Positions 1 to 64,000 of a stretch of 64,000 nucleotides of DNA are shown one piece after another (position 1 is the stretch's first letter; each line of letters begins with the position of its first letter). The stretch is from contig NC_134477.1 of the NCBI RefSeq assembly GCF_964194025.1, positions 55,614,001-55,678,000 on the forward strand. Reading direction: 5' to 3'. The notes below the pieces were generated by a model. That model saw only the letters and a list, made by a program, of their open reading frames with translations, did not search any database and was not told where the DNA came from. A program made the position numbers and the translations under genes. Source of the DNA: Convolutriloba macropyga (Eukaryota).

Positions 1-283
1 TCTGTTGTTGTCTTTTGGCCGAGAGTGTAAAGAAAACAAGTTCTTTTTTATTTTCTCTTCTCAAACACATTTTCCTCTCCTCAGATAACTTTGCGTCCTC
101 AAAAACCGTTTTGTTTCCTGATTTCCATCGCCCCAACCCAATTCCCTCGATGCTCTTCTTTATATTTGTTGATTTAATTGGAGAAGTTAGAAATGGTTGA
201 CATTCACAGTCAATATTTTTGTAGTTAGGGATATCGCCTTTTTGACTACAACTTGTGTGCCAATGGCGCGAATTGTAATTTAA

Positions 284-284
<1 letters not shown>

Positions 285-347
<63 letters not shown>
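285..347. repeat. (TA)n microsatellite
   Basis: Uninterrupted TA run. Confidence 0.98.
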
Positions 348-349
<2 letters not shown>

Positions 350-751
350 ATTTGCGACCATGAGTGCGACTTGCAACTTTCAGAAATACGGAAAAATTTT
401 GACCGAAGAGCCAAGAACCTCAGGCTTAAGCAAATTTTATGCCTGGGAGCCTGCTGTTACACGGGTCGAGGGTGAGCAGTTATATGCAGATTTTTTTGTA
501 ACAATTCCGCTGAATATGCGGAAGTTCTGTAAAAGTTGTGCTGATTACCTTGAAAAATGAAAAATAGGTTCAGCATCTTTGGATTCCCACGACCTTACCT
601 TTTTCACATATTTATGGGACTTGTGAAGATTTAAAATTCAGTGGTTTCAATTTCTTTCATACAGATTTTCAACATCTCTGAAAATTTCCAACTTCAGTGG
701 ATTCAGCGCCTTTCCTGCATAATTTTACGTTCAACTTTTTGCTCACAGTTG

Positions 752-820
752 CTTATATTGTAGTCTGCTTGAACTGTTTGCCATCTTATATTGTAGTCTG
801 CATGAACTGTTTGCCATCTT
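752..820. repeat. 33-bp tandem duplication
   Basis: cttatattgtagtctgc(t/a)tgaactgtttgccat occurs twice. Confidence 0.9.
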
Positions 821-1379
821 TTGCATTTCTTTAGAGCCATTATTTAATCAAAAATCTGCGTTGTTTTTAGTCATAATTCTTGTTTTTGAAGGCGAGATCA
901 ACTGAAAAACGATATACTTTCATCTTTTCTATTGGAAGGATGAGAATTATACTTAATCTACCTCGTTTTGTTTAGTCACGTGTTTTGGCTATATACTCCA
1001 ACTGATTGAGTTATATGCCGATTACAACTTGCACGGGTGATGCTTCCGTATGTACATTAGCAGTAAAAAATTCAAAATTGTTTTCCAAATTATTTTAGGA
1101 AAGTGTTGAAAATGAGTAAGGTGAGTAATGAAATAGTTCAATATATGTGCTGAAATTACTGAAAGTAATGTACAAAAATGTGCTCAGAGCTACTGAAAGA
1201 AAAACTTTGTCAGCGGATAAATCATACATAAATAACCGCTCAACAAAACCCTCGACAGGCGTACTTGGTAGGATATTTGAAATATGGGACATGACATTTC
1301 TGCTTACCTAAATGAAAATTCTACTGATGATCTTTATTTAGGTAATTAAAAAAGATAAACTTCAAGTAATTGGACTAAA

Positions 1380-1695
1380 ACAGTGTAATTATATTGTAAG
1401 AGTGGAAAAACTCTCAAAAATTGTACTGCATTTCAAAGAGTTTTATTTTTCTCTAAAACATAAGTGCATTTCTAAGAGTGTAATTTCTTTAAAGTTACAG
1501 TGTATCTCTAAGAATGTAGTTTCTTTAAAATGACACTCTTGCACACATCCATTTGCTAAAAATTTGACCAAAGAGTGTGATTTTTTCAAGTGTAAGAAGA
1601 GTGGAGTAAAGAGGGTAAAATTACACTCTTTTGTGTAAATTTCTTCAAAATTACACTCGTACACTCTTTTCCCCGCTATTTAAGAGTGGAAAATG
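1380..1695. repeat. Decayed MITE-like or low-complexity repeat
   Basis: Recurrent aagagtg(t) and its inverse (t)acactctt. taagagtggaaaa occurs at 1397 and 1681. Confidence 0.35.
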
Positions 1696-2471
1696 CTTTT
1701 TACTTTATTCCCAATTAATAGCGGTGGAATACGTGTGGACGCTTTGCCCGGCTATTAGTTTGTGTTAATCTCTGGCTCGCCTGGCATCGCGTTTTGCTGA
1801 TATGCTGCTTTTGAAAAAAAGGGATCAGTTGACGATTGATGACATATTGGATACAATTTCACACCCAATTCTAGCTCTCTACGCTCAGGCGTAGATCTTA
1901 CATAAATTCAACGCGTTCAACGCCAATCTTACATAATTTTGCGTTTTTTAGCGTTGACACCCCGGCCCGGGTGGCGAAAAACTAAATCTTCATCAACTGC
2001 ATTTGAACAAAAATCTTCTTGAAGTACTTTTAAGCTTTACCAACGGGTACGTGAGCTATAACAAACTTGAGAGGCGGAATCAGACACTATTCAACGCATC
2101 TTCAAAAACATGAGAACAATGATAGAGCAATTCAGGCTACTGCTATTAGCGTTGAATGCGTTGAATTTAAGTAAGATCTACGCTCAGGCGTAGATCTTAC
2201 ATAAATTCAACGCATTCAACGCCAATCTTACATATTTTTGCGTTGAATTTTGGCGTAGATCTTACATATTTAGCGTTGAATTTTAGCGTTGATCTTACAT
2301 AAATTCAACGCATTCAACGCTAATCTTACATAATTTTGCGTTGAATTTTGGCGTAGATCTTACATATTTAGCGTTGAATTTTAGCGTCGATCTTACATAT
2401 TTAGCAGTGAATTTAGCGTTGATCTTACATAAATTCAACGCATTCAACGCTAATCTTTCCATTTTATTTCA

Positions 2472-3260
2472 GACCACTTCACGATTTCAAATTTTTTTTT
2501 TCAAACAGTCAATTTTTTCACTGTTGAGAACCCCTATACTTCACAGGTGAGAAACATGAGGTCAGAAAAAATCAATTTTTAGTGCTCTTTTCTAGTGCAA
2601 AATCCAATTAAGACCATTTTACGATTTCAAATTTCTCAAGTTTTTCCAAATAATTTTTTTTTACTGTTTCGACCCCCTATACTGCACAGGTGAGAAAAGT
2701 GAAGTCAGCAAAAAATCACTTTTTAGTGCTCTTTTTTAGTGGAAAATCCATTTCAGACCATTTTACGATTTCAGAAATTTTTCAAGTTTTTTTTCAAAAA
2801 ATCATTTTTTTCACTCTTTCGAACCCTATATTGCAAAGGTGATAAACTTGAGGTCAGATAAAAATCATTTTTAGTGCTCTTTTATAGTGCAAAATCCAAT
2901 TAGGACCATTTTACGATTTCAAATTTCTCAAGTTTTTCCAAATAATTTTTTTTTACTGTTTCGACCCCCTATACTGCACAGGTGAGAAAAGTGAAGTCAG
3001 CAAAAAATCACTTTTTAGTGCTCTTTTTTAGTGGAAAATCCATTTCAGACCATTTTACGATTTCAGAAATTTTTCAAGTTTTTTTCAAAAAATCAATTTT
3101 TTTCACTGTTTCGAACCCTATATTGCAAAGGTGAGAAACATGAGGTCAGAAAAAAATTGTTTTTAGTGCTCTTTTACGGTGCAAAAACCATTTCAGACCA
3201 TGTTAGGAATTCAAATTTTTTTCAAAACTTTTTAAAAAATTTAAATTTTTCCCACTGCGC
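2472..3260 (+). repeat. Tandem array of ~146-bp units (about 5 copies, 144/148 dimer)
   Basis: gacca(t)tttacgatttca anchors at ~2472, 2612, 2756, 2904, 3048 and 3196. Confidence 0.9.
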
Positions 3261-3367
3261 CTCACATGGTAAATGCGTTGAATATGCTAACTTATATACT
3301 ACGCAAAAACAACGCAAAATATGTAAGATCTACGCTTTATAAGAATTGCGGCTCTTAAGGAAACCAA

Positions 3368-3439
3368 GGTACTGTGGCACAATGGTAGAAGAGGCAACAA
3401 GCAAACAGGAGGTCAGAAGTTCGAGTCCCATACGCAACT
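3368..3439 (+). pseudogene. tRNA-derived sequence (Pol III A and B boxes; SINE head or pseudo-tRNA)
   Basis: A box TGGCACAATGG (3375) and B box GTTCGAGTC (3419) at canonical 72-nt tRNA spacing, with an AGGTC variable loop. The stems do not pair. Confidence 0.7.
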
Positions 3440-3666
3440 GGAGGTTAATAGTTCAAGTGGACGCTTTGATTTTTTGTAAGATCAACGCTAAATTCAACGC
3501 AAAATTATGTAAGATCTACGCTAAATTCAACGCTAAATATGTAAGATCTACGCTAAATTCAACGCTAATTATATAAGATCAGCGCTAAATTCAACGCAAA
3601 AATATGTAAGATCTACGCTAAATTCAACGCTAATTATGTAGGATCTACGCTAAATTCAACGCTAAA

Positions 3667-3850
3667 TATGTAAGATCAGCGGCAACTAGCGTTGACAAGT
3701 CGGAAAATTCACCGCAACTTTCTTAAACAATTTTGCGTTGAATGCGTTGAATTTTTGTCTTCAAATTCAACGCAATCAACGCAAAATTATGTAAGAAATT
3801 TGCGGTGAATTTTCCGACTTGTCAACGCTAGTTGCCGCTGATCTTACATA
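3667..3850. repeat. Near-perfect ~184-bp palindrome
   Basis: tatgtaagatcagcggcaactagcgttgacaagtcggaaaattcaccgca ... tgcggtgaattttccgacttgtcaacgctagttgccgctgatcttacata. Confidence 0.95.
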
Positions 3851-3959
3851 ATTTTGGCCAAATTCCTCGGCCCGGGCACTCGTACTTTCAGAACTTGAAA
3901 ATTTAGGAAGGAGTTTCATCCTATTCACAATTCCATATGTGCTCCTTGAATAATTCCTT

Positions 3960-6260
3960 GTGAACGAACTCTGGCTATTACTTGAAAAATTATATCGTAT
4001 TGACGATGTCCACGGCCTCAGTGCTGTCCTTCAGATTTGTTACTTAATCTAACCTAATTAATAACTGCTTGATCGCTATTTTAACTAGTCACGAAGTAGT
4101 ATCCAATTAATTGAAGCTTGAACAAAGTACCCTTTTTGATATTAATAGGATATGATGTCAGGTTACTAGATCTGTAGGATCGTATACTGTTCCGCTGGAG
4201 AAGAGCCGAAAATAATAAGCAATTTCATAGAATTAAAGAATTCTAGATTCCAGTTCCTGTTGTACAACTGGTTAATGTTTTCTATGGGTTCCGAGCCACA
4301 AAAATTATAGTTTGTACATACAAAGTACATGTATTTAGAGTTACAAGAAAGGGATCTAGAAATAGAAAATGGCTGCAAAATTGCTAAGATATTTTAACGA
4401 AAATTATATTTGCCCCAATAGTCTAATTTCAACAAGCTTTCTAACTTTTAGCACGGTGACAGAGGTCTGTTAACTCACTCGTTGATTCAAATATACTCTG
4501 CAAATTGGACAAAAAACAATATGATTTATTTTAGACCGGTTTTCATACAAAAATTGGCAAATATCGAGCCGTATATATGTTGCTTATCTGTGTTTGGTTA
4601 TGACAACTAAGTGCAATTTTTAACAAAGATATAAAATCTTTGAATGAAAACTGCTTTTTAGGGATAAATTTTTTTGGAGGTTTTTCATAACTTCGATGAA
4701 ATTGGTCCCCAATTTGGGGTCATATTCCTTTATTACTTGTCTGAGAATCTTGTGGTAGATCTATAATTGATTCTTTTCAGCTTTTATATATACTTAATGA
4801 AGCGTTCTCATCAGTTTAAGTTACTTCAACCATGTTAACTTTGTACCGCTTTAAGGTTAGAATACGCATTTGAGTGGGGAATAATTCAGTGTGAGTATTT
4901 GTTTGGTTCATTTCAACGCAAAATTTCAAACTACCGTTCCTACATCACAACCATTCGGACTAGCCATTCTCCGGAATAATAAAATTGACTGCAAACAAAT
5001 TGAGTATCATTGTAGAAAACGCACTATTGCCTGTCGTTCGGTACCAAAAATCTAGTCAACATGGGTTTATTCAGCTTGCAATGTTTCTACTAGGTTAAAA
5101 CGGTCAAGTTTCGTTTTCAGGATCTGTGTATTGGTTATTTGACGGGCCTTTCACAAATGTTTTTTTCTGTTAATCACGTAAAATTTCTTTGTTAGCCTTG
5201 GGACGGGATCTTCAGAGTAATCAGAAACTCGTCAATGACATACACATATCTTGACTGTGGTAAGTTGCAATCAAGGATTGCTTCTCCAGGGTAATGGATA
5301 GCTATTTGCCGCTGAGGAGAAGCTTCGAGATTTTTCTTGTAATTGCAAGTGAGTTTTCAATATTGCAAGTTATTTCCAGTATCTAGAAAAACCATAGATG
5401 AAGCAAACTGTGTTCTTTGTTCTGTCATATACGGAAATTATAGCTCATTTTATACTGCAATCAGTGCCTAGGTGATGTTATTGATTACACTCTGGTCTCA
5501 GCAAATATAGAAACGTCAGTCCTCCGTTGGTCACGCGCAGGAGATTGTTTCAATTTCTCTATTGTTTGTTGAAGTTTGTCCAAGTTAGATCGCAGTCTTC
5601 GACAATTGTGTTCTGTGTAATTTAACACTCGTTTTCTGTCTTGGTGAAGCTTAAAGCTGCTGCTGGCTAGAACATGGGTTAATTTGTTTTCTTCAGCGTT
5701 AATGCTCCCGGTTTATGATTTCAGATTTTGCAATATCCTTTTCATTTTTTTGCTTATGTTTGTGGCAGAGAGCAAATGAAGCATGGAGAAAAATTTGCAG
5801 CCAGCTTTTTTTGAACATCGTAGCTTACTGCAGTGGCGGCTCCCATCGCAAAAAAGAGGTGAGATCTTCAGTGACGTTGTGTTCATCTGTCTGGTTAGTG
5901 AAGATCTTCACTTCGTCAATTATGCGTTTTCTTCTCATGTCTTCTCTGCAATAATTCGTTTTGATGGAGAACATTGAATGATCAAAACGAGGCTGTAGTG
6001 ATAGGCTCAGTTCCTTACTGTTGCAGGTGTTTGAGCTGACCCAGGTCCTCTTCTCCACTGTCCCTACTTCCTGAAGGGCTGTGTGAACTTAAAGTTTTTG
6101 TGAAGCTCCAAGTTTAGCACTCTCGGAAGAAGTACCACAAAGTCAAGAGTTTAGTAGGAGTCTGCCAGAGAAAATGATTTCTGTGGTTGAAACAGAACAG
6201 GAGCGCTAGATCCTCCTATTTGAATTGTATTAAGTCGTACCGCAATGGCAAAAAAGAAAT
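3960..6260 (-). pseudogene. env: Decayed env-like (fusion glycoprotein) ORF of a Gypsy-type element
   Basis: Lies downstream of a pol remnant. Frameshifted pieces read VLFQPQKSF..TLDFVVLLP, furin-like RRKR (5924-5935), hydrophobic LFFAMGAATAVSY, heptad LRSNLDKLQQTIEKLK and LHLVVI..IYTARYLPIF. Confidence 0.5.
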
Positions 6261-6889
6261 CCAAAATTTTGACAACATCTCATGAAATAATACTGCTCTA
6301 GTTGCTTAGAGAGGATCAGGGAAAATATTAAGATTTTTTTAGGACTTTTGGGGGAAAATGACAAAAAAACTGATATATAATTCAATTGTTCCTCATTTTA
6401 AAATAAAAACAGTAATTGCTCCCTGACACTTTATCAATTTTTGTTAAAAAAATTAACTCCATTTTTTTTAAAATTCTTTATTCGTCGTCAACTCCCGGAG
6501 TGGGCATCGTCGTCTGTTTTTGAGATCAGGAGTTCTGCTAAAATTTTGGGTGTGCACATTTCACTCTTCGCTCTTGCAGGTGTGGATATTTGTTGTCTGG
6601 ATTTCCCTGGATAAATTTTGAGTCCTATCGGGTGAGCCTTGCTCTTGAGTACATTGTTCAACTGGTATTATTTACTTCTTTGGAGTTTTTAGGCATGGGT
6701 TTCTCCTTTGGGCCAGCCGAAGTGAGTTCAAATCTTCCTGGAAATAAAAACTCGTTGGTTTGTTTAAGAACTCATTTTAACTAGGTCAATTCATCCCACG
6801 GCGTCCTCTAAAAAAAGTTTTTGGCGGGTATATGCCAACCATGTTTAGTCTCTCAGTTTCAATTAATTAGGATGTAATGCTGCACTGTC

Positions 6890-7550
6890 CTAACTAGCCG
6901 TAAGCATTTCCATTCCAGTCCATTAATCTTATTAATACTTGAAAATTGAACTCCTACGTTCTTTGGAACATGCTGAAAATTATGCCGTCATTGTATTGTT
7001 TGAATAACTACTGCAGCGACGCATGATCTGTTATGAGTACAGACTGATTTCTTCAAACGTAAAGTCTGACCCATATTATAGCCTAGATGAATGCTAGTTC
7101 TCTTCTTTTGGTTGTTGAGTAACAAGATTCTGTTGGCATCAAAATTCCGCTTGCGAAGGCTACTAGATTTTCCACTTCATCGAAAATATTTGAGAGTGCT
7201 GCTCCAAGATTGATGTCACTTGAATCATTTTACAGGATGAAAAAAGAGTTAACCCGGCACTTACAAACCGAGCTATCATTCAAAGCGGCTTTCAGGTTTT
7301 TTTTTCAAACACATTATGTGATTCAGGCCTCCAAGCAAACCGGTTGTTCTCCTTTGTTGTTTAGTGAAGCGTCTGTGGAATAAAAATCTTTGACAAAACG
7401 TCTGTAGTAACTGCAAATTTCAATAAAAGACTTCACTTCGCTAATGTTTTTTGGTCATTTTCAGCCGCATACTAAAACGAAGCTGTCTTCGTCTCCTTCA
7501 ATTGTTTCTGGGCTCATTTTCTATCCTGGGTATGTTACGAAGTGCAGATT
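6890..7550 (-). pseudogene. pol: Ty3/Gypsy pol remnant (RT thumb and RNase H)
   Basis: Minus-strand translation gives VKSFIEICSYYRRFVKDF and FIL*NDSSDINLGAALS..LVAFASGILMPTESCYSTTKRRELAF..LITDHASLQ*L. Confidence 0.85.
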
Positions 7551-7699
7551 AGATTGCATCCATCCCTCTTGGTAACAAGAGAGGTGGATGCACTGTAAGT
7601 GCTGTTTCATGGTCGGATAATCTTCTGTTGCAGAATGTTATTAGTCTCCTTCTTAACTAATGTAATTTTCCCAGGTGCAAATCTATGAGGAGCAATTTT

Positions 7700-7930
7700 G
7701 ATGAATACGTGTTTCAAATATGGCTGCAGCAAAAGTGGCTGCACAAATTTGTTGTCGTTCAGTGCAAAGCTGTTCACTGTTTAAAACTTTGAAAAATTTG
7801 GGTAGGACTTCCCGTTTGTTATGGTCATTCCAATTGACATGGACTCAAAATGTCGAACGCATCTTTCGAAACTCTCAATTTGCAGCTGATTGTTCGCCTG
7901 ATTTTGTCGCTGTTTTTTGTTGTTCGGTCC
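7700..7930 (-). pseudogene. gag: Gypsy gag N-terminal remnant
   Basis: Frameshifted FERCVRHFESM/NWNDHNKREVLP upstream of the pol remnant. A candidate PBS TGGCAACCACAGAG lies at 8101-8114 (minus). Confidence 0.4.
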
Positions 7931-8449
7931 GAAATTGACTTTTGATAATCGCAGTAATTTTTACAGTAAAAGCAGAAAACAAATAGATTAAATTTTACAT
8001 TTGAGATTAATTCAAAGATCTAATTCATCAGTTAAAAACTAAATTACAACTAATTCGAATTTCAAAAAATCAAAAACAGCCTCCTTATCATTATAAATTC
8101 CTCTGTGGTTGCCAAAATAAACTTTTATTTTTTACGAAGAAATTTCGCAATTCCTCAAGTGTTCCTAAAAAATTTTCTTAATAAGAGTTGTTTCTGGGGG
8201 AGGGTTGTAAATTCACAAACTTACTGCGCTTTATTAGACCAAAAATTTATACAAATCTTTTCTTTCAATATCTAAATAAAATCTAATTAAAATTTAATGC
8301 GGTCTGTAGAAGTTTACGCAATTGCCAATAAGTAGTAAAAATGTAACATGCAACATGTATTTATATGCCTCTCTATTTAATGCCATATTTGAATAGAAAT
8401 TTAATGGTAAAGAGATATAAATGGTTGTTGCTAAGATTCAACTAACTAA

Positions 8450-10130
8450 GTAATCGATCAAACATAATACTTAAAAAAAGAAAATTGATAGCGTGAAGAG
8501 TTCGTTGATGTTCAATTCACAACAAAATCAGACGAGTGACAACCAGATTGAATAGAACGTTACGAAATTGCTCATCAGGTACTTTAGGTTACTGCAGACC
8601 ATTTTAATAGCCTACCTGGTTCAGCATTCCTCTTTGTATGGATTTATTGAAACAGCCAGTCTTCTACGAGGAGGTAAACATGACCTCAGAGTGTCTTCAC
8701 TATTCGGTCTCCTGGATGAAGCGTTGCAGACAAAAACTTTCAAAACTCAATCGAATTGTTGTTGTATTCTACGGCCTCAGTGCTGTCCTCCATTTTTGTT
8801 ACTTAACCTATCCGGAATATTAATTCATTGATCACTGTTTTAAATAGTCACTAAATTATCTAATTAGTTGAAGCTAGAGCAAAGTATTATTTTAGATCTT
8901 TAATGACATGAATTGAAGTTACACTAAATCTGTACAATCGTTCACTGTTCCTATTCAGAAAAAAAAAAATTATTTAGGATTTACGCAGTATTATTGATTA
9001 ATAGGCCCCGGTTCCTGTCGTAAAACTAGTGTATGTTTTCTTTGGATTGCTGTTGTACAACTGGTTGATTTTTTCTTATGACTTACAAAACGTAGTGTTT
9101 ACCTACAAGGCACTTGTTTTTTTTTTCAAATAAGTAACAAGAAAAAAGACTAGAAAAAAAATTGGAATTAAATGCTAAAAAATATTTGAATACAGATCCA
9201 ATAATTTCAATAAAAACTACTTTTTTTGCACAGCTAAAGCGATCTGTTAAATCACCCAATCATCGACTCAAATAATTTCCGCGCAATCGACTAAAACAAC
9301 AATACATTTGTTTGCAAACAGATTTGTCAAAATTGACAAACAGGGCTCTATGTAGACTGTTAATCTTTTTCTTGTTATGATAGTTTAGTCCAACTTTCAC
9401 CTAAAATAACTAGTCTTTGTGTGAAAACTGCCTTATGAGAAAAAACTGCTGGAAGGTTGCTCATAACTTAGTCGTTCGTACTTGATAACATCAGTCCCTA
9501 ATTTGGGTTTTTTTTCCTTTGTTACGTGTGAAAAAATTGTTTGTAGATCTATAGTTAAACCTTCATCAGAATTAATATTTACTTAATGAACCGTTGTCGT
9601 CAGTTTAAATTACTTTGCCTTCATAATCTTTGTACAGATTGAAATTTATAATGCATTTTAGTGTTAGGAATAAATCAAGATCAGTATTAATTTGGTTTTT
9701 TTCCAAAAAAAAACGCTTAAGTTCATAGTTGACTATTCGTGCCGCACCAACCATTTCTTTTATTATTTGTTTCCTTTTAACGAAATTATTGGAAGGAAAT
9801 TTACAGAACAATGCAGGATTTTTGGGAGGAATATGTGTTATGTAAACATCTTCGTCTTCAAGTAATTGTTTTTAGCAAACTGCTACTCGTCTGCTAAAAG
9901 TTTAGTTTGTCCTACATTCTTCTTGGGCAACAGCAGAGCTAAAACAATCTGAAAGGGTTAATTGTGTCAATATTAAATAGCAATGCATCAAGACTTTTTG
10001 CTAGCTTGATTGCAATTACTGCTGGTTAGTTTTGCTGCAAAATTGCGATTTACAACATTTTGTTGCTCTGTTCCTAAAATAACAGTTCAGATATAAAGCT
10101 TTTCCTGAAGTATGGCATGAAAGTTTGGCC
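8450..10130 (-). pseudogene. env: Second, diverged env-like remnant
   Basis: 8770-9670 aligns by eye (~70%) with 4011-4885, for example acggcctcagtgctgtcct and acttaatga..cgtt..c.tcagttta. Confidence 0.45.
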
Positions 10131-10407
10131 ATGACAGCTTTGAATTTTTTGTTCCAAAAATGGATTTCCTTGTATCAGAGGGATGCTATATTAAAATATT
10201 ATTATAATAAATATATATCTTTTCTTTCTTTAATTTTCTTAAGAATGAAAAAAGACTGTTTGCTCTTAAGCCGCGAATTACAATCCAATGAATGAGTATT
10301 GATCCGCTACAATGAGACATTTTTGCATCGTAAATAATTTTAAGGCAGGGCACTATAATTCTTCAAAGCCGCGTCATGAGAGTTTAATTTCTGTATAAGC
10401 TAATTTG

Positions 10408-10659
10408 TCATGATTTTCGTCTCCCTTTGCGCACTATGGCACTGCATGAACTCTCAGTGTCAGTCGGCCGTTTTGAACCAAGGAACTCTCTGAGGCATAT
10501 GATAGCGCTGCACAGGAGAGCAAAGCTTATTATCGTGCGCATGAATGTTTTTGGTTCTGAGTATGACTCGTCTTTCTTTTTTGCAATTGTGATAGCTAGT
10601 TGTTTTAAAATGCGCGTTGCGGACTTTCCTGTTTTCGACGTCAAGTATTGGTTGCTCAT
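10408..10659 (-). pseudogene. C-terminal restriction-like endonuclease (REL) fragment of a CRE/HERO-type non-LTR retrotransposon
   Basis: GKSATRILKQLAITIAKKKDESYS...FMRTIISFALLCSAIICLR resembles the typical L..LA..IA.K....YS....RT.LSFALLRSA..CLRG terminus. Confidence 0.75.
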
Positions 10660-10717
10660 ACTTGAAGAACTTCAACGACTCATGATTTTTGTAGGGCTCT
10701 TTATATTACAAATTTAT

Positions 10718-13700
10718 AATATTGTTTTGATTATAACAACTGCAAATTTCAATAAATAAATTAATAGTGTCTTTGATGTACGCAACAACTTTGCATCTAC
10801 TATTTTGAGAAGTCGTGAAAAGGCATTGAAATTAATTAATTAGAAGAAAAATAGTAGAACCATTTTAAAGAAGTATCAACTTTTAGTAAGGATTTGTGAA
10901 ATTTGAACGAGAGAGCAAAAAATTTGTGACAATACCACAAAAAACAAGTTTGGGGAATGCCTCGCCAACTTTTTTAATGAAAACTATGGTTCTTCAAATC
11001 AATTTCAAATTTCTGTGCGAAATTCAGTTTAATTTTCAATTCACAATCTCAACAACTTTTAAATTCAAAAACCATGTATTTTTATCTCGCCTTAGTACCA
11101 CAAAAACCCTTTCCAAGTCAGGATATTTTTCTTAAAAAATTTTTATTCTCATTTATTAACTAAAAAATGCATTAGCAGCAGGAGAGATAAAGAATTTTAG
11201 TCTGTCCTAACTGAAAAAATGGGTGTTCTCTATCTGGTCCGATATTAAATCACGTTTTATTTCCCTTGTGGTAATGTTGAGAGGTTTAAATTCGAGTAAA
11301 CAAAAAATTTTCAGCTAGGAAGACATTTTTTATTGAGTTCGGAACAAAATTCCTGTTTAATTTTTGTATTCTGTGTGTGTTTATTCTCCTTCTGCAGTAT
11401 AATAGCCTCCTGTACGCAATTAATCATATCTTTTACATAGTAGACCTGGTACTTGGTGACAGCAAAATCAAAGCAATTAAATTTTTAGGTGGATTTAGGT
11501 AGAAAATTTCCGTAATTTCACAATTTCACAAGGTTTATTCAAGTAATGTAGTCTGACGGCACGAGTGGTTACCTTATTTGAAACATTTACTTTTGGGTAA
11601 TTTCGAAACCTGATTTCGTCACTTTTACCTGATATATTTTACCTGAGTCATTTTTATAGATCTGTTCTGTTACAGTACCTCGATACGGGATTTTTTGTTC
11701 ATGAAATGTCTATTTTAATTCTGTGACGTCACTGTACCCCGTCTCAACCATATATCATGTAGTTTATTTAAAATGGATTATATTTAAGACCTTAACATAA
11801 ATGATTTTAAAATCTTTTTTCTTATACGCTTTAAAATCACAAAAGTAATATGTACAAAAATCTTTGGCGATTACTTAAACCCATGGCGTCTTGAGACCCC
11901 TTTTCTGAATAGATTATTTGGATATTTTACATCTATTCCTCCCATTACGTTATCACACCCTCAGTTACGGAGCATGCGCTATTACGTAAACGTTCCTTAT
12001 GTAAAATCACAAATAACAACCACCAACTGATCTTTGGGGCACAAACAGACAAGATTTGATCTTTCCTTTTGTTCGCTGACACGGAATTTTTCTTCTTGGC
12101 TGCTTATTGAGGCAATCTTCCAGATGCATATACAAATAATCTCGTAATTTTTGTAAATTAACATAAATACAAATCTAGTAGCTGCTGTTCCGTCAAACAA
12201 GTTTCTTTTTTAAAGAAGTCCTTGAAACTGGTGGCTAGCTGTCATGCGGGCTTCCAAAAAACTGAATCGGAACTCTGAAACAATCTGTGGGTAAAGAAAC
12301 TATTTGATAAAAGTTTTGCTGTTTCATTCTTGAATCTTCCCCTTATACAAATGGTAAGTCTCCCTAAGTAAAGTTATTTTAGCTATTCAAAATTCGCAAT
12401 TCTGAGCAGCTCACTTAGTGTAGAACCGTTTGCAATTTAAGTGCTGCAACTTGCTGTATAATGATCTGCTTGCTTACTTTTTTATTCAGTTTAAACAAGA
12501 TTCTCTCTGAATTGGCCATAATCCTTGCGTGTTGAAAACTAAGACGCACTTTGATTATCTCAATTATCCTAACTTAAAGAGGCTTATCAGTTGTATAAAT
12601 GAAAAGATTCAGGAATGAAAGAGCAGCATTTTTTTATCTACAAGTCTGTTTACCAACAGATTTTAGCCGTTTAAGCGCAATGTTTTTAATGTAATATTGT
12701 TTTTTCATTTGATGCGTGTTGTAATTATTTTGATTGTAACAACTGCAAATTTCAGCAAATACTTTTTTTATGTCTTTGATGTACGCAACTACTTTGCATC
12801 TACTAATTTGAGAAGTCGTGAAAAGGCATTGAAATTAAATAATTAGAAGAAAAATAAGAGAATCATTATAAAGAAGTATCAACTTTAGTAAGGATTTTTG
12901 AAATTTGAACGAGAGAGCAAAAAATTTGTGACAATACCACAAAAAACAAGTTTGAGGAATGCCTCGCCAATTTATTAATGAAAAATATGGTTCTTCAAAT
13001 TAATTTCAAAATTCTGTGCGAAATTCAGTTTAATTTTCAATTCACAATCTCAACAACTTTTAAATTCAAAAACCATGTCTTTTTTTCTCGCCTTGATACC
13101 ACAAAAACCCTTTTCAAGTCAGGATATTTTTCTTAAAAAATTTTTATCCTCATTTATTAACTAAAAATGCATTAGCAGCAGGAGAGATAAATAAATTTAG
13201 TCTGTACTAACTGAAAAAATGGGTGTTCTCTATCTGGTCCGATATTAATTCACGTTTTATTTCACTTGTGGTAAGGTTGAGAGGTTTAAATGCGAGTAAA
13301 CATAAAGTTTTCAGCTAAGAAGACATTTTTTATTGAGTTCGGAGCAAAATTCCTGTTTGATTTTTTTATTCTGTGTGTGTTTATTCTCCTTCTGCAGTAT
13401 AATAGCCTCCTGTACGCAATTAATCATATCTTTTACATAGTAGACCTGGTACTTGGTGACAGCAAAAACAAAGCAATTAAATTTTTATGTGGATTTAGGC
13501 ACAAAATTTCCGTAATTTCACAAGGTTTATTCGAGTAATGTAGTCTGACGGCACGAGTGGTTACCTTATTTAAAACATTTACTTTTGGGCAATTTCGAAA
13601 CCTGATTTCGTCACTTTTACCTGATATATTTTACCTGAGTCATTTTTATAGATCTGTTCTGTTACAGTACCTCGATACGGGATTTTTTGTTCATGAAATG

Positions 13701-16700
13701 TCTATTTTAATTCTGTGACGCCACTGTACCCCGTCTCAACCATATATCATGTAGTTTATTTAAAATGGATTATATATAAGACCTTAACATAAATGATTTT
13801 AAAATCTTTTTTGCTTATACGCTTGAAAATCAGAAAAGTTATATGTACAAAAATCTTTGGCGGTTACTTAAACCCATGGCGTCTTGAGACCCTTTTTCTG
13901 AATAGATTATTCGGATATTTTACATCTATTCCTCCCATTACGTTATCACACCCTCAGTTACGGAGCGAGCGCTATTACGTAAAAGTTCCTTATGTAAAAT
14001 CACAAATAACATCCACCAACTGATCTTTGGGGCACAAACAGACAAGATTTGATCTTTACTATTGTTCACTGAGACGGAATTTTTCTTCTTGGCTGCTTAT
14101 TTATTGAGGCAATCTTCCAGATGCATATACAAATAATCTCGTAATTTTTGTAAATTAATATAAAAACAAATCTAGTAGCTGTTGTTCCGTCAAACAAGTT
14201 TCTTTTTTAAAGAAGTCCTTGAAACTGGTGGCTAGCTGTCATGCGGGCTTCCAAAAAACTAAATCGGAACTCTGCAACAATCTGTGGGTAAACAAACTGT
14301 TTGATAAAAGTTTTCCTGTTTCCTTTTTGAATCTTCCCCTTATACAAATGGTAAGTCTCCCTAAGTAAAGTTTTTTTAGCTATTCAAAATTCGCAATTCT
14401 GAGCAGCTCACTTAGTGTAGAACCGTTTGCAATTTAAGTGCTGCAACCTACTGTATAATGATCTGCTTGCTTACCTTTTTATTCAATTTAAACAAGATTT
14501 TCTCTGAATTGGCCATAATCCTTGCGTGTTGAAAACTAAGACGCACTTTGATTATCTCAATTATCCTAACTTGAAGAGGCTTATCAGTTGTATAAATGAA
14601 AAGATTCAGGATTTAAAGAGCAGCATTTTTTATCAAAAAGTCTGTTTACCAACAGATTTTAGCCGTTTAAGCGCAATGTTATTAAGGTAATATTGTTTTT
14701 TCATTTGATGCGTGTTGTAATTATTTTGATTGTAACAACTGCAAATTTCAGCAAATACTTCTTTTATGTCTTTGATGTACGCAACTATTTTGCGTCTACT
14801 ATTTTGAGAAGTCGTGAAACGGCATTGAAATTAAATAATTAGAAAGAAAAATAAGAGAACGATTATACAGAAGTACCAACTTTTAGTAAGGATTTGTGAA
14901 ATTTGAACGAGAGAGCAAAAAATTTGTGACAATACCACAAAAAAACAAGTTTGAGGAATGCCTCGCCAATTTTTTTTTAAAAAAATATGGTTCTTCAAAT
15001 TAATTTCAAAATTCTGTGCGATATTCAGTTTAATTTTCAATTCACAATCTCAACAACTTTTAAATTCAAAAACCATGTTTTTTTTCTCGCCTTAGTACCA
15101 CAAGAACCCTTTCCAAGTCAGGATATTTTTCTTAAAAAATATTTACTCTCATTTATTAAATAAAAAACGCATTAGCAGCAGGAGAGATAAATAAATTTAG
15201 TCTGTAATAATAGAAAAAATGGGTGTTCTTTATCTGTTCCTATATTAAATCACGTTTTATTTCCTTTGTGGTAATGTTGAGAGGTTTAAGTTCGAGTAAA
15301 CAAAAAGTTTTCAGCTAAGAAGACATTTTTTATTGAGTTTAGAGCAAAATTCCTGTTTGATTTTTGTATTCTGTGTGTGTTTATTCTCCTGCAGTATAAT
15401 AGCCTCCTGTACGCAATTAATCATACCTCTTACATAGTAGAACTGGTACTTGGTGACAGCAAAAACAAAGCAATTAAATTTTTATGTGGATTAAGGCAGA
15501 AAATTTCCGTAATTTCACAAGGCTTATTCGAGTAATGTATTCTGACGGTACGAGTGGTTACCTTATTTAAAACACTTACTTTTGGGTAATTTCGAAACCT
15601 GATTTCGTCACTTTTATCTGATATATTTTACCTGAGTCATTTTTATAGATCAGTTTTGTTACAGTACCTCGAAACGGGATTTTTTGTTCATGAAATGTCT
15701 GTTTCAATTCTGTGACGCCACTGTACCCCGTCTCAACCATGTATCATGTAGTTTATTTAAAATGGATTATATATAAGACCTTAACATAAATGATTTTAAA
15801 ATCTTTTTTGCTTATACGCTTGAGAATCAGAAAAGTTATATGTACAAAAATCTTTGGCGGTTACTTAAACCCATGGCGTCTTGAGACCCCTTTTCTGAAT
15901 AGATTATTCGGATATTTTACATCTATTCCTCCCATTACGTTATCACACCCTCAGTTACGGAGCGAGCGCTATTACGTAAAAGTTCCTTATGTAAAATCAC
16001 AAATAACATCCACCAACTGATCTTTGGGGCACAAACAGACAAAATTTGATCTTTTCTATTGTTCGCTGACACGGAATTTTTCTTCTTGGCTGCTTATTGA
16101 GGCAATCTTCCAGATGCATATACAAATAATCTCGTAATTTTTGTAAATTAACATAAATACAAATCTATTAGCTGTTGTTCCGTCAAACAAGTTTCTTTTT
16201 TAAAGAAGTTCTTGAAACTGGTGGCTAGCTGTCATGCGGGCTTCCATAAAACTGAATCGGAACTCTGCAACAATTTGTGGGTAAACAAACTATTTGATAA
16301 AATTTTGCTGTTTCATTCTTGAATCTTCCCCTTATACAAATGGTAAGTCTCTCTAAGTAAAGTTATTTTAGCTATTCAAAATTCGCAATTCTGAGCAGCT
16401 CACTTAGTGTAGAACCGTTTGCAATTTAAGTGCTGCAACTTGCTGTATAATGATCTGCTTGCTTACTTTTTTATTCAGTTTAAACAAGATTCTCTCTGAA
16501 TTGGCCATAATCCTTGCGTGTTGAAAACTAAGACGCACTTTGAATATCTCAATTATCCTAACTTAAAGAGGCTTATCAGTTGTATAAATGAAAAGATTCA
16601 GGATTTAAAGAGCAGCATTTTTTATCAAAAAGTCTGTTTACCAACAGATTTTAGCCGTTTAAGCGCAATGTTATTCAGGTAATATTGTTTTTTCATTTGA

Positions 16701-18250
16701 TGCGTGTTGTAATTATTTTGATTGTAACAACTGCAAATTTCAGCAAATACTTTTTCTATGCCTTTGATGTACGCAACTACTTTGCATCTACTATTTTGAG
16801 AAGTCGTGAAAAGGCATTGAAATTAAATAATTAGAAGAAAAATAAGAGAATCATTATAAAGAAGTATCAACTTTGGTAAGGATATATGAAATTTGAACGA
16901 GAAAGCAAAAAATTTGTGACAATACCACAAAAAACAAGTTTGAGGAATGCCTCGCCAACTTTTTTAATGAAAAATATGGTTCTTCAAATTAATTTCAAAA
17001 TTCTGTGCGAAATTCAGTTTAATTTTCAATTCACAATCTCAACAACTTTTAAATTCAAAAACCATGTCTTTTTTTCTCGCCTTAGTACCACAAAAACCCT
17101 TTCCAAGTCAGGATATTTTTCTTAAAAAATTTTTACTCTCATTTATTAACTAATAAATGCATTAGCAGCAGGAGAGATAAATAAATTTAGTCTGTACTAA
17201 CTGAAGAAATGGCTGTTCTCTATCTGGTCCGATAACAAATCACGTTTTATTTCCTTTGTGGTAATGTTGAGAGGTTTAAATTCGAGTAAACAAAAAGTTT
17301 TCAGCACAGAAGACATTTTTTATTGAGTTCGGAACAAAATTCCTGTTTGATTTTTGTATTCTGTGTGTGTTTCTTCTCCTTCTGCAGTATAATAGCCTCC
17401 TGTACGCAATTAATCATATCTTTTACATAGTAGACCTGGTACTTGGTGACAGCAAAAACAAAGCAATTAAATTTTTATGTGGATTTAGGCAGAAAATTTC
17501 CGTAATTTCACAAGGTTTATTCGAGTAATGTAGTCTGACGGTACGAGTGTTTACCTTATTTAAAACATTTACTTTTGGGTAATTTCGAAACCTGATTTCG
17601 TCACTTTTACCTGATATTTTTTACCTGAGTCATTTTTATAGATTAGTTTTGTTACAGTACCTCGAAACGGGATTTTTTGTTCATGAAATGTCTATTTTAA
17701 TTCTGTGAGGTCATTGTACCGCGTCGCAACCATATATCATGTAGTTTATTTAAAATGGATTATATTTAAGACCTTAATATAAATGGTTTTAAAATCTTTT
17801 TTCTTATACGCTTGAAAATCACAAAAGTAATATGTACAAAAATCTTTGGCGATTACTTAAACCCATGGCGTCTTGGGACCCCTTTTCTGAATAGATTATT
17901 CGGATATTTTACCTCTATTCCTCCCATTACGTTATCACACCCTCAGTTACGGAGCACGCGCTATAACGTGAAAGTCCCTTATGAAATGACAAATATAACA
18001 TCGACCAACTGTTTGGGGGCAAACAGACAAGATTTGATCTTTTTTTATTATTCGCTGAGGCGGAATTTTTCTTCTTGGTTGCTTTTGCATGCAATTTCTC
18101 AGGTGAATATAAAAATATTATCGTACTTTTTGTAAAGTAACGTAAATACAAATCTAGTAGCTTTTGTTCCGTGAAACAAGATCCCTCTTGTAAGAAGTCC
18201 TTGGAACTGGTGCTAGCTGGCATGCAAGCTTCCAGAAAACTGAATTGGAG
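10718..18250 (+). repeat. Macrosatellite of ~2.0-kb units, ~3.75 copies
   Basis: aactgcaaatttca anchor at ~10738, 12741, 14737 and 16729. The ORF track repeats the same short peptides at ~2-kb intervals or multiples of it. Confidence 0.97.
12283..12661. mobile_element. ~380-bp imperfect palindromic (MITE-like) module, repeated at ~14280-14657 and ~16273-16649
   Basis: atctgtgggtaaag...ttcattcttgaatcttccccttatacaaatggtaag is inverse to cttatcagttgtataaatgaaaagattcaggaatgaaa...tttaccaacagat. Confidence 0.7.
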
Positions 18251-18559
18251 TTCTTCACACTACAAGTTATGCTTCTGAATTTCCTAGCAGCCGGGTACGA
18301 GTGCTCCAATTTTATACTAGTGCTAGCTGGAAGAACAAAAAACGAAACTAAATTTTAACTAGTTATATGATTTTTAAGTAAATTTAGTGGATTTTATTGA
18401 TGGTTCGAAATGTTGGGGGTGACTTTTTTAAAGTCCCTTTTGATACTGGTTCTATCACCGTAGTTTTCAATTGAGTCAACACGTTGTTTGTATGACATGT
18501 TCACGACATCAACATGGTCGTTATGTAAATGATTTTTTCCTACAGACCCTAGCCAACAA

Positions 18560-18735
18560 GGAATGCTTCCGCCGCCATGACAAGGAATCCTAGTATGGAG
18601 TTTTTTAGTGGTGTAGTTGTTCTTCTTGATCCCTGCAGTAGTAGTTTCATTCCCAGAAATTCTCTAAATTAAGTAGAAAACTTTATCGTTTCCTGTTTGT
18701 TTCCTGTGTTTTGTTATTTTTTCTGACACCAAGTG
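18560..18735 (-). mobile_element. LTR-retrotransposon 5' fragment (tRNA-Leu-type PBS)
   Basis: Minus strand reads ...cact TGGTGTCAGAA (18721-18731), then an A-rich leader and ATGGCGGCGGAAGCA. Confidence 0.4.
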
Positions 18736-20239
18736 ATCTCCATCTTTAATGATAGTGACTTATAAAAGATAGTTTTCATATTGAGGTAAAGGAGGTGTTT
18801 TGAAGAAGTTGTTGCCTCTAAATGTCTTAATGCTTCTTCTATTAAACATGGTATATCTCTTTCTGTTGAGTACTAAAAATGTAAAGAATAAGCATGAAAA
18901 ACAATTATTGGTATAATTTGTTCAAATTTAACAGAGCGAAACACAGTTTCACTCCATTGACACAGCTCGTCTCAAAATTACCAACTACATGTGATTTGAC
19001 TTCAAACTAAAAAAACTACTTTTCATCTTGAACTCAACCTAACAGCAGCCTTCGGTACACTTGATCATATTATAATGGATGTCAGCGTAGGATTCGATGA
19101 TTCTGTTATCTGCTTCCTAAAAAGCAATATTTGTTTTCAGTTCGGTGTGTCTTGAGAAAGTCTGTTCATTTAGGAGGTTGAAATCTAAAGCGGGATACCA
19201 CAAAATTCAATTCTGGCTCTTTTGCTTTCGAGCTTTTGTTCGTTGTCATTAGAGTTCAAGTTCGACTGACTGTAACTCGACTACCACTTTTCAGATAATG
19301 CCGCAAAATAGCGTTAATTCAAGACGTTTTTGACTTGATAATAATAATTAATTCGACCCGCGTTATAGAAATCTTTTAGCGGCGTCAAACTACAACTGAA
19401 TAAGAAAAAAAAAACATTTCGTGAAAATTTTTTGCAAAAAAATTTTTTTAATACCAGATCGCGTAATCTCAGAACCTTCCATGTTTTCAAATAATGTTTT
19501 ACTTCTTGGATTGGAGGCAAGTTTGTTTTTAATTTTTCATCCAATCAGTTTATTTAATCGCGTCTGCTACTGCATGTTATACAGATCTATTCTACCAGAA
19601 ACTAATTTGATAAGAATGTAATAATAGAGCTGGTGTGATTAGTCAATTTTGCGTGGCTTGAATATAATATCTCGCTAGATTTTGGTTTTCCTGCTTTTGT
19701 TACTCAGAGGTTAAAACTTATAATGTTATCTTCCTGAAGGCTGATACTTCAAACGTCGTCTGGAAAAGCAACGTGAAATTATTCAAGCAACAGCACTGGA
19801 TAACTGAATACAAATTTTTTTTATTCAAAGTACTTCTCTTTGACCAGCGTTCATTTGACCACTCTCAACAATCTCCAGAAAACCTGAGCAAATCTTTTCT
19901 TCGTTAGGATAAAAATATAGGAAGCCAGAAAATATATAACTTTTAAAGACCTTCTGTTAAAACTGCTTTTGAAAAGACAAAAGAGAATTTTCAGGAAAGG
20001 AATTTTGAAAGGAATTTTCAGTCCTACAGTTCCTCCTGAGAGGAATTGAAAATCAATCCAATTGAAGCTGTCACCATATAACCTTATACTAGTAAAAACT
20101 GAAAATTTGGATAATATGTATCGAAACAGTTTTAAATAATGAAATGGTGCTAAGAGGAATGCTTAAAGTAATAAAAATAAATAATGATAATGATAACAAT
20201 AATAATAAAGGTAGTACTAATAATAGTAATAATCAAGAT

Positions 20240-22726
20240 TTAAAAAAAAATAATGAGCCCAAAGCTCAGTACAAATCGACAAGAGATGTTAAATTATTAA
20301 GCTCAACTTCATGCGTTCCTTTTTTAGTAATAATTTGAACTGACGGAACTTCCAGTCATCACGTGTAAGTTTCTTTCGAGCAAATCAGTTTTCGTTGTTA
20401 TTCAGGTGAAAACTTGTTGCGGCAGTCTTCAGATTGTGAGATGAAATCTTTGAATAGGTTACTTCTTTCGTTCAAATTGTTTGTGTTGTTTTTCTTTGTA
20501 TAATCAATGTACGCATATTGTGTTAGGATAGCGCAAGTTAAAGGTGACTTTAGTTTCCAGCTGAAGGAAGCAGCATAGATAAACAATTTTTTTTGGAAAC
20601 ATTTGGCATGAGACTGTTCTGCATCTCCTAGATACGTTTGTCTTATCCTTCTACTTTAAAGCTCTATTACCTACCATTTACTATTTGCATTACAGTTACG
20701 CAATTGCCGTTGGTGTTCTCTGTTTTTTTTCGAGAAAACAATTTAACATCCCCTAGCAGGCTTTTCCTATTCTCCCTCAGAATTAAAGTCTTCTATGGAA
20801 AGGAACAATGAAACATTCAGTGTTATTCGGTAATTTATATTTTCGGTTTTTATATTTAGTGAAGAAAAATGTGGAAATCCATTGTTTTGAGCCCCAAAAT
20901 TTTAGTGTATCAAGATTTTACCAAAACAAATTTGCAGATGAAGGACTATTTAGTATTGATCAATTATTACGTGATAACGTGATCAAACATTACTATATAT
21001 AAGCAGCTCAATTTTTACAGTAGAAAAATTTTTAACAAGGCTTCTTATATTTGAAAGAAGATAGTGGCATTTCGGAATTATTCTTTATAATGACGTATAA
21101 TTGGAATCTTGGACAAATGCATGTGCAATTTTTTAGTCCAAATGCTACCAACAGGTATTTTAGTATCCTAGTTACCCAATATTCAACAGATTTTGGAAAA
21201 CTGCGTTTTTAAAGATGCGACCTTATGTTGAACAGTTATCTTTTCAGGACATTTTGGGTGCTAAATGATAACCCTTCAAAAAGAAGGAATGGTTCTATTA
21301 GCAACTGCCGTTCATCCAATTTCCAAGTAGAATAAAAAATCTGTTGTTGAGAAATTACCAGCTTTTAAAAAGCAAAAGTTGCTTTTCGAAAGCGTTCATC
21401 TGACAAGCTTTTGGACTTTGTCATAACTTTCAAAAACATACCCAGTCAAATTCTAGCAAATATAATTCTTAAAATGTCAAACTATGAAGAAATTTGTTTC
21501 ATATAACGGGATTAAAGTATAATAAAGCTTAACCAACATATTGTCTACAGAAATTGAGAACTGACCAACACTGCATTTTAATTAGAGAATTTTCAAAAGT
21601 AAAATAATCCTGCAGATATTGATACCGCATAGAACACGTTTCTAGCAGCCGAGTTAAAAAATGGGTTTTCTTGTTCTGCTTTAAAAAACGTAAAAACTCA
21701 CATATGTCTCTTTATAACGAAATATCTTGAATCTGAAGAGAAAGAAAAAACGGAGCGTCTATTTTCAAAAACAAAGAAGTCACAAGAGTTTAGCATTTGT
21801 AATGACGCCCAAGTACTTGTGTACAAGGAAACAGCACTAAAGAATGAAAACCGCATCATTGGAATCTCATGCAGGCAAAGAAGAACGTCAGTTGCCAATA
21901 CATGAAAGCAGAGACACTCCAGACTTTGAATTCAACATAAATTCAGTACTAAAAATAAAAATATTTACATGAATATTTTTATCGACGTTTTGTTGAAAAT
22001 CAATGATTAGGAAAGAGCGTGAAATGTTGTTTGCGGCACTTAACTTTGTATGAGTTGAGACAAATAATTGAAAACTTACAATAATCATGACGCTTTTTGC
22101 GTAATTATTTCCCAATAATCTTTTAACCATCTTCAAAGCATCATTGCATCAACTATCCCTTTATAGTCAATTTCTATTACAGCAATTGAGAATCCCGAAG
22201 ACAACCACATCATATGTAAATTCCAAATCGCTTTTAGGAAGTTTCTATGAACTGATTTAACAACCATGAAAGAGCAAATATGTTTTTCACAATTAGATTA
22301 GGCTCGATAAGTTTATATAAGTGGCTCGATATAAAGGCTGCTTTTGGTAGTCCTCGCCAACATATACTACCATCTAATCTGAAGGGACTGAGCATCATGT
22401 TCTCATCTGTATAAACATCTTAGTGGCGGTCTCAGAAATTTTAATCACTTTTCCCAGTCAATTTAACCGATCGTTGCTCCTGTTTACAATTTAAGCCATC
22501 TTCTTTTGGCTAACTATCGGTTGCATTAACAGCTTGTAAATGAGACAAAACGTAAATGATCTTATCTAGGCTGATGAACCGATTGTTTAATTCGTCTAAG
22601 ACTACAATTTCACTAGAGTGAGCTTTTCAGCTCAATATTGGACACTCTAAAAAAAAACGGTTTGAGGATGCAAAACTCCAACAAAACTGTATTCATGAGA
22701 GATGCCCGAAAAATGGCTTGTGATGA
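20240..22726 (+). repeat. Duplicated segment, copy 1
   Basis: Matches 23838-26576. Both copies end at aaatggcttgtgatga. Confidence 0.95.
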
Positions 22727-23437
22727 CAGAGGTGTCAGAGGCCTTCGCAATCTGTTGGCATCTAGGCCTGAAGGGCCATGGCTTCCATGCGACTTCATGG
22801 CAGATTTTCTAACACTTCAGGCCTTGAATTTTTTGAAATATAGGTTGATGTTATATTACAGTTTTGGATTGACCAATGGATTTTTTAATTTTGCTGTGAG
22901 TGGTTATTGCTTGTTGTTGCTCGCGATAGATATCAAGGGCTTTTTTCTTGTCAACTTTGTTACTTAGATAAAGGTCACCACATTTTAATCCTTCAATAAG
23001 ACTTCGAATTGCATTGCAAATTTTTCTTGCTGACATGTATTAGTCAGATTCTATTTATTCATCAATAGATCGTTTTGTTTTAGTTCTGCTCATAGGTTCC
23101 TGGACAGCTTTTGCTTCAAGAAACAAGCAATCTCTGTCCCAATTTATCCATTGATCTGACCGTACTTCAATGATTTTGTTATTTGCGGCATCATTCTATG
23201 TTCTCGTTCGTGCAAAATTGGGATGACACATCACCATTGCGAGATACATCGCCATTTTTGCGTTAAAAATCATTGAACAACTTGTTTGCGGATGCTGTTC
23301 ATTGATTTTTTCCCTTTTTTCATGACCTCTTTTTTGCTTTCCTCGAGGTTGAATCAGTAGTTGCAGGGATCAAGAAAAGCTTTCATAAAAGCTTTTAATG
23401 TCTGACTATCAACCATTACGCAGCAACAGAGAAATGT
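22690..23437 (-). pseudogene. CRE/HERO-type non-LTR retrotransposon, pre-RT and RT N-terminal fragment
   Basis: QWINWDRDCLFLEAKAVQ..MSARKICNAIRSL..KSAMKSHGSHGPSGLDANRLRR. The GPSGLDA motif is characteristic of this group. Confidence 0.75.
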
Positions 23438-23659
23438 NNNNNNNNNNNNNNNNNNNNNNNNNNNNNNNNNNNNNNNNNNNNNNNNNNNNNNNNNNNNNNN
23501 NNNNNNNNNNNNNNNNNNNNNNNNNNNNNNNNNNNNNNNNNNNNNNNNNNNNNNNNNNNNNNNNNNNNNNNNNNNNNNNNNNNNNNNNNNNNNNNNNNNN
23601 NNNNNNNNNNNNNNNNNNNNNNNNNNNNNNNNNNNNNNNNNNNNNNNNNNNNNNNNNNN
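23438..23659. other. Assembly gap (222 N)
   Basis: N run. Confidence 1.
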
Positions 23660-23800
23660 ATAATAATGCTAATAATAAAAATAAAATAACATTAATAATA
23701 ACAATAATAATAGTTATAATAATAATAATAAAAATAAACTATAAGAAATATAATAAAGATAATAATAATATTGATAGTGATAACAATAATAATAAATATA
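23660..23800. repeat. (AAT)n-rich low-complexity tract
   Basis: Degenerate aat repeats. A similar tract lies at 20168-20233. Confidence 0.85.
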
Positions 23801-23837
23801 GAACTAATTTTAGTAAAAATTAAGTCCTAAAAACAGA

Positions 23838-26576
23838 AAAAAAATAATGAACTCAAAGCTCAGTACAAATGCACAAGAGATGTTAAACTACTATTAAGCT
23901 CAATTTCATGCGATCCTTTTTAAAAATATTTTCAAATGACAACAATCCCAGTCATCACTTGTATCTTTCGAGCAAATCACTCTTCATTGGTATTCATCTA
24001 AAAACTTGTCGCGGCAGCCTTCAGATTGTAAGATGAAATTTTTGAATAGGTTACTTCTTTCGTTCAAATTGTTTGTGTTGTTTTTCTTTGTATAAATAAT
24101 CAATGTACGGACATTGGTTTGGATAGGGCCAGTTAATGTAATCTTGGTTTGTAGCTGAAGACAGCAATATACGGTAAGCATTTGGCATGAGACTTTTCCG
24201 CATCTCTTAGATACGTTCACCTTATCCTTCTACTTTAAAGCTCTATTACCTACCATTTACTATTTGCATTACAGTTACGCAATTGCCGTTGGTGTTCTCT
24301 GTTTTTTTTTCGAGAAAACAATTTAACATCCCCAAGCGGGCTTTTCCTATTCTCCCTCAGATTCACGTTTTTATCCCCGAGAGAATATAAGTAATCACTT
24401 CATTCGATTTTTGAGCCACAGTGCGTTCTTTGTATTAAGAGATGTGAATAACAAACAATTGCAAATTCCAAAAAAGCAAAAAACATACGTTCATCTTGCT
24501 TGATAGTTATGATGAACTGTTCATATTTTGAGGGAATGATTTCGTGATTCTGCAAAACATTCTTAGCAAGTTATGCCACCAAACTATCACTTGTTGTCAT
24601 TACAACAGCTATAAATTACAAAGGAATTAAAGTCTTCTATGGAAAGGAACAATGAAACATTCAGTGTTATTCGGTAATTTATATTTTCGGTTTTTATATT
24701 TAGTGAAGAAAAATGTGGAAATCCATTGTTTTGAGCCCCAAAATTTTAGTGTATCAAGATTTTACCAAAACAAATTTTCAGATGAAGGACTATTTAGTAA
24801 TGATCAATTATTACGTGATAACGTGATCAAACATTACTATATATAAGCAGCTCAATTTTTTCAGTAGAAAAATTTTTTAACAAGGCTTCTTATATTTGAA
24901 AGAAGATAGTGGCATTTCGGAATTATTCTTTATAATGACGTATAATTGGAATCTTGGACAAATGCATGTGCAATTTTTTAGTCCAAATGCTACCAACAGG
25001 TATTTTAGTATCCTAGTTACCCAATATTCAACAGATTTTGGAAAACTGCGTTTTTAAAGATGCGACCTTATGTTGAACAGTTATCTTTTCAGGACATTTT
25101 GGGTGCTAAATGATAACCCTTCAAAAAGAAGGAATCGTTCTATTAGCAACTGCCGTTCATCCAATTTCCAAGTAGAATAAAAAATCTGTTGTTGAGAAAT
25201 TACCAGCTTTTAAAAAGCAAAAGTTGCTTTTCGAAAGCGTTCATCTGCAAGCTGATTTTAATACCTATTTGAAAACAACCACTTGCACTTCAACTCTACG
25301 AAATATAATCATGCAAGCTTAAATACAATTCAGCACATAGAACTACAAACAAATAAAAGAAGAAGCTTTTGGACTTAACCAACATATTGCCTACAGAAAT
25401 TGAGAACTGACCAACACTGCATTTTAATTAGAGAATTTTCAAAAGTAAAATAATCCTGCAGATATTGATACCGCATAGAACACGTTTCTAGCAGCCGAGT
25501 TAAAAAATGGGTTTTCTTGTTCTGCATTAAAAAACGTAAAAACTCACATATGTCTCTTTATAACGAAATATCTTGAATCTGAAGAGAAAGAAAAAACGGA
25601 GCGTCTATTTTCAAAAACAAAGAAGTCACAAGAGTTTAGCATTTGTAATGACGCCCAAGTACTTGTGTACAAGGAAACAGCACTAAAGAATGAAAACTGC
25701 TGTGGCATCATTGGAATCTCATGCAGGCAAAGAAGAACGTCAGTTGCCAATACATGAAAGCAGAGACACTCCAGACTTTGAATTCAACATAAATTCAGTA
25801 CTAAAATTAAAAGTATTTACATGAATATTTTTATCGACGTTTTGTTGAAAATCAATGATTAGGAAAGAGCGTGAAATGTTGTTTGCGGCACTTAACTTTG
25901 TATGAGTTGAGACAATTAATTGAAAACTTACAATAATCATGACGCTTTTTGCGTAATTATTTCCCAATAATCTTTTAACCATCTTCAAAGCATCATTGCT
26001 AACTATCCCTTTATAGTCAATTTCTGTTACAGCAATTGAGAATCCCGAAGACAACCACATCATATGTAAATTCCAAATCGCTTTTAGGAAGTTTCTATGA
26101 ACTGATTTAACAACCATGAAAGAGTAAATATGTTTTTCACAATTAGATTAGGCTCGATAAGTTTATATAAGTGGCTCGATATAAAGGCTGCTTTTGGTAG
26201 TCCTCGCCAACATATACTACCATCTAATCTGAAGGGACTGAGCATCATGTTCTCATCTGTATAAACATCTTAGTGGCGGTCTCAGAAATTTTAATCACTT
26301 TTCCCAGTCAATTTAACCGATCGTTGCTCCTGTTTACAATTTAAGCCATCTTCTTTTGGCTAACTATCGGTTGCATTAACAGCTTGTAAATGAGAAAAAA
26401 CGTAAATGATCTTATCTAGGCTGATGAACCGATTGTTTAATTCGTCTAAGACTACAATTTCACTAGAGTGAGCTTTTCAGCTCAATATTGGACACTCTGA
26501 AAAAAAACAGTTTGAGGATGCAAACCTCCAACAAAACTGAATTCATGAGAGATGCCCGAAAAATGGCTTGTGATGA
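23838..26576 (+). repeat. Duplicated segment, copy 2
   Basis: Near-identical to 20240-22726 except for a diverged first ~350 bp, an extra ~265 bp (24361-24623) and a replaced block near 25250-25370. Confidence 0.95.
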
Positions 26577-29443
26577 TCATTTATTTCTGGAGTATAAATG
26601 ACCAAAAATGCAAAACTTTGATATTCCAACTTTGATGTCACTCTCTTTGCAAGCAATTTAGTTCAGTTTGTGCTACTATTTTCTACCTCACTTCTATTGC
26701 ATTTAGGACTTCAATTCAAAATATCTAATAATTCTTTCACTGATAGTATTGATTCTCACTAGGCTGCACTATGGTAAATTGCTATATTATGTGGTGCCTA
26801 CGTTCGCCTCCAGAAATTACCGCGCACATCGAACTAAACACCAAGAATAATTATTCTGCGGCACACACCACGAATTTTAATAAACTGGGTGGATACCTGT
26901 ACAAAAACGCAATTCTTAATTTTTTTGGTATTTATTTAGCTCACCAATCCCAGGAGAATCCAGACTATCTGAGAGCTCGGAATGCTAAATTGACAAGATC
27001 GCAATACAATTACAGTTTCACAACTCACGTTATCGCCAGTGATCAGGAATTTTGGCCTTCGGACTTTGGTTAAATTTGTCAGTTATAGTGCTAGCAATAG
27101 TTCGTGCAGATTATTTGTTTTTGCTGACTGGTTCAAAATTGCATTGGTAATAATGCAACAGAAAGTAACCATAACAACGCACTAAATTTCTTCTTGTTTT
27201 ATCGTCAATTTTCACCTGCTCGGTCCACTCCGTGGCGACTGTTGAACCACGCCAGTCCTGACTTTGCTCTATGTAGAAGATATAAAAAATGAGAAAAACT
27301 CAAAACTTCTCCAAAATTGGAGAAAACTCAGCCAGCAGCTCAGTTGGCCCAAATTTTCAGATTCTGGCATAAAAAACACTTGTCACGCCTCTATTTCGTG
27401 CCTCAAAGTTACGTGATGTTTTTCCTTTAAATATCTATAAATTGTGCTACAATATAGTTTATATTCACATAGATCTCAAGGCCATGTATAGTCAGTTTTG
27501 CCATCTAGGCTTGTAACCCCTTATTCGTTTATGTTTACTAAAAACAACCGCAGATTGACAGTTTACTGATAAACATATTAAGTACATGAAGGCCTCAAGA
27601 TTTAACTTTTTGAGTTCCCTGACGATGAATTTGCATATTTGGTAAAATTCTTCATGAGAAACTATGTACTTGATGAAGTAATTTTTCTGATAAAGTAGGT
27701 GGTAATACCAAAATTGTATACGTACTTAACAAACATCGAGAGATACAAAAAGTCGGAAATTGCCAATTTGTAGATCAGTAAATATTTGCGAAGGACCAAT
27801 ACAACTCAAGGTACAGCACTGCGGAACCTACAATCTCCAGAACACCGGTGAACCAACCTGACAATCTGCTGATAATTAAACTCAACAATAATCTAGAAAC
27901 TTCTTTTTCTATCTCTAAAACTTTGTTTTATTTCTGTTAAAATAATTAAAGATTGAACTGAAGAATCTTTATAAAATGCTAAGTTGAAACAGGTTTCCTT
28001 AGAGCTTTATAACAACTGAGTAAAGCCTTAAAACAAAAGGCAATTATTGGATATATCAAGCATTCGAACCACTCAGTAAAAGACTATTACTAGCTAACTT
28101 TATTCAAAAATGATCTGCTAAAAATCGCGCTGTGAAACATCTAAATAAGTCCTTGTACAATGACAATTATTCAAGTTAATTACTTCTAAAATTAACCTCA
28201 TTAACACAACGAGGAGCACTCTATGAAGTCAGTGCGTAACAGAGAGTTATAAACTGTTACCCAGTTTAACGGACCGAAATTCTGATTAATTCTTTGATAA
28301 ATTTGATATTTTCTTCCTTCATTTGACTCTTCTCTTTATTTCCTTCACTTCATTGCCTTAAGAAACTTCAACCAGCATCTAGCATACCACTTCTGAGCAA
28401 GACAATAATGCAAAAAGTAGTAACAAAGGAAAGAAGGGGTGAAAACTGTGTTTCTGTCTTTGTGGACTAAATGCAACAATAATTCAAAAGGGATTGATTG
28501 GATAACAACTGGAGCAAACTCAACCACAACCGCCACAACGGAAAAACATCAACAGAGGGTATTTACAAACGAGGATAATGTGAGTCAAAGAATTTGTAAA
28601 ATTACTTTATGATGCTTTATTTATGTCAATTTATAAAGAACACATTCTCCCCGCTATAATAATTGTAGCGCTTCCCCCAATTTCATTGATCATATTGAAG
28701 GAAATAAAATTAACTCTGCGCAAAACAGCTAGAAAACGCAAGCTCAGATAGTAAATGCTTTCTCCTCTTCAATCCATAAGTCTATTGTTATTTTTATGCT
28801 AGATAATAACGATAAAGTTGTTGCAATTTGTTGGATAGCAAAAAGTCTAAATCAAAAAATACGCAAATTTGGCCTTATTCGTAATAAACTTCAATCAAAT
28901 AGTAATAGTAACCTTGATAACATCATCGCCAACTACCAGATAACCTCAGAATAAGCTAAATTATTGAAACCACAGTCTGAACATTAATTAATAGAGGGCA
29001 AACAAAATTTATTTAATCAGCTCCAGAGGTTAATGAATCAAACAGTGACTGAGGTCATTATGCTGTTGTCTATCTGAGTCGAGATTCCACAATGCCTGTG
29101 CGGTCGTAAAAATTTTTGCTAGATTGATGGGCACTCTTTGGTGGTGAGACTTTGGCGGCCCTTACGGCTTCAACGTTGACAGTGACGATTCGACCGGAGC
29201 ATTAGGTATAATTTCATAAGCAGTCCATCTTTATTGTTTTTCGAGCAAATGGTTTCAGAAGTTTCTTTTTCTGACCTCTTGTGCTACTCATTAACTAATA
29301 AGGATAGTCATTTTTCATTTCATTTATCTTTGTTAACCAATTAATCTCCCCATTAAGTTGAATTAAGTGTGCTACTTAATACTTTAGAACAAAATAAGAC
29401 TGATTGAACAATAAGTATATAACCTAAATAGGTAAAAAGCAAA

Positions 29444-30678
29444 ATGGTCCACGCGCAAATTACAATCACACCCTTCTCTGGATTAGAAACGGACATTTTT
29501 AATGGGTTTGAACAACGAATAACGGGAGCAATCGGAGTTGCAGGAATTGCAGAGGCGCAACACTCAAATACTCTGCAGTTACACTTAAAAGAAGAGATGC
29601 TTTAAAATGCTTCTTAATCTTACCAGAGTCTACCAGATTGGGTTTTGTAGATAGTATAACAGCTCGAAGAAATAGATTCACCCAAGATGACTTGAGAGAG
29701 AAGACGGATTTAGTGAAACATTTCTTAGTAAAGTTAAGAACTGAAGCAAATAAAGCATATCCAGCACAAAAAATAGTGGTAGCGCCCGCAGAAGGAAGTG
29801 ATGATTAAGCTCTTGGGTTTAAACGAGAAACAGCAGCAAGAGATTCTGCCCTTCAGATGTCAGAAAATCGAAAAAATGAACAAATAATGCGCCTCTTTAT
29901 AAAGTCGATGCCAAATTGGCTTCAGCCTAAACTGCTGGAAAGGCCAGACACATATACAATAGATCAATTATGTACCTTAGCTAGCCAATAGACGGCAAAC
30001 AGGGAGATGTGTAACAGAGAAGAGTACTTTGATGACGGATTTAATGAAATAACTGAGTCAAAAACCAACAAAATTCTAAAAGCAATAACTGTTACCTCAA
30101 ATAATCGAAAAGAACTTGCACCGAATCTTGGACAGAAAGTAGCACCTAAAAATGAGGCATCACAACAAGGCCCAGTAATCATTTTCGCGCCATATTGCCC
30201 TCAAGAAGTCTACAGACAAAGTTATAGATCAAATTTCTTCCCCCAATATCAAAATTATCAGCCAAATTGCCGCCAATATCAGTCTAATTATCGTCAATTT
30301 CAGTCAAACTATTGTCCCCAACAAGATTATGTCCACCGTCCGAATAAATACCGAGAGTTTAGACCGCAAGTTAATGATCCTAGACCATCTTATTACAATG
30401 AACAGCCGCAAACTCGGAATTATTGGAGCGAACCTCCAGATAGCCCCCCATTTGATCACCAATCTTATGTTAATAGGCCTATTTACAGGCTCCGAACAAA
30501 AAAACCTCCTGAAAATCTTCTTCGACAGGGACTACTTTTTGATAGCCCAATTTTAGCACAAGACCGATATGGTATTCAAAAAGCAAAAGAGTTTAGTTAT
30601 GCACTTCAACACAAAAAAACCAGAGGTATGAATTACCCATTTAATCAAAAAAAAACTAATAAAGACATCCAATCATAA
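29444..30678 (+). pseudogene. gag: Gag (frameshifted)
   Basis: MVHAQITITPFSGLETD..FEQRITGAIGVAGI..LQLHLK start and a Q/Y/N-rich C-terminal ORF (30007-30678), directly upstream of the protease. Confidence 0.7.
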
Positions 30679-30929
30679 AAACCAAAATAAAAATTATAAA
30701 AAGCCACAAAACTCCAGTTCTAATTTAGATAAAGTAATAAAACCAGTTTATAGCGAAAATAATAAAAAGCGTAGAAAACGCAAAAGAAATAGTAACAAAA
30801 ATAAAGTGATTAAATCTCAACAATTCCCAACTCAAGTTTCTCAGCCCACACCAAAGCCAGTAACCCATGTTCAACATTTATTCAGCATTTTTAAGGAAAA
30901 ACATTAACCTATGTGAAAATTAAATTTAA

Positions 30930-33918
30930 TTGAGAATTAAATAGACATGCACTAATTGATACAGGACCATTGGCAAACGTGATAAGTTTAGATAGAGTTT
31001 TTCAAAGATTTCTGTAACACAAATATTAATGCCATAACAGAAACAGAAAAAAATGGACATAGATAAAGTTAAAATGGCGAATGAAAACATAGTTAAAATT
31101 GATAAAGCAATTAAAGTTACATTTAAATTGGGCACAGAAACATTCACTGAAGACTTCTTCCTTGTGTTAATTGTCACAACTACTGTCTTAGTAGGAAACT
31201 CTTTCTTTATTAAGCATAAAATTAGCATCTCCAGGACGAAGCTACATTAAATTCTCCGATCAAACTCTACAAACAATTAAAATAAAGCCAGAAAAGCAAC
31301 CCAGAAGGGTAGTAAAGCGGAAGAAAATTGGAATTTAAACGAAGAAAAAGCAAGTATTATCAACCAATCAACAAACAATTCTAGAATGCAACCTCCGGAA
31401 TAAGCTAGAATTATTCACTGACCTTTCTAGAGTAATAATTCTGATGAAATCTTTGAAAAAGTTGGTGAAGTAAAGTTCTCTTTAAGTAAAGTTGCTGAAA
31501 ATAATATTCTTTACATCTATGTCCTGAACATTACTGAACACCTAATTACTGTAAATGAAGGCAACGAAATAGCCAATTTCTCCTTTTTAACGTCTGGCCA
31601 AGCTCAACAGTTATTTGAAGTAGAACCTTAATTAATAAATCTTGCTAAAATGAGCAAAAATTGTTTAACAGAAAAAAACCAATTAATTCAATTCACAGAT
31701 ACCCCAAGAAGAAAAGAGCAACCAGCTAGACCGGCACCAGAAAATGAAAAAAAGTGGTTGCCAACGCCTGAAAGGTGCCTTGACCCGACAAATTTGTCGC
31801 TCTTGCAGAGAGAAATCTATGAGCAATTGCTAAAACTGCAAGAAATGGAAAACTAGATCCAAAAGGTTATCATCAGGACAAAATCAAGCAATTTTTTTCT
31901 GAGCAAATTTCCTGGGGAAAAATGCTCGGCTCTCAATGAGGAAAAAAAGACAGCAGTAGGTGAATTATTAGTTGAATTTAGCGACATCTTTGCAAAACAG
32001 AGATTTGACGTCCGATACAATACAGATTTAAAAATGAAGTTTGATCCAGAAAAAAGCATACCAATTTATGAACAAGGCCCTCCAACACCTATTCACTTGA
32101 AAAATGAGTTGCAAGTAGAACGAGCATTAATGCATTACTACGGATTAAAAACGACTTTGTCTCAATCAAGATATAGTAGTCTCGTTTTTGCGCAACGAAA
32201 AAACTCAGGAAGACTTAGACTGTTAATTAACTTGAGAAAAGTAAATTGTTTGTCGAAAAATGATTAAATGATACAAACTTCCCCATTTCAATTATGAGTG
32301 ACGCAAAAAAATTAATTTGCCGGAAAAAGGTTGCTTACAAAACTTGACTGTTCTCAAGCATACCATTGTGAGCAAAGGGCTGACTATATATCAGTGCAAC
32401 TGCTAGCATTTAAATTTGCTTCGAGGACCTATGCATACAAATGTTTTACCCAAAGATTGAACTGGTAAGTAACCAGATTTAGCTCTCTCATTAGTTATCA
32501 CTTGGATCCATGCTTAACCTCAGGAAATTGTACCCAGTTTAAGGATGATATCGGAAACGTTGTAACAAATTATGAACAATTGGTGCCCTCTTTACTAGAA
32601 ATATTAACCTGTATACGTCAATCGGGACTAAAATAGTCCCCGGAAAAGTGTGAAATAGCAACTGATTCAATAAAATTCGTTGGAAATAACATAAGTGCAG
32701 AGGGAATATCGTCAGAAATGTCAAAAATCACTAATTTCTTTTATAAATTCAAAATGCCGAAAACAACAAAGCAAGTAAAGCGATTAATCCGCTCCACGTA
32801 TTCTTCCGTAATTACATCCCTCAGTTAGATGAGAAACTAATCTCATTTTACAAGCTCCTGAAGAAAGATACAGCAATAGAAACCACAGAAGAACACGTAA
32901 AAACATTAGACGTATTAAAGAAGGATTTAATGAAAGCGACAAGTGTAACATTGCGATTACCAGAACCCTGTTTACAGTATGTAATTTTTTGTGAAACTAG
33001 TTACCACAGAGCAGATTAGGTTTTGTACTAATGGTGGAAGATTAAATAAATGGAGCTGGAAAAAATGAAAATAAAACGTACGCTCCTGAAATGTTTGAAT
33101 CGCAGTTAAAGTTCTCTATTTATTAAAAAGAGTTCCTAGCATTGTATTTTGCTCTTGACTACTTTTCACACAATATTTGAGGATCAACCAAACATTTAAT
33201 TATTCTCACTGACATTAAAATTCTCACACAATCTTCAATCAAAATTAATGGCGCCATCTCTTTGGAACTCTTTAGACAGAATACTCTACTTCAACATAGT
33301 AATTGCTCACATTCCTGGACGGGCTAATTATGCAGCAGAGTTCTTTTCTAGAATGGAGCATTATAAAACAGCAACAAAGTCAGTGACGTTAACAGAGATA
33401 ATTCTAGTCAGAAAAATAGAAATAAACACAGAAGCACAAAATCTTGACGTCTAATTAAACGTGTTATTTGATACCGAAAATTTTTGCGGCGAAATAAAAA
33501 ATGATAAAATTGATGTGCTCAAAAAACTCGGATATTACGAGGACTACAAAAAACGGGAAAGTCATTTAACCATAAATAAAAATCAGGGGCTATTTAAACT
33601 TAAAAAAAACAAATAATTTATATTCAATTCAGTACCCAAATCCAATAAATGAGTTTCCAGACCTCACCGATAAACTAATTAGTCTCAATTTAGCAGAAGA
33701 GCATTTAAAAGATGCAGATATTAGAACAGTTATAGGCTGGATTCAGCAAAACAACCAATAACTAGACCTAAAATACGCTTCAACAAATTTAAAAAAGTAC
33801 CACAAACTTTTAAACAGATTAATTTTTTAAGGGAATGTCTTATATTGGATTTTTTATGATGACACAGGAATAGTACTTAATAAAAAACTCTGTGTAGGTA
33901 AGTATGTGTGGAAAGAGG

Positions 33919-33982
<64 letters not shown>

Positions 33983-34660
33983 GCCATAAATCTTAAACAG
34001 CAGGACACTTAGGCATCAAGGCTACAATTCGAGAGTTTAGAAAGCGATTCTATTATCCAGGCTTTACTGAACATTTCATCAGTTTCCAGTTTCATTAGAA
34101 ATTGCCTCGCTTGGCTCCAATTAAACAGAGTTCCAAAAAACCACTTTACAACAAAGTTGTAAACAATTAGCTCACTACAATCATATCCAGGAGATATGCT
34201 CCAAATAGATTTAATAGAATGTTTTGAGTTGAATAGATGTTTGCACAAAAAACTTATTCGCAGTCCCATTAGCAAATGGATTTGCTGATACAGTAGCTCG
34301 TCAACTAGTAATGGTGTTCCTCCAACACAACTACATTCCTAAAACAATACTTAGTGAATTAGGGACAAATTTTACATTGGAATTAATGTCAGAGTTAGCA
34401 AGATTATTAGAATTAAAGTTGAAACATGCCTCACTAAAACAACCGCAAACAATAGGAGCAAAAAAAATAAGACGGACCGTTAAAACGAAAGTTCAACAAT
34501 GAGGATCAGTGGAAGGATTGCACAAACACGTTCCTCTAGCAACAATCATTCATAACACTTCATTTCATTCGGCAATAAATTGTTTCCCTTCAACTTTATT
34601 CCATGCCAGAGAACCAATAAAACCCATCGATATTAGTTTCTCCAGAAAAGTAATGGATAC
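30930..34660 (+). pseudogene. pol: Gypsy pol (protease, RT, RNase H, integrase) with many stops and frameshifts
   Basis: ALIDTG (30949), RKNSGRLRLLINLRKVN, KLDCSQAYH (32340), QFKDDIG (32535), IAHIPGRANYAAEFFSR, AGH(L)G, YPGDMLQIDL, YIPKTILSELGTNF. Confidence 0.92.
33920..33979. repeat. (TA)n expansion inside the integrase coding region
   Basis: TA run grown within gct ata tat aga (A-I-Y-R) just before the AGH motif. Confidence 0.95.
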
Positions 34661-35556
34661 AGTAGGTGCACCATTAGCAGGACCAGTAGCAGCATGCCTC
34701 CCGCACCACCTCAGGTCCCACCAAGAGTAGCAGCACCAGTAGTTCGACCACGTAGCTCTAGTATTTATTAATTACAGTAGCTCTAGTAATTCTTTCGGTA
34801 TTTGACTCTGCACGTTCAGACGAATTAGTTCCAAAATTATTCGAAATAATAGTAGTTCAGATGAAAATTTAGTCAACTTGAACCTAGACGCTGAACAAAT
34901 AGCCAGAATACCGGTTTAGCCGTTGATTGCAGACGAAATTAGGCAACAACAACCAGAAGTTTGTGTCCCTCTGGTATCATCTTCTTCATCAGATGACGTA
35001 ACCTTTCCATCTCTTCAACAGTCCCAAACAACAATAGTACTAATCGATATTGAGTCACCTCCAGAAACACATGAAGAACAATTTGCATTAACCGAGAAGA
35101 AAAACAGTGCTGGGCCTTTTCACCCAAAACGAAAATAAGAGAAAAGTTCATTTAAATCACCAAAGAGTTACCAGCAACGAACAAACTTACGTGGCTTCAA
35201 ACTAGAAAAAGAAATCATATTTTATCAAGAGGGAGAGGAAGCTTTCAAAGATTTGACCAAGTTAGAAGATCAGGCAGCCCTAGACCGCGAAATGCACGAG
35301 CCAGATTGGAACAAGAAGAAAAACGAAAAGCAAAAAAAGCATCAGCAAAAGCAGCAAAACAGGCAAATACACCAAGTAAACAGACATAATTAGAACAAGT
35401 GAGAGCAAGTATAGCATAATATTCTAGAAAAAAACCAGCAGCCAAGTAAACAGACCAGTTACCAGATCAAAAAGAAAAAACACTTCACCAGGCTCATCTA
35501 ATCAAAGTTTAAATAGTTTCAGTAAAGAAATAAATGCAACATACCTCAGTTTACCA

Positions 35557-36090
35557 ACAGATATCTTACAATATCCGCACTCTTTTGCAAAAAGTAAAAC
35601 TGAAGACCTTGTAATGGCTAAAGGATTAGCCCGACAAGACGAAAGCTTGTACCCAGCAGCACCAAGTGCCATCAAACTTGAATACCCACCAAATTTTGGC
35701 TCTGTTTTAATATATTTTGACCCTTATTTTGAGCGTTATGTATTCAGTTTAGTGACCAAAAATAATTTCTTCGAAAAACCCACATACGAATCAGTGTTAG
35801 CAAGCCTATATGAGTTGAGAGACCTGGTTATAAGTGCAGAAATTCACCAATTAAGTCTTCCAAAACTCGCCAGTGGCTATGCTAACTTGGATATCAATAT
35901 CGTTTTTGAGCATATACGTCATGTCCTCGACCCTCTAATAAAAAACATTGATTGGCCAGTACAGACCCCTTACAGAACAGCATTAACCTCTATTTGTCCC
36001 AAAAACCCAACAAGTCTAAGCAACATGGTCCTAAAGACCAAAAATCACCAAAATTTGAAAAAAATCGACCTCAAAATCTATTTATTTTGA
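35557..36090 (+). CDS. TARG1/OARD1 (Poa1p-like) macrodomain, probably the C-terminus of Gypsy Pol; likely decaying
   Basis: TDILQYPHSFA...EDLVMAKGLA...RYVFSLVTKNNFFEKPTYESVLASL...LSLPKLASGYANLD matches the pattern DLF..SLAH..S.D..M..GIA...RYIYYLITK.....KPTY..L..SL...MPRIGCGLD.L. Confidence 0.85.
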   Translation, partial: TDILQYPHSFAKSKTEDLVMAKGLARQDESLYPAAPSAIKLEYPPNFGSVLIYFDPYFERYVFSLVTKNNFFEKPTYESVLASLYELRDLVISAEIHQLSLPKLASGYANLDINIVFEHIRHVLDPLIKNIDWPVQTPYRTALTSICPKNPTSLSNMVLKTKNHQNLKKIDLKIYLF

Positions 36091-38136
36091 TACATCTCAA
36101 GAAACATCTGTCCGAACAAAGATTACCCTAGTGGTATGAAATTCCTTTGTCCAATAAAAGCCATCCCAGCTATAATCGACCCGCTCCGACCCGTTCTAGG
36201 TATCAAAAATCTAGCCCAAATTTGACCTTTCCCAAACTCCATGGTTCACTTCAGAAAATCAGTCATAAAAATGCCCCGTTCACTCCAAGTTTCTGCGCTG
36301 CAGGGTTTTTAAGCAGAGGAATCAACCTCCAAATTTTGAAGCACGTTGGAGCATTTAAAAAACTGAGTGACGGCGAGCAGCCGGAAATTTAACACTTTTC
36401 GAATCGCTCGAGTTCACTAATAATTCCCACAAAAAATCCCCAATTGAACCATTTTATAGCCCTAGAGCATTTTGCCGCTCACTCTTGACATCCCAGTACT
36501 CAAAAATCCTTTCAAAAATAATAAAAGCTGAGTTACGTCAAAAAATACTTAACCCTACTAAAGTGCGTTAAATTTGATAAAATTGTAGTGTAAATTTTAC
36601 CCTAAAGATATGCCAAAACCTGCTCCAAATACCTCCTACAGCTACCCCGCTGCAACCCACATGGTACGACCTCAAACAACCACTAAGACCGATAACTCCA
36701 AATATATGATGTAAAATGACGAAAAACCGAAAATCGCGCTTCCGCTTCAATTAATTGCACCAAAAATTTTGTTATTTATGTCATACATGACCCGATTGAT
36801 GCCACCTATGCTTCTACTAAAACAGAAAAAATTCCACTAGTTTAGTAGCACCATAAAATCCAGTTCCAGCTTACCCTATTACGAACCATGAAGTCCAAAT
36901 AAGCTCACAAATTGTCCCAATTTTGCCAGAAAAAATTCAGTTATTTCCCTCTAGAATCAAATATATTAAACTCTGACAAAAATTAATTATACCGACATAT
37001 TGCACACTTCCATATTTCTCAGAATATGCACTCCCAGCCTCCTAGTGCCAATACAAGCTGAGAAAAAACTCCCAAATTAACAAAAATGAAAAAAAAATTG
37101 TATGCAATTCTTGTAAAAAGGGATCAAAAATGTGTCTCAGTACCCAAATATGTCTAATATAATTGTTGATTCAATTAGTCCTACTAATGAGCAGTCCTGT
37201 CATAGCCATTTGAACCATTTTGACTAAGTTTAACAAAGCCCCATAACCAATAACCTATCCTTTACTTGAGAGCCATTTCAAAAACCCAGGTTCACTGCAG
37301 CAAAAACGTTATAACTCATGAAAAAAAGTTGAAACCACCCAAATTGTTGCGCTGCGGGCTTTTTAGTAAAGGCGATCAAGCGATTCACAATTTTGAGCTT
37401 GATCCAAGCAAATTAAAAATCGAGTGACGTCGAGGACCCTGATTTTGAAGACATTTTGAAAATTCACGAAAATGTTCATAAAATCTGCAATAATATCCAA
37501 AATCTGTTATAATTAGCCTAAAACATTTGTATGCTCAGGTTGCACACTCTCAAATTAAAAACATTGAAAATTGTTTCCTAAAATGTTGAAACATTAGTAA
37601 AAAAAACTCTAGCGAACCTACTCTCAATTTCGTCAAAATAGCACCAGATTTAGACCAGAAAACAGTTCCAAATGGTTATTTACGAGCCCATATTCAATAT
37701 TCTGTCTTCCTAGTAGTTGTCCTAACGTAGTCAACCCAAAAAATTAAACAAAAATGCAAAAATTTGAAAAAAATGACAAAAAATAAAATCTGCACATATT
37801 TTGTCAAATTCAGTCCAAAATTCTGGAGTGAAAAACTCAACATAATGACCTTAAATCATGCAACAAACTGCACCAGTAGTTGCCACTAACATAGTAGTCT
37901 AGTCACTAGATTGAGCACCCATTTTTGTTTAATGTCAATTATCTTCAGTCTATGTCGACTTATGCATCAAACATGACTGACACTTATGGCTGACACATGT
38001 CTTGAGAATGCTCCATTAGTGGAAAAATCATGCCCAAAAATTACCATTTTGGACTCAAAAATCAATGTTCGGATCCGATAAATTGTCCCAATCCCCAGAA
38101 TTCAGTGATTCAGGGGGGGGAGGGGGTTGGACCCCC

Positions 38137-38765
38137 ATGTATTAAGATAGGGTATAGCGTCTCTTCCAGGACTAGGGTCCTCCCTGATGTATTAAGATAG
38201 GGAATGAGTTTGCATGTATTAAGATTAGGTATAGCGGTCTTAATGTATTAAGATTATGTATAGGCTGCATGTATAACGATTAGGAATAGAATCTCCATGT
38301 CTTAAGATTAGGTATAGCCTCCATTTTTTAAGATTAGGTATAGCCGCCATGTTTTAAGATTAGGTTTAGCCGCCATGTATTAAGATTAGTTATAGCCTAC
38401 ACCAGGTATTAAGATTAGTTATAGTCGTCGACATGTATTAAGATTAGTTATAGCCGTCGACATGTGTTGAGATTAGTTATAGCCGTCGACAAGTTTTAAG
38501 ATTAGTTATAGCCGTCGTCATGTATTAAGATAAGTTGTAGTCGCCGACCTATTATAAGATTAATTATAGCCGCTGACATGTATTAAAATTAGGTATAGCG
38601 GTCTTAATGTATTAAGATTTTGTATAGGCTGCATGTATAAAGATTAGGAATAGAATCTCTGTATTAAGATTAGGTATGGCCGCTATGTATGAAGGTTAGT
38701 TATAGCCTGCACCATGTATTAAAATTAGTTATAGCCGTCGACATGTATTAAGATTAAGTATAGGA
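38137..38765 (+). repeat. Subterminal tandem repeats, ~25-30-bp unit
   Basis: atgtattaagattagttatagccgtcgac variants. Related arrays lie at 39355-39637 and, inverted, at 62785-63080. Confidence 0.95.
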
Positions 38766-39193
38766 TCAGGGTTATTTTTTGAAAAATTGTTGAGATTTTT
38801 ATACAATTTTGCATCCTTTTTGCTTTTCAAGCTAAATTTTGGCCAAATACTTGATTCTGATTGGTTGAAAATACCAGTTTAAAAAATCAAATGAGTTTAA
38901 ACAAGACAAAAACGCACACAGATTACACATTTGTCAAAAATACAATATAAAAACAAATAAATGTCATCAACATAGTACTTTACACTTTCGTCAGAGCGAA
39001 CAGTTTGCTATGTGGTGCAAGTTTTTAGCATTATAATGCAATAAAAAAATTCAAAATTACGCAAAAAAGATGTCAAACAGCATAAAATTTGCTAAATCGA
39101 ATCAAACTTTAAAAAAAATTTTACTGAAAATTAAATTTAAAAATTCACAATTTATCCTAGATGTTTTAAGATGAGCTTTAGCCGACATTAAAT

Positions 39194-39265
39194 AGCAAGA
39201 TGGCGCAGTGGTAGCGTGTTGGGCTCATAATCCCGAGGTCGGTAGATCGAAACTACCTCTTGCTA
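39194..39265 (+). tRNA. tRNA-iMet: Initiator tRNA-Met(CAT), anticodon stem mismatched
   Basis: AGCAAGA/TCTTGCT acceptor with A1:T72, CAT anticodon, GGTAG-ATCGAAA-CTACC T arm (initiator A54/A60). No adjacent T-run terminator. Confidence 0.9.
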
Positions 39266-40088
39266 ATCTGACATTGTCACAGTACTAGTGAACTCGTAAT
39301 CGCTCATAACTTGGAAAAATGTCAAATAATAGAAAAGCAAATGAACTAAAAAAGTTATAGCGTCTTTTTTTAGGATTTGGGTCCTTCCTAATGTATTAAG
39401 ATAGGGAATGAAATTGCAAGTATTAAGATTAGGTATAGCGGTCTTAATGTATCAAGATTATGTATAGGCTGCATGAATAAAGATTAGGAATAGAATCTCC
39501 ATGTAATAAGATTAGGTATAGCCTGCACCATGTATTAAGATTAGTTATAGTCGTCGACATGTATTAAGAATAGTTATAGCCTTCAACATGTATTAAGGTT
39601 AGTTATAGCCGTCGACATGTTTTAAGATTAAGTATAGAATCAGGGTTACTTTTTGAAAAATTTTTGAGATTTTTGTACAATTTAGCCTCCTTTTTGCTTT
39701 TCAAGTTAAGTTTTGATCACAAACTTGATTCTGATTTGTTGAAAATACCAGATTAAAAAATCAAATGAGTTGAAACAAGGCAAAGGCACACACAGGTTAC
39801 ACATTTAGCAAATATGCAAAAAAACAGTATAAAAACAATTAAAAGTGATCAACGAAAGAAAAGGTGACTAGTACTATAGAAGTTTTGTCAGAGTGAACAG
39901 TTTAATATGTCGTGCAAGTTTTTAGCATTAAAATACAATAAAAAGCTCAAAATTACGCAAAAGTGATGTCAAACAGCATAAAATCTGCTAAATCAAATCA
40001 AACTTTACAAAATTTTTACTGAAAACTAAATTCAAAATTTCACAATTTATCATAGATGTTTTAAGATGAGGTAGAGACAACATTAAAT

Positions 40089-40160
40089 AGCAAAATGGCG
40101 CCGTGGTAGCGTGATGGGGTCATAACCCAGAAGTTGGTAGATCGAAACTACCTCTTGCTA
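40089..40160 (+). tRNA. tRNA-iMet: Initiator tRNA-Met(CAT) copy, mutated (likely pseudogene)
   Basis: Same fold as 39194-39265, with an acceptor mismatch, A14>C in the A box and an altered anticodon arm. Confidence 0.85.
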
Positions 40161-41089
40161 ATATGACATTGTCACAGTACTAGTGAACTCGTAATCGCTC
40201 ATAACTTGGAAAAATGTCATATAATAGAAAAGCAAATGAAATAATTGAAAAATAACAGACACAGTATAAACTAAGCGCATTAAAATACATACTCAATCTA
40301 AGATTTACATTGAAAAATTATCAAGAAACTGAAAACTGAGGCACAATTACCCGAGTGGGTTAATAAAGTCGATAAAAAGAACAATTTGCGTAGATAACTG
40401 AGTAATAGTCACAATTCATTAGTCAGCATGATCCGTTTATTCTGTTTTCTGCACTAAATTAACATAGAAACAGGAGAACTACTACCCGCACTCAGAAAAC
40501 TAGTCTTAAAACGTGTTTAGTCGATTAGCTGGTCAGAATCTATGCTAAATATTTAGGAAAATGTTAATTTTATCAATTTAATGTATTTTGTGTCGTACAG
40601 CGCTCTTATCTATATGTTCTAAATGTACTAAGTTAAATACTTGATTCTGATTAGTTGTAACTACTGATCTTCATAAAATATATAAATTAAACCAGTACAA
40701 ATATAGAGAGCTTATAGTATGAGCAAAATTCAATGTAAAAACTACAGAATACAGATCAACAACTTATAAGTGCAATATAAATTTCGTCAGAGTGAACAGA
40801 TTGTTATTTGATGCAGATTTTCTCAATTATTATACAATGACAAAGCTCAAAATTACGCAAAACTGATATCGAATGGCATAAACTCTACTAAATTGAAGCA
40901 AACTTGAAAACTTTCAATTCTTTACTAAAACGAATAAAAAAGAAAAATTTTAATTTCACCCATCAAATTTAACCAATTTTGTTACAAATTAAAGACGATC
41001 GGAAAAAGACAGCTGAAAGACTAGTACACACAATTTCTTGTCAGCTAGTACAAAATGAGTTGATTCGAAACAAATTTTGTGAAGAAATG

Positions 41090-41630
41090 TGGCTCTCCAC
41101 GAGAATTTCTCAGGACAGGCAATGAAAGCAAAGGCTTTGCGCGCCCAGATCAATCATTCGTCTGCGTGATACAGCTGAGCTCGCAAAATCTAACAGAAGA
41201 AGTACAAAACTCATACAATAATCGTTGCGTATGGCATAAAATTTGTCTGTTCGAAGCATAAAATCTGTAAAAATTATAACTTGTTTTACAAAATCTCCCG
41301 GGAAAATCAAAAAACGATAGGTACTTGCCTACCAAATTCAACAAATTGTTCTTGAGACTAGACTGTCGACAAAAAGTTAGAGGAAAAGTGCTAAAACATT
41401 TCATGTCAATTAACAAGGTCTGGTAGTATTTTGGATACAGAGCAATGATAATTTTGTCTTCTTGCTACCGTGTTTAATCTGTTATATAGATAAGAAATTT
41501 CGGAGACAACTAAACTTTTATCAATTGATTACCAACGCAGAAACAAAAAACTAATGTCTGTTTTATAAAAGATTTTTAAGTAGAACGATTTTAGGTATCA
41601 AGAATGAACAATCTTCCAATTGATATTCTA
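41090..41630 (+). pseudogene. Decayed Polinton-type (retroviral-like) integrase
   Basis: Frameshifted pieces REFLR..GFAR/INH/CV/DTAELAKSNR, LSVRSIKSVKIITCFTK, VDKK and RMNNLPIDI recall the Polinton integrase pattern FAR.INEIW..DLA..LAK.N, WVDKG.EF, M.P.DV. Confidence 0.45.
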
Positions 41631-42299
41631 TTCTAGCTAAAAACAAGTAAAATTGATGAAAATTAGCTTTATTTTTGTTCAAGCTAGCCTAACAACAAAA
41701 TCATTGAAATGAAATGTACATACTTATTTCAAACTGTTAAGATAAACCAAGACAAAAATATTCCTACAATTGAGGATTTCGAATCAATTAAAATATCTTT
41801 AGCAGAATCCTAACATTTTTTCTTAGGTAATTTTTCTCTCCTTGACTGCTGCCAATAGTCTGATTCCAGCCAAATTTTAACATTAGTTTACAATAATAAT
41901 GTTAAAATTACTTGTTTTCAATGTTAGGCGGCAAAGGACGCTGAAAATTTACTAAATCAGTTAACAAAATAATTTAAGAATAAAATATAACAATAATTTT
42001 TTTTACAAATGCAACCAATCGACTATATGAAACTCATTTTCTTACAGAAATACTCACTAGCACTACTCAAAGCAGTTAACACCTAAATTTCGTAGTATAA
42101 AAAAATGTTATTGATAAATATATAATTAGATATCAATAAAAGTCAAGAACAACTATTGAAAACAATATTTTGCTAAAATTATAATGTCAACAGCAAAATC
42201 ACAATGTCAACAGCAAATCTTTTGTGTTAATTTATTGAGAAACTCAAATTGTCTCTGAAATGTCAAAAAAGCCTACCATAATCAGCGACTACTCATCCT

Positions 42300-42656
42300 C
42301 TAGAAAGATTGCAAGGATCGCCAATAGAGGGAAGCACTAATCACCCTATCTCTGTTTTTATCCAGTTCTTGTGATCCATATAGTTTAAAAGCCAACGTCT
42401 CCAATATCGAAAGATAGTCCCGGTCAAAATTCTCTGACTCATGAAATTTTGTAAGTTGTTCCATCTGTTTGTTTTCGTTTTCTTCCACTGATTCATTATT
42501 CTTCCTCGGAAGTTGCTGAGCAGGAAAGGAATAGGGAAAATTTTCCAACCGCATAGTTATATGCGTATTGTTCTTTGTTGTATAATTCTTAGAAAATTGA
42601 ATATTTACTCTTCTTCGTAAAGAATTCAGAATATACGAGAAAAGATAACGTCTCAC
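42300..42656 (-). CDS. Hypothetical element-borne protein (broken paralogs in each 1181-bp unit; inverted copy at 59857-60285)
   Basis: 118-aa ORF. The motif ETLAFKLY(G/R)SQEL recurs five times in the window. Confidence 0.4.
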   Translation of the reverse strand: MRRYLFSYILNSLRRRVNIQFSKNYTTKNNTHITMRLENFPYSFPAQQLPRKNNESVEENENKQMEQLTKFHESENFDRDYLSILETLAFKLYGSQELDKNRDRVISASLYWRSLQSF

Positions 42657-43199
42657 TGATGAAGAGTTTTATGGTTAATCTTGTTATATTTAGCAATCAA
42701 ATTTTGAACTTTCAGCATTTCAATGTGAGATTCAGCAAAAAAGTCATTCATTTCAAGATGAATTGATTAAAGCCTAAGAACAACGCTGAACAACTTAATC
42801 TTTAAGATGAGTTTAGTAAAATTGACTTAAACTGCGGAGCAACTCAATCTGAAAAAACAGGAAGTGTAATGATTTACGCTACCATGTAGTTTTGGGATCC
42901 TCGACGATGACTCATCACTTCCATATATGGAAATGACATCTTTTCTATTTTTAGAAACGAGCATCATGTTAGAACTTTCTAGAAGGCTGCAATTAACCAG
43001 ATTGCAACATTTCTTCATATAGTTAACTAATTTTTAGTTTAAAGGTAATACATTTAGTTATTTCATTCCGTGGCAAAAAATTCGAACTTTGCCTTTTTTT
43101 CTCATTTTCTTCTCACTCATATTTGTTGAACTGTACATGAATTTTCCTTTCCTACACAAATTATTTCACCAAAAAAAGCAACAGAAAATTTTGAATATA

Positions 43200-46100
43200 T
43201 GTAATCCAGTTTTGTGTATCTCAAGGATTGATAAGCTGCCAAGGATTGATTGATAAGCTGCCAAAAGTCTGACTCCAGCAAAAATTTAACATTAATTCAC
43301 GCTAATAATGCTTAATATCACTTGTTTTAAATGTTAGGCGGCAAAAGACGCTGAAAATTCACTAAATCAGTTAACAATATAATTTAAGAATAAAAAATAA
43401 CAAAAATTTTTTTTACAAATGCAACCAATCTGCTATATGAAACTCATTTTCTTGCAGAAATACTCACTAGCACTGCTCAAAGCAGTTAACACCTGAAATT
43501 CGTAGTATAAAAAAATGTTATTGAAAATTATATAATAAGATATCAATAAAAGTCAATTACAACTATTGAAAACAATATTTTGCTAAATTTAGAGTGTCAA
43601 CAGCAATATCACAAAGTCAACAGCAAATTTTTTGTGTTAATTTTTTGTAAATCTCAGTTTGTCTTTGAAATGTCAAAAAATCCTACCATAATCAGCGACT
43701 ACTCATCCTCTAGAAAGATTGCAAGGATCGCCAATAGAGGGAAGCACTAATCACCCTATCTGTGTTTTTATCCAGTTCTTGTGATCCATATAGTTTAAAA
43801 GCCAAGGTCTCGAATATCGAAAAATAGTCCCGGTTGAAATTTTCAGACGCATGAAAATTTGTAATTTGTTCCGTCTGTTTGATATCACTTTCTTCCACTG
43901 ATCAATTATCCTTCCTCGGAAGTTGCTGAGCAGGAAAGAAATAGAGAAAATTTTCCAAACCCATAGTTATATGCGTATTGTTCTTTGTTGTGTAATGCTT
44001 AGAAAATTGAATATTTACTCTTCTTTTTAAAAAATTGAGAATATACGAGAAAAGATGACTCACCACTTCAATATATGGAAATGACATCACTTCTATTTTT
44101 AGAAACGAGCATCATGTTAGAACTTTCTAGAAGGCTGCAATCAACCAGATTGCGACATTTCTTCATATAGTTAACTAATTTTTAGTTTAAATGTAATACA
44201 TTTAGTTAGTTTATTCCGTGGCAAAAAAATTCGAACTTTGCCTTTTTTGCTCATTTTCCTCTCACTCATATTTGTTAAACTGTACATGAATTTTCCTTTC
44301 CTACACGAATTATTTCACCAAAAAAGCAACAGAAAAATTTCTCTGTAAAAACTACTGATTCTTCTTGTATTTTGAATATAAGTATTCCGATTTTGTGTAT
44401 CTCAAGGATTGATAAGCTGCCAAGGATTGATTGATAAGCTGCCAAAAGTCTGACTCCAGCAAAAATTTAACATTAATTCACGCTAATAATGCTTAATATC
44501 ACTTGTTTTAAATGTCAGGCGGCAAAAGACGCTGAAAGTTCACTAAATCAGTTAACAATATAACTTAAGAATAAAAAATAACAAAAATTTTTCTTACAAA
44601 TGCAACCAATCTGCTATATGAAACTCATTTTCTTACAGAAATACTCACTAGCACTGCTCAAAGCAGTTAACACCTGAAATTCGTAGTATAAAAAAATGTT
44701 ATTGAAAATTACATAATAAGATATCAATAAAAGTCAATTACAACTATTGAAAACAATATTTTGCTAAATTTAGAGTGTCAACAGCAATATCACAAAGTCA
44801 ACAGCAAATTTTTTGTGTTAATTTTTTGTAAATCTCAGTTTGTCTTTGAAATGTCAAAAAATCCTACCATAATCAGCGACTACTCATCCTCTAGAAAGAT
44901 TGCAAGGATCGCCAATAGAGGGAAGCACTAATCACCCTATCTGTGTTTTTATCCAGTTCTTGTGATCCATATAGTTTAAAAGCCAAGGTCTCGAATATCG
45001 AAAAATAGTCCCGGTTGAAATTTTCAGACGCATGAAAATTTGTAATTTGTTCCGTCTGTTTGATATCACTTTCTTCCACTGATCAATTATCCTTCCTCGG
45101 AAGTTGCTGAGCAGGAAAGAAATAGAGAAAATTTTCCAAACCCATAGTTATATGCGTATTGTTCTTTGTTGTGTAATGCTTAGAAAATTGAATATTTACT
45201 CTTCTTTTTAAAAAATTGAGAATATACGAGAAAAGATGACTCACCACTTCAATATATGGAAATGACATCACTTCTATTTTTAGAAACGAGCATCATGTTA
45301 GAACTTTCTAGAAGGCTGCAATCAACCAGATTGCGACATTTCTTCATATAGTTAACTAATTTTTAGTTTAAATGTAATACATTTAGTTAGTTTATTCCGT
45401 GGCAAAAAAATTCGAACTTTGCCTTTTTTGCTCATTTTCCTCTCACTCATATTTGTTAAACTGTACATGAATTTTCCTTTCCTACACGAATTATTTCACC
45501 AAAAAAGCAACAGAAAAATTTCTCTGTAAAAACTACTGATTCTTCTTGTATTTTGAATATAAGTATTCCGATTTTGTGTATCTCAAGGATTGATAAGCTG
45601 CCAAGGATTGATTGATAAGCTGCCAAAAGTCTGACTCCAGCAAAAATTTAACATTAATTCACGCTAATAATGCTTAATATCACTTGTTTTAAATGTCAGG
45701 CGGCAAAAGACGCTGAAAGTTCACTAAATCAGTTAACAATATAATTTAAGAATAAAAAATAACAAAAATTTTTCTTACAAATGCAACCAATCTGCTATAT
45801 GAAACTCATTTTCTTACAGAAATACTCACTAGCACTGCTCAAAGCAGTTAACACCTGAAATTCGTAGTATAAAAAAATGTTATTGAAAATTACATAATAA
45901 GATATCAATAAAAGTCAATTACAACTATTGAAAACAATATTTTGCTAAATTTAGAGTGTCAACAGCAATATCACAAAGTCAACAGCAAATTTTTTGTGTT
46001 AATTTTTTGTAAATCTCAGTTTGTCTTTGAAATGTCAAAAAAACTACCATAATCAGCGACTACTAATCCTCTAGAAAGATTGCAAGGATCGCCAATAGAG

Positions 46101-46780
46101 GGAAGCACTAATCACCCTATCTGTGTTTTTATCCAGTTCTTGTGATCTATATAGCTTAAAAGCCAAGGTCTCAAATATCGAAAGATAGTCCCGGTTGAAA
46201 TTTTCAGACGCATGAAAATTTGTAATTTGTTCCGTCTGTTTGTTATCACTTTCTTTCACTGATCAATTATCCTTTCTCTGAAGTTGCTGAGCAGTTAAGA
46301 AATAGAGAAAATTTTCCAAACCCATATTTTTATGCGTATCGTTCTTTGTTGTGTAATGCTTAGAAAAATGAATTTTTACTCTTCTTTTAAAAAAATTGAG
46401 AATATACGAGAAAATATGACTCATCACTTCCATGTATGGAAATGACATCATTTCTATTTTTAGAAAGGAGCATCATGTTAGAACATTCTAGAAGGCTGAA
46501 ATTAACCAGATTGCGACATTTCTTCAAATAGTTAACTAATTTTTAGTTTATATATAGTACCTTTAGTTAGTTCATTCCGTGGAAAAAAATCGAACTTTGC
46601 CTTTTTTTCTCATTTTCCTCTCACTCATATTTGTTAAACTGTACTTGAATTTTCCTTTCCTACACAGATTATTTCAACCAAAAAAAACAACAGAATTTTT
46701 TTTTCAAAAATTACCAATTGTTCTAGTATTTTGAATAGATGTAATCCAAACTTGTGTATCTCGAGGATTGATAAGCTTTA
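43200..46780 (+). repeat. Three tandem ~1181-bp units, plus a diverged partial unit at 41845-43200
   Basis: aaggattgataagctgcc anchor at ~43223, 44404 and 45585, with a partial match at 46763. Confidence 0.97.
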
Positions 46781-47055
46781 CTGTCTGAGATCAAATATAT
46801 TTTTATTGAAAATAGAAAAAATCGCATAAATGTGGTTTTAAAACAACCACAGAGAGATCAAGAAAAAGTTTCCATCTATTATTGAAGAACAATTTTACGT
46901 TGTACAACTTAACGTTGTTGTAATAGAACCTCCCATCCAGTTAGACTTCAGTTTTTGAATCTAATTCTCAAGATAAACGAAATCATTTTATGCATTGCTT
47001 TCTCTATTTTGATTTTTTTTAATATCAACAGGGTTTTACTTGATACTTTATTCAT

Positions 47056-47720
47056 TTGTCAAAAATGTTGATCAAGAATCACGTACAACTTTTGGAAAAA
47101 ATATACAAAAGGAAGGACGGAATCCCTGATGCTTACAGAGTAGACGAAATTGATGTTGATTCTTACTTCTTTTACAATTTTTTGGACGTTTTTCTCAAAC
47201 AACAGAATCATCCGATTTTAAAGGATTTGAATATGCGACCTTCTCCATCGAAGAATTCGAGTATGATTACGAGTATGATTCGAGTATTCGAGTATGATTC
47301 GAGTATGATTATGACTACATAACAAAACAATCTTTCGTTTTATCGTCAGAACTACACATCAACAAGTATGAAATGCTTTTAATATTGAATTTTGTCCCAG
47401 AAATTATGCAACAATACAGAAATCTGTCTCAGTCTAATTTTATACCAACTCCCCAACCAGTAACCAGTAGTTCATCTCTGCAGAGGGCTCTGTTCTTTCA
47501 TTATTACAAGGACTACAATGAAGAGGGGGAGAGAGTACGATTTGGAATACGACTCCCCAACATTTATATATAAAAATTTAGTTGCAAATTTGGAACATTT
47601 TGCGAGTTAGATTTGAGATTTAACAAGATGAAGAGAATTTATCAAAGCTTGACTGTTTTGGTCAATTACGTCAACTCATTTCCTCTAACTTATCCATCTT
47701 TGGCTGTTAATTAGGATAAC
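47056..47720 (+). pseudogene. Frameshifted hypothetical ORF; inverted paralog at 59090-59660
   Basis: EIDVDSYFFYNFLDVFL and YEMLLILNFVPEIMQQYRNLS..RVRFGIRLPNIYI are shared between the arms. Confidence 0.5.
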
Positions 47721-48052
47721 ACGTGAAAAAGCTGCCTTTTTAGTCCATTATTCAGTATTGAGCTTACCTGTTTCGTTTAGTATTGTTAGATTTTCTATGA
47801 GTTGATTCCTTCTTTGGTAACTTCAGAACTGATGCATTTCTTTTTCTGGATAAAAACGTCACTTTTTCTGCTAAAAATTACCCTTTTTGCAAACTTTGTT
47901 CTCATTGGTTGCAGTTTAGTATAAATAGAGCTGAAAAACTCAACCAACATCACTTGTTTTCTCTTCTCTTCAAACAACATTACCTCTGTCTCAACTACCT
48001 TTGACTCTAATCCTTCTTCTCATCTCAACACATTGAGAAGTGGAATTTACAG

Positions 48053-48227
48053 ATGCAGAACAACACCCTTCTCTACTCAGTTCCTTTCACAGAGGGGACT
48101 GCTCGGATAAGCATCAGAGACTTGTCGAATGGGCTCTACGGGTCTGTTGTAACCATGCCTTTTACAGTGTGGCACATTAATGAGCACCAGCGACAACAGT
48201 TTGACACATATCATCAAGGACAGGTTC
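48053..48227 (+). CDS. N-terminal 58 aa of a 239-aa ORF interrupted by the nested Gypsy
   Basis: Joins in frame to 55594-56138 once the element and one TSD copy are removed. The empty-site paralog reads QGQVPITE at 58547-58570 (minus). Confidence 0.75.
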
Positions 48228-49954
48228 TGTCGTACTCTATTTAAATAGAGTTGCTACTCGCGATGCGGGTGCCTTTACTATTGCTTAAATTGCGATTAGC
48301 AGAGCAAAATCTTCACTTGAGTATTTTGTGCTTACTCGAGGAGCGGAATTACAAAAAGAATTGTTCAACTAGCATTGAATTGCGAAAGAAACTTGAAGAA
48401 TGAACTGAAGTGCTTATATGCAAATCCAGTATTTAAGGGCATCATATAAAAATGTACTGCATCAAATTAATAACAAAGGATGATATCCTTAGGTATCACA
48501 TGCCCCTTGGATCGACAAACAAAATAGTGACAATAACAATCTTCGTATGTATAAAATAATAACAATTTTTCCAAATTAATACTTAGTTCCCGGTTAAATA
48601 AATAGTAACAATATATGTACTGGTTATCAAAACTAGAAAATAGATGCTGTTAAACTAGAAAGTTCGTGAATAAATCATTTTGAATTAGAGTTCAGTTTCT
48701 ATTCTTGTCACTCATCCATATCTTGACCTTCAGCTTCAAATTGTCATGGAGTATACCAGCGTCGGGGTATCGATATCCAAAAGTGATGATGACGCGGTCG
48801 GGTTACGAAACTTCTCCTATTCTTGGGGAGATGTTGATTTCCGCCGGCTGCTGGTCTGCAATGTGTTGCACCGTTTCAACAACTGACTAAAATGGGGCAG
48901 GTAATTCTCAATGTCACCCGCTCTGCGTGTACGTTTGGGAGGTGCTGCGATCGTCGAATCGGGTGATGAATCTTCGAAACCGTAATAGGAGGGGCTGCGA
49001 CGATTTCTGTCCGACGATGTTTGTGGCTGTTTAGCGGCTGTCGAATGGGCTCTACGGGTCTGTTGTAACCATGCCTTTTACAGTGTGGCACATTAATGAG
49101 CACCAGCGACAACAGTTTGACACATATCATCAAGGACAGGTTCTGTCGTACTCTATTTAAATAGAGTTGCTACTCGCGATGCGGGTGCCTTTACTATTGC
49201 TTAAATTGCGATTAGCAGAGCAAAATCTTCACTTGAGTATTTTGTGCTTACTCGAGGAGCGGAATTACAAAAAGAATTGTTCAACTAGCATTGAATTGCG
49301 AAAGAAACTTGAAGAATGAACTGAAGTGCTTATATGCAAATCCAGTATTTAAGGGCATCATATAAAAATGTACTGCATCAAATTAATAACAAAGGATGAT
49401 ATCCTTAGGTATCACATGCCCCTTGGATCGACAAACAAAATAGTGACAATAACAATCTTCGTATGTATAAAATAATAACAATTTTTCCAAATTAATACTT
49501 AGTTCCCGGTTAAATAAATAGTAACAATATATGTACTGGTTATCAAAACTAGAAAATAGATGCTGTTAAACTAGAAAGTTCGTGAATAAATCATTTTGAA
49601 TTAGAGTTCAGTTTCTATTCTTGTCACTCATCCATATCTTGACCTTCAGCTTCAAATTGTCATGGAGTATACCAGCGTCGGGGTATCGATATCCAAAAGT
49701 GATGATGACGCGGTCGGGTTACTAAACTTCTCCTATTCTTGGGGAGATGTTGATTTCCGCCGGCTGCTGGTCTGCAATGTGTTGCACCGTTTCAACAACT
49801 GACTAAAATGGGGCAGGTAATTCTCAATGTCACCCGCTCTGCGTGTACGTTTGGGAGGTGCTGCGATCGTCGAATCGGGTGATGAATCTTCGAAACCGCA
49901 ATAGGAGGGGCTGCGACGATTTCTGTCCGACGATGTTTGTGGCTGTTTAGCGGC
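48123..49954 (+). repeat. 916-bp tandem duplication spanning flank, 3' LTR and internal 3' sequence
   Basis: tgtcgaatgggctc at 48123 and 49039. The two copies are nearly identical. Confidence 0.95.
48228..48500 (-). repeat. 3' LTR (273 bp; duplicated at 49144-49416)
   Basis: tgtcgtactc...gtatcaca. Confidence 0.95.
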
Positions 49955-50290
49955 AGTTGTAGCTGCAGAAAAGTTGTTGGTTGTTCGCTATGCGAAACAG
50001 TGCTCTCTTCTTGCTGCTGATTGCGAATAGCAAGAAAGTTGTGGATTTTTGGAATCCGCCCTCGCATCGCGTGTGAAATGTTAGACTTTAAAGAGGAGAC
50101 CCCGCTTCCCGGATCATATTTGCGGTGCGTCATCTTCTTGTCACCTTTTTGCTTCCCGGTAAACTCTTTAATATGGCTTTGGATTAATTCCTCCACAAAT
50201 TTACCCAGATCGTGGTCCTCTACGGTCCGCGTATGTTTTTAATGGAGTTCGCCGCTCCAGTTGTGTCCCGAAATTAGCTATGTCGCTATT

Positions 50291-53200
50291 TCAGACTATC
50301 ACCACGGGTTTTCCAGGCTCTTTAAATGTTGATGTTGTCGGGCTAAATTTGAGGATGTGAGAGCCAGGAGCAAGCACCTCGTATAATCCCTCTAAGTTCT
50401 TCTTAGAGCGCCGCTTGTCGTGATTTTTCCTTGCCAAATTCAACTCAACCGCTCGCTTCTTCAGAGGAATTGGTGGAGTGGCCTTCGTGTGTAAGAAGCG
50501 AGATTCACCATCCGTGCTTGCCCTCTCTCTGTTTTTGGCTTCTTGCGACGCGCGTGTCATTCCGATCTTGACTTCGATGTCGCTGCGGTAACCATTCACC
50601 CACATGTCATCGGGGAGTATATTTTCTGGCGTCACTGTGTCTTCAGCTAAATAGTGGTTTACAATGCTTTCATATGTGAGATTAGACAATTTAGGCTTTG
50701 TTGATATCACGCTCAGTGGCGTATTAGGTTTTCTTCCAAAGTTTGCTTCAAAGGGCGAGATCTTTGTTGTTTTCTGCTTAAATATTCGCAATTGGTGTAT
50801 TATTATCTTTAATGCATGCTTTACATGAAACGCGTTAGTAGACGATTTTTCCTCTTTGATAAATGCAAGTCTATTTTTTTATCGTTCGAATGAGTCTTTC
50901 TACCAATCCAATAACGCGATGATCGTTTACTGAAGCTTCAATTATATCAATCTTGTTTTTGTTACAGAAGGTCTTTACTTGATTGCCAACCAAACATTTA
51001 GCCTGATGCAATCGAATAGATCGTGGAATTCCGTGATTTTCAATATACATGTCCAAAAATTTTAGAACATTGGTTCCGTTTGCTTTGTTATAAATACAAG
51101 CAGTAGGGTATTAAGAAAAACGATCAATAGCAGCTAAGAAGTAAATTACATTACCTTTTTCATCAAAAAATGGATCTCCAAAATCGATTTGGATTTCTTG
51201 AATTGGTTCAACACACGGTATTTGGGGATGAAATTGCTCAGCGGGAATAACAGATTTAAGGTTCTTACCAATCAGAGCTTGCACTCTGTAGCTTTTACAA
51301 TAAGCTCACGATGCGTGTATGGCCACCAGCAATGCGTGGCCATGCATATCATACCCCATGTGCCCGGATGGCTGGAGTGAATGTCGTCAGTTAATGCCTC
51401 TCGCAGGACATTTGGTATAGCGACTTTTTTCATCTGTGCACACACAGCCAGAGCGCACATGGAGATCTCTCCAATAAGAATGAGTGCACGGGTTTAGAAC
51501 TTTAAGACAACTTCCTCTTTTAACACTGCGTCTTTGCTTGTTAAAGACGCAATGATAGACTGATTAAAGATCTTTGACACAATGTAGTCGAAGGTTGGTA
51601 CATGTGGGCTGGGCGTAAGAGGGGTACTGACATTAGAACAGGGAGCCGGAGATGTCGGTGTTGTTATTTGTAGGGGACCGTGATGCGCTTTTTAGAAGGC
51701 ATATTGTTACTTTTCTTGCTTATATAGTTTATTTCTGAGGAAGATTTAGATGATAATGAGTTTTTTGAGTTGGAAGTGAATGACTGATTCGTAAGCTAAT
51801 TGTTTGTAAGATTATTCGAGGAATATCTCCTAATTGGCGGGATTTTAGATTGAGTAATTTGAGTCTCGCGCGGCGCGAGAGCCAATTCATTCCGATTTTG
51901 GAATATTTGTTTACACTTATTTGTATTTCGCCTAGCGAGAGAAATGTTAAGTGGTAATTGCGATGCGGGATCTACATTTTTTAAATTTTTAAATTACACT
52001 TAATTTTTGAGGCTAGCTTTAACGGAGCGGGGGAATGGTAATAACCATGCTTGTGTACTCGTACAGCATGTACGCTAATTAAGTTTATCACCCTATTGTT
52101 GGCTTCAATTTTAGGTGTGATTTTCGATGCGGGATTGTGTGCTTTTAATAATTGGTGTAAATGAGGTGCAGGTTTTGCATTGTTCAATTCCAATGAAATA
52201 ATAGATGCAGAAATTAACTTTAGTTTGGCTACTATAAATTCCTCGTCATACGCAGAGACTGTTCTTAAGCTTTTTGATACAGGTGTCTAGAAATGTAGTC
52301 AACTAAACCCATTTTTGCACATGGTAGATGTTCAATATCAAATTGAAATGGGAGTAAACGATCGAACCAGCGAGTTAATCTACTTTTGTATGATTTATTC
52401 GATCTATTTTCTTCCATGATAGACAGAAGAGCTCGATGAACCGTAATAACTGTAAAACTTTTTTTCCGTGAAGATAATTTTTAAAATATTCAATAGACCC
52501 TCCGAGGAATTCAGGTTCATTTACGCTATAGCGCTCTTTGCAAGGATTTAAAAAAACGAAACGTGAATGCAATTGTCTTCCACCCATCAACTGTCAGCTG
52601 TTCAAATGCCACTCCGAGATCAAAACGGGACGCATCACAATTTACGCGTGTTTCGAGTTGCGGGTTATAATGACTATTTGCAGTTGCGTTCATGATGCGA
52701 TTCTTTATTTCATTAATGCAATTTTGGTGTTCCTCCGTCCAGATAAACTTTGTTGTCTTTTTCAGTAAAGGACGGAGGGGATGACTAAATTGAGCAAGGC
52801 TTGGAATAAATGTACCAATGTAATGAACCGACCCCAGAAAAGAACGGAGTTTCTTTAGCGTTTTCGGAGCATCAAGGTCTAAAATCGCAGATGTTTTACC
52901 CTCGAGGGGCGAGATATCCGATTGGGAAAAATGACACTCTAGTCAATCGATTTCTAAATTTCCAAGGTGACATTTAGGTTTATCCTAAGGTTTTCATCAT
53001 CTAATCGTTTAAAGCAGTTCGTGACATAGCATTTATGTTTTTTCAGAGACCCCTTGCTTACAATCAAAATGTCGTCTAAAAAACAAAAGGTATTCTTTAA
53101 ACCAATTAAGGTATATTCCATTGCTTTTTGAAATTCTGCTGGCATATCTGTTAGCTCGTAAGTACCGGTCATATCACCACTAATTATGTTAAAGTTACAA

Positions 53201-54169
53201 TGATTTGCCGTGTTAGTATCAAAATTTAATTGGCTGTATGCGTACTTCAAATCTAGCGTAGAAAAATATGTTGTGTTTTGCGACGCGGGACATGACTATG
53301 TTGTGTTTTGCCGAGAAATGAATTCGATAAGATGTCAATTTTTGGCATCTGATATTTGTTCTTGTGAATGGTTCTATTTAATATTTTTGAAACGAGTGTA
53401 AGCTTTATCGTTTGATCTTTCTTTACGGTGACCACTATTGGTGATATGAAATATTTATCAGGACAACTTGAAATTTTTATTATATGTTTTGCGTCTAACA
53501 ATTTCTTAATCACGTTATTGACTTTTTCTTGTAAGTTAATTGGAATACGTCTACCTTTTTGATGTCTAGATTGAATTTTTTGTGAAACTGAGATTTTTCC
53601 ACATGATTTTTAGGTCTTCCGATGCGAGATATCAGTTCTGGAAAAGTTTTTGCGATTTGTTCTTTAAATTCTGGCGATGAAAAAATGTTGTTGTTGCGAT
53701 TACTTTTATGAGATGTAGATTGTGTCACTGCTAATCCGAGTTGATCAAACAAGTCACGGCCAATTAGAGATTTTTGTCCATCAGCTACAACAGTGAATGT
53801 TGCTGAAACACAAGTCCATCCGTTGCTTGTGATTGGAGATTGTATCTTTCTTTCGACCTGGATTGGTTCTTTCGTGAAAGTCCGAAGTTGCGGGGACGTC
53901 TTTTCGCTGATCCAGAAGGCGCGAGGACTACTTTGCGAAACTTGTGATTCTAGTGAACGATTAAGAATACTAAATGCGCTACCGGTGTCCACGAGCAGTG
54001 TATTATTAATATTACCGGTCTTGATGAGCATGTTGAGGGGTTCTACTTTCTCTACTGCATTCTCGATCATCGCAACCGTGTTATCCTCCCCGATACTATA
54101 GTCCCATTCATAGAGCTTAGCTGGTTGTAGGAAATTCACTGAATCCTCGGGATGCGGTTCTTCTTCCAC
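50291..54169 (-). pseudogene. pol: Gypsy pol (PR, RT, RNase H, INT), fragmented
   Basis: LLVDTGS, FISPIVVTVKKDQTIKL, MPAEFQKAM..FCFLDDILI, ERYSVNE, IHSSHPG..CWWP, HGIPRSIRL, GLVERLIRTIK, SPFEANFGRKP. Confidence 0.95.
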
Positions 54170-54179
54170 AATGTTTACC

Positions 54180-55199
54180 GTCTTTTTCTGAGAGTTTTGT
54201 GGCTTTGCATTCTTTTGTTTTCTGCAAACTTTCGCAAAATGAATTAAAAGTCAGCAATTGTTGCAGGTTTTACCTTTTGCGATACATTTATCACGATGAT
54301 TTGGAAGCCAAATTCCTACTCAGTTGGAACAACAGGGTGTGAAGCGGTTGTTTTGTCTTGGAAATTTATTCGGGTTTTGCCAATTCGGGTTTCGAGAGCT
54401 GTTAGGGAACTGGACTGCGTTGAAACTAGCCAGGATGACAATCTTGTTATGCTGCTCAATTTGATGTTGATTGTGCATCCCAAGTTCCAAGTCAATTGCT
54501 AGCTCTAATGCCTGACGTGGATAAACTGTTTGTTTGAGTAGTTCCTTTTGAATATCAGGGTCTATTAGGTTAGTAATGAAGACATCGCGTATCAAAGTCT
54601 CTTCTTTTTTTTCGAAATCGTCAATTCCTTTAGCTTACCGTTGAAGTGTTTTACTGTTTCTCCCCGGAGTCGTTTCGTATTTAGGAAAACATGACTGCCA
54701 AAAATTTTGTTGCGAGGACAGATGATTGCCTCTTCCTCGATCCTCCAGAATCTATGGTGGTAAGGGTATCAATCATGATATGCGGGTTTTTGCAGTTGAG
54801 AATGCAACGTTCTTCCACCCCAATGCTTACATAGAGTAGAGACACGGTTTTGCGATTCGCAAGTGGCCACAATTTGTCGCCACACATTATGCCGACTTCA
54901 ATTAGACGTTGGCATTTGTTTTGCCAATTCATCTCTTGTTGCGCATGGGGAGCTTTCCTTTCTCTCTCCGATTGTGCAGAAGAGCCAACTATAGTTTCCT
55001 CGTATACTGGTTCAAGTGGAAGGTCCACCATCTCGGGTTTGGGTCCAAGTAACGTATCGAGAATGATATTCTCTTTTGCCGATAGTGCCAATTTATATTG
55101 CACTCTCCATTTCTCCTGGCAAAGAGGAGGGTCGGGTGTAGGTTTATCCCAGGAAGCGTCTATTCCGAGAGGTGTACGCTTAGCTGCTGACTGCGCCAT
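54180..55199 (-). pseudogene. gag: Gag with CCHC zinc knuckle, frameshifted
   Basis: MAQSAAKRTPLG..., IRDVFITNLIDPDIQKELL, CIAKGKTCNNC*LLIHFAKVC. Confidence 0.9.
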
Positions 55200-55588
55200 G
55201 TCGTACTCTATATAAATATAGTAGCTACTCGCGATGCGGGTGCGTTTACTATTGCTTAAATTGTGATTCGCGGAGCGAAATCCTGACTTGAGTATCTTGT
55301 GCTTACTCGCGGAGCGAGATTACAAAGAGAATTGTTCAACTAGTATTGAATTGCGAAACTTGAAGAATGAACTGAAGTGCTTATAAACGAATCTAGTACG
55401 CGTGATCAGACATGTTTGATCACGAAGCACCAAACCAAGAAAGGAAGTATTGAACTGATCATAAGATACGAAGTGAACAAATATGAATTAAATGATGAAG
55501 GGCAAATAAATTGAACTAATTTAAGGGCATCTTATAAAAGAGTACTGCATCAAATAAAAAACAAAGGATGATATCCTTGGGTGTCACA
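55199..55588 (-). repeat. 5' LTR (390 bp)
   Basis: About 90% similar to the 3' LTR by eye, with ~117 extra internal bp. Confidence 0.95.
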
Positions 55589-55593
55589 GGTTA

Positions 55594-56138
55594 CAATCAC
55601 GGAGAATCAGCTGGGAACTCACACAATGGGTCACAAAGTTGCTGTGATCAGTGGGCATCACTATCTTCACGTTAATGGAACAGATTTTCCCGACAACTAC
55701 GTTGCTGGAAGCATTCAGTACACATTTTTATGGGAGGAAGGGCAGATTCCCGAAAACTGGTTCAATACACCCGAGACAAGTCAAGTATTCAGTCCAGAAT
55801 CACAAAACAAACTTCTCCAGATAGTGAGCAATGCAGGCAGCAGTGAACAAAGCGAATTGAGTGTAGATACTAGCACCACGTGCTCATTTAACGATCAGGA
55901 AAACTTCGATCCAGATCAGTATTATGATTCGACTAATATTTCAACTACTTCATCAATGACAACTCCCTCCATAGAGGATGGAACAGCTCATAATCCAATT
56001 GTGCTGACTGATGAAGCTCCGATAACTCCCATCAGTGTTCGACCTACAGAACCGCTAGCAATCGTTGAAAGAGTCCGATCATTTGTCAATGAAATTCAAA
56101 ACTTGCCAGATTATGTTGTGAGAACTCTCTTTGAGTAA
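55594..56138 (+). CDS. C-terminal part of the interrupted 239-aa ORF (acidic, S/T/P-rich tail)
   Basis: Open frame of 180 codons in AT-rich DNA, in frame with 48053. Confidence 0.7.
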
Positions 56139-56429
56139 ATTTGATATTGTAAATTTTATTATTGAATTCTTTTAAAGTACTTTGTGATGTATTTACAGTT
56201 TTGTTTGAATTGATAAGTTGAACTATTTCCTTACTCCAAATACTATGCAGGCTATGTTCAAACAAAACACAGCAACGTTTGTCAAATTTTTATAAACAGT
56301 TTTCGATAAATTCTGCTTCTTAACAAAAAAAGTCGATTTAAAAATTTATTTTTAAGAAAAAAACTGAAATATTTTTTCGATTTTTATTAAAAAAACCTTG
56401 TTTTGAAAACTGATATTTATTAAAAATAA

Positions 56430-58506
56430 AAAGTTCGCAAGTTTTCATTTAAAATGTATTGAAAATTTCTTCTTTTTGCTTAAAATCATATCGTATAATG
56501 AAGAAAAATAAATATTTTTGGGTTTTTGAATAACATATTTTAAATTTTTTCGATATTTAAGAAAATTTTTTATGAAAAAAATTTGATATTTAAGAGAAAT
56601 CGTTGAAAACCTTTACGATTTTAAAGGGAAAACTTTGAATAGATTTTTGATTTTTAACAAAAAAGTTGTCTCAATTTTCCATTTTAAATGAGCCACTTTT
56701 TTGTAAAATTGATTTTTAACAATAAGTCAAAATAAGACAATAGATCAAAATATAAAAACAGATACAAATAAAAAAACTCAAACAAGAAATTAAATACGCT
56801 ATTTTCGAATTTCAAGATACAAATAAAGATTATCAAATATGCCATGACCATCTAACAAACAATCAACAACCTTTATAAATTCACTCTCATACTTTGAGTT
56901 TCTAAGGGAATGGATTCTATCTAAAAACGATGATCCAAGGGTTTGAGTACTCGCATTTCTTTGTTCAGCGCGTAGTATGTAACGCTTGATCTTCTTCCTA
57001 CTCAATCGTTTTTTGGAGATTGTGGGTACTTTTTCCGTGTACTTATTCTCCAAGTTGCACTCCACCGCTCTGGTTAACTGGGTAAAGACCAGTCCTGACT
57101 CTTATATAATGGAAGCAAACAACTGATATTTAAAGAGTGTGTACAAGCAATTGACTGTTTGACAAAAATAAGACAAATTTTCTATTTTTTCTAGTATCTC
57201 CTTCACTGAGGATGAAATGAGAATAATGTAGTAGCGACAAGTCTTTATTGGACAAAAATTGTCGTTATGAGTAGCAACGGAGTATTTTTTAGTGCGCAGA
57301 TAAAGTTTTTACCCCTTAACTGATACAGAAATGAATAATGTGTTGTCGTTATATTTTCTGTAAAATGGAGTTAAAATCTGATACATTATTGCTGACACAA
57401 TATCGGGATAACAGAATAAAACAAATATATGGAAACAAAAAATACGGTAACGTAACTTTCTATTTTTAGAGGTAATAATTTCTGTTTCGATAAAAATAGA
57501 AAATTACGTTACCGTACTTTTTGTTTCCATATATAGTTTCTATTCTGTTGTCCCAATATAGAAATGGCAGAAATAATGTGTCAGGTTTTACCTCAATTTT
57601 ACAGAGATTATAACGACAAAACATTATTCAGTTCTCTATCAGTTAAGGAGTATAAACCTTATTTAATCGTTAAAAAATACTCCGTTGCAACTCATAACGA
57701 GAATTTTTGTCCACTAAATACTTATCGCTAACACATTATTCTCATTTCATCCTCAGTGAAAGAGATACTAGAAAAATTAGAAAATTTTTCTTATATTTAT
57801 CAAACAGTCGATTGCTTGTACACACTCTATAAATATCAGTTCTTTGCTTCCATTATAGAAGAGTCAGGACTGGTCTTTACCCAGTTAACCAGAGCGGTGG
57901 AGCACAATTTGGAGAATAAATACGTGGAAAAAAAACCAGTATCTCCAAAACCGATTGAGGAGGAAGAAGTTCAAGCGTCACCTACTACGCGCTAAACAAA
58001 GAAATGGGAGAAATCAAACCCTTGTATAATTGTTTCTAGATAAAAATCATTCCCTTAGAGAATCAAAGTATGAGAGTGAGTTTATAAGGATTGTTGATTG
58101 TTTGTTAGATGGTCATGGCAAAATTGATAATCCTCTTTTGTATCTTGATATCAGAAAATAACGTATTTAAATTCTTGTTTGTATTTTTTTTTTGTATTTG
58201 TTTTCATATTTTGAAGTAACATATTGATAAAAATCAATTTTACAAAAAAGTTTTTTTCTTAAAAATCGAAAATTGAAACAACTTTTTTTGTTAAATTTGG
58301 AAAAAATTTTCAAAGTTTTCTCTTAAAAGTCGAAAATTTTTTCAAAGTTTTCTATTAAATATCAAATTTTCAGTCAAAACTTTATTTAAATGTCGAGAAA
58401 ATGTTCAAAATGTGTCATTCAAAAACGTAAAAATATTCATTTTACGGTATGATTTTGTGCAAAAAAAGAAGTTTTGTTTACATTTTCAAATGACAACGTT
58501 TGAACT
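56430..58506. repeat. Central ~2.1-kb inverted repeat with a 22-bp spacer (57469-57490)
   Basis: tacggtaacgtaactttctattttta / taaaaatagaaaattacgttaccgta. Mirrored ORFs at 56799-57065(-) and 57756-57995(+). Confidence 0.95.
56799..57225 (-). pseudogene. Hypothetical ~140-aa gene with one stop; mirror copy at 57735-58161 is frameshifted
   Basis: VKEILEK.EN.SY..QTV.CLYTL.KYQ.FASII.ESGLVFTQLTRAVE.NLENKY is shared by both copies. Confidence 0.5.
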
Positions 58507-61500
58507 ACATTTGAAAATGCCACACTAATAGGCATGGTTACAACAGACTCCGTGATTGGAACCTGTCCCTGCTGATATGTGTCAAATTGTTGTCGCTGGT
58601 GCTCAATAATGTGCCACACTGTAATAGGCATGGTTACAACAGACTAGTAGAGCCCATTCGACAAGTCTCTGATGCTTATCTGAGCAGTCTCCTCTGTGAA
58701 AGAAACTGAGTAGAGAAGGCTGTTGTTCTGCACTGTAAATTCCATTTCTCAATCTGTTGAGATGAGAAGAAGGATTAGAGTCAAAGGTAGTTGAGACAGA
58801 GGTAATGTTGTTTTAAGAGAAGAGAAAGCAAGTGATGTTGGTTGAATTTTTCAGCTCAATTTATTCTAAACTGCAACCAATGAGAACAAAGTTTCCAAAA
58901 AGGGCAATTTTTAGCAGAAAAAGTGATGTTATTATCCAGAAAAGGAAATGCATCAGTTCTGAATTTACCAAAAAAGGAATCAACTCATAGAAAATCTAAC
59001 AATACTATACGAAACAGGTAAGCTCAATACTGAATAGTGGACCAAAAAAGGTAACTTTTTTACGTGTTATCCTAATTAACAGCCAAAGATGGATAAGTTG
59101 GGAGAAATGAGTTGACGTAATTGACCAAAAAAGTCAGGCTTTGATAATTTCTCTCCATGTGGTTAAATCCCAAATTTTTCATCAAAAATTTTTCAAAATT
59201 CGCTCTAAATTATTGTATATAAATGTTTGGGAGTCGTATTCCAAATCGTACTCTCTCCCACTCTGCATTGTAGTCCTGGTGATATAGAACGAACAGCGCA
59301 CTCTGCAGAGATGAAGAAATTGTTACTGGTTGGGGAGTTGGTAAAAAATTAGACTCAGACAGATTTCTGTACTGTTGCATAATTTCTGGGACAAAATTCA
59401 ATATCAAAAGCATTTCATACTTGTTGATGTGTAGTTCTGACAATAAAACGAAAGATTGTTTTGTTATGTAGTCATCATACTCGAATTTTTCGATGGAGAA
59501 GGTTGCATATTCAAATCCTTTACTAATTCGGATGATTCTGTTGTTTGAGAAAAACGTCCAAGAAATTGTAAAAGAAGTAAGAATCAACATCAATTTCGTC
59601 TACTCTGTAAGCATCAGTGATTCCCTCCTTTCTTTTGTATATTTTTTCCAAAAGTTTTAAGTGATAAGAAATGATGTCATTTCCATAAATGAAAGTTATG
59701 AGTCATCGACGAGCACCCCAAAACTACATAGGAGCTTAAATCATTACACTTTCTGTTTTTTCATATTGAGTTGCTCCGCAATTTACGTGAAATTTACTCA
59801 ACTTAAAGATTAAGTTGTTCCGCATTGTTTTTAGGCTTTAATCAATTTATCTTGAAATGAATAACTTTTTTGTTAACTCTCACATTGAAATGCTAAAAGT
59901 TCAAAATTTGATTGCTAAATATGACATGATTAACCAAAAACTCTTGATTAGTGAGACTTTATCTTGTCTCGTATATATTCTCAATTCTTCACGAAGAAGA
60001 GTAAAGATTCATTTTTCTAATCATTATACAACAATGAACAATACGCATACAACTATGAGTTGGAAAAATGTTCCCAATTCCTTTCCTGCTCAGCAACTTC
60101 CGAGGAAGGATAATGGATCAGTGCAAGAAAGTGATAACAAACAGACAGAACAACTTACAAAATTTCATGAGTCTGAGAATTTCGACCGGGATTGTCTTTC
60201 GATATTGGAGACGTTGGCTTTTAAACTATATGGATCACAAGAATTGGTTAAAAACACAGATAGGGTGATTAGTGCTTCCCTCTAATCGCGATCCTTGCAA
60301 TCTTTCTAGAGGATGAGTAGTCGCTGATTATGGTAGGCTTTTTTGACATTTCAGAGACAAACTGAGTTTCTCAATACATTAAAACAAAATATTTGCCGTT
60401 GACTTTGTGATTTTGCTGTTGACTTTCTAAACTTAGAAGAAATATTGTTTTCAAAAGTTGTACTTGATTTTTTTGATATCTAATTATTATATTTTTTCAG
60501 TAACAATTTTTTATACTACGAAATTTAGGTGATAACTGCTTTGAGCAGTGCTAGTGAGTATTTCTGTAAGAGAATGAGTTTCATATAGTAGATTGGTTGC
60601 ATTTGTAAAAACAATTTTTGTTATTTTTCTTTTCCTAAATTATATTGTTAACTGATTTAGTAAATTTTCAGCGTCTTTTGCCGCCTAACATTTAAAACAA
60701 GTGATATTAAGCATTATTAGTGTGAATTAATGTTAAATTTTTGCTGGAGTCAGACTTTTGGCAGCTTATCAATCAATTCTTGGCAGCTTATCAATCCTTG
60801 AGATACACAAAAATGGGTTAGATATATTCAAAATACTAGAACAATCGGTATTTTTTACAGAGAAAATTTTCTGTTGCTTTTTTGGTGAAATAATTTGTGT
60901 AGGAAAGGAAAATTCATGTACAGTTTAACAAATATGAGTGAGAGGAAAATGAGAAAAAGAGGCAAAGTTCGAATTTTTTGCCACGGAATGAACTAACTAA
61001 ATGTTTTAGCACTTTTCCTCTAACTTTTTGTCGACAGTCTAGTCTCAAGAACAATTTGTTGAATTTGGTAGGCAAGTACCTATCGTTTTTTGATTTTCCC
61101 GGGAGATTTTGTAAAACAAGTTATAATTTTTACAGATTTTATGCTTCGAACAGACAAATTTTATGCCATACGCAACGATTATTGTATGAGTTTTGTACTT
61201 CTTCTGTTAGGTTTTGCGAGCTCAGCTGTATCACGCAGACGAATGATTGAACTGGGCGCGCAAAGTCGTTTGCTTTCATTGCCTGTCCTGAGAAATTCTC
61301 GTGGAGAGCCACATTTCTTCGCAAAATTTGTTTCGAAGCAACTCATTTTGTACTAGCTGACAAGAAATTGTGTGTACTAGTCTTTCAGCTATCTTTTTTT
61401 AATCGTCTTTAATTTTTAACAAAATTGGTTAAATTTGATGGGTGAAAATAAAATTTTTCATTTTTTATTCGTTTTAGTAAAGAATTAAAATTTTTCAAGT

Positions 61501-62261
61501 TTGCTTCAATTTAGTAGAGTTTATGCCATTTGATATCAATTTTGCGTAATTTTGAGCTTTGTCATTGTATAATATTTGGAAAATCTGCATCAAATAACAA
61601 ACTGTTCACTCTGACGATATTTATATTGCACTTGTAAGTTGTTGATCAGTATTCTGTAGTTTTTATATTGTATTTTGCTCATTTTTTAAGCTCTCTATAT
61701 TTGTACTGGTTTATTTAATTTATTTAATGAAGGTCAGCATTTTCAACCAATCAGAATCAAGTAATTAACTTAGTCTAGAACATATAGAAAAGAGCGCTCT
61801 ACGCCACAAAATACATTAACTTGCTAAAATTAACATTTTCCTAAATAATTAGCATAGATTCTAACCAGCTAATCGACTAAGCACGTTTTATGACTAGCTT
61901 TTTTAGTGCGGGTAGTAGTTTTCCTGTTTCGATGTAAATTTAGTGCAAAAAACAGAATAAACAGAACATGCTGACTAATGAAGTCGATATTATTTTTTTA
62001 ACAATTGTGACTCTTACTCAGTTAGCTACGCAAGTTTATCATTTTATCGACTTTATTAACGCACTCGGTTAATTGTGCCTCAGTTTTAAGTTTCTTGATA
62101 CTTTTTCAATGTAAATCTTAGATTGAGTATGTATTTTATTGTGCTTAGTTTATACTGTGTCTATTATTTTTTAATTTTTAGTTCATTTGCTTTTCTATTA
62201 TTTGACATTTTTCCAAGTTATGAGCGATTACGAGTTCACTAGTACTGTGACAATGTCATAT

Positions 62262-62333
62262 TAGCAAGAGGTAGTTTCGATCTACCAACTTCTGGGTTAT
62301 GACCCCATCACGCTACCACGGCGCCATTTTGCT
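62262..62333 (-). tRNA. tRNA-iMet: Initiator tRNA-Met(CAT) copy in the right arm, identical to 40089-40160
   Basis: Exact reverse complement of copy 2. Confidence 0.85.
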
Positions 62334-64000
62334 ATTTAATGTTGTCTCTACCTCATCTTAAAACATCTATGATAAATTGTGAAATTTTGAATTTAGTTTT
62401 CAGTAAAAATTTTGTAAAGTTTGATTTGATTTAGCAGATTTTATGCTGTTTGACATCACTTTTGCGTAATTTTGAGCTTTTTATTGTATTTTAATGCTAA
62501 AAACTTGCACGACATATTAAACTGTTCACTCTGACAAAACTTCTATAGTACTAGTCACCTTTTCTTTCGTTGATCACTTTTAATTGTTTTTATACTGTTT
62601 TTTTGCATATTTGCTAAATGTGTAACCTGTGTGTGCCTTTGCCTTGCTTCAACTCATTTGATTTTTTAATCTGGTATTTTCAACAAATCAGAATCAAGTT
62701 TGTGATCAAAACCTAGCTTGAAAAGCAAAAAGGAGGCTAAATTGTACAAAAATCTCAAAAATTTTTCAAAAAATAACCCTGATTCTATACTTAATCTTAA
62801 AACATGTCGACGGCTATAACTAACCTTAATACATGTTGAAGGCTATAACTATTCTTAATACATGTCGACGACTATAACTAATCTTAATACATGGTGCAGG
62901 CTATACCTAATCTTATTACATTGAGATTCTATTCCTAATCTTTATACATGCAGCCTATACATAATCTTGATACATTAAGACCGCTATACCTAATCTTAAT
63001 ACTTGCAATTTCATTCCCTATCTTAATACATTAGGAAGGACCCAAATCCTAAAAAAAGACGCTATAACTTATCTTATTACAAGGGTTTCCTCACCCCCCG
63101 CGGAGTTTCGCTCACCTATATACTACTCAGTGACAACTTTTAAGACTCCAATGTTGACGATTCAAAAATACCCGGGTTTAGATCACCAGAAATGTCATAA
63201 CTTTTTGAAAAAATTCCATTTCACGCCAAAGTTTTGCAAAAATTCAATTAAAAAACGTTTTAAAACCTAAATTCATAGCATAGTCGTTCCCCACCGATGT
63301 TTAATAAGTAGGCCAAGCAAAAAAAATTGCTCGAATATGAATAAAAATTTAGAATTTCACATGTACCACCTGTATTGTCGCCGAAAAATGACCAAAATTA
63401 GGACAAAATTGCAAACAAAAATTAGTATCAAATACACTTCCAAACCAGCTCAAATCACTCAATAGCTACTAGCAACCAGGGCAAATGTCTAGAACCATTA
63501 TAACCAGTTTACAACCATTATTTCACAAGTAAAGTAAAGTTATTGCTCAAAATGGAAAAAAGTCAACTACTATACATGTTCTCTTACAAATATGTCATTA
63601 TACACCTATACTACTTCATGAAAACAATACCACATGCTCACATGAAACACAGCTAATAGTTTCACCAGCAAACACTAAACATAATTGTCTGAGTTAAAAG
63701 ATATCAATGCATAACTCACCTATGAATAACAATATACTACATGATGATAAGAATTGCACCGACAATAGTCAATTCTCATCGGCGCTATCCTTTCCTACAG
63801 CACCATAGATTTCCGCTCATTTTATACTCAAAAGGCAGACAAATTCCCAAAGCTAGTGAAAAAAAATGAAAAGGTAAACTCAAGAGCTCGTGCTAAAAGT
63901 GCTGAAAATCGTTTTATTAGACAACTTCCTTTCTCCCCGAAGAGAACCTTACGAGACAAAATGAAGGATATTAAAAGAAAGAAGCTCCTGGTCTTGATAA

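What the first reader, a model, noticed from the sequence alone, without database searches (positions are those of the whole stretch)
38109..63127. 25-kb snap-back (whole-palindrome) Polinton-like element
Seen: the element is not just bounded by TIRs. Nearly all of 57491-63127 is a reverse-complement copy, with deletions and rearrangement, of blocks in 38113-57468: central block, ORF blocks, 1.18-kb unit, integrase 5' part, tRNA and subterminal repeats. The right end is AGTAGT and CAGTGA flanks both sides, although the left terminal ~28 bp are missing. Known: Polintons have AGTAGT or AGAG termini, 6-bp TSDs, a retroviral-like integrase and protein-primed replication. Inference: one end of a Polinton folded back to give a defective snap-back genome with two origins and no polB or capsid, which then integrated, analogous to defective interfering viral genomes.
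Basis: partly seen in the sequence, partly recalled or inferred. Interest (0 to 1): 0.85.

Follow-up and report, generated by a model that had tools for sequence, protein, structure and literature searches.

The report
Snap-back defective Polintons of genome-length size
This is a broken virus-like transposon (Polinton) made of one end plus its mirror image, one of many such mirror-image copies in this genome that are all about as long as the intact element, which may mean they had to fit inside a viral capsid to spread.

Summary
The palindrome is real, and it belongs to a family. 5,555 of the 5,637 right-arm bases have an inverted match in the left part. The axis is a 6-bp inverted repeat with a 22-nt loop that already exists in the intact parent. 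Contigs from 3 of 4 public runs span it. The same genome holds complete Polintons of this family (B-family polymerase, integrase, packaging ATPase, protease, double-jelly-roll capsid).

Of 34 two-ended copies sharing one terminus, 7 are whole palindromes and 3 have multi-kb inverted arms. I mapped 14 distinct axes; four recur at two loci. Axes lie within 1.3 kb mid-element. All 47 terminus pairs span 14.2 kb or more, and the shorter cores carry larger minisatellite padding. That suggests length selection, possibly capsid packaging. A local hairpin-rich zone is a partial confounder.

Corrections: 7.4 kb of the 25 kb is a nested Gypsy LTR element, so the element proper is 17.7 kb. The left CAGTGA is not a clean TSD: about 62 bp of host repeat is missing there. 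The 'integrase 5' part' is unsupported. I found no report of snap-back Polintons in eight searches.

The parts
38103..38112 (.). Left junction: CAGTGA plus 4 filler bases. Likely the scar of a ~95-bp deletion (62 bp host repeat, left target copy, TIR tip) next to the G-tract; not a clean TSD
   Evidence: the deletion reading is inference
38113..39352 (+). Outer left-end block: TIR remnant with G-tract, 29-bp minisatellite (38213-38763), tRNA-Met-like gene (39194-39265); about 11% diverged from the inner copy
39352..41847 (+). Inner left-end block of the decayed end arm: minisatellite 39420-39637, tRNA 40089-40160. The stretch 41040-41850 has no significant integrase similarity
41848..46777 (-). 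1.18-kb tandem units (about 4 copies; three compared, 1-4% apart) holding a faint trace of a polymerase N-terminal region (E 5e-4 to 0.02)
46778..48227 (+). Broken accessory ORFs, colinear with the middle of complete Polintons
48228..55587 (-). Nested Gypsy-type LTR retrotransposon with 5-bp target duplication (1 mismatch) and a 919-bp 99.7% duplication at one LTR; absent at the homologous site of the right arm, so inserted after the fold-back
55588..57496 (+). Rest of the left arm, colinear with complete Polintons up to reference position 9366
57463..57496 (.). Fold-back junction: TTTTTA (57463-57468), 22-nt loop (57469-57490), TAAAAA (57491-57496); the same inverted repeat is present in the unfolded parent
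   Evidence: spanned by run contigs
57491..63127 (-). Right arm: inverted copy with deletions and a permuted unit; tRNA 62262-62333, minisatellite 62785-63002, intact AGTAGT terminus
63128..63133 (.). CAGTGA, the target hexamer in the host repeat

Best explanation
This is a non-autonomous Polinton derivative made of one end arm and its inverted copy, likely formed when a nascent strand folded back on a 6-bp inverted repeat and copied itself to the terminus, and likely replicated and integrated in trans by the complete Polintons of the same genome. SHOWN: palindromic layout; a junction hairpin pre-existing in the parent; sister arms; no polymerase, capsid or family integrase gene; complete relatives; 14 distinct axes; four axes and one asymmetric junction each found at two loci; 6-bp TSDs on sibling palindromes; later Gypsy insertion. 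INFERRED: strand-displacement replication stalls, the 3' end folds back, and the hairpin is converted to a two-origin duplex. Helper polymerase and integrase then act in trans. Ends were re-copied later (arm distance rises from 2% near the ends to 16% at the axis), and the left end was deleted after insertion. INFERRED WITH LOWER ODDS (about 0.4): only near-genome-length products persisted because they had to be packaged.
For: Arms and coverage. Junction stems of 6 bp or more at 7 of 14 axes versus 25 of 300 random positions, p=6e-5; this element has a 6-bp stem with 22-nt loop, another a 10-bp stem with 18-nt loop. Window arms are sisters at 100/100 and 97/94 in 2 of 3 trees. Sibling palindromes with both termini: 7 of 9 have perfect 6-bp TSDs, 1 has 5 of 6, 1 has no match. 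The same axis occurs at C12:29.03M and C5:4.21M with different TSDs. Complete relatives: 19 of 34 pairs have the canonical layout; rve E 7e-12, Pox_A32 2e-5, Peptidase_C5 0.005; polymerase motifs and DNA_pol_B_2 clusters at 0.96-0.97; capsid model matches PBCV-1, Sputnik and mavirus MCP at E 1e-13 to 7e-11. The axis is spanned by contigs of runs X1, X2 and X4 with about 5% differences from the assembly.
Against: This copy has no clean TSD and no second copy with its axis was seen (40 of 581 scored), so its mobility as a palindrome is inferred from siblings. The third tree does not resolve the arms as sisters. Arm distances are uneven (2.0, 5.6, 9.6, 7.7, 15.8%), which a single event does not explain. 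7 of 14 axes have stems of only 3-5 bp, which is chance level, although they were scored on a younger reference copy. The four runs are one study, at most 3 samples, contigs only. No extrachromosomal DNA or particle was observed.
Confidence: 0.8

Rival explanations
1. Same fold-back origin, but the mid-element axes and near-constant length come from where folding happens (a hairpin-rich zone, or forks from both ends meeting in the middle), not from capsid selection.
For: Short inverted repeats are about 4-fold denser at reference 8-9 kb (227 vs 41-93 per kb elsewhere for 6-bp stems). Mean axis position 9233 is near the midpoint 9560. Derivatives of an 18-kb parent may simply not have had time to shrink. 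Minisatellites can expand after insertion.
Against: 9 of 14 axes lie at 9.0-9.9 kb, where density is only 90 per kb. The end arm itself is hairpin-rich (112-118 per kb) yet gave no short palindromes. Three asymmetric junctions have break points far from the middle (5912|11625, 11600|6082, 10638|~5760) but means of 8.2-8.8 kb, p about 0.004 under a uniform null. None of 47 terminus pairs is under 14.1 kb. Core length and minisatellite length are anti-correlated, rho -0.58, p 0.009, n=19 non-independent copies.
Confidence: 0.45
2. An integrated copy underwent a host chromosomal inverted duplication (fork template switch at short inverted repeats) and never existed as a free palindrome.
For: The same junction signature is described for yeast chromosomal inverted amplifications (PMC4689423, passages). 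This copy lacks a clean TSD and a sibling with its axis.
Against: The inversion stops exactly at the AGTAGT terminus. The flanks are not inverted and continue one host repeat. Sibling palindromes have perfect TSDs and recur at separate loci.
Confidence: 0.07
3. Two separate Polinton copies inserted or recombined head to head.
For: Arms are up to 16% apart at the centre, similar to their distance from other copies. The outer left block is 11% from the inner one. End-arm swapping between copies does occur: the junction at reference 10638 is shared by polymerase-bearing and double-arm copies.
Against: Arms group together in 2 of 3 trees. The break points are 28 bp apart on a pre-existing hairpin. 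There is no internal terminus or TSD at the axis.
Confidence: 0.08
4. Assembly artefact (fold-back chimeric reads).
For: Four sibling palindromes break at 200-N gaps shortly after the axis, so palindromes do trouble this assembly.
Against: Arms differ by 2-16%. The Gypsy insert is in one arm only. The flanks are not mirrored. Contigs of three runs span the axis with their own substitutions.
Confidence: 0.02

Closest known systems
Polinton/Maverick elements (polintoviruses)
   Same: AGTAGT termini, TIRs and 6-bp TSDs (termini and TSD length as family marks are recalled from Kapitonov and Jurka 2006, not read here). The parent family encodes PolB, DDE integrase, ATPase, protease and DJR capsid (PMC6431247, PMC4028283, passages).
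   Different: This copy encodes none of the core genes, and its inverted repeat covers the whole element.
[quoted passage not shown]
   Same: One genome end plus its reverse complement, symmetric or with a loop, helper-dependent (PMC8235507, PMC13506859, passages).
   Different: Here they are 15-23 kb, integrated in the host genome with TSDs, inherited and re-mobilised. Interference with the helper is untested.
polB-less mobile polintons and polintons with 2-kb coding TIRs in butterflies (bioRxiv 10.1101/2025.02.07.637071, passages)
   Same: Mobile despite loss of polB; end sequence duplicated as long inverted repeats; polB replaced by other DNA.
   Different: Those keep capsid and ATPase genes and have 2-kb TIRs. 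In the passages read there are no whole palindromes, hairpin junctions or length argument.
Helper-dependent adenovirus genomes with a packaging size window (27.7-37 kb; PMC5609467, passage)
   Same: Non-coding filler keeps a gutted two-ITR genome near full length. Here, 18 of 19 two-ended derivatives are 14.2-20.5 kb against a canonical median of 18.4 kb.
   Different: That system is engineered and measured; here packaging is only inferred from lengths.
Chromosomal inverted amplification at short inverted repeats (ODIRA, PMC4689423, passages); also Foldback transposons and yeast linear-plasmid hairpin derivatives (both recalled, not retrieved)
   Same: Junction on a short inverted repeat with a short loop; long inverted arms.
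   Different: Here it is bounded by Polinton termini and derived from a protein-primed-type replicon.

Membership tests
Polinton/Maverick (parent family in this genome) | B-family (protein-primed type) DNA polymerase | tested here: met
   1456-aa ORF in complete copies; Exo and A/B/C-like motifs (motif patterns recalled); Atlas clusters with DNA_pol_B_2 at 0.96-0.97. No polymerase hit in Pfam, PHROGs or PDB sequences. Protein priming itself untested.
Polinton/Maverick (parent family in this genome) | Retroviral-like DDE integrase | tested here: met
   rve E 7e-12; 1,685 homologues.
Polinton/Maverick (parent family in this genome) | Packaging ATPase, adenain-like protease, double-jelly-roll major capsid protein | tested here: met
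   Pox_A32 E 2e-5; Peptidase_C5 E 0.005, below its curated cut-off; capsid model pLDDT 66.6 matches PBCV-1, Sputnik and mavirus MCP. The minor capsid label for the 280-aa ORF is by position only.
Polinton/Maverick (parent family in this genome) | TIRs with AG-type termini and 6-bp TSD | tested here: met
   39 two-ended elements: 32 perfect 6-bp TSDs, 5 with one mismatch, 2 without a match.
Autonomous Polinton (the window element itself) | Encodes polymerase, integrase and capsid module | tested here: not met
   No tblastn hit for ATPase, integrase, capsid or protease; only a faint polymerase N-terminal trace. The rve hit belongs to the nested Gypsy.
Non-autonomous Polinton derivative (the window element) | Family termini and internal homology to complete copies | tested here: met
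   Right terminus intact; 84-88% identity to complete copies over the central block. Left tip lost.
Non-autonomous Polinton derivative (the window element) | 6-bp TSD at this locus | tested here: inconclusive
   CAGTGA on both sides, but about 62 bp of the host repeat is missing between them in 26 of 27 paralog comparisons.
Snap-back defective genome | One end plus its reverse complement from a single template, joined at a short loop | tested here: met
Snap-back defective genome | Helper-dependent propagation | tested here: inconclusive
   Shared axes at separate loci with different TSDs for siblings; no second copy of this axis seen; replication not observed.
Defective interfering particle | Encapsidation and interference with the helper | not testable with these tools
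   Only indirect length evidence.

The most novel reading that the evidence does not exclude
This genome preserves a fossil population of Polinton defective interfering genomes: repeated snap-back and arm-swap products of one parasitic end arm. They were filtered to roughly 75-115% of helper length by capsid packaging and padded with minisatellites and tandem units. This would be genomic evidence that an animal-type integrase-bearing Polinton passes through a virion stage when it transposes.
Probability: 0.4. Interest if true: 0.85.

Novelty: new variant of a known kind. Interest (0 to 1): 0.7.

Why it matters
Whether integrase-bearing Polintons really form particles has been argued from conserved capsid genes (PMC4028283, passages). 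Non-autonomous DNA transposons normally shrink (established knowledge). Here the gutted copies stay genome-length by doubling one end, as packaged defective viruses do. The hairpin junctions also record how these elements replicate, which is otherwise inferred only from the polymerase type. Unique axis junctions give ready markers for finding free or encapsidated genomes in natural tissue. Palindromes of 15-20 kb also break assemblies and may be missed in repeat libraries.

Tried and rejected
Integrase remnant at 41040-41850: no integrase family in six frames, no tblastn hit, profile E 0.14 (best sibling arm 0.036, best of 120 shuffled frames 0.35); rejected as unproven. Clean CAGTGA TSD: rejected by paralogous empty sites. 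An intact source of the decayed end arm: 83 matches, longest open frame 160 aa, none intact (150 of 466 candidates scored). A second copy with this axis: none among 40 of 581 candidates. Short two-ended derivatives: no partner terminus within 10 kb in 20 of 28 listed unpaired loci examined, none within 1.5 kb in 30 loci. 135 of 229 listed termini remain unpaired and mostly unexamined. A single-sequence fold of the capsid protein failed (pLDDT 31.5) and was redone with an alignment. Accessory ORFs have no Pfam family. Opposite-strand joints were not interpreted, because the arms cross-map. Literature: eight searches on Polinton or snap-back terms (listings, plus passages of the papers cited) gave no report of snap-back Polintons. 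Searches were for analogues. Most subscription papers are not covered; the adenovirus defective-DNA paper of Daniell and Mullenbach 1978 was seen as a reference title only. Earlier scan findings: none. Rows left out: C5:54.1M (complex) and C15:28.6M (distant) are not among the 14 axes; palindromes lacking two termini are not in the length table.
Full report
OBSERVATION. The self-comparison confirms inverted copies of 39352-41401, 41848-42946, 47078-48227 and 56432-57468 in 57491-63127. 5,555 of 5,637 right-arm bases are covered. The centre is TTTTTA, a 22-nt loop (57469-57490), then TAAAAA. The right end is an AGTAGT terminus with 38 exact genomic copies and 0 control matches. Three tRNA genes, 29-bp minisatellites and 1.18-kb units are as described.

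THREE CORRECTIONS. First, 48228-55587 is a Gypsy-type LTR element with a 5-bp target duplication. It is missing at the homologous site of the right arm, so it came later and the element proper is about 17.7 kb. Second, both flanks belong to one host repeat. In 26 of 27 paralog hits the left-flank end lies 55-70 bp upstream of the site that begins the right flank, which reads CAGTGA in most of them. The simplest reading is one ~95-bp deletion beside the G-tract. Two separate deletions that kept a true TSD copy are also possible, since no paralog has G at that position of the upstream hexamer. Third, the supposed integrase remnant is not supported.

PARENT FAMILY. Terminus searches led to complete elements. 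They have a 1456-aa B-family polymerase (no polymerase hit), an rve integrase, an A32-like ATPase and a weakly scoring adenain-like protease. A 444-aa protein's model matches double-jelly-roll capsids. Of 39 two-ended elements, 32 have perfect 6-bp TSDs, 5 one mismatch and 2 none. The window's left arm is colinear with these elements from the polymerase start region to reference position 9366. In place of the polymerase it carries a decayed end arm of about 4.7 kb with no intact source found and only a faint polymerase N-terminal trace.

A FAMILY OF FOLD-BACKS. All 34 pairs among the 100 listed of 105 hits for a second terminus were read: 19 canonical, 5 with one end replaced or deleted, 3 with 5-7 kb inverted arms around a spacer, and 7 whole palindromes. 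Twenty of 28 unpaired termini gave 4 more palindromes. Eight further loci, chosen because they held the decayed arm (a biased set), gave 5 more simple or rearranged ones plus a complex one and a distant one. Fourteen distinct axes were mapped. Four recur at two loci, including C12:29.03M and C5:4.21M with different TSDs, so palindromes moved as palindromes. Every palindrome doubles the decayed arm; none doubles the polymerase or capsid end. This is unexplained, and a stronger origin or packaging signal in that arm is a guess. Copies with polymerase plus a decayed arm share a junction with double-arm copies, showing recombination with helpers.

MECHANISM. The best short inverted repeat at the break points in the parent is 6 bp or more at 7 of 14 axes, against 25 of 300 random sites. 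Loops are 3-127 nt, except one of 271. In trees the window's arms are sisters in two of three segments and unresolved in the third; arms also pair within most other palindromes. I infer fold-back priming during strand-displacement synthesis, conversion to a two-origin duplex, and replication and integration in trans. Arm distance rises from 2% near the ends to 16% at the axis. This suggests an old axis with later end re-copying, which is inferred. Contigs from 3 of 4 runs (one study, two samples) span the axis with about 5% differences, which argues against an assembly artefact.

LENGTH. Among 229 listed termini, 47 inward-facing pairs under 60 kb span 14.2-35.0 kb, 45 of them 14.2-23.8 kb. 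Canonical median is 18.4 kb; palindromes are 15.7-23.3 kb, median 17.7. Axis means lie at 8579-9871 of an 18.9-kb reference, with probability below 1e-5 under a uniform null even counting only 7 axes. Three asymmetric junctions have off-centre break points but mid-range means (p about 0.004). Minisatellite length is 1.1 kb or less in all 20 canonical copies but up to 6.2 kb in derivatives, and is anti-correlated with core length (rho -0.58, n=19). Against: the 8-9 kb zone is about 4-fold richer in short inverted repeats, axes sit near the midpoint where forks would meet, copies are not independent, arrays may grow after insertion, and 135 termini are unpaired. I put packaging selection at about 0.4.

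COMPARISON AND NOVELTY. It works like a snap-back defective viral genome (PMC8235507, PMC13506859; passages) and is a non-autonomous member of a Polinton family, not an autonomous Polinton. Mobile polB-less polintons and 2-kb coding TIRs are reported in a preprint (10.1101/2025.02.07.637071; passages). A packaging window is known for helper-dependent adenovirus (PMC5609467; passage). Eight searches found no account of integrated snap-back Polintons; the library omits most subscription papers and no supplements were read. Verdict: new variant of a known kind, interest 0.7.

Noticed in passing
window 39194-39265, 40089-40160, 62262-62333; L136:931-1005, L137:8103-8177: tRNA-Met (CAT) genes sit near the ends of both defective and complete Polintons (found in 18 of 25 loci scanned). 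They look initiator-like by recalled features. One complete copy has an identical gene in both TIRs.
   Followed up: partly
G000:C15:28.56-28.58M (L289-L290): A distant subfamily (67-74% to the reference) also has 3.6-kb inverted arms at 94.8% and at least four 1.18-kb tandem units, suggesting the same process in another lineage.
   Followed up: partly
G000:C4:17165626-17182838 and C9:32595047-32609544: Copies that keep the polymerase end but have the integrase and capsid module replaced by the decayed arm.
   Followed up: partly
window 38113-39352 versus 39352-40244: The left end is a tandem of two end blocks 11% apart, while the inner block is 0.8% from the right arm; possibly an end from another copy.
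   Followed up: partly
window 56900-58100: Summed contig depth reaches 10,000-30,000 in some bins against 24-35 for the locus-specific contigs, hinting at a much larger family than the termini show; not a copy number.
   Followed up: no
window 10721-18257 and 20164-26576: A ~2-kb tandem repeat (about 3.8 copies, 92-94%) and a further ~2.6-kb duplication.
   Followed up: no
window 5000-8500 (-) and about 28000-36500 (+): Other decayed LTR-retrotransposon-like sequence: RT_RNaseH at E 7e-14 and a weak integrase zinc-finger hit.
   Followed up: partly
G000:C9:3809803-3856366 and C4:15837246-15892549: TSDs match a more distant terminus rather than the nearest one, suggesting nested or rearranged neighbouring copies.
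   Followed up: no

Follow-up and report, generated by a model that had tools for sequence, protein, structure and literature searches.

An initiator tRNA-Met gene in Polinton/Maverick elements of Convolutriloba macropyga

Three tRNA genes in a palindromic element

Why would a mobile DNA element carry genes for the initiator tRNA-Met (iMet) in its terminal arms? The question arises from a stretch of 64,000 nucleotides of the Convolutriloba macropyga genome (contig NC_134477.1, positions 55,614,001 to 55,678,000), hereafter the window, where an initial annotation had pointed to three tRNA-iMet copies directed inward from subterminal repeat arrays and lacking a nearby terminator. Rfam recovers all three in this 64-kb window (Table 1), with A1:U72, a CAT anticodon, a GGG/CCC anticodon stem and an A54/A60 T-loop; ARAGORN recovers only copy 1, with an unclear anticodon. 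The rest of that description also holds, as the genes point inward, lie 431 bp (copy 1) or 452 bp (copies 2 and 3) from the 29-bp arrays, and are followed by their first T4 run at +99, +284 and +309 nt, respectively.

None of the copies combines an intact cloverleaf with a nearby terminator, each having one or two broken pairs. Copy 3 repeats copy 2 exactly, and the arms that hold them are near-identical; copy 1 occupies a related, older outer arm (approximately 83–88% identical to the right arm). The three tRNAs are therefore not independent. Copies 1 and 2 are probable pseudogenes, and all three are decayed or damaged leftovers in a defective Polinton/Maverick derivative.

The element itself is a polymerase-less palindromic derivative of this kind, with AGTAGT ends, 6-bp duplications and a gypsy-type retrotransposon inside; the first ~25 bp of its left terminus are missing. 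The window copy has no polymerase, integrase or capsid gene of its own, as it holds just o1–o3 and weak polymerase remnants, and it is non-autonomous. Contigs from four runs of one study, of unrecorded library type, cover the left arm, with the greatest depth over the repeats and tRNA copy 1; they do not constitute independent support, and their depth is not copy number.

Table 1. Features of the element in the window (positions count from the first nucleotide of the window).
Feature	Position	Strand	Evidence
Left 6-bp TSD CAGTGA	38104..38109	+	Same hexamer at 63128-63133; related copies with 6-bp TSDs
Outer (older) left arm: G-run, 29-bp subterminal array 38213-38763, spacer, tRNA copy 1	38110..39351	+	
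tRNA-iMet copy 1, type A, probable pseudogene	39194..39265	+	Rfam RF00005 match (51.7 bits); pair 28:42 broken, G31:U39
Inner left arm	39352..41401	+	94.8% identity to right arm overall; first ~900 bp 96-100%
tRNA-iMet copy 2, probable pseudogene	40089..40160	+	Rfam RF00005 match (42.2 bits); 6:67, 27:43 broken, A14C
About four tandem ~1.2-kb units, weak polymerase N-terminus remnants	41848..46777	.	tblastn to family polymerase residues 53-151, 291-323 (E 0.002-0.014)
Degenerate Polinton accessory ORFs: o1 and start of o2	47062..48227	+	66-81% aa identity to family copy
Decayed gypsy-type LTR retrotransposon inserted in o2	48228..55588	-	RT, RNase H matches
Mirrored core: rest of o2, o3, palindrome centre near 57469, then o3, o2, o1 reversed	55589..59675	.	
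Right arm, 29-bp array 62785-63002, AGTAGT terminus at 63127	60999..63127	-	
tRNA-iMet copy 3, identical to copy 2	62262..62333	-	Rfam RF00005 match (42.2 bits); 6:67, 27:43 broken, A14C
Right 6-bp TSD CAGTGA	63128..63133	+	

Identity of the element family

Full-length relatives of the window element measure about 19 kb and encode a polymerase, an integrase, an ATPase, a capsid protein and a putative protease. AGTAGT ends with a perfect 6-bp TSD are present in 13 of 15 A/B-clade elements (one of the others matches at five of six positions and one has none) and in all seven D elements, and the TIR spans ~830–990 bp in five of the eight elements measured, the top alignments of the other three being 322–518 bp. 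Two proteins pass the Pfam cut-offs: the integrase (rve PF00665, E 1.1e-11) and an A32-like packaging ATPase (Pox_A32 PF04665, E 2.1e-5). The match of the candidate adenain-type protease to Peptidase_C5 (E 0.007) is below the cut-off. The polymerase, of the protein-primed type, is a ~1450-aa ORF with family-B motifs A, B and C; it has no direct match to Pfam DNA_pol_B_2, and reaches PF03175-positive proteins by tblastn (E ~1e-19). The top PF03175 matches come from another Polinton family that has neither the tRNA nor coding homology to the window element. For the major capsid protein, the structural model (m2d9d0c006605, pLDDT 73) predicts a double jelly-roll and matches the capsids of PBCV-1, iridovirus, Sputnik and mavirus (best E 3.7e-15). 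A second protein, without library match, is a candidate minor capsid protein, given its gene position and general resemblance. Pfam and PHROGs returned nothing useful for o1–o4, the capsid proteins or the putative exonuclease, and a search of IMG/VR found no close relative.

Such ends ((AGT)2//(ACT)2), 6-bp TSDs and TIRs, as well as the polymerase, integrase, ATPase, putative protease and major capsid genes, are shared with the animal Polintons/Mavericks of Barreat and Katzourakis 2021 (PMC8097293) and the adintoviruses of Starrett 2021 (PMC8502044), as far as the available text of both goes. What sets the present elements apart from reported animal Polintons is a conserved accessory initiator tRNA gene and the abundance of polymerase-less palindromes, which are common in this genome.

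Other origins are rejected: a SINE, as no poly-A tail was seen and the tRNA keeps a constant place within a longer element; integration into a host tRNA gene is discarded since the TSDs enclose the element together with the tRNA, whose sequence is not that of the host gene; and a cut-and-paste foldback transposon is dismissed because there is no transposase match and the internal genes map to Polinton.

Carriage of the tRNA across lineages

Full-length relatives hold one iMet gene just inside one TIR, followed by a T4/T5 terminator. Of the polymerase-bearing copies chosen by their ATPase match, the six whose protease end was retrieved all have one iMet gene at that end. In the full-length lineages the terminator is close (T4 at +28 in A', T5 at +7 in B, a T run at +4 in D and T4 at +8 in C), although 27 of the 30 A-flank copies lack a T4 run in the first 40 nt. 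The CAT anticodon is kept together with the complete set of 21 pairs in 17/30 A-flank and 23/30 B-flank copies. The gene always lies within ~0.6–2.3 kb of a terminus, whichever way it points and whichever end it occupies, and it occupies both arms in polymerase-less derivatives of two clades. The both-arm copies and the loss of terminators are secondary features of defective elements. The proposal that the tRNA is cargo of the TIR thus stands insofar as it is cargo of a mobile DNA element, but full-length copies hold a single gene inside one TIR.

Clade C/D elements keep the gene at another position; their capsid (29–39% identity) and integrase (~48%) are divergent, and only the tRNA can be aligned. 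In lineage C one nucleotide of the anticodon stem has been lost and the deletion is fixed, and just one of the 13 C-clade elements followed at the exonuclease-side end has an iMet gene there. None was found in seven regions of another polymerase family; relatives can do without the gene. Low-score ARAGORN calls for Ser, Gly and Leu occur in C-clade elements and in outside Polinton-like loci.

Outside this genome, occurrence was assessed on 81 capsid-selected Polinton-like metagenome loci, most of them short, and one of them has the gene: a Polinton contig from another sample (L242), with the iMet gene after the protease gene and flanks that find no match in this genome. The initiator motif also occurs in 16 IMG/VR contigs, six of them labelled GVMAG, where no Polinton hallmark genes were found and a single weak accessory match appeared in L384.

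Initiator identity and conservation

Types A, A', B and D all have A1:U72, CAT, three G:C anticodon-stem pairs, the A54/A60 T-loop and 21 pairs. Of these, A1:U72 and the three G:C pairs are described as initiator features in the available portion of PMC11231383, and that of PMC9976931 lists A73 as a eukaryotic Met identity base. Position 73 is A in types A and B, G in A', and C in D and L242; in L242, moreover, A29:U41 replaces the first G:C pair. Position 20 varies among the element tRNAs, and G57A recurs in B, D and L242. The bases that distinguish element tRNAs from the host gene (A5:U68, U33, C25, A57 and G/C73) make their expression directly testable in tRNA-seq.

The lineage types differ from the host iMet gene by 4–7 changes with their pairs unbroken, and pairs 5:68 and 29:41 have changed on both sides. 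When A' is compared with B, the capsid gene has substitutions at 61 of 141 four-fold sites and identity in the homologous non-coding flank is 78%; the tRNA differs at 7/72 sites, with no broken pair. Across clades the flanks are unalignable and the tRNA is 87–92% identical. The expectation that the tRNA would be better conserved than its flanks is hence borne out between lineages. Inserted copies, for their part, decay at the flank rate (0.29 private changes per site in the tRNA vs. 0.33 in the flank). Pair-breaking changes number 0/14 at the lineage level vs. 13/35 among private changes (p = 0.0098); with the lineage C deletion included, p rises to 0.02 overall and is 0.056 when the test is restricted to stems. 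The shared-versus-private test is significant for A with all its subfamilies (p = 0.0005–0.002), and not significant for the defective A without two A' copies (L151/L164; p about 0.2) or for B (p 0.4–0.6). Furthermore, the ends of elements recombine between lineages and chimeric ends were seen; exchange or recapture may therefore account for some of the low divergence of the tRNA. The cloverleaf is retained in several lineages, and in one metagenome Polinton from outside this genome, despite shifts in the position, orientation and flanks of the gene.

Possible roles of the element tRNA

Codon compensation is the usual explanation for viral tRNAs. An initiator tRNA is unable to serve it, and its retention therefore points to pressure on translation initiation. 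The explanation that we favour, with moderate confidence, is that a host iMet gene was captured by a Polinton and kept base-paired across lineages, that it is likely transcribed by RNA polymerase III, and that its product, charged with methionine, would add initiator tRNA during replication, the window holding three decayed copies. The benefit could be a greater supply of eIF2 ternary complex, or protection when the host shuts off translation or tRNA runs low. The defective forms may have originated when the polymerase end was replaced by a tRNA-bearing end, after which one half would have folded back, leaving a tRNA gene in both arms. Retention of the tRNA also speaks for a real viral phase of animal Polintons. 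A more ambitious version, which we regard as doubtful, proposes that animal Polintons captured the host gene repeatedly and retain it to counter host defences at the eIF2 step, and that in some lineages (those with G73/C73) it has been retuned into a tRNA-shaped regulator. If so, the system would represent a present-day stage halfway from an ordinary tRNA gene to adenovirus VA RNA, and Polintons would supply most initiator tRNA genes in this genome.

The base at position 73 also bears on an unlikely reading in which the putative transcript is a tRNA-shaped decoy or a source of fragments instead of a charged initiator. Such an RNA could sequester anticodon nucleases, modulate the eIF2 kinase GCN2 by mimicking an uncharged tRNA, or provide 3' fragments acting at retrotransposon primer sites. 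G73 or C73 in two lineages of this genome and in L242, the repeated G57A, and the maintenance of fold and anticodon (in this genome, also of the terminator) fit such a role, but A73 is retained in the numerous B lineage and in type A, along with A1:U72, the A54/A60 loop and the three G:C pairs. The pairing pattern, in turn, disfavours a purely DNA-level element, a reading that takes in the chromatin barrier suggested initially and in which the A and B boxes would recruit TFIIIC beside the TIR, blocking the spread of heterochromatin or opening a terminal origin or promoters, with RNA as incidental. The constant proximity of the gene to a terminus regardless of orientation and its presence in both arms of polymerase-less derivatives agree with this reading, which is nevertheless distinctly unlikely because the acceptor- and anticodon-stem pairing and CAT are kept outside the boxes, including two pairs changed on both sides.

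Were the gene a neutral passenger that was captured on one or a few occasions and then spread through recombination of the ends, its low divergence would merely indicate recent capture. The patchy distribution, the broken lineage C, the chimeric ends and the decay of inserted copies at the flank rate are in keeping with this; against it stand lineage types several changes away from the host gene without a broken pair, the alignability of the tRNA between clades whose flanks cannot be aligned, and a Polinton from another sample that also has the gene, and we consider it very unlikely. Highly improbable, finally, is the view, another of the initial suggestions, that the tRNA serves as the Pol III promoter of a longer structured RNA resembling VA RNA. 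VA RNAs have been hypothesised to derive from tRNA genes (PMC6599070, in the part available), and most A-flank copies lack a near T4 run. However, termination is expected within 4–28 nt in full-length lineages, the ~300-nt read-through trailers fold no better than shuffles (z-scores −0.61 and −0.24), so that a long RNA is not supported, and no VA family reached the gathering threshold of Rfam in the 64-kb window. The reading is further undercut because both-arm copies and terminator loss are secondary traits of defective elements.

Relation to known systems

Our literature search found no tRNA genes reported for animal Polintons: the term "tRNA" is absent from the available text of PMC8097293, PMC10748475 and PMC11131425, and occurs once in that of PMC8502044, in a legend on MELD viruses with non-PolB replicases. 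According to the same search, tRNAs are known from protist PLVs and virophages. Those protist elements likewise belong to this broad lineage of small, virus-like dsDNA elements and have tRNA genes, some of them with a CAT anticodon; 558 tRNAs are given for one PLV/virophage set (PMC12220804), and in clade 14 Met/CAT makes up 57% of the tRNAs (PMC6905037). In the available parts of these sources, they are explained by codon compensation or integration-site capture, with initiator identity unnamed and selection untested. Giant viruses also have eukaryotic initiator-type tRNAs, as in the 16 IMG/VR contigs, several of them in multi-tRNA clusters.

Adenovirus VA RNA resembles the element gene in being a small non-coding RNA with A/B boxes, encoded by a linear dsDNA virus and acting on initiation, via PKR. 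It is, however, a longer non-cloverleaf PKR inhibitor, whereas the element gene is a full initiator cloverleaf that terminates right after (PMC6599070, partial text). Cassandra/Ajax TRIMs offer another parallel, as they place a Pol III gene in the ends of a mobile element and inflate gene number, although they are retrotransposons with 5S promoter sequence in their LTRs, unlike the DNA virus-like element with a tRNA described here (PMC10946416, partial text). The inflation of iMet gene counts that had been anticipated for this genome was confirmed, since hundreds of element-borne copies (~368 element-type 3' ends) outnumber the 18 exact host-type iMet genes.

Initiator tRNA genes of the window element

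The three tRNA genes proposed in the initial annotation are matched by Rfam at precisely their annotated ends, and they carry the features of initiators, including A1:U72, the CAT anticodon, the GGG/CCC anticodon stem and the A54/A60 loop. Their inward orientation, about 450 bp inward of a repeat array, was borne out (431, 452 and 452 bp from the 29-bp arrays), as was the lack of a close oligo-T terminator, given that the first T4 runs lie at +99, +284 and +309. One or two stem pairs are broken in every copy. There is no sequence difference between copies 2 and 3, whose surrounding arm segments are 96-100% alike, and copy 1 is located in an older duplicated outer arm. The three copies are fossils; the initiator-tRNA feature is nonetheless genuine and goes beyond a local oddity.

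Without its gypsy-type insertion and tandem ~1.2-kb units, the window element is a palindrome centred near 57469. It aligns to the tRNA-bearing end and the accessory ORFs o1-o3 of a full-length element, with only weak remnants of the polymerase, and is a non-autonomous Polinton derivative. Because the inner left arm and the right arm are 96-100% identical over ~900 bp while the other arm parts are ~89% identical, the sequence suggests a recent copying of one element end onto the other. Six retrieved regions in which the tRNAs form inverted pairs share the inverted-arm design; in some, the arms reach 9 kb. Copy-back defective genomes are known from linear DNA viruses, and the palindromic Polinton forms would, by analogy, resemble them. 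Giant foldback derivatives of a Polinton (L031-L050 and the window element) are near-perfect palindromes of 15-20 kb in which subterminal arrays of 26-29-bp units reach up to 160 copies; one of them lies inside another, split by a 13-kb satellite.

Coordinates of features in the window
Feature	Position	Remarks
tRNA-iMet copy 1	39194-39265 (+)	
tRNA-iMet copy 2	40089-40160 (+)	
tRNA-iMet copy 3	62262-62333 (-)	
Window element	~38110-63127	between CAGTGA duplications; right terminus AGTAGT, left terminus truncated
Gypsy-type insertion in window element	48228-55588	RT and RNase H matches
Inner left arm, ~900-bp segment	39352-40244	aligned to right arm segment
Right arm, ~900-bp segment	62178-63070	aligned to inner left arm segment
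Small foldback-like element	2188-3681	144-148-bp tandem repeat flanked by inverted 32-33-bp arrays
~2-kb unit	10627-18295	about four tandem copies, without long ORF
Second decayed gypsy-like retrotransposon region	29992-36090 (+)	RT-like fragment 31857-32267 by eye; Pfam scan of two ORFs, no match

Full-length relatives and position of the tRNA gene

A search of the 1.18-Gb genome with the tRNA plus flank gave 675 candidates, 40 of which were scored. In one genomic copy, the window's arm and o1-o3 are joined to genes for an rve integrase and an A32 ATPase. Following the ATPase led to full-length elements of 19.0-19.5 kb, which contain a polymerase of ~1450 aa (motifs A, B and C present), a weak adenain match and a capsid protein with a structural model that resembles double jelly-roll capsids. 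Termini and 6-bp target-site duplication (TSD) are perfect in 13 of 15 A/B-clade elements (5/6 in one, none in another), which share the Maverick hallmarks, (AGT)2//(ACT)2 ends and a 6-bp TSD, given in PMC8097293. Polintons are very abundant here, with several families and 3892 first-look candidates for family B polymerase (91 scored). Some are chimeric (L398-L407, L400-401, L216/L086/L087), with termini from different clades that have only the first ~8 bp in common and perfect 6-bp TSDs in all three checked; among them, one capsid module is paired with two polymerases that differ greatly, at about 25% identity.

The view of the tRNA as cargo of the terminal inverted repeats (TIRs) held insofar as the gene is element-borne, but full-length elements hold a single copy, just inside one TIR, and its presence in both terminal arms was seen in polymerase-less derivatives of both clades and nowhere else. 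In lineage B it stands behind the protease gene, facing outward, with T5 at +7, and in lineage A' it occupies the same end, facing inward, with T4 at +28 and G73. In the distant C/D clade (capsid 29-39% and integrase ~48% identical), it faces outward from across the gene block, at the opposite side; type C has a 1-nt deletion in the anticodon stem and T4 at +8, and type D has C73 and T4 within 40 nt in 29/30. The missing terminator is a loss in the window's subfamily, A, whereas full-length lineages have near T runs: only 3/30 A-flank copies show T4 within 40 nt, all of them full-length A'-type elements.

As to family members lacking the gene, it is present in 6/6 polymerase-bearing copies (chosen by ATPase match and fetched at the protease end; a seventh, whose end was not fetched, is omitted), and one polymerase-less ATPase pick is without it at that end. 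Elsewhere carriage is patchy: the gene is present at the exonuclease-side end in 1/13 C-clade elements followed that far and in 0/7 regions of a third Polinton family. At the other end, it was not found in 18 further stretches, although one further element carries it there.

Conservation and putative function

The tRNA is more conserved than its flanks between lineages, but inserted copies decay at a flank-like rate. Among copies selected by their flank and reduced to a single arm per element (22/30 A, 29/30 B), tRNA diversity was 0.065 versus 0.11-0.25 in flank blocks for A, and 0.029 versus 0.033-0.119 for B. Private changes are similar in tRNA and flank (0.29 versus 0.33 per site); once inserted, copies therefore decay neutrally. 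Shared changes are rarer in the tRNA with two A' copies included (p=0.002), a depletion that is not significant without them (p about 0.2) or in lineage B.

Between A' and B, 61/141 four-fold capsid sites differ and flank identity is 78%; the tRNA differs at 7/72 sites, with zero pairs broken, and across clades it is the sole alignable sequence. Relative to the host gene there are 14 distinct changes at the lineage level, 9 of them unpaired and 5 preserving pairing. Pairs are broken by 13/35 private changes (from 20 A and 27 B copies, partner arms and indel-bearing copies excluded) versus 0/14 lineage-level changes (p=0.0098; with lineage C added, 0.02 overall and 0.056 within stems). Both sides have changed at pairs 5:68 and 29:41, although related sequences can beat the tool's shuffles without structure. 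The analysis shows that full-length Polintons carry an initiator tRNA gene that is under selection, preserves its cloverleaf and has a terminator.

Pol III would transcribe this gene, and the tRNA would act in translation initiation during the element's active phase. Since an initiator tRNA cannot offset codon bias, the likeliest putative use would be to supply more eIF2 ternary complex or to cushion a shut-off by the host. The rival reading, in which the RNA is a tRNA-shaped decoy, stays alive because the G73 and C73 forms have lost a listed Met identity base.

Host genes, genomic counts and outside occurrence

The host-type iMet gene is identical across loci with unrelated flanks and has T runs near; there are 18 exact copies, and two arrays hold further, mostly degenerate ones. 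These tandem arrays (L071, C7:7423001-7433000; L072, C13:12516001-12526000) have ~300-700-bp units and mix near-intact and degenerate copies, head-to-head and head-to-tail. Matches to element-type 3' ends comprise 301 of the T68 types, a few of which may be host-array variants, and 67 of type D; the resulting 368 element versus 18 host matches are not like for like, as the patterns span 24-25 versus 72 nt. Flank motifs number 48 (A/A') and 102 (B). A ~1.7-kb tandem unit (L059-L070, C3:55361780-55365195) matches the T-loop/acceptor motif of initiators, with a T run behind it, but gave no alignment to the iMet query.

PMC8097293 regards Polintons as probably viral, and tRNAs, CAT-anticodon ones included, have been reported in protist PLVs and virophages (PMC12220804, PMC6905037). 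The main texts of the animal-Polinton papers PMC8097293, PMC10748475 and PMC11131425 do not mention tRNA, and PMC8502044 has it solely in a legend for non-PolB viruses. Literature searches, outside which most subscription papers and Repbase reports fell, turned up no work on an initiator tRNA carried by animal Polintons; supplementary tRNA tables may bear on novelty.

Of 81 outside loci that share a related capsid gene, most of them short, one has an iMet gene. On this locus, L242 (JAAUXY010163060.1), a Polinton contig from another sample (metagenome), the tRNA gene stands behind that for the protease and shows A29:U41 and C73; the flanks have no match to the Convolutriloba macropyga genome. 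Viral contigs L372-L387, several labelled as giant-virus MAGs, bear initiator tRNA genes of the eukaryotic type, some of which have U1:A72 or a different pair at the first position.
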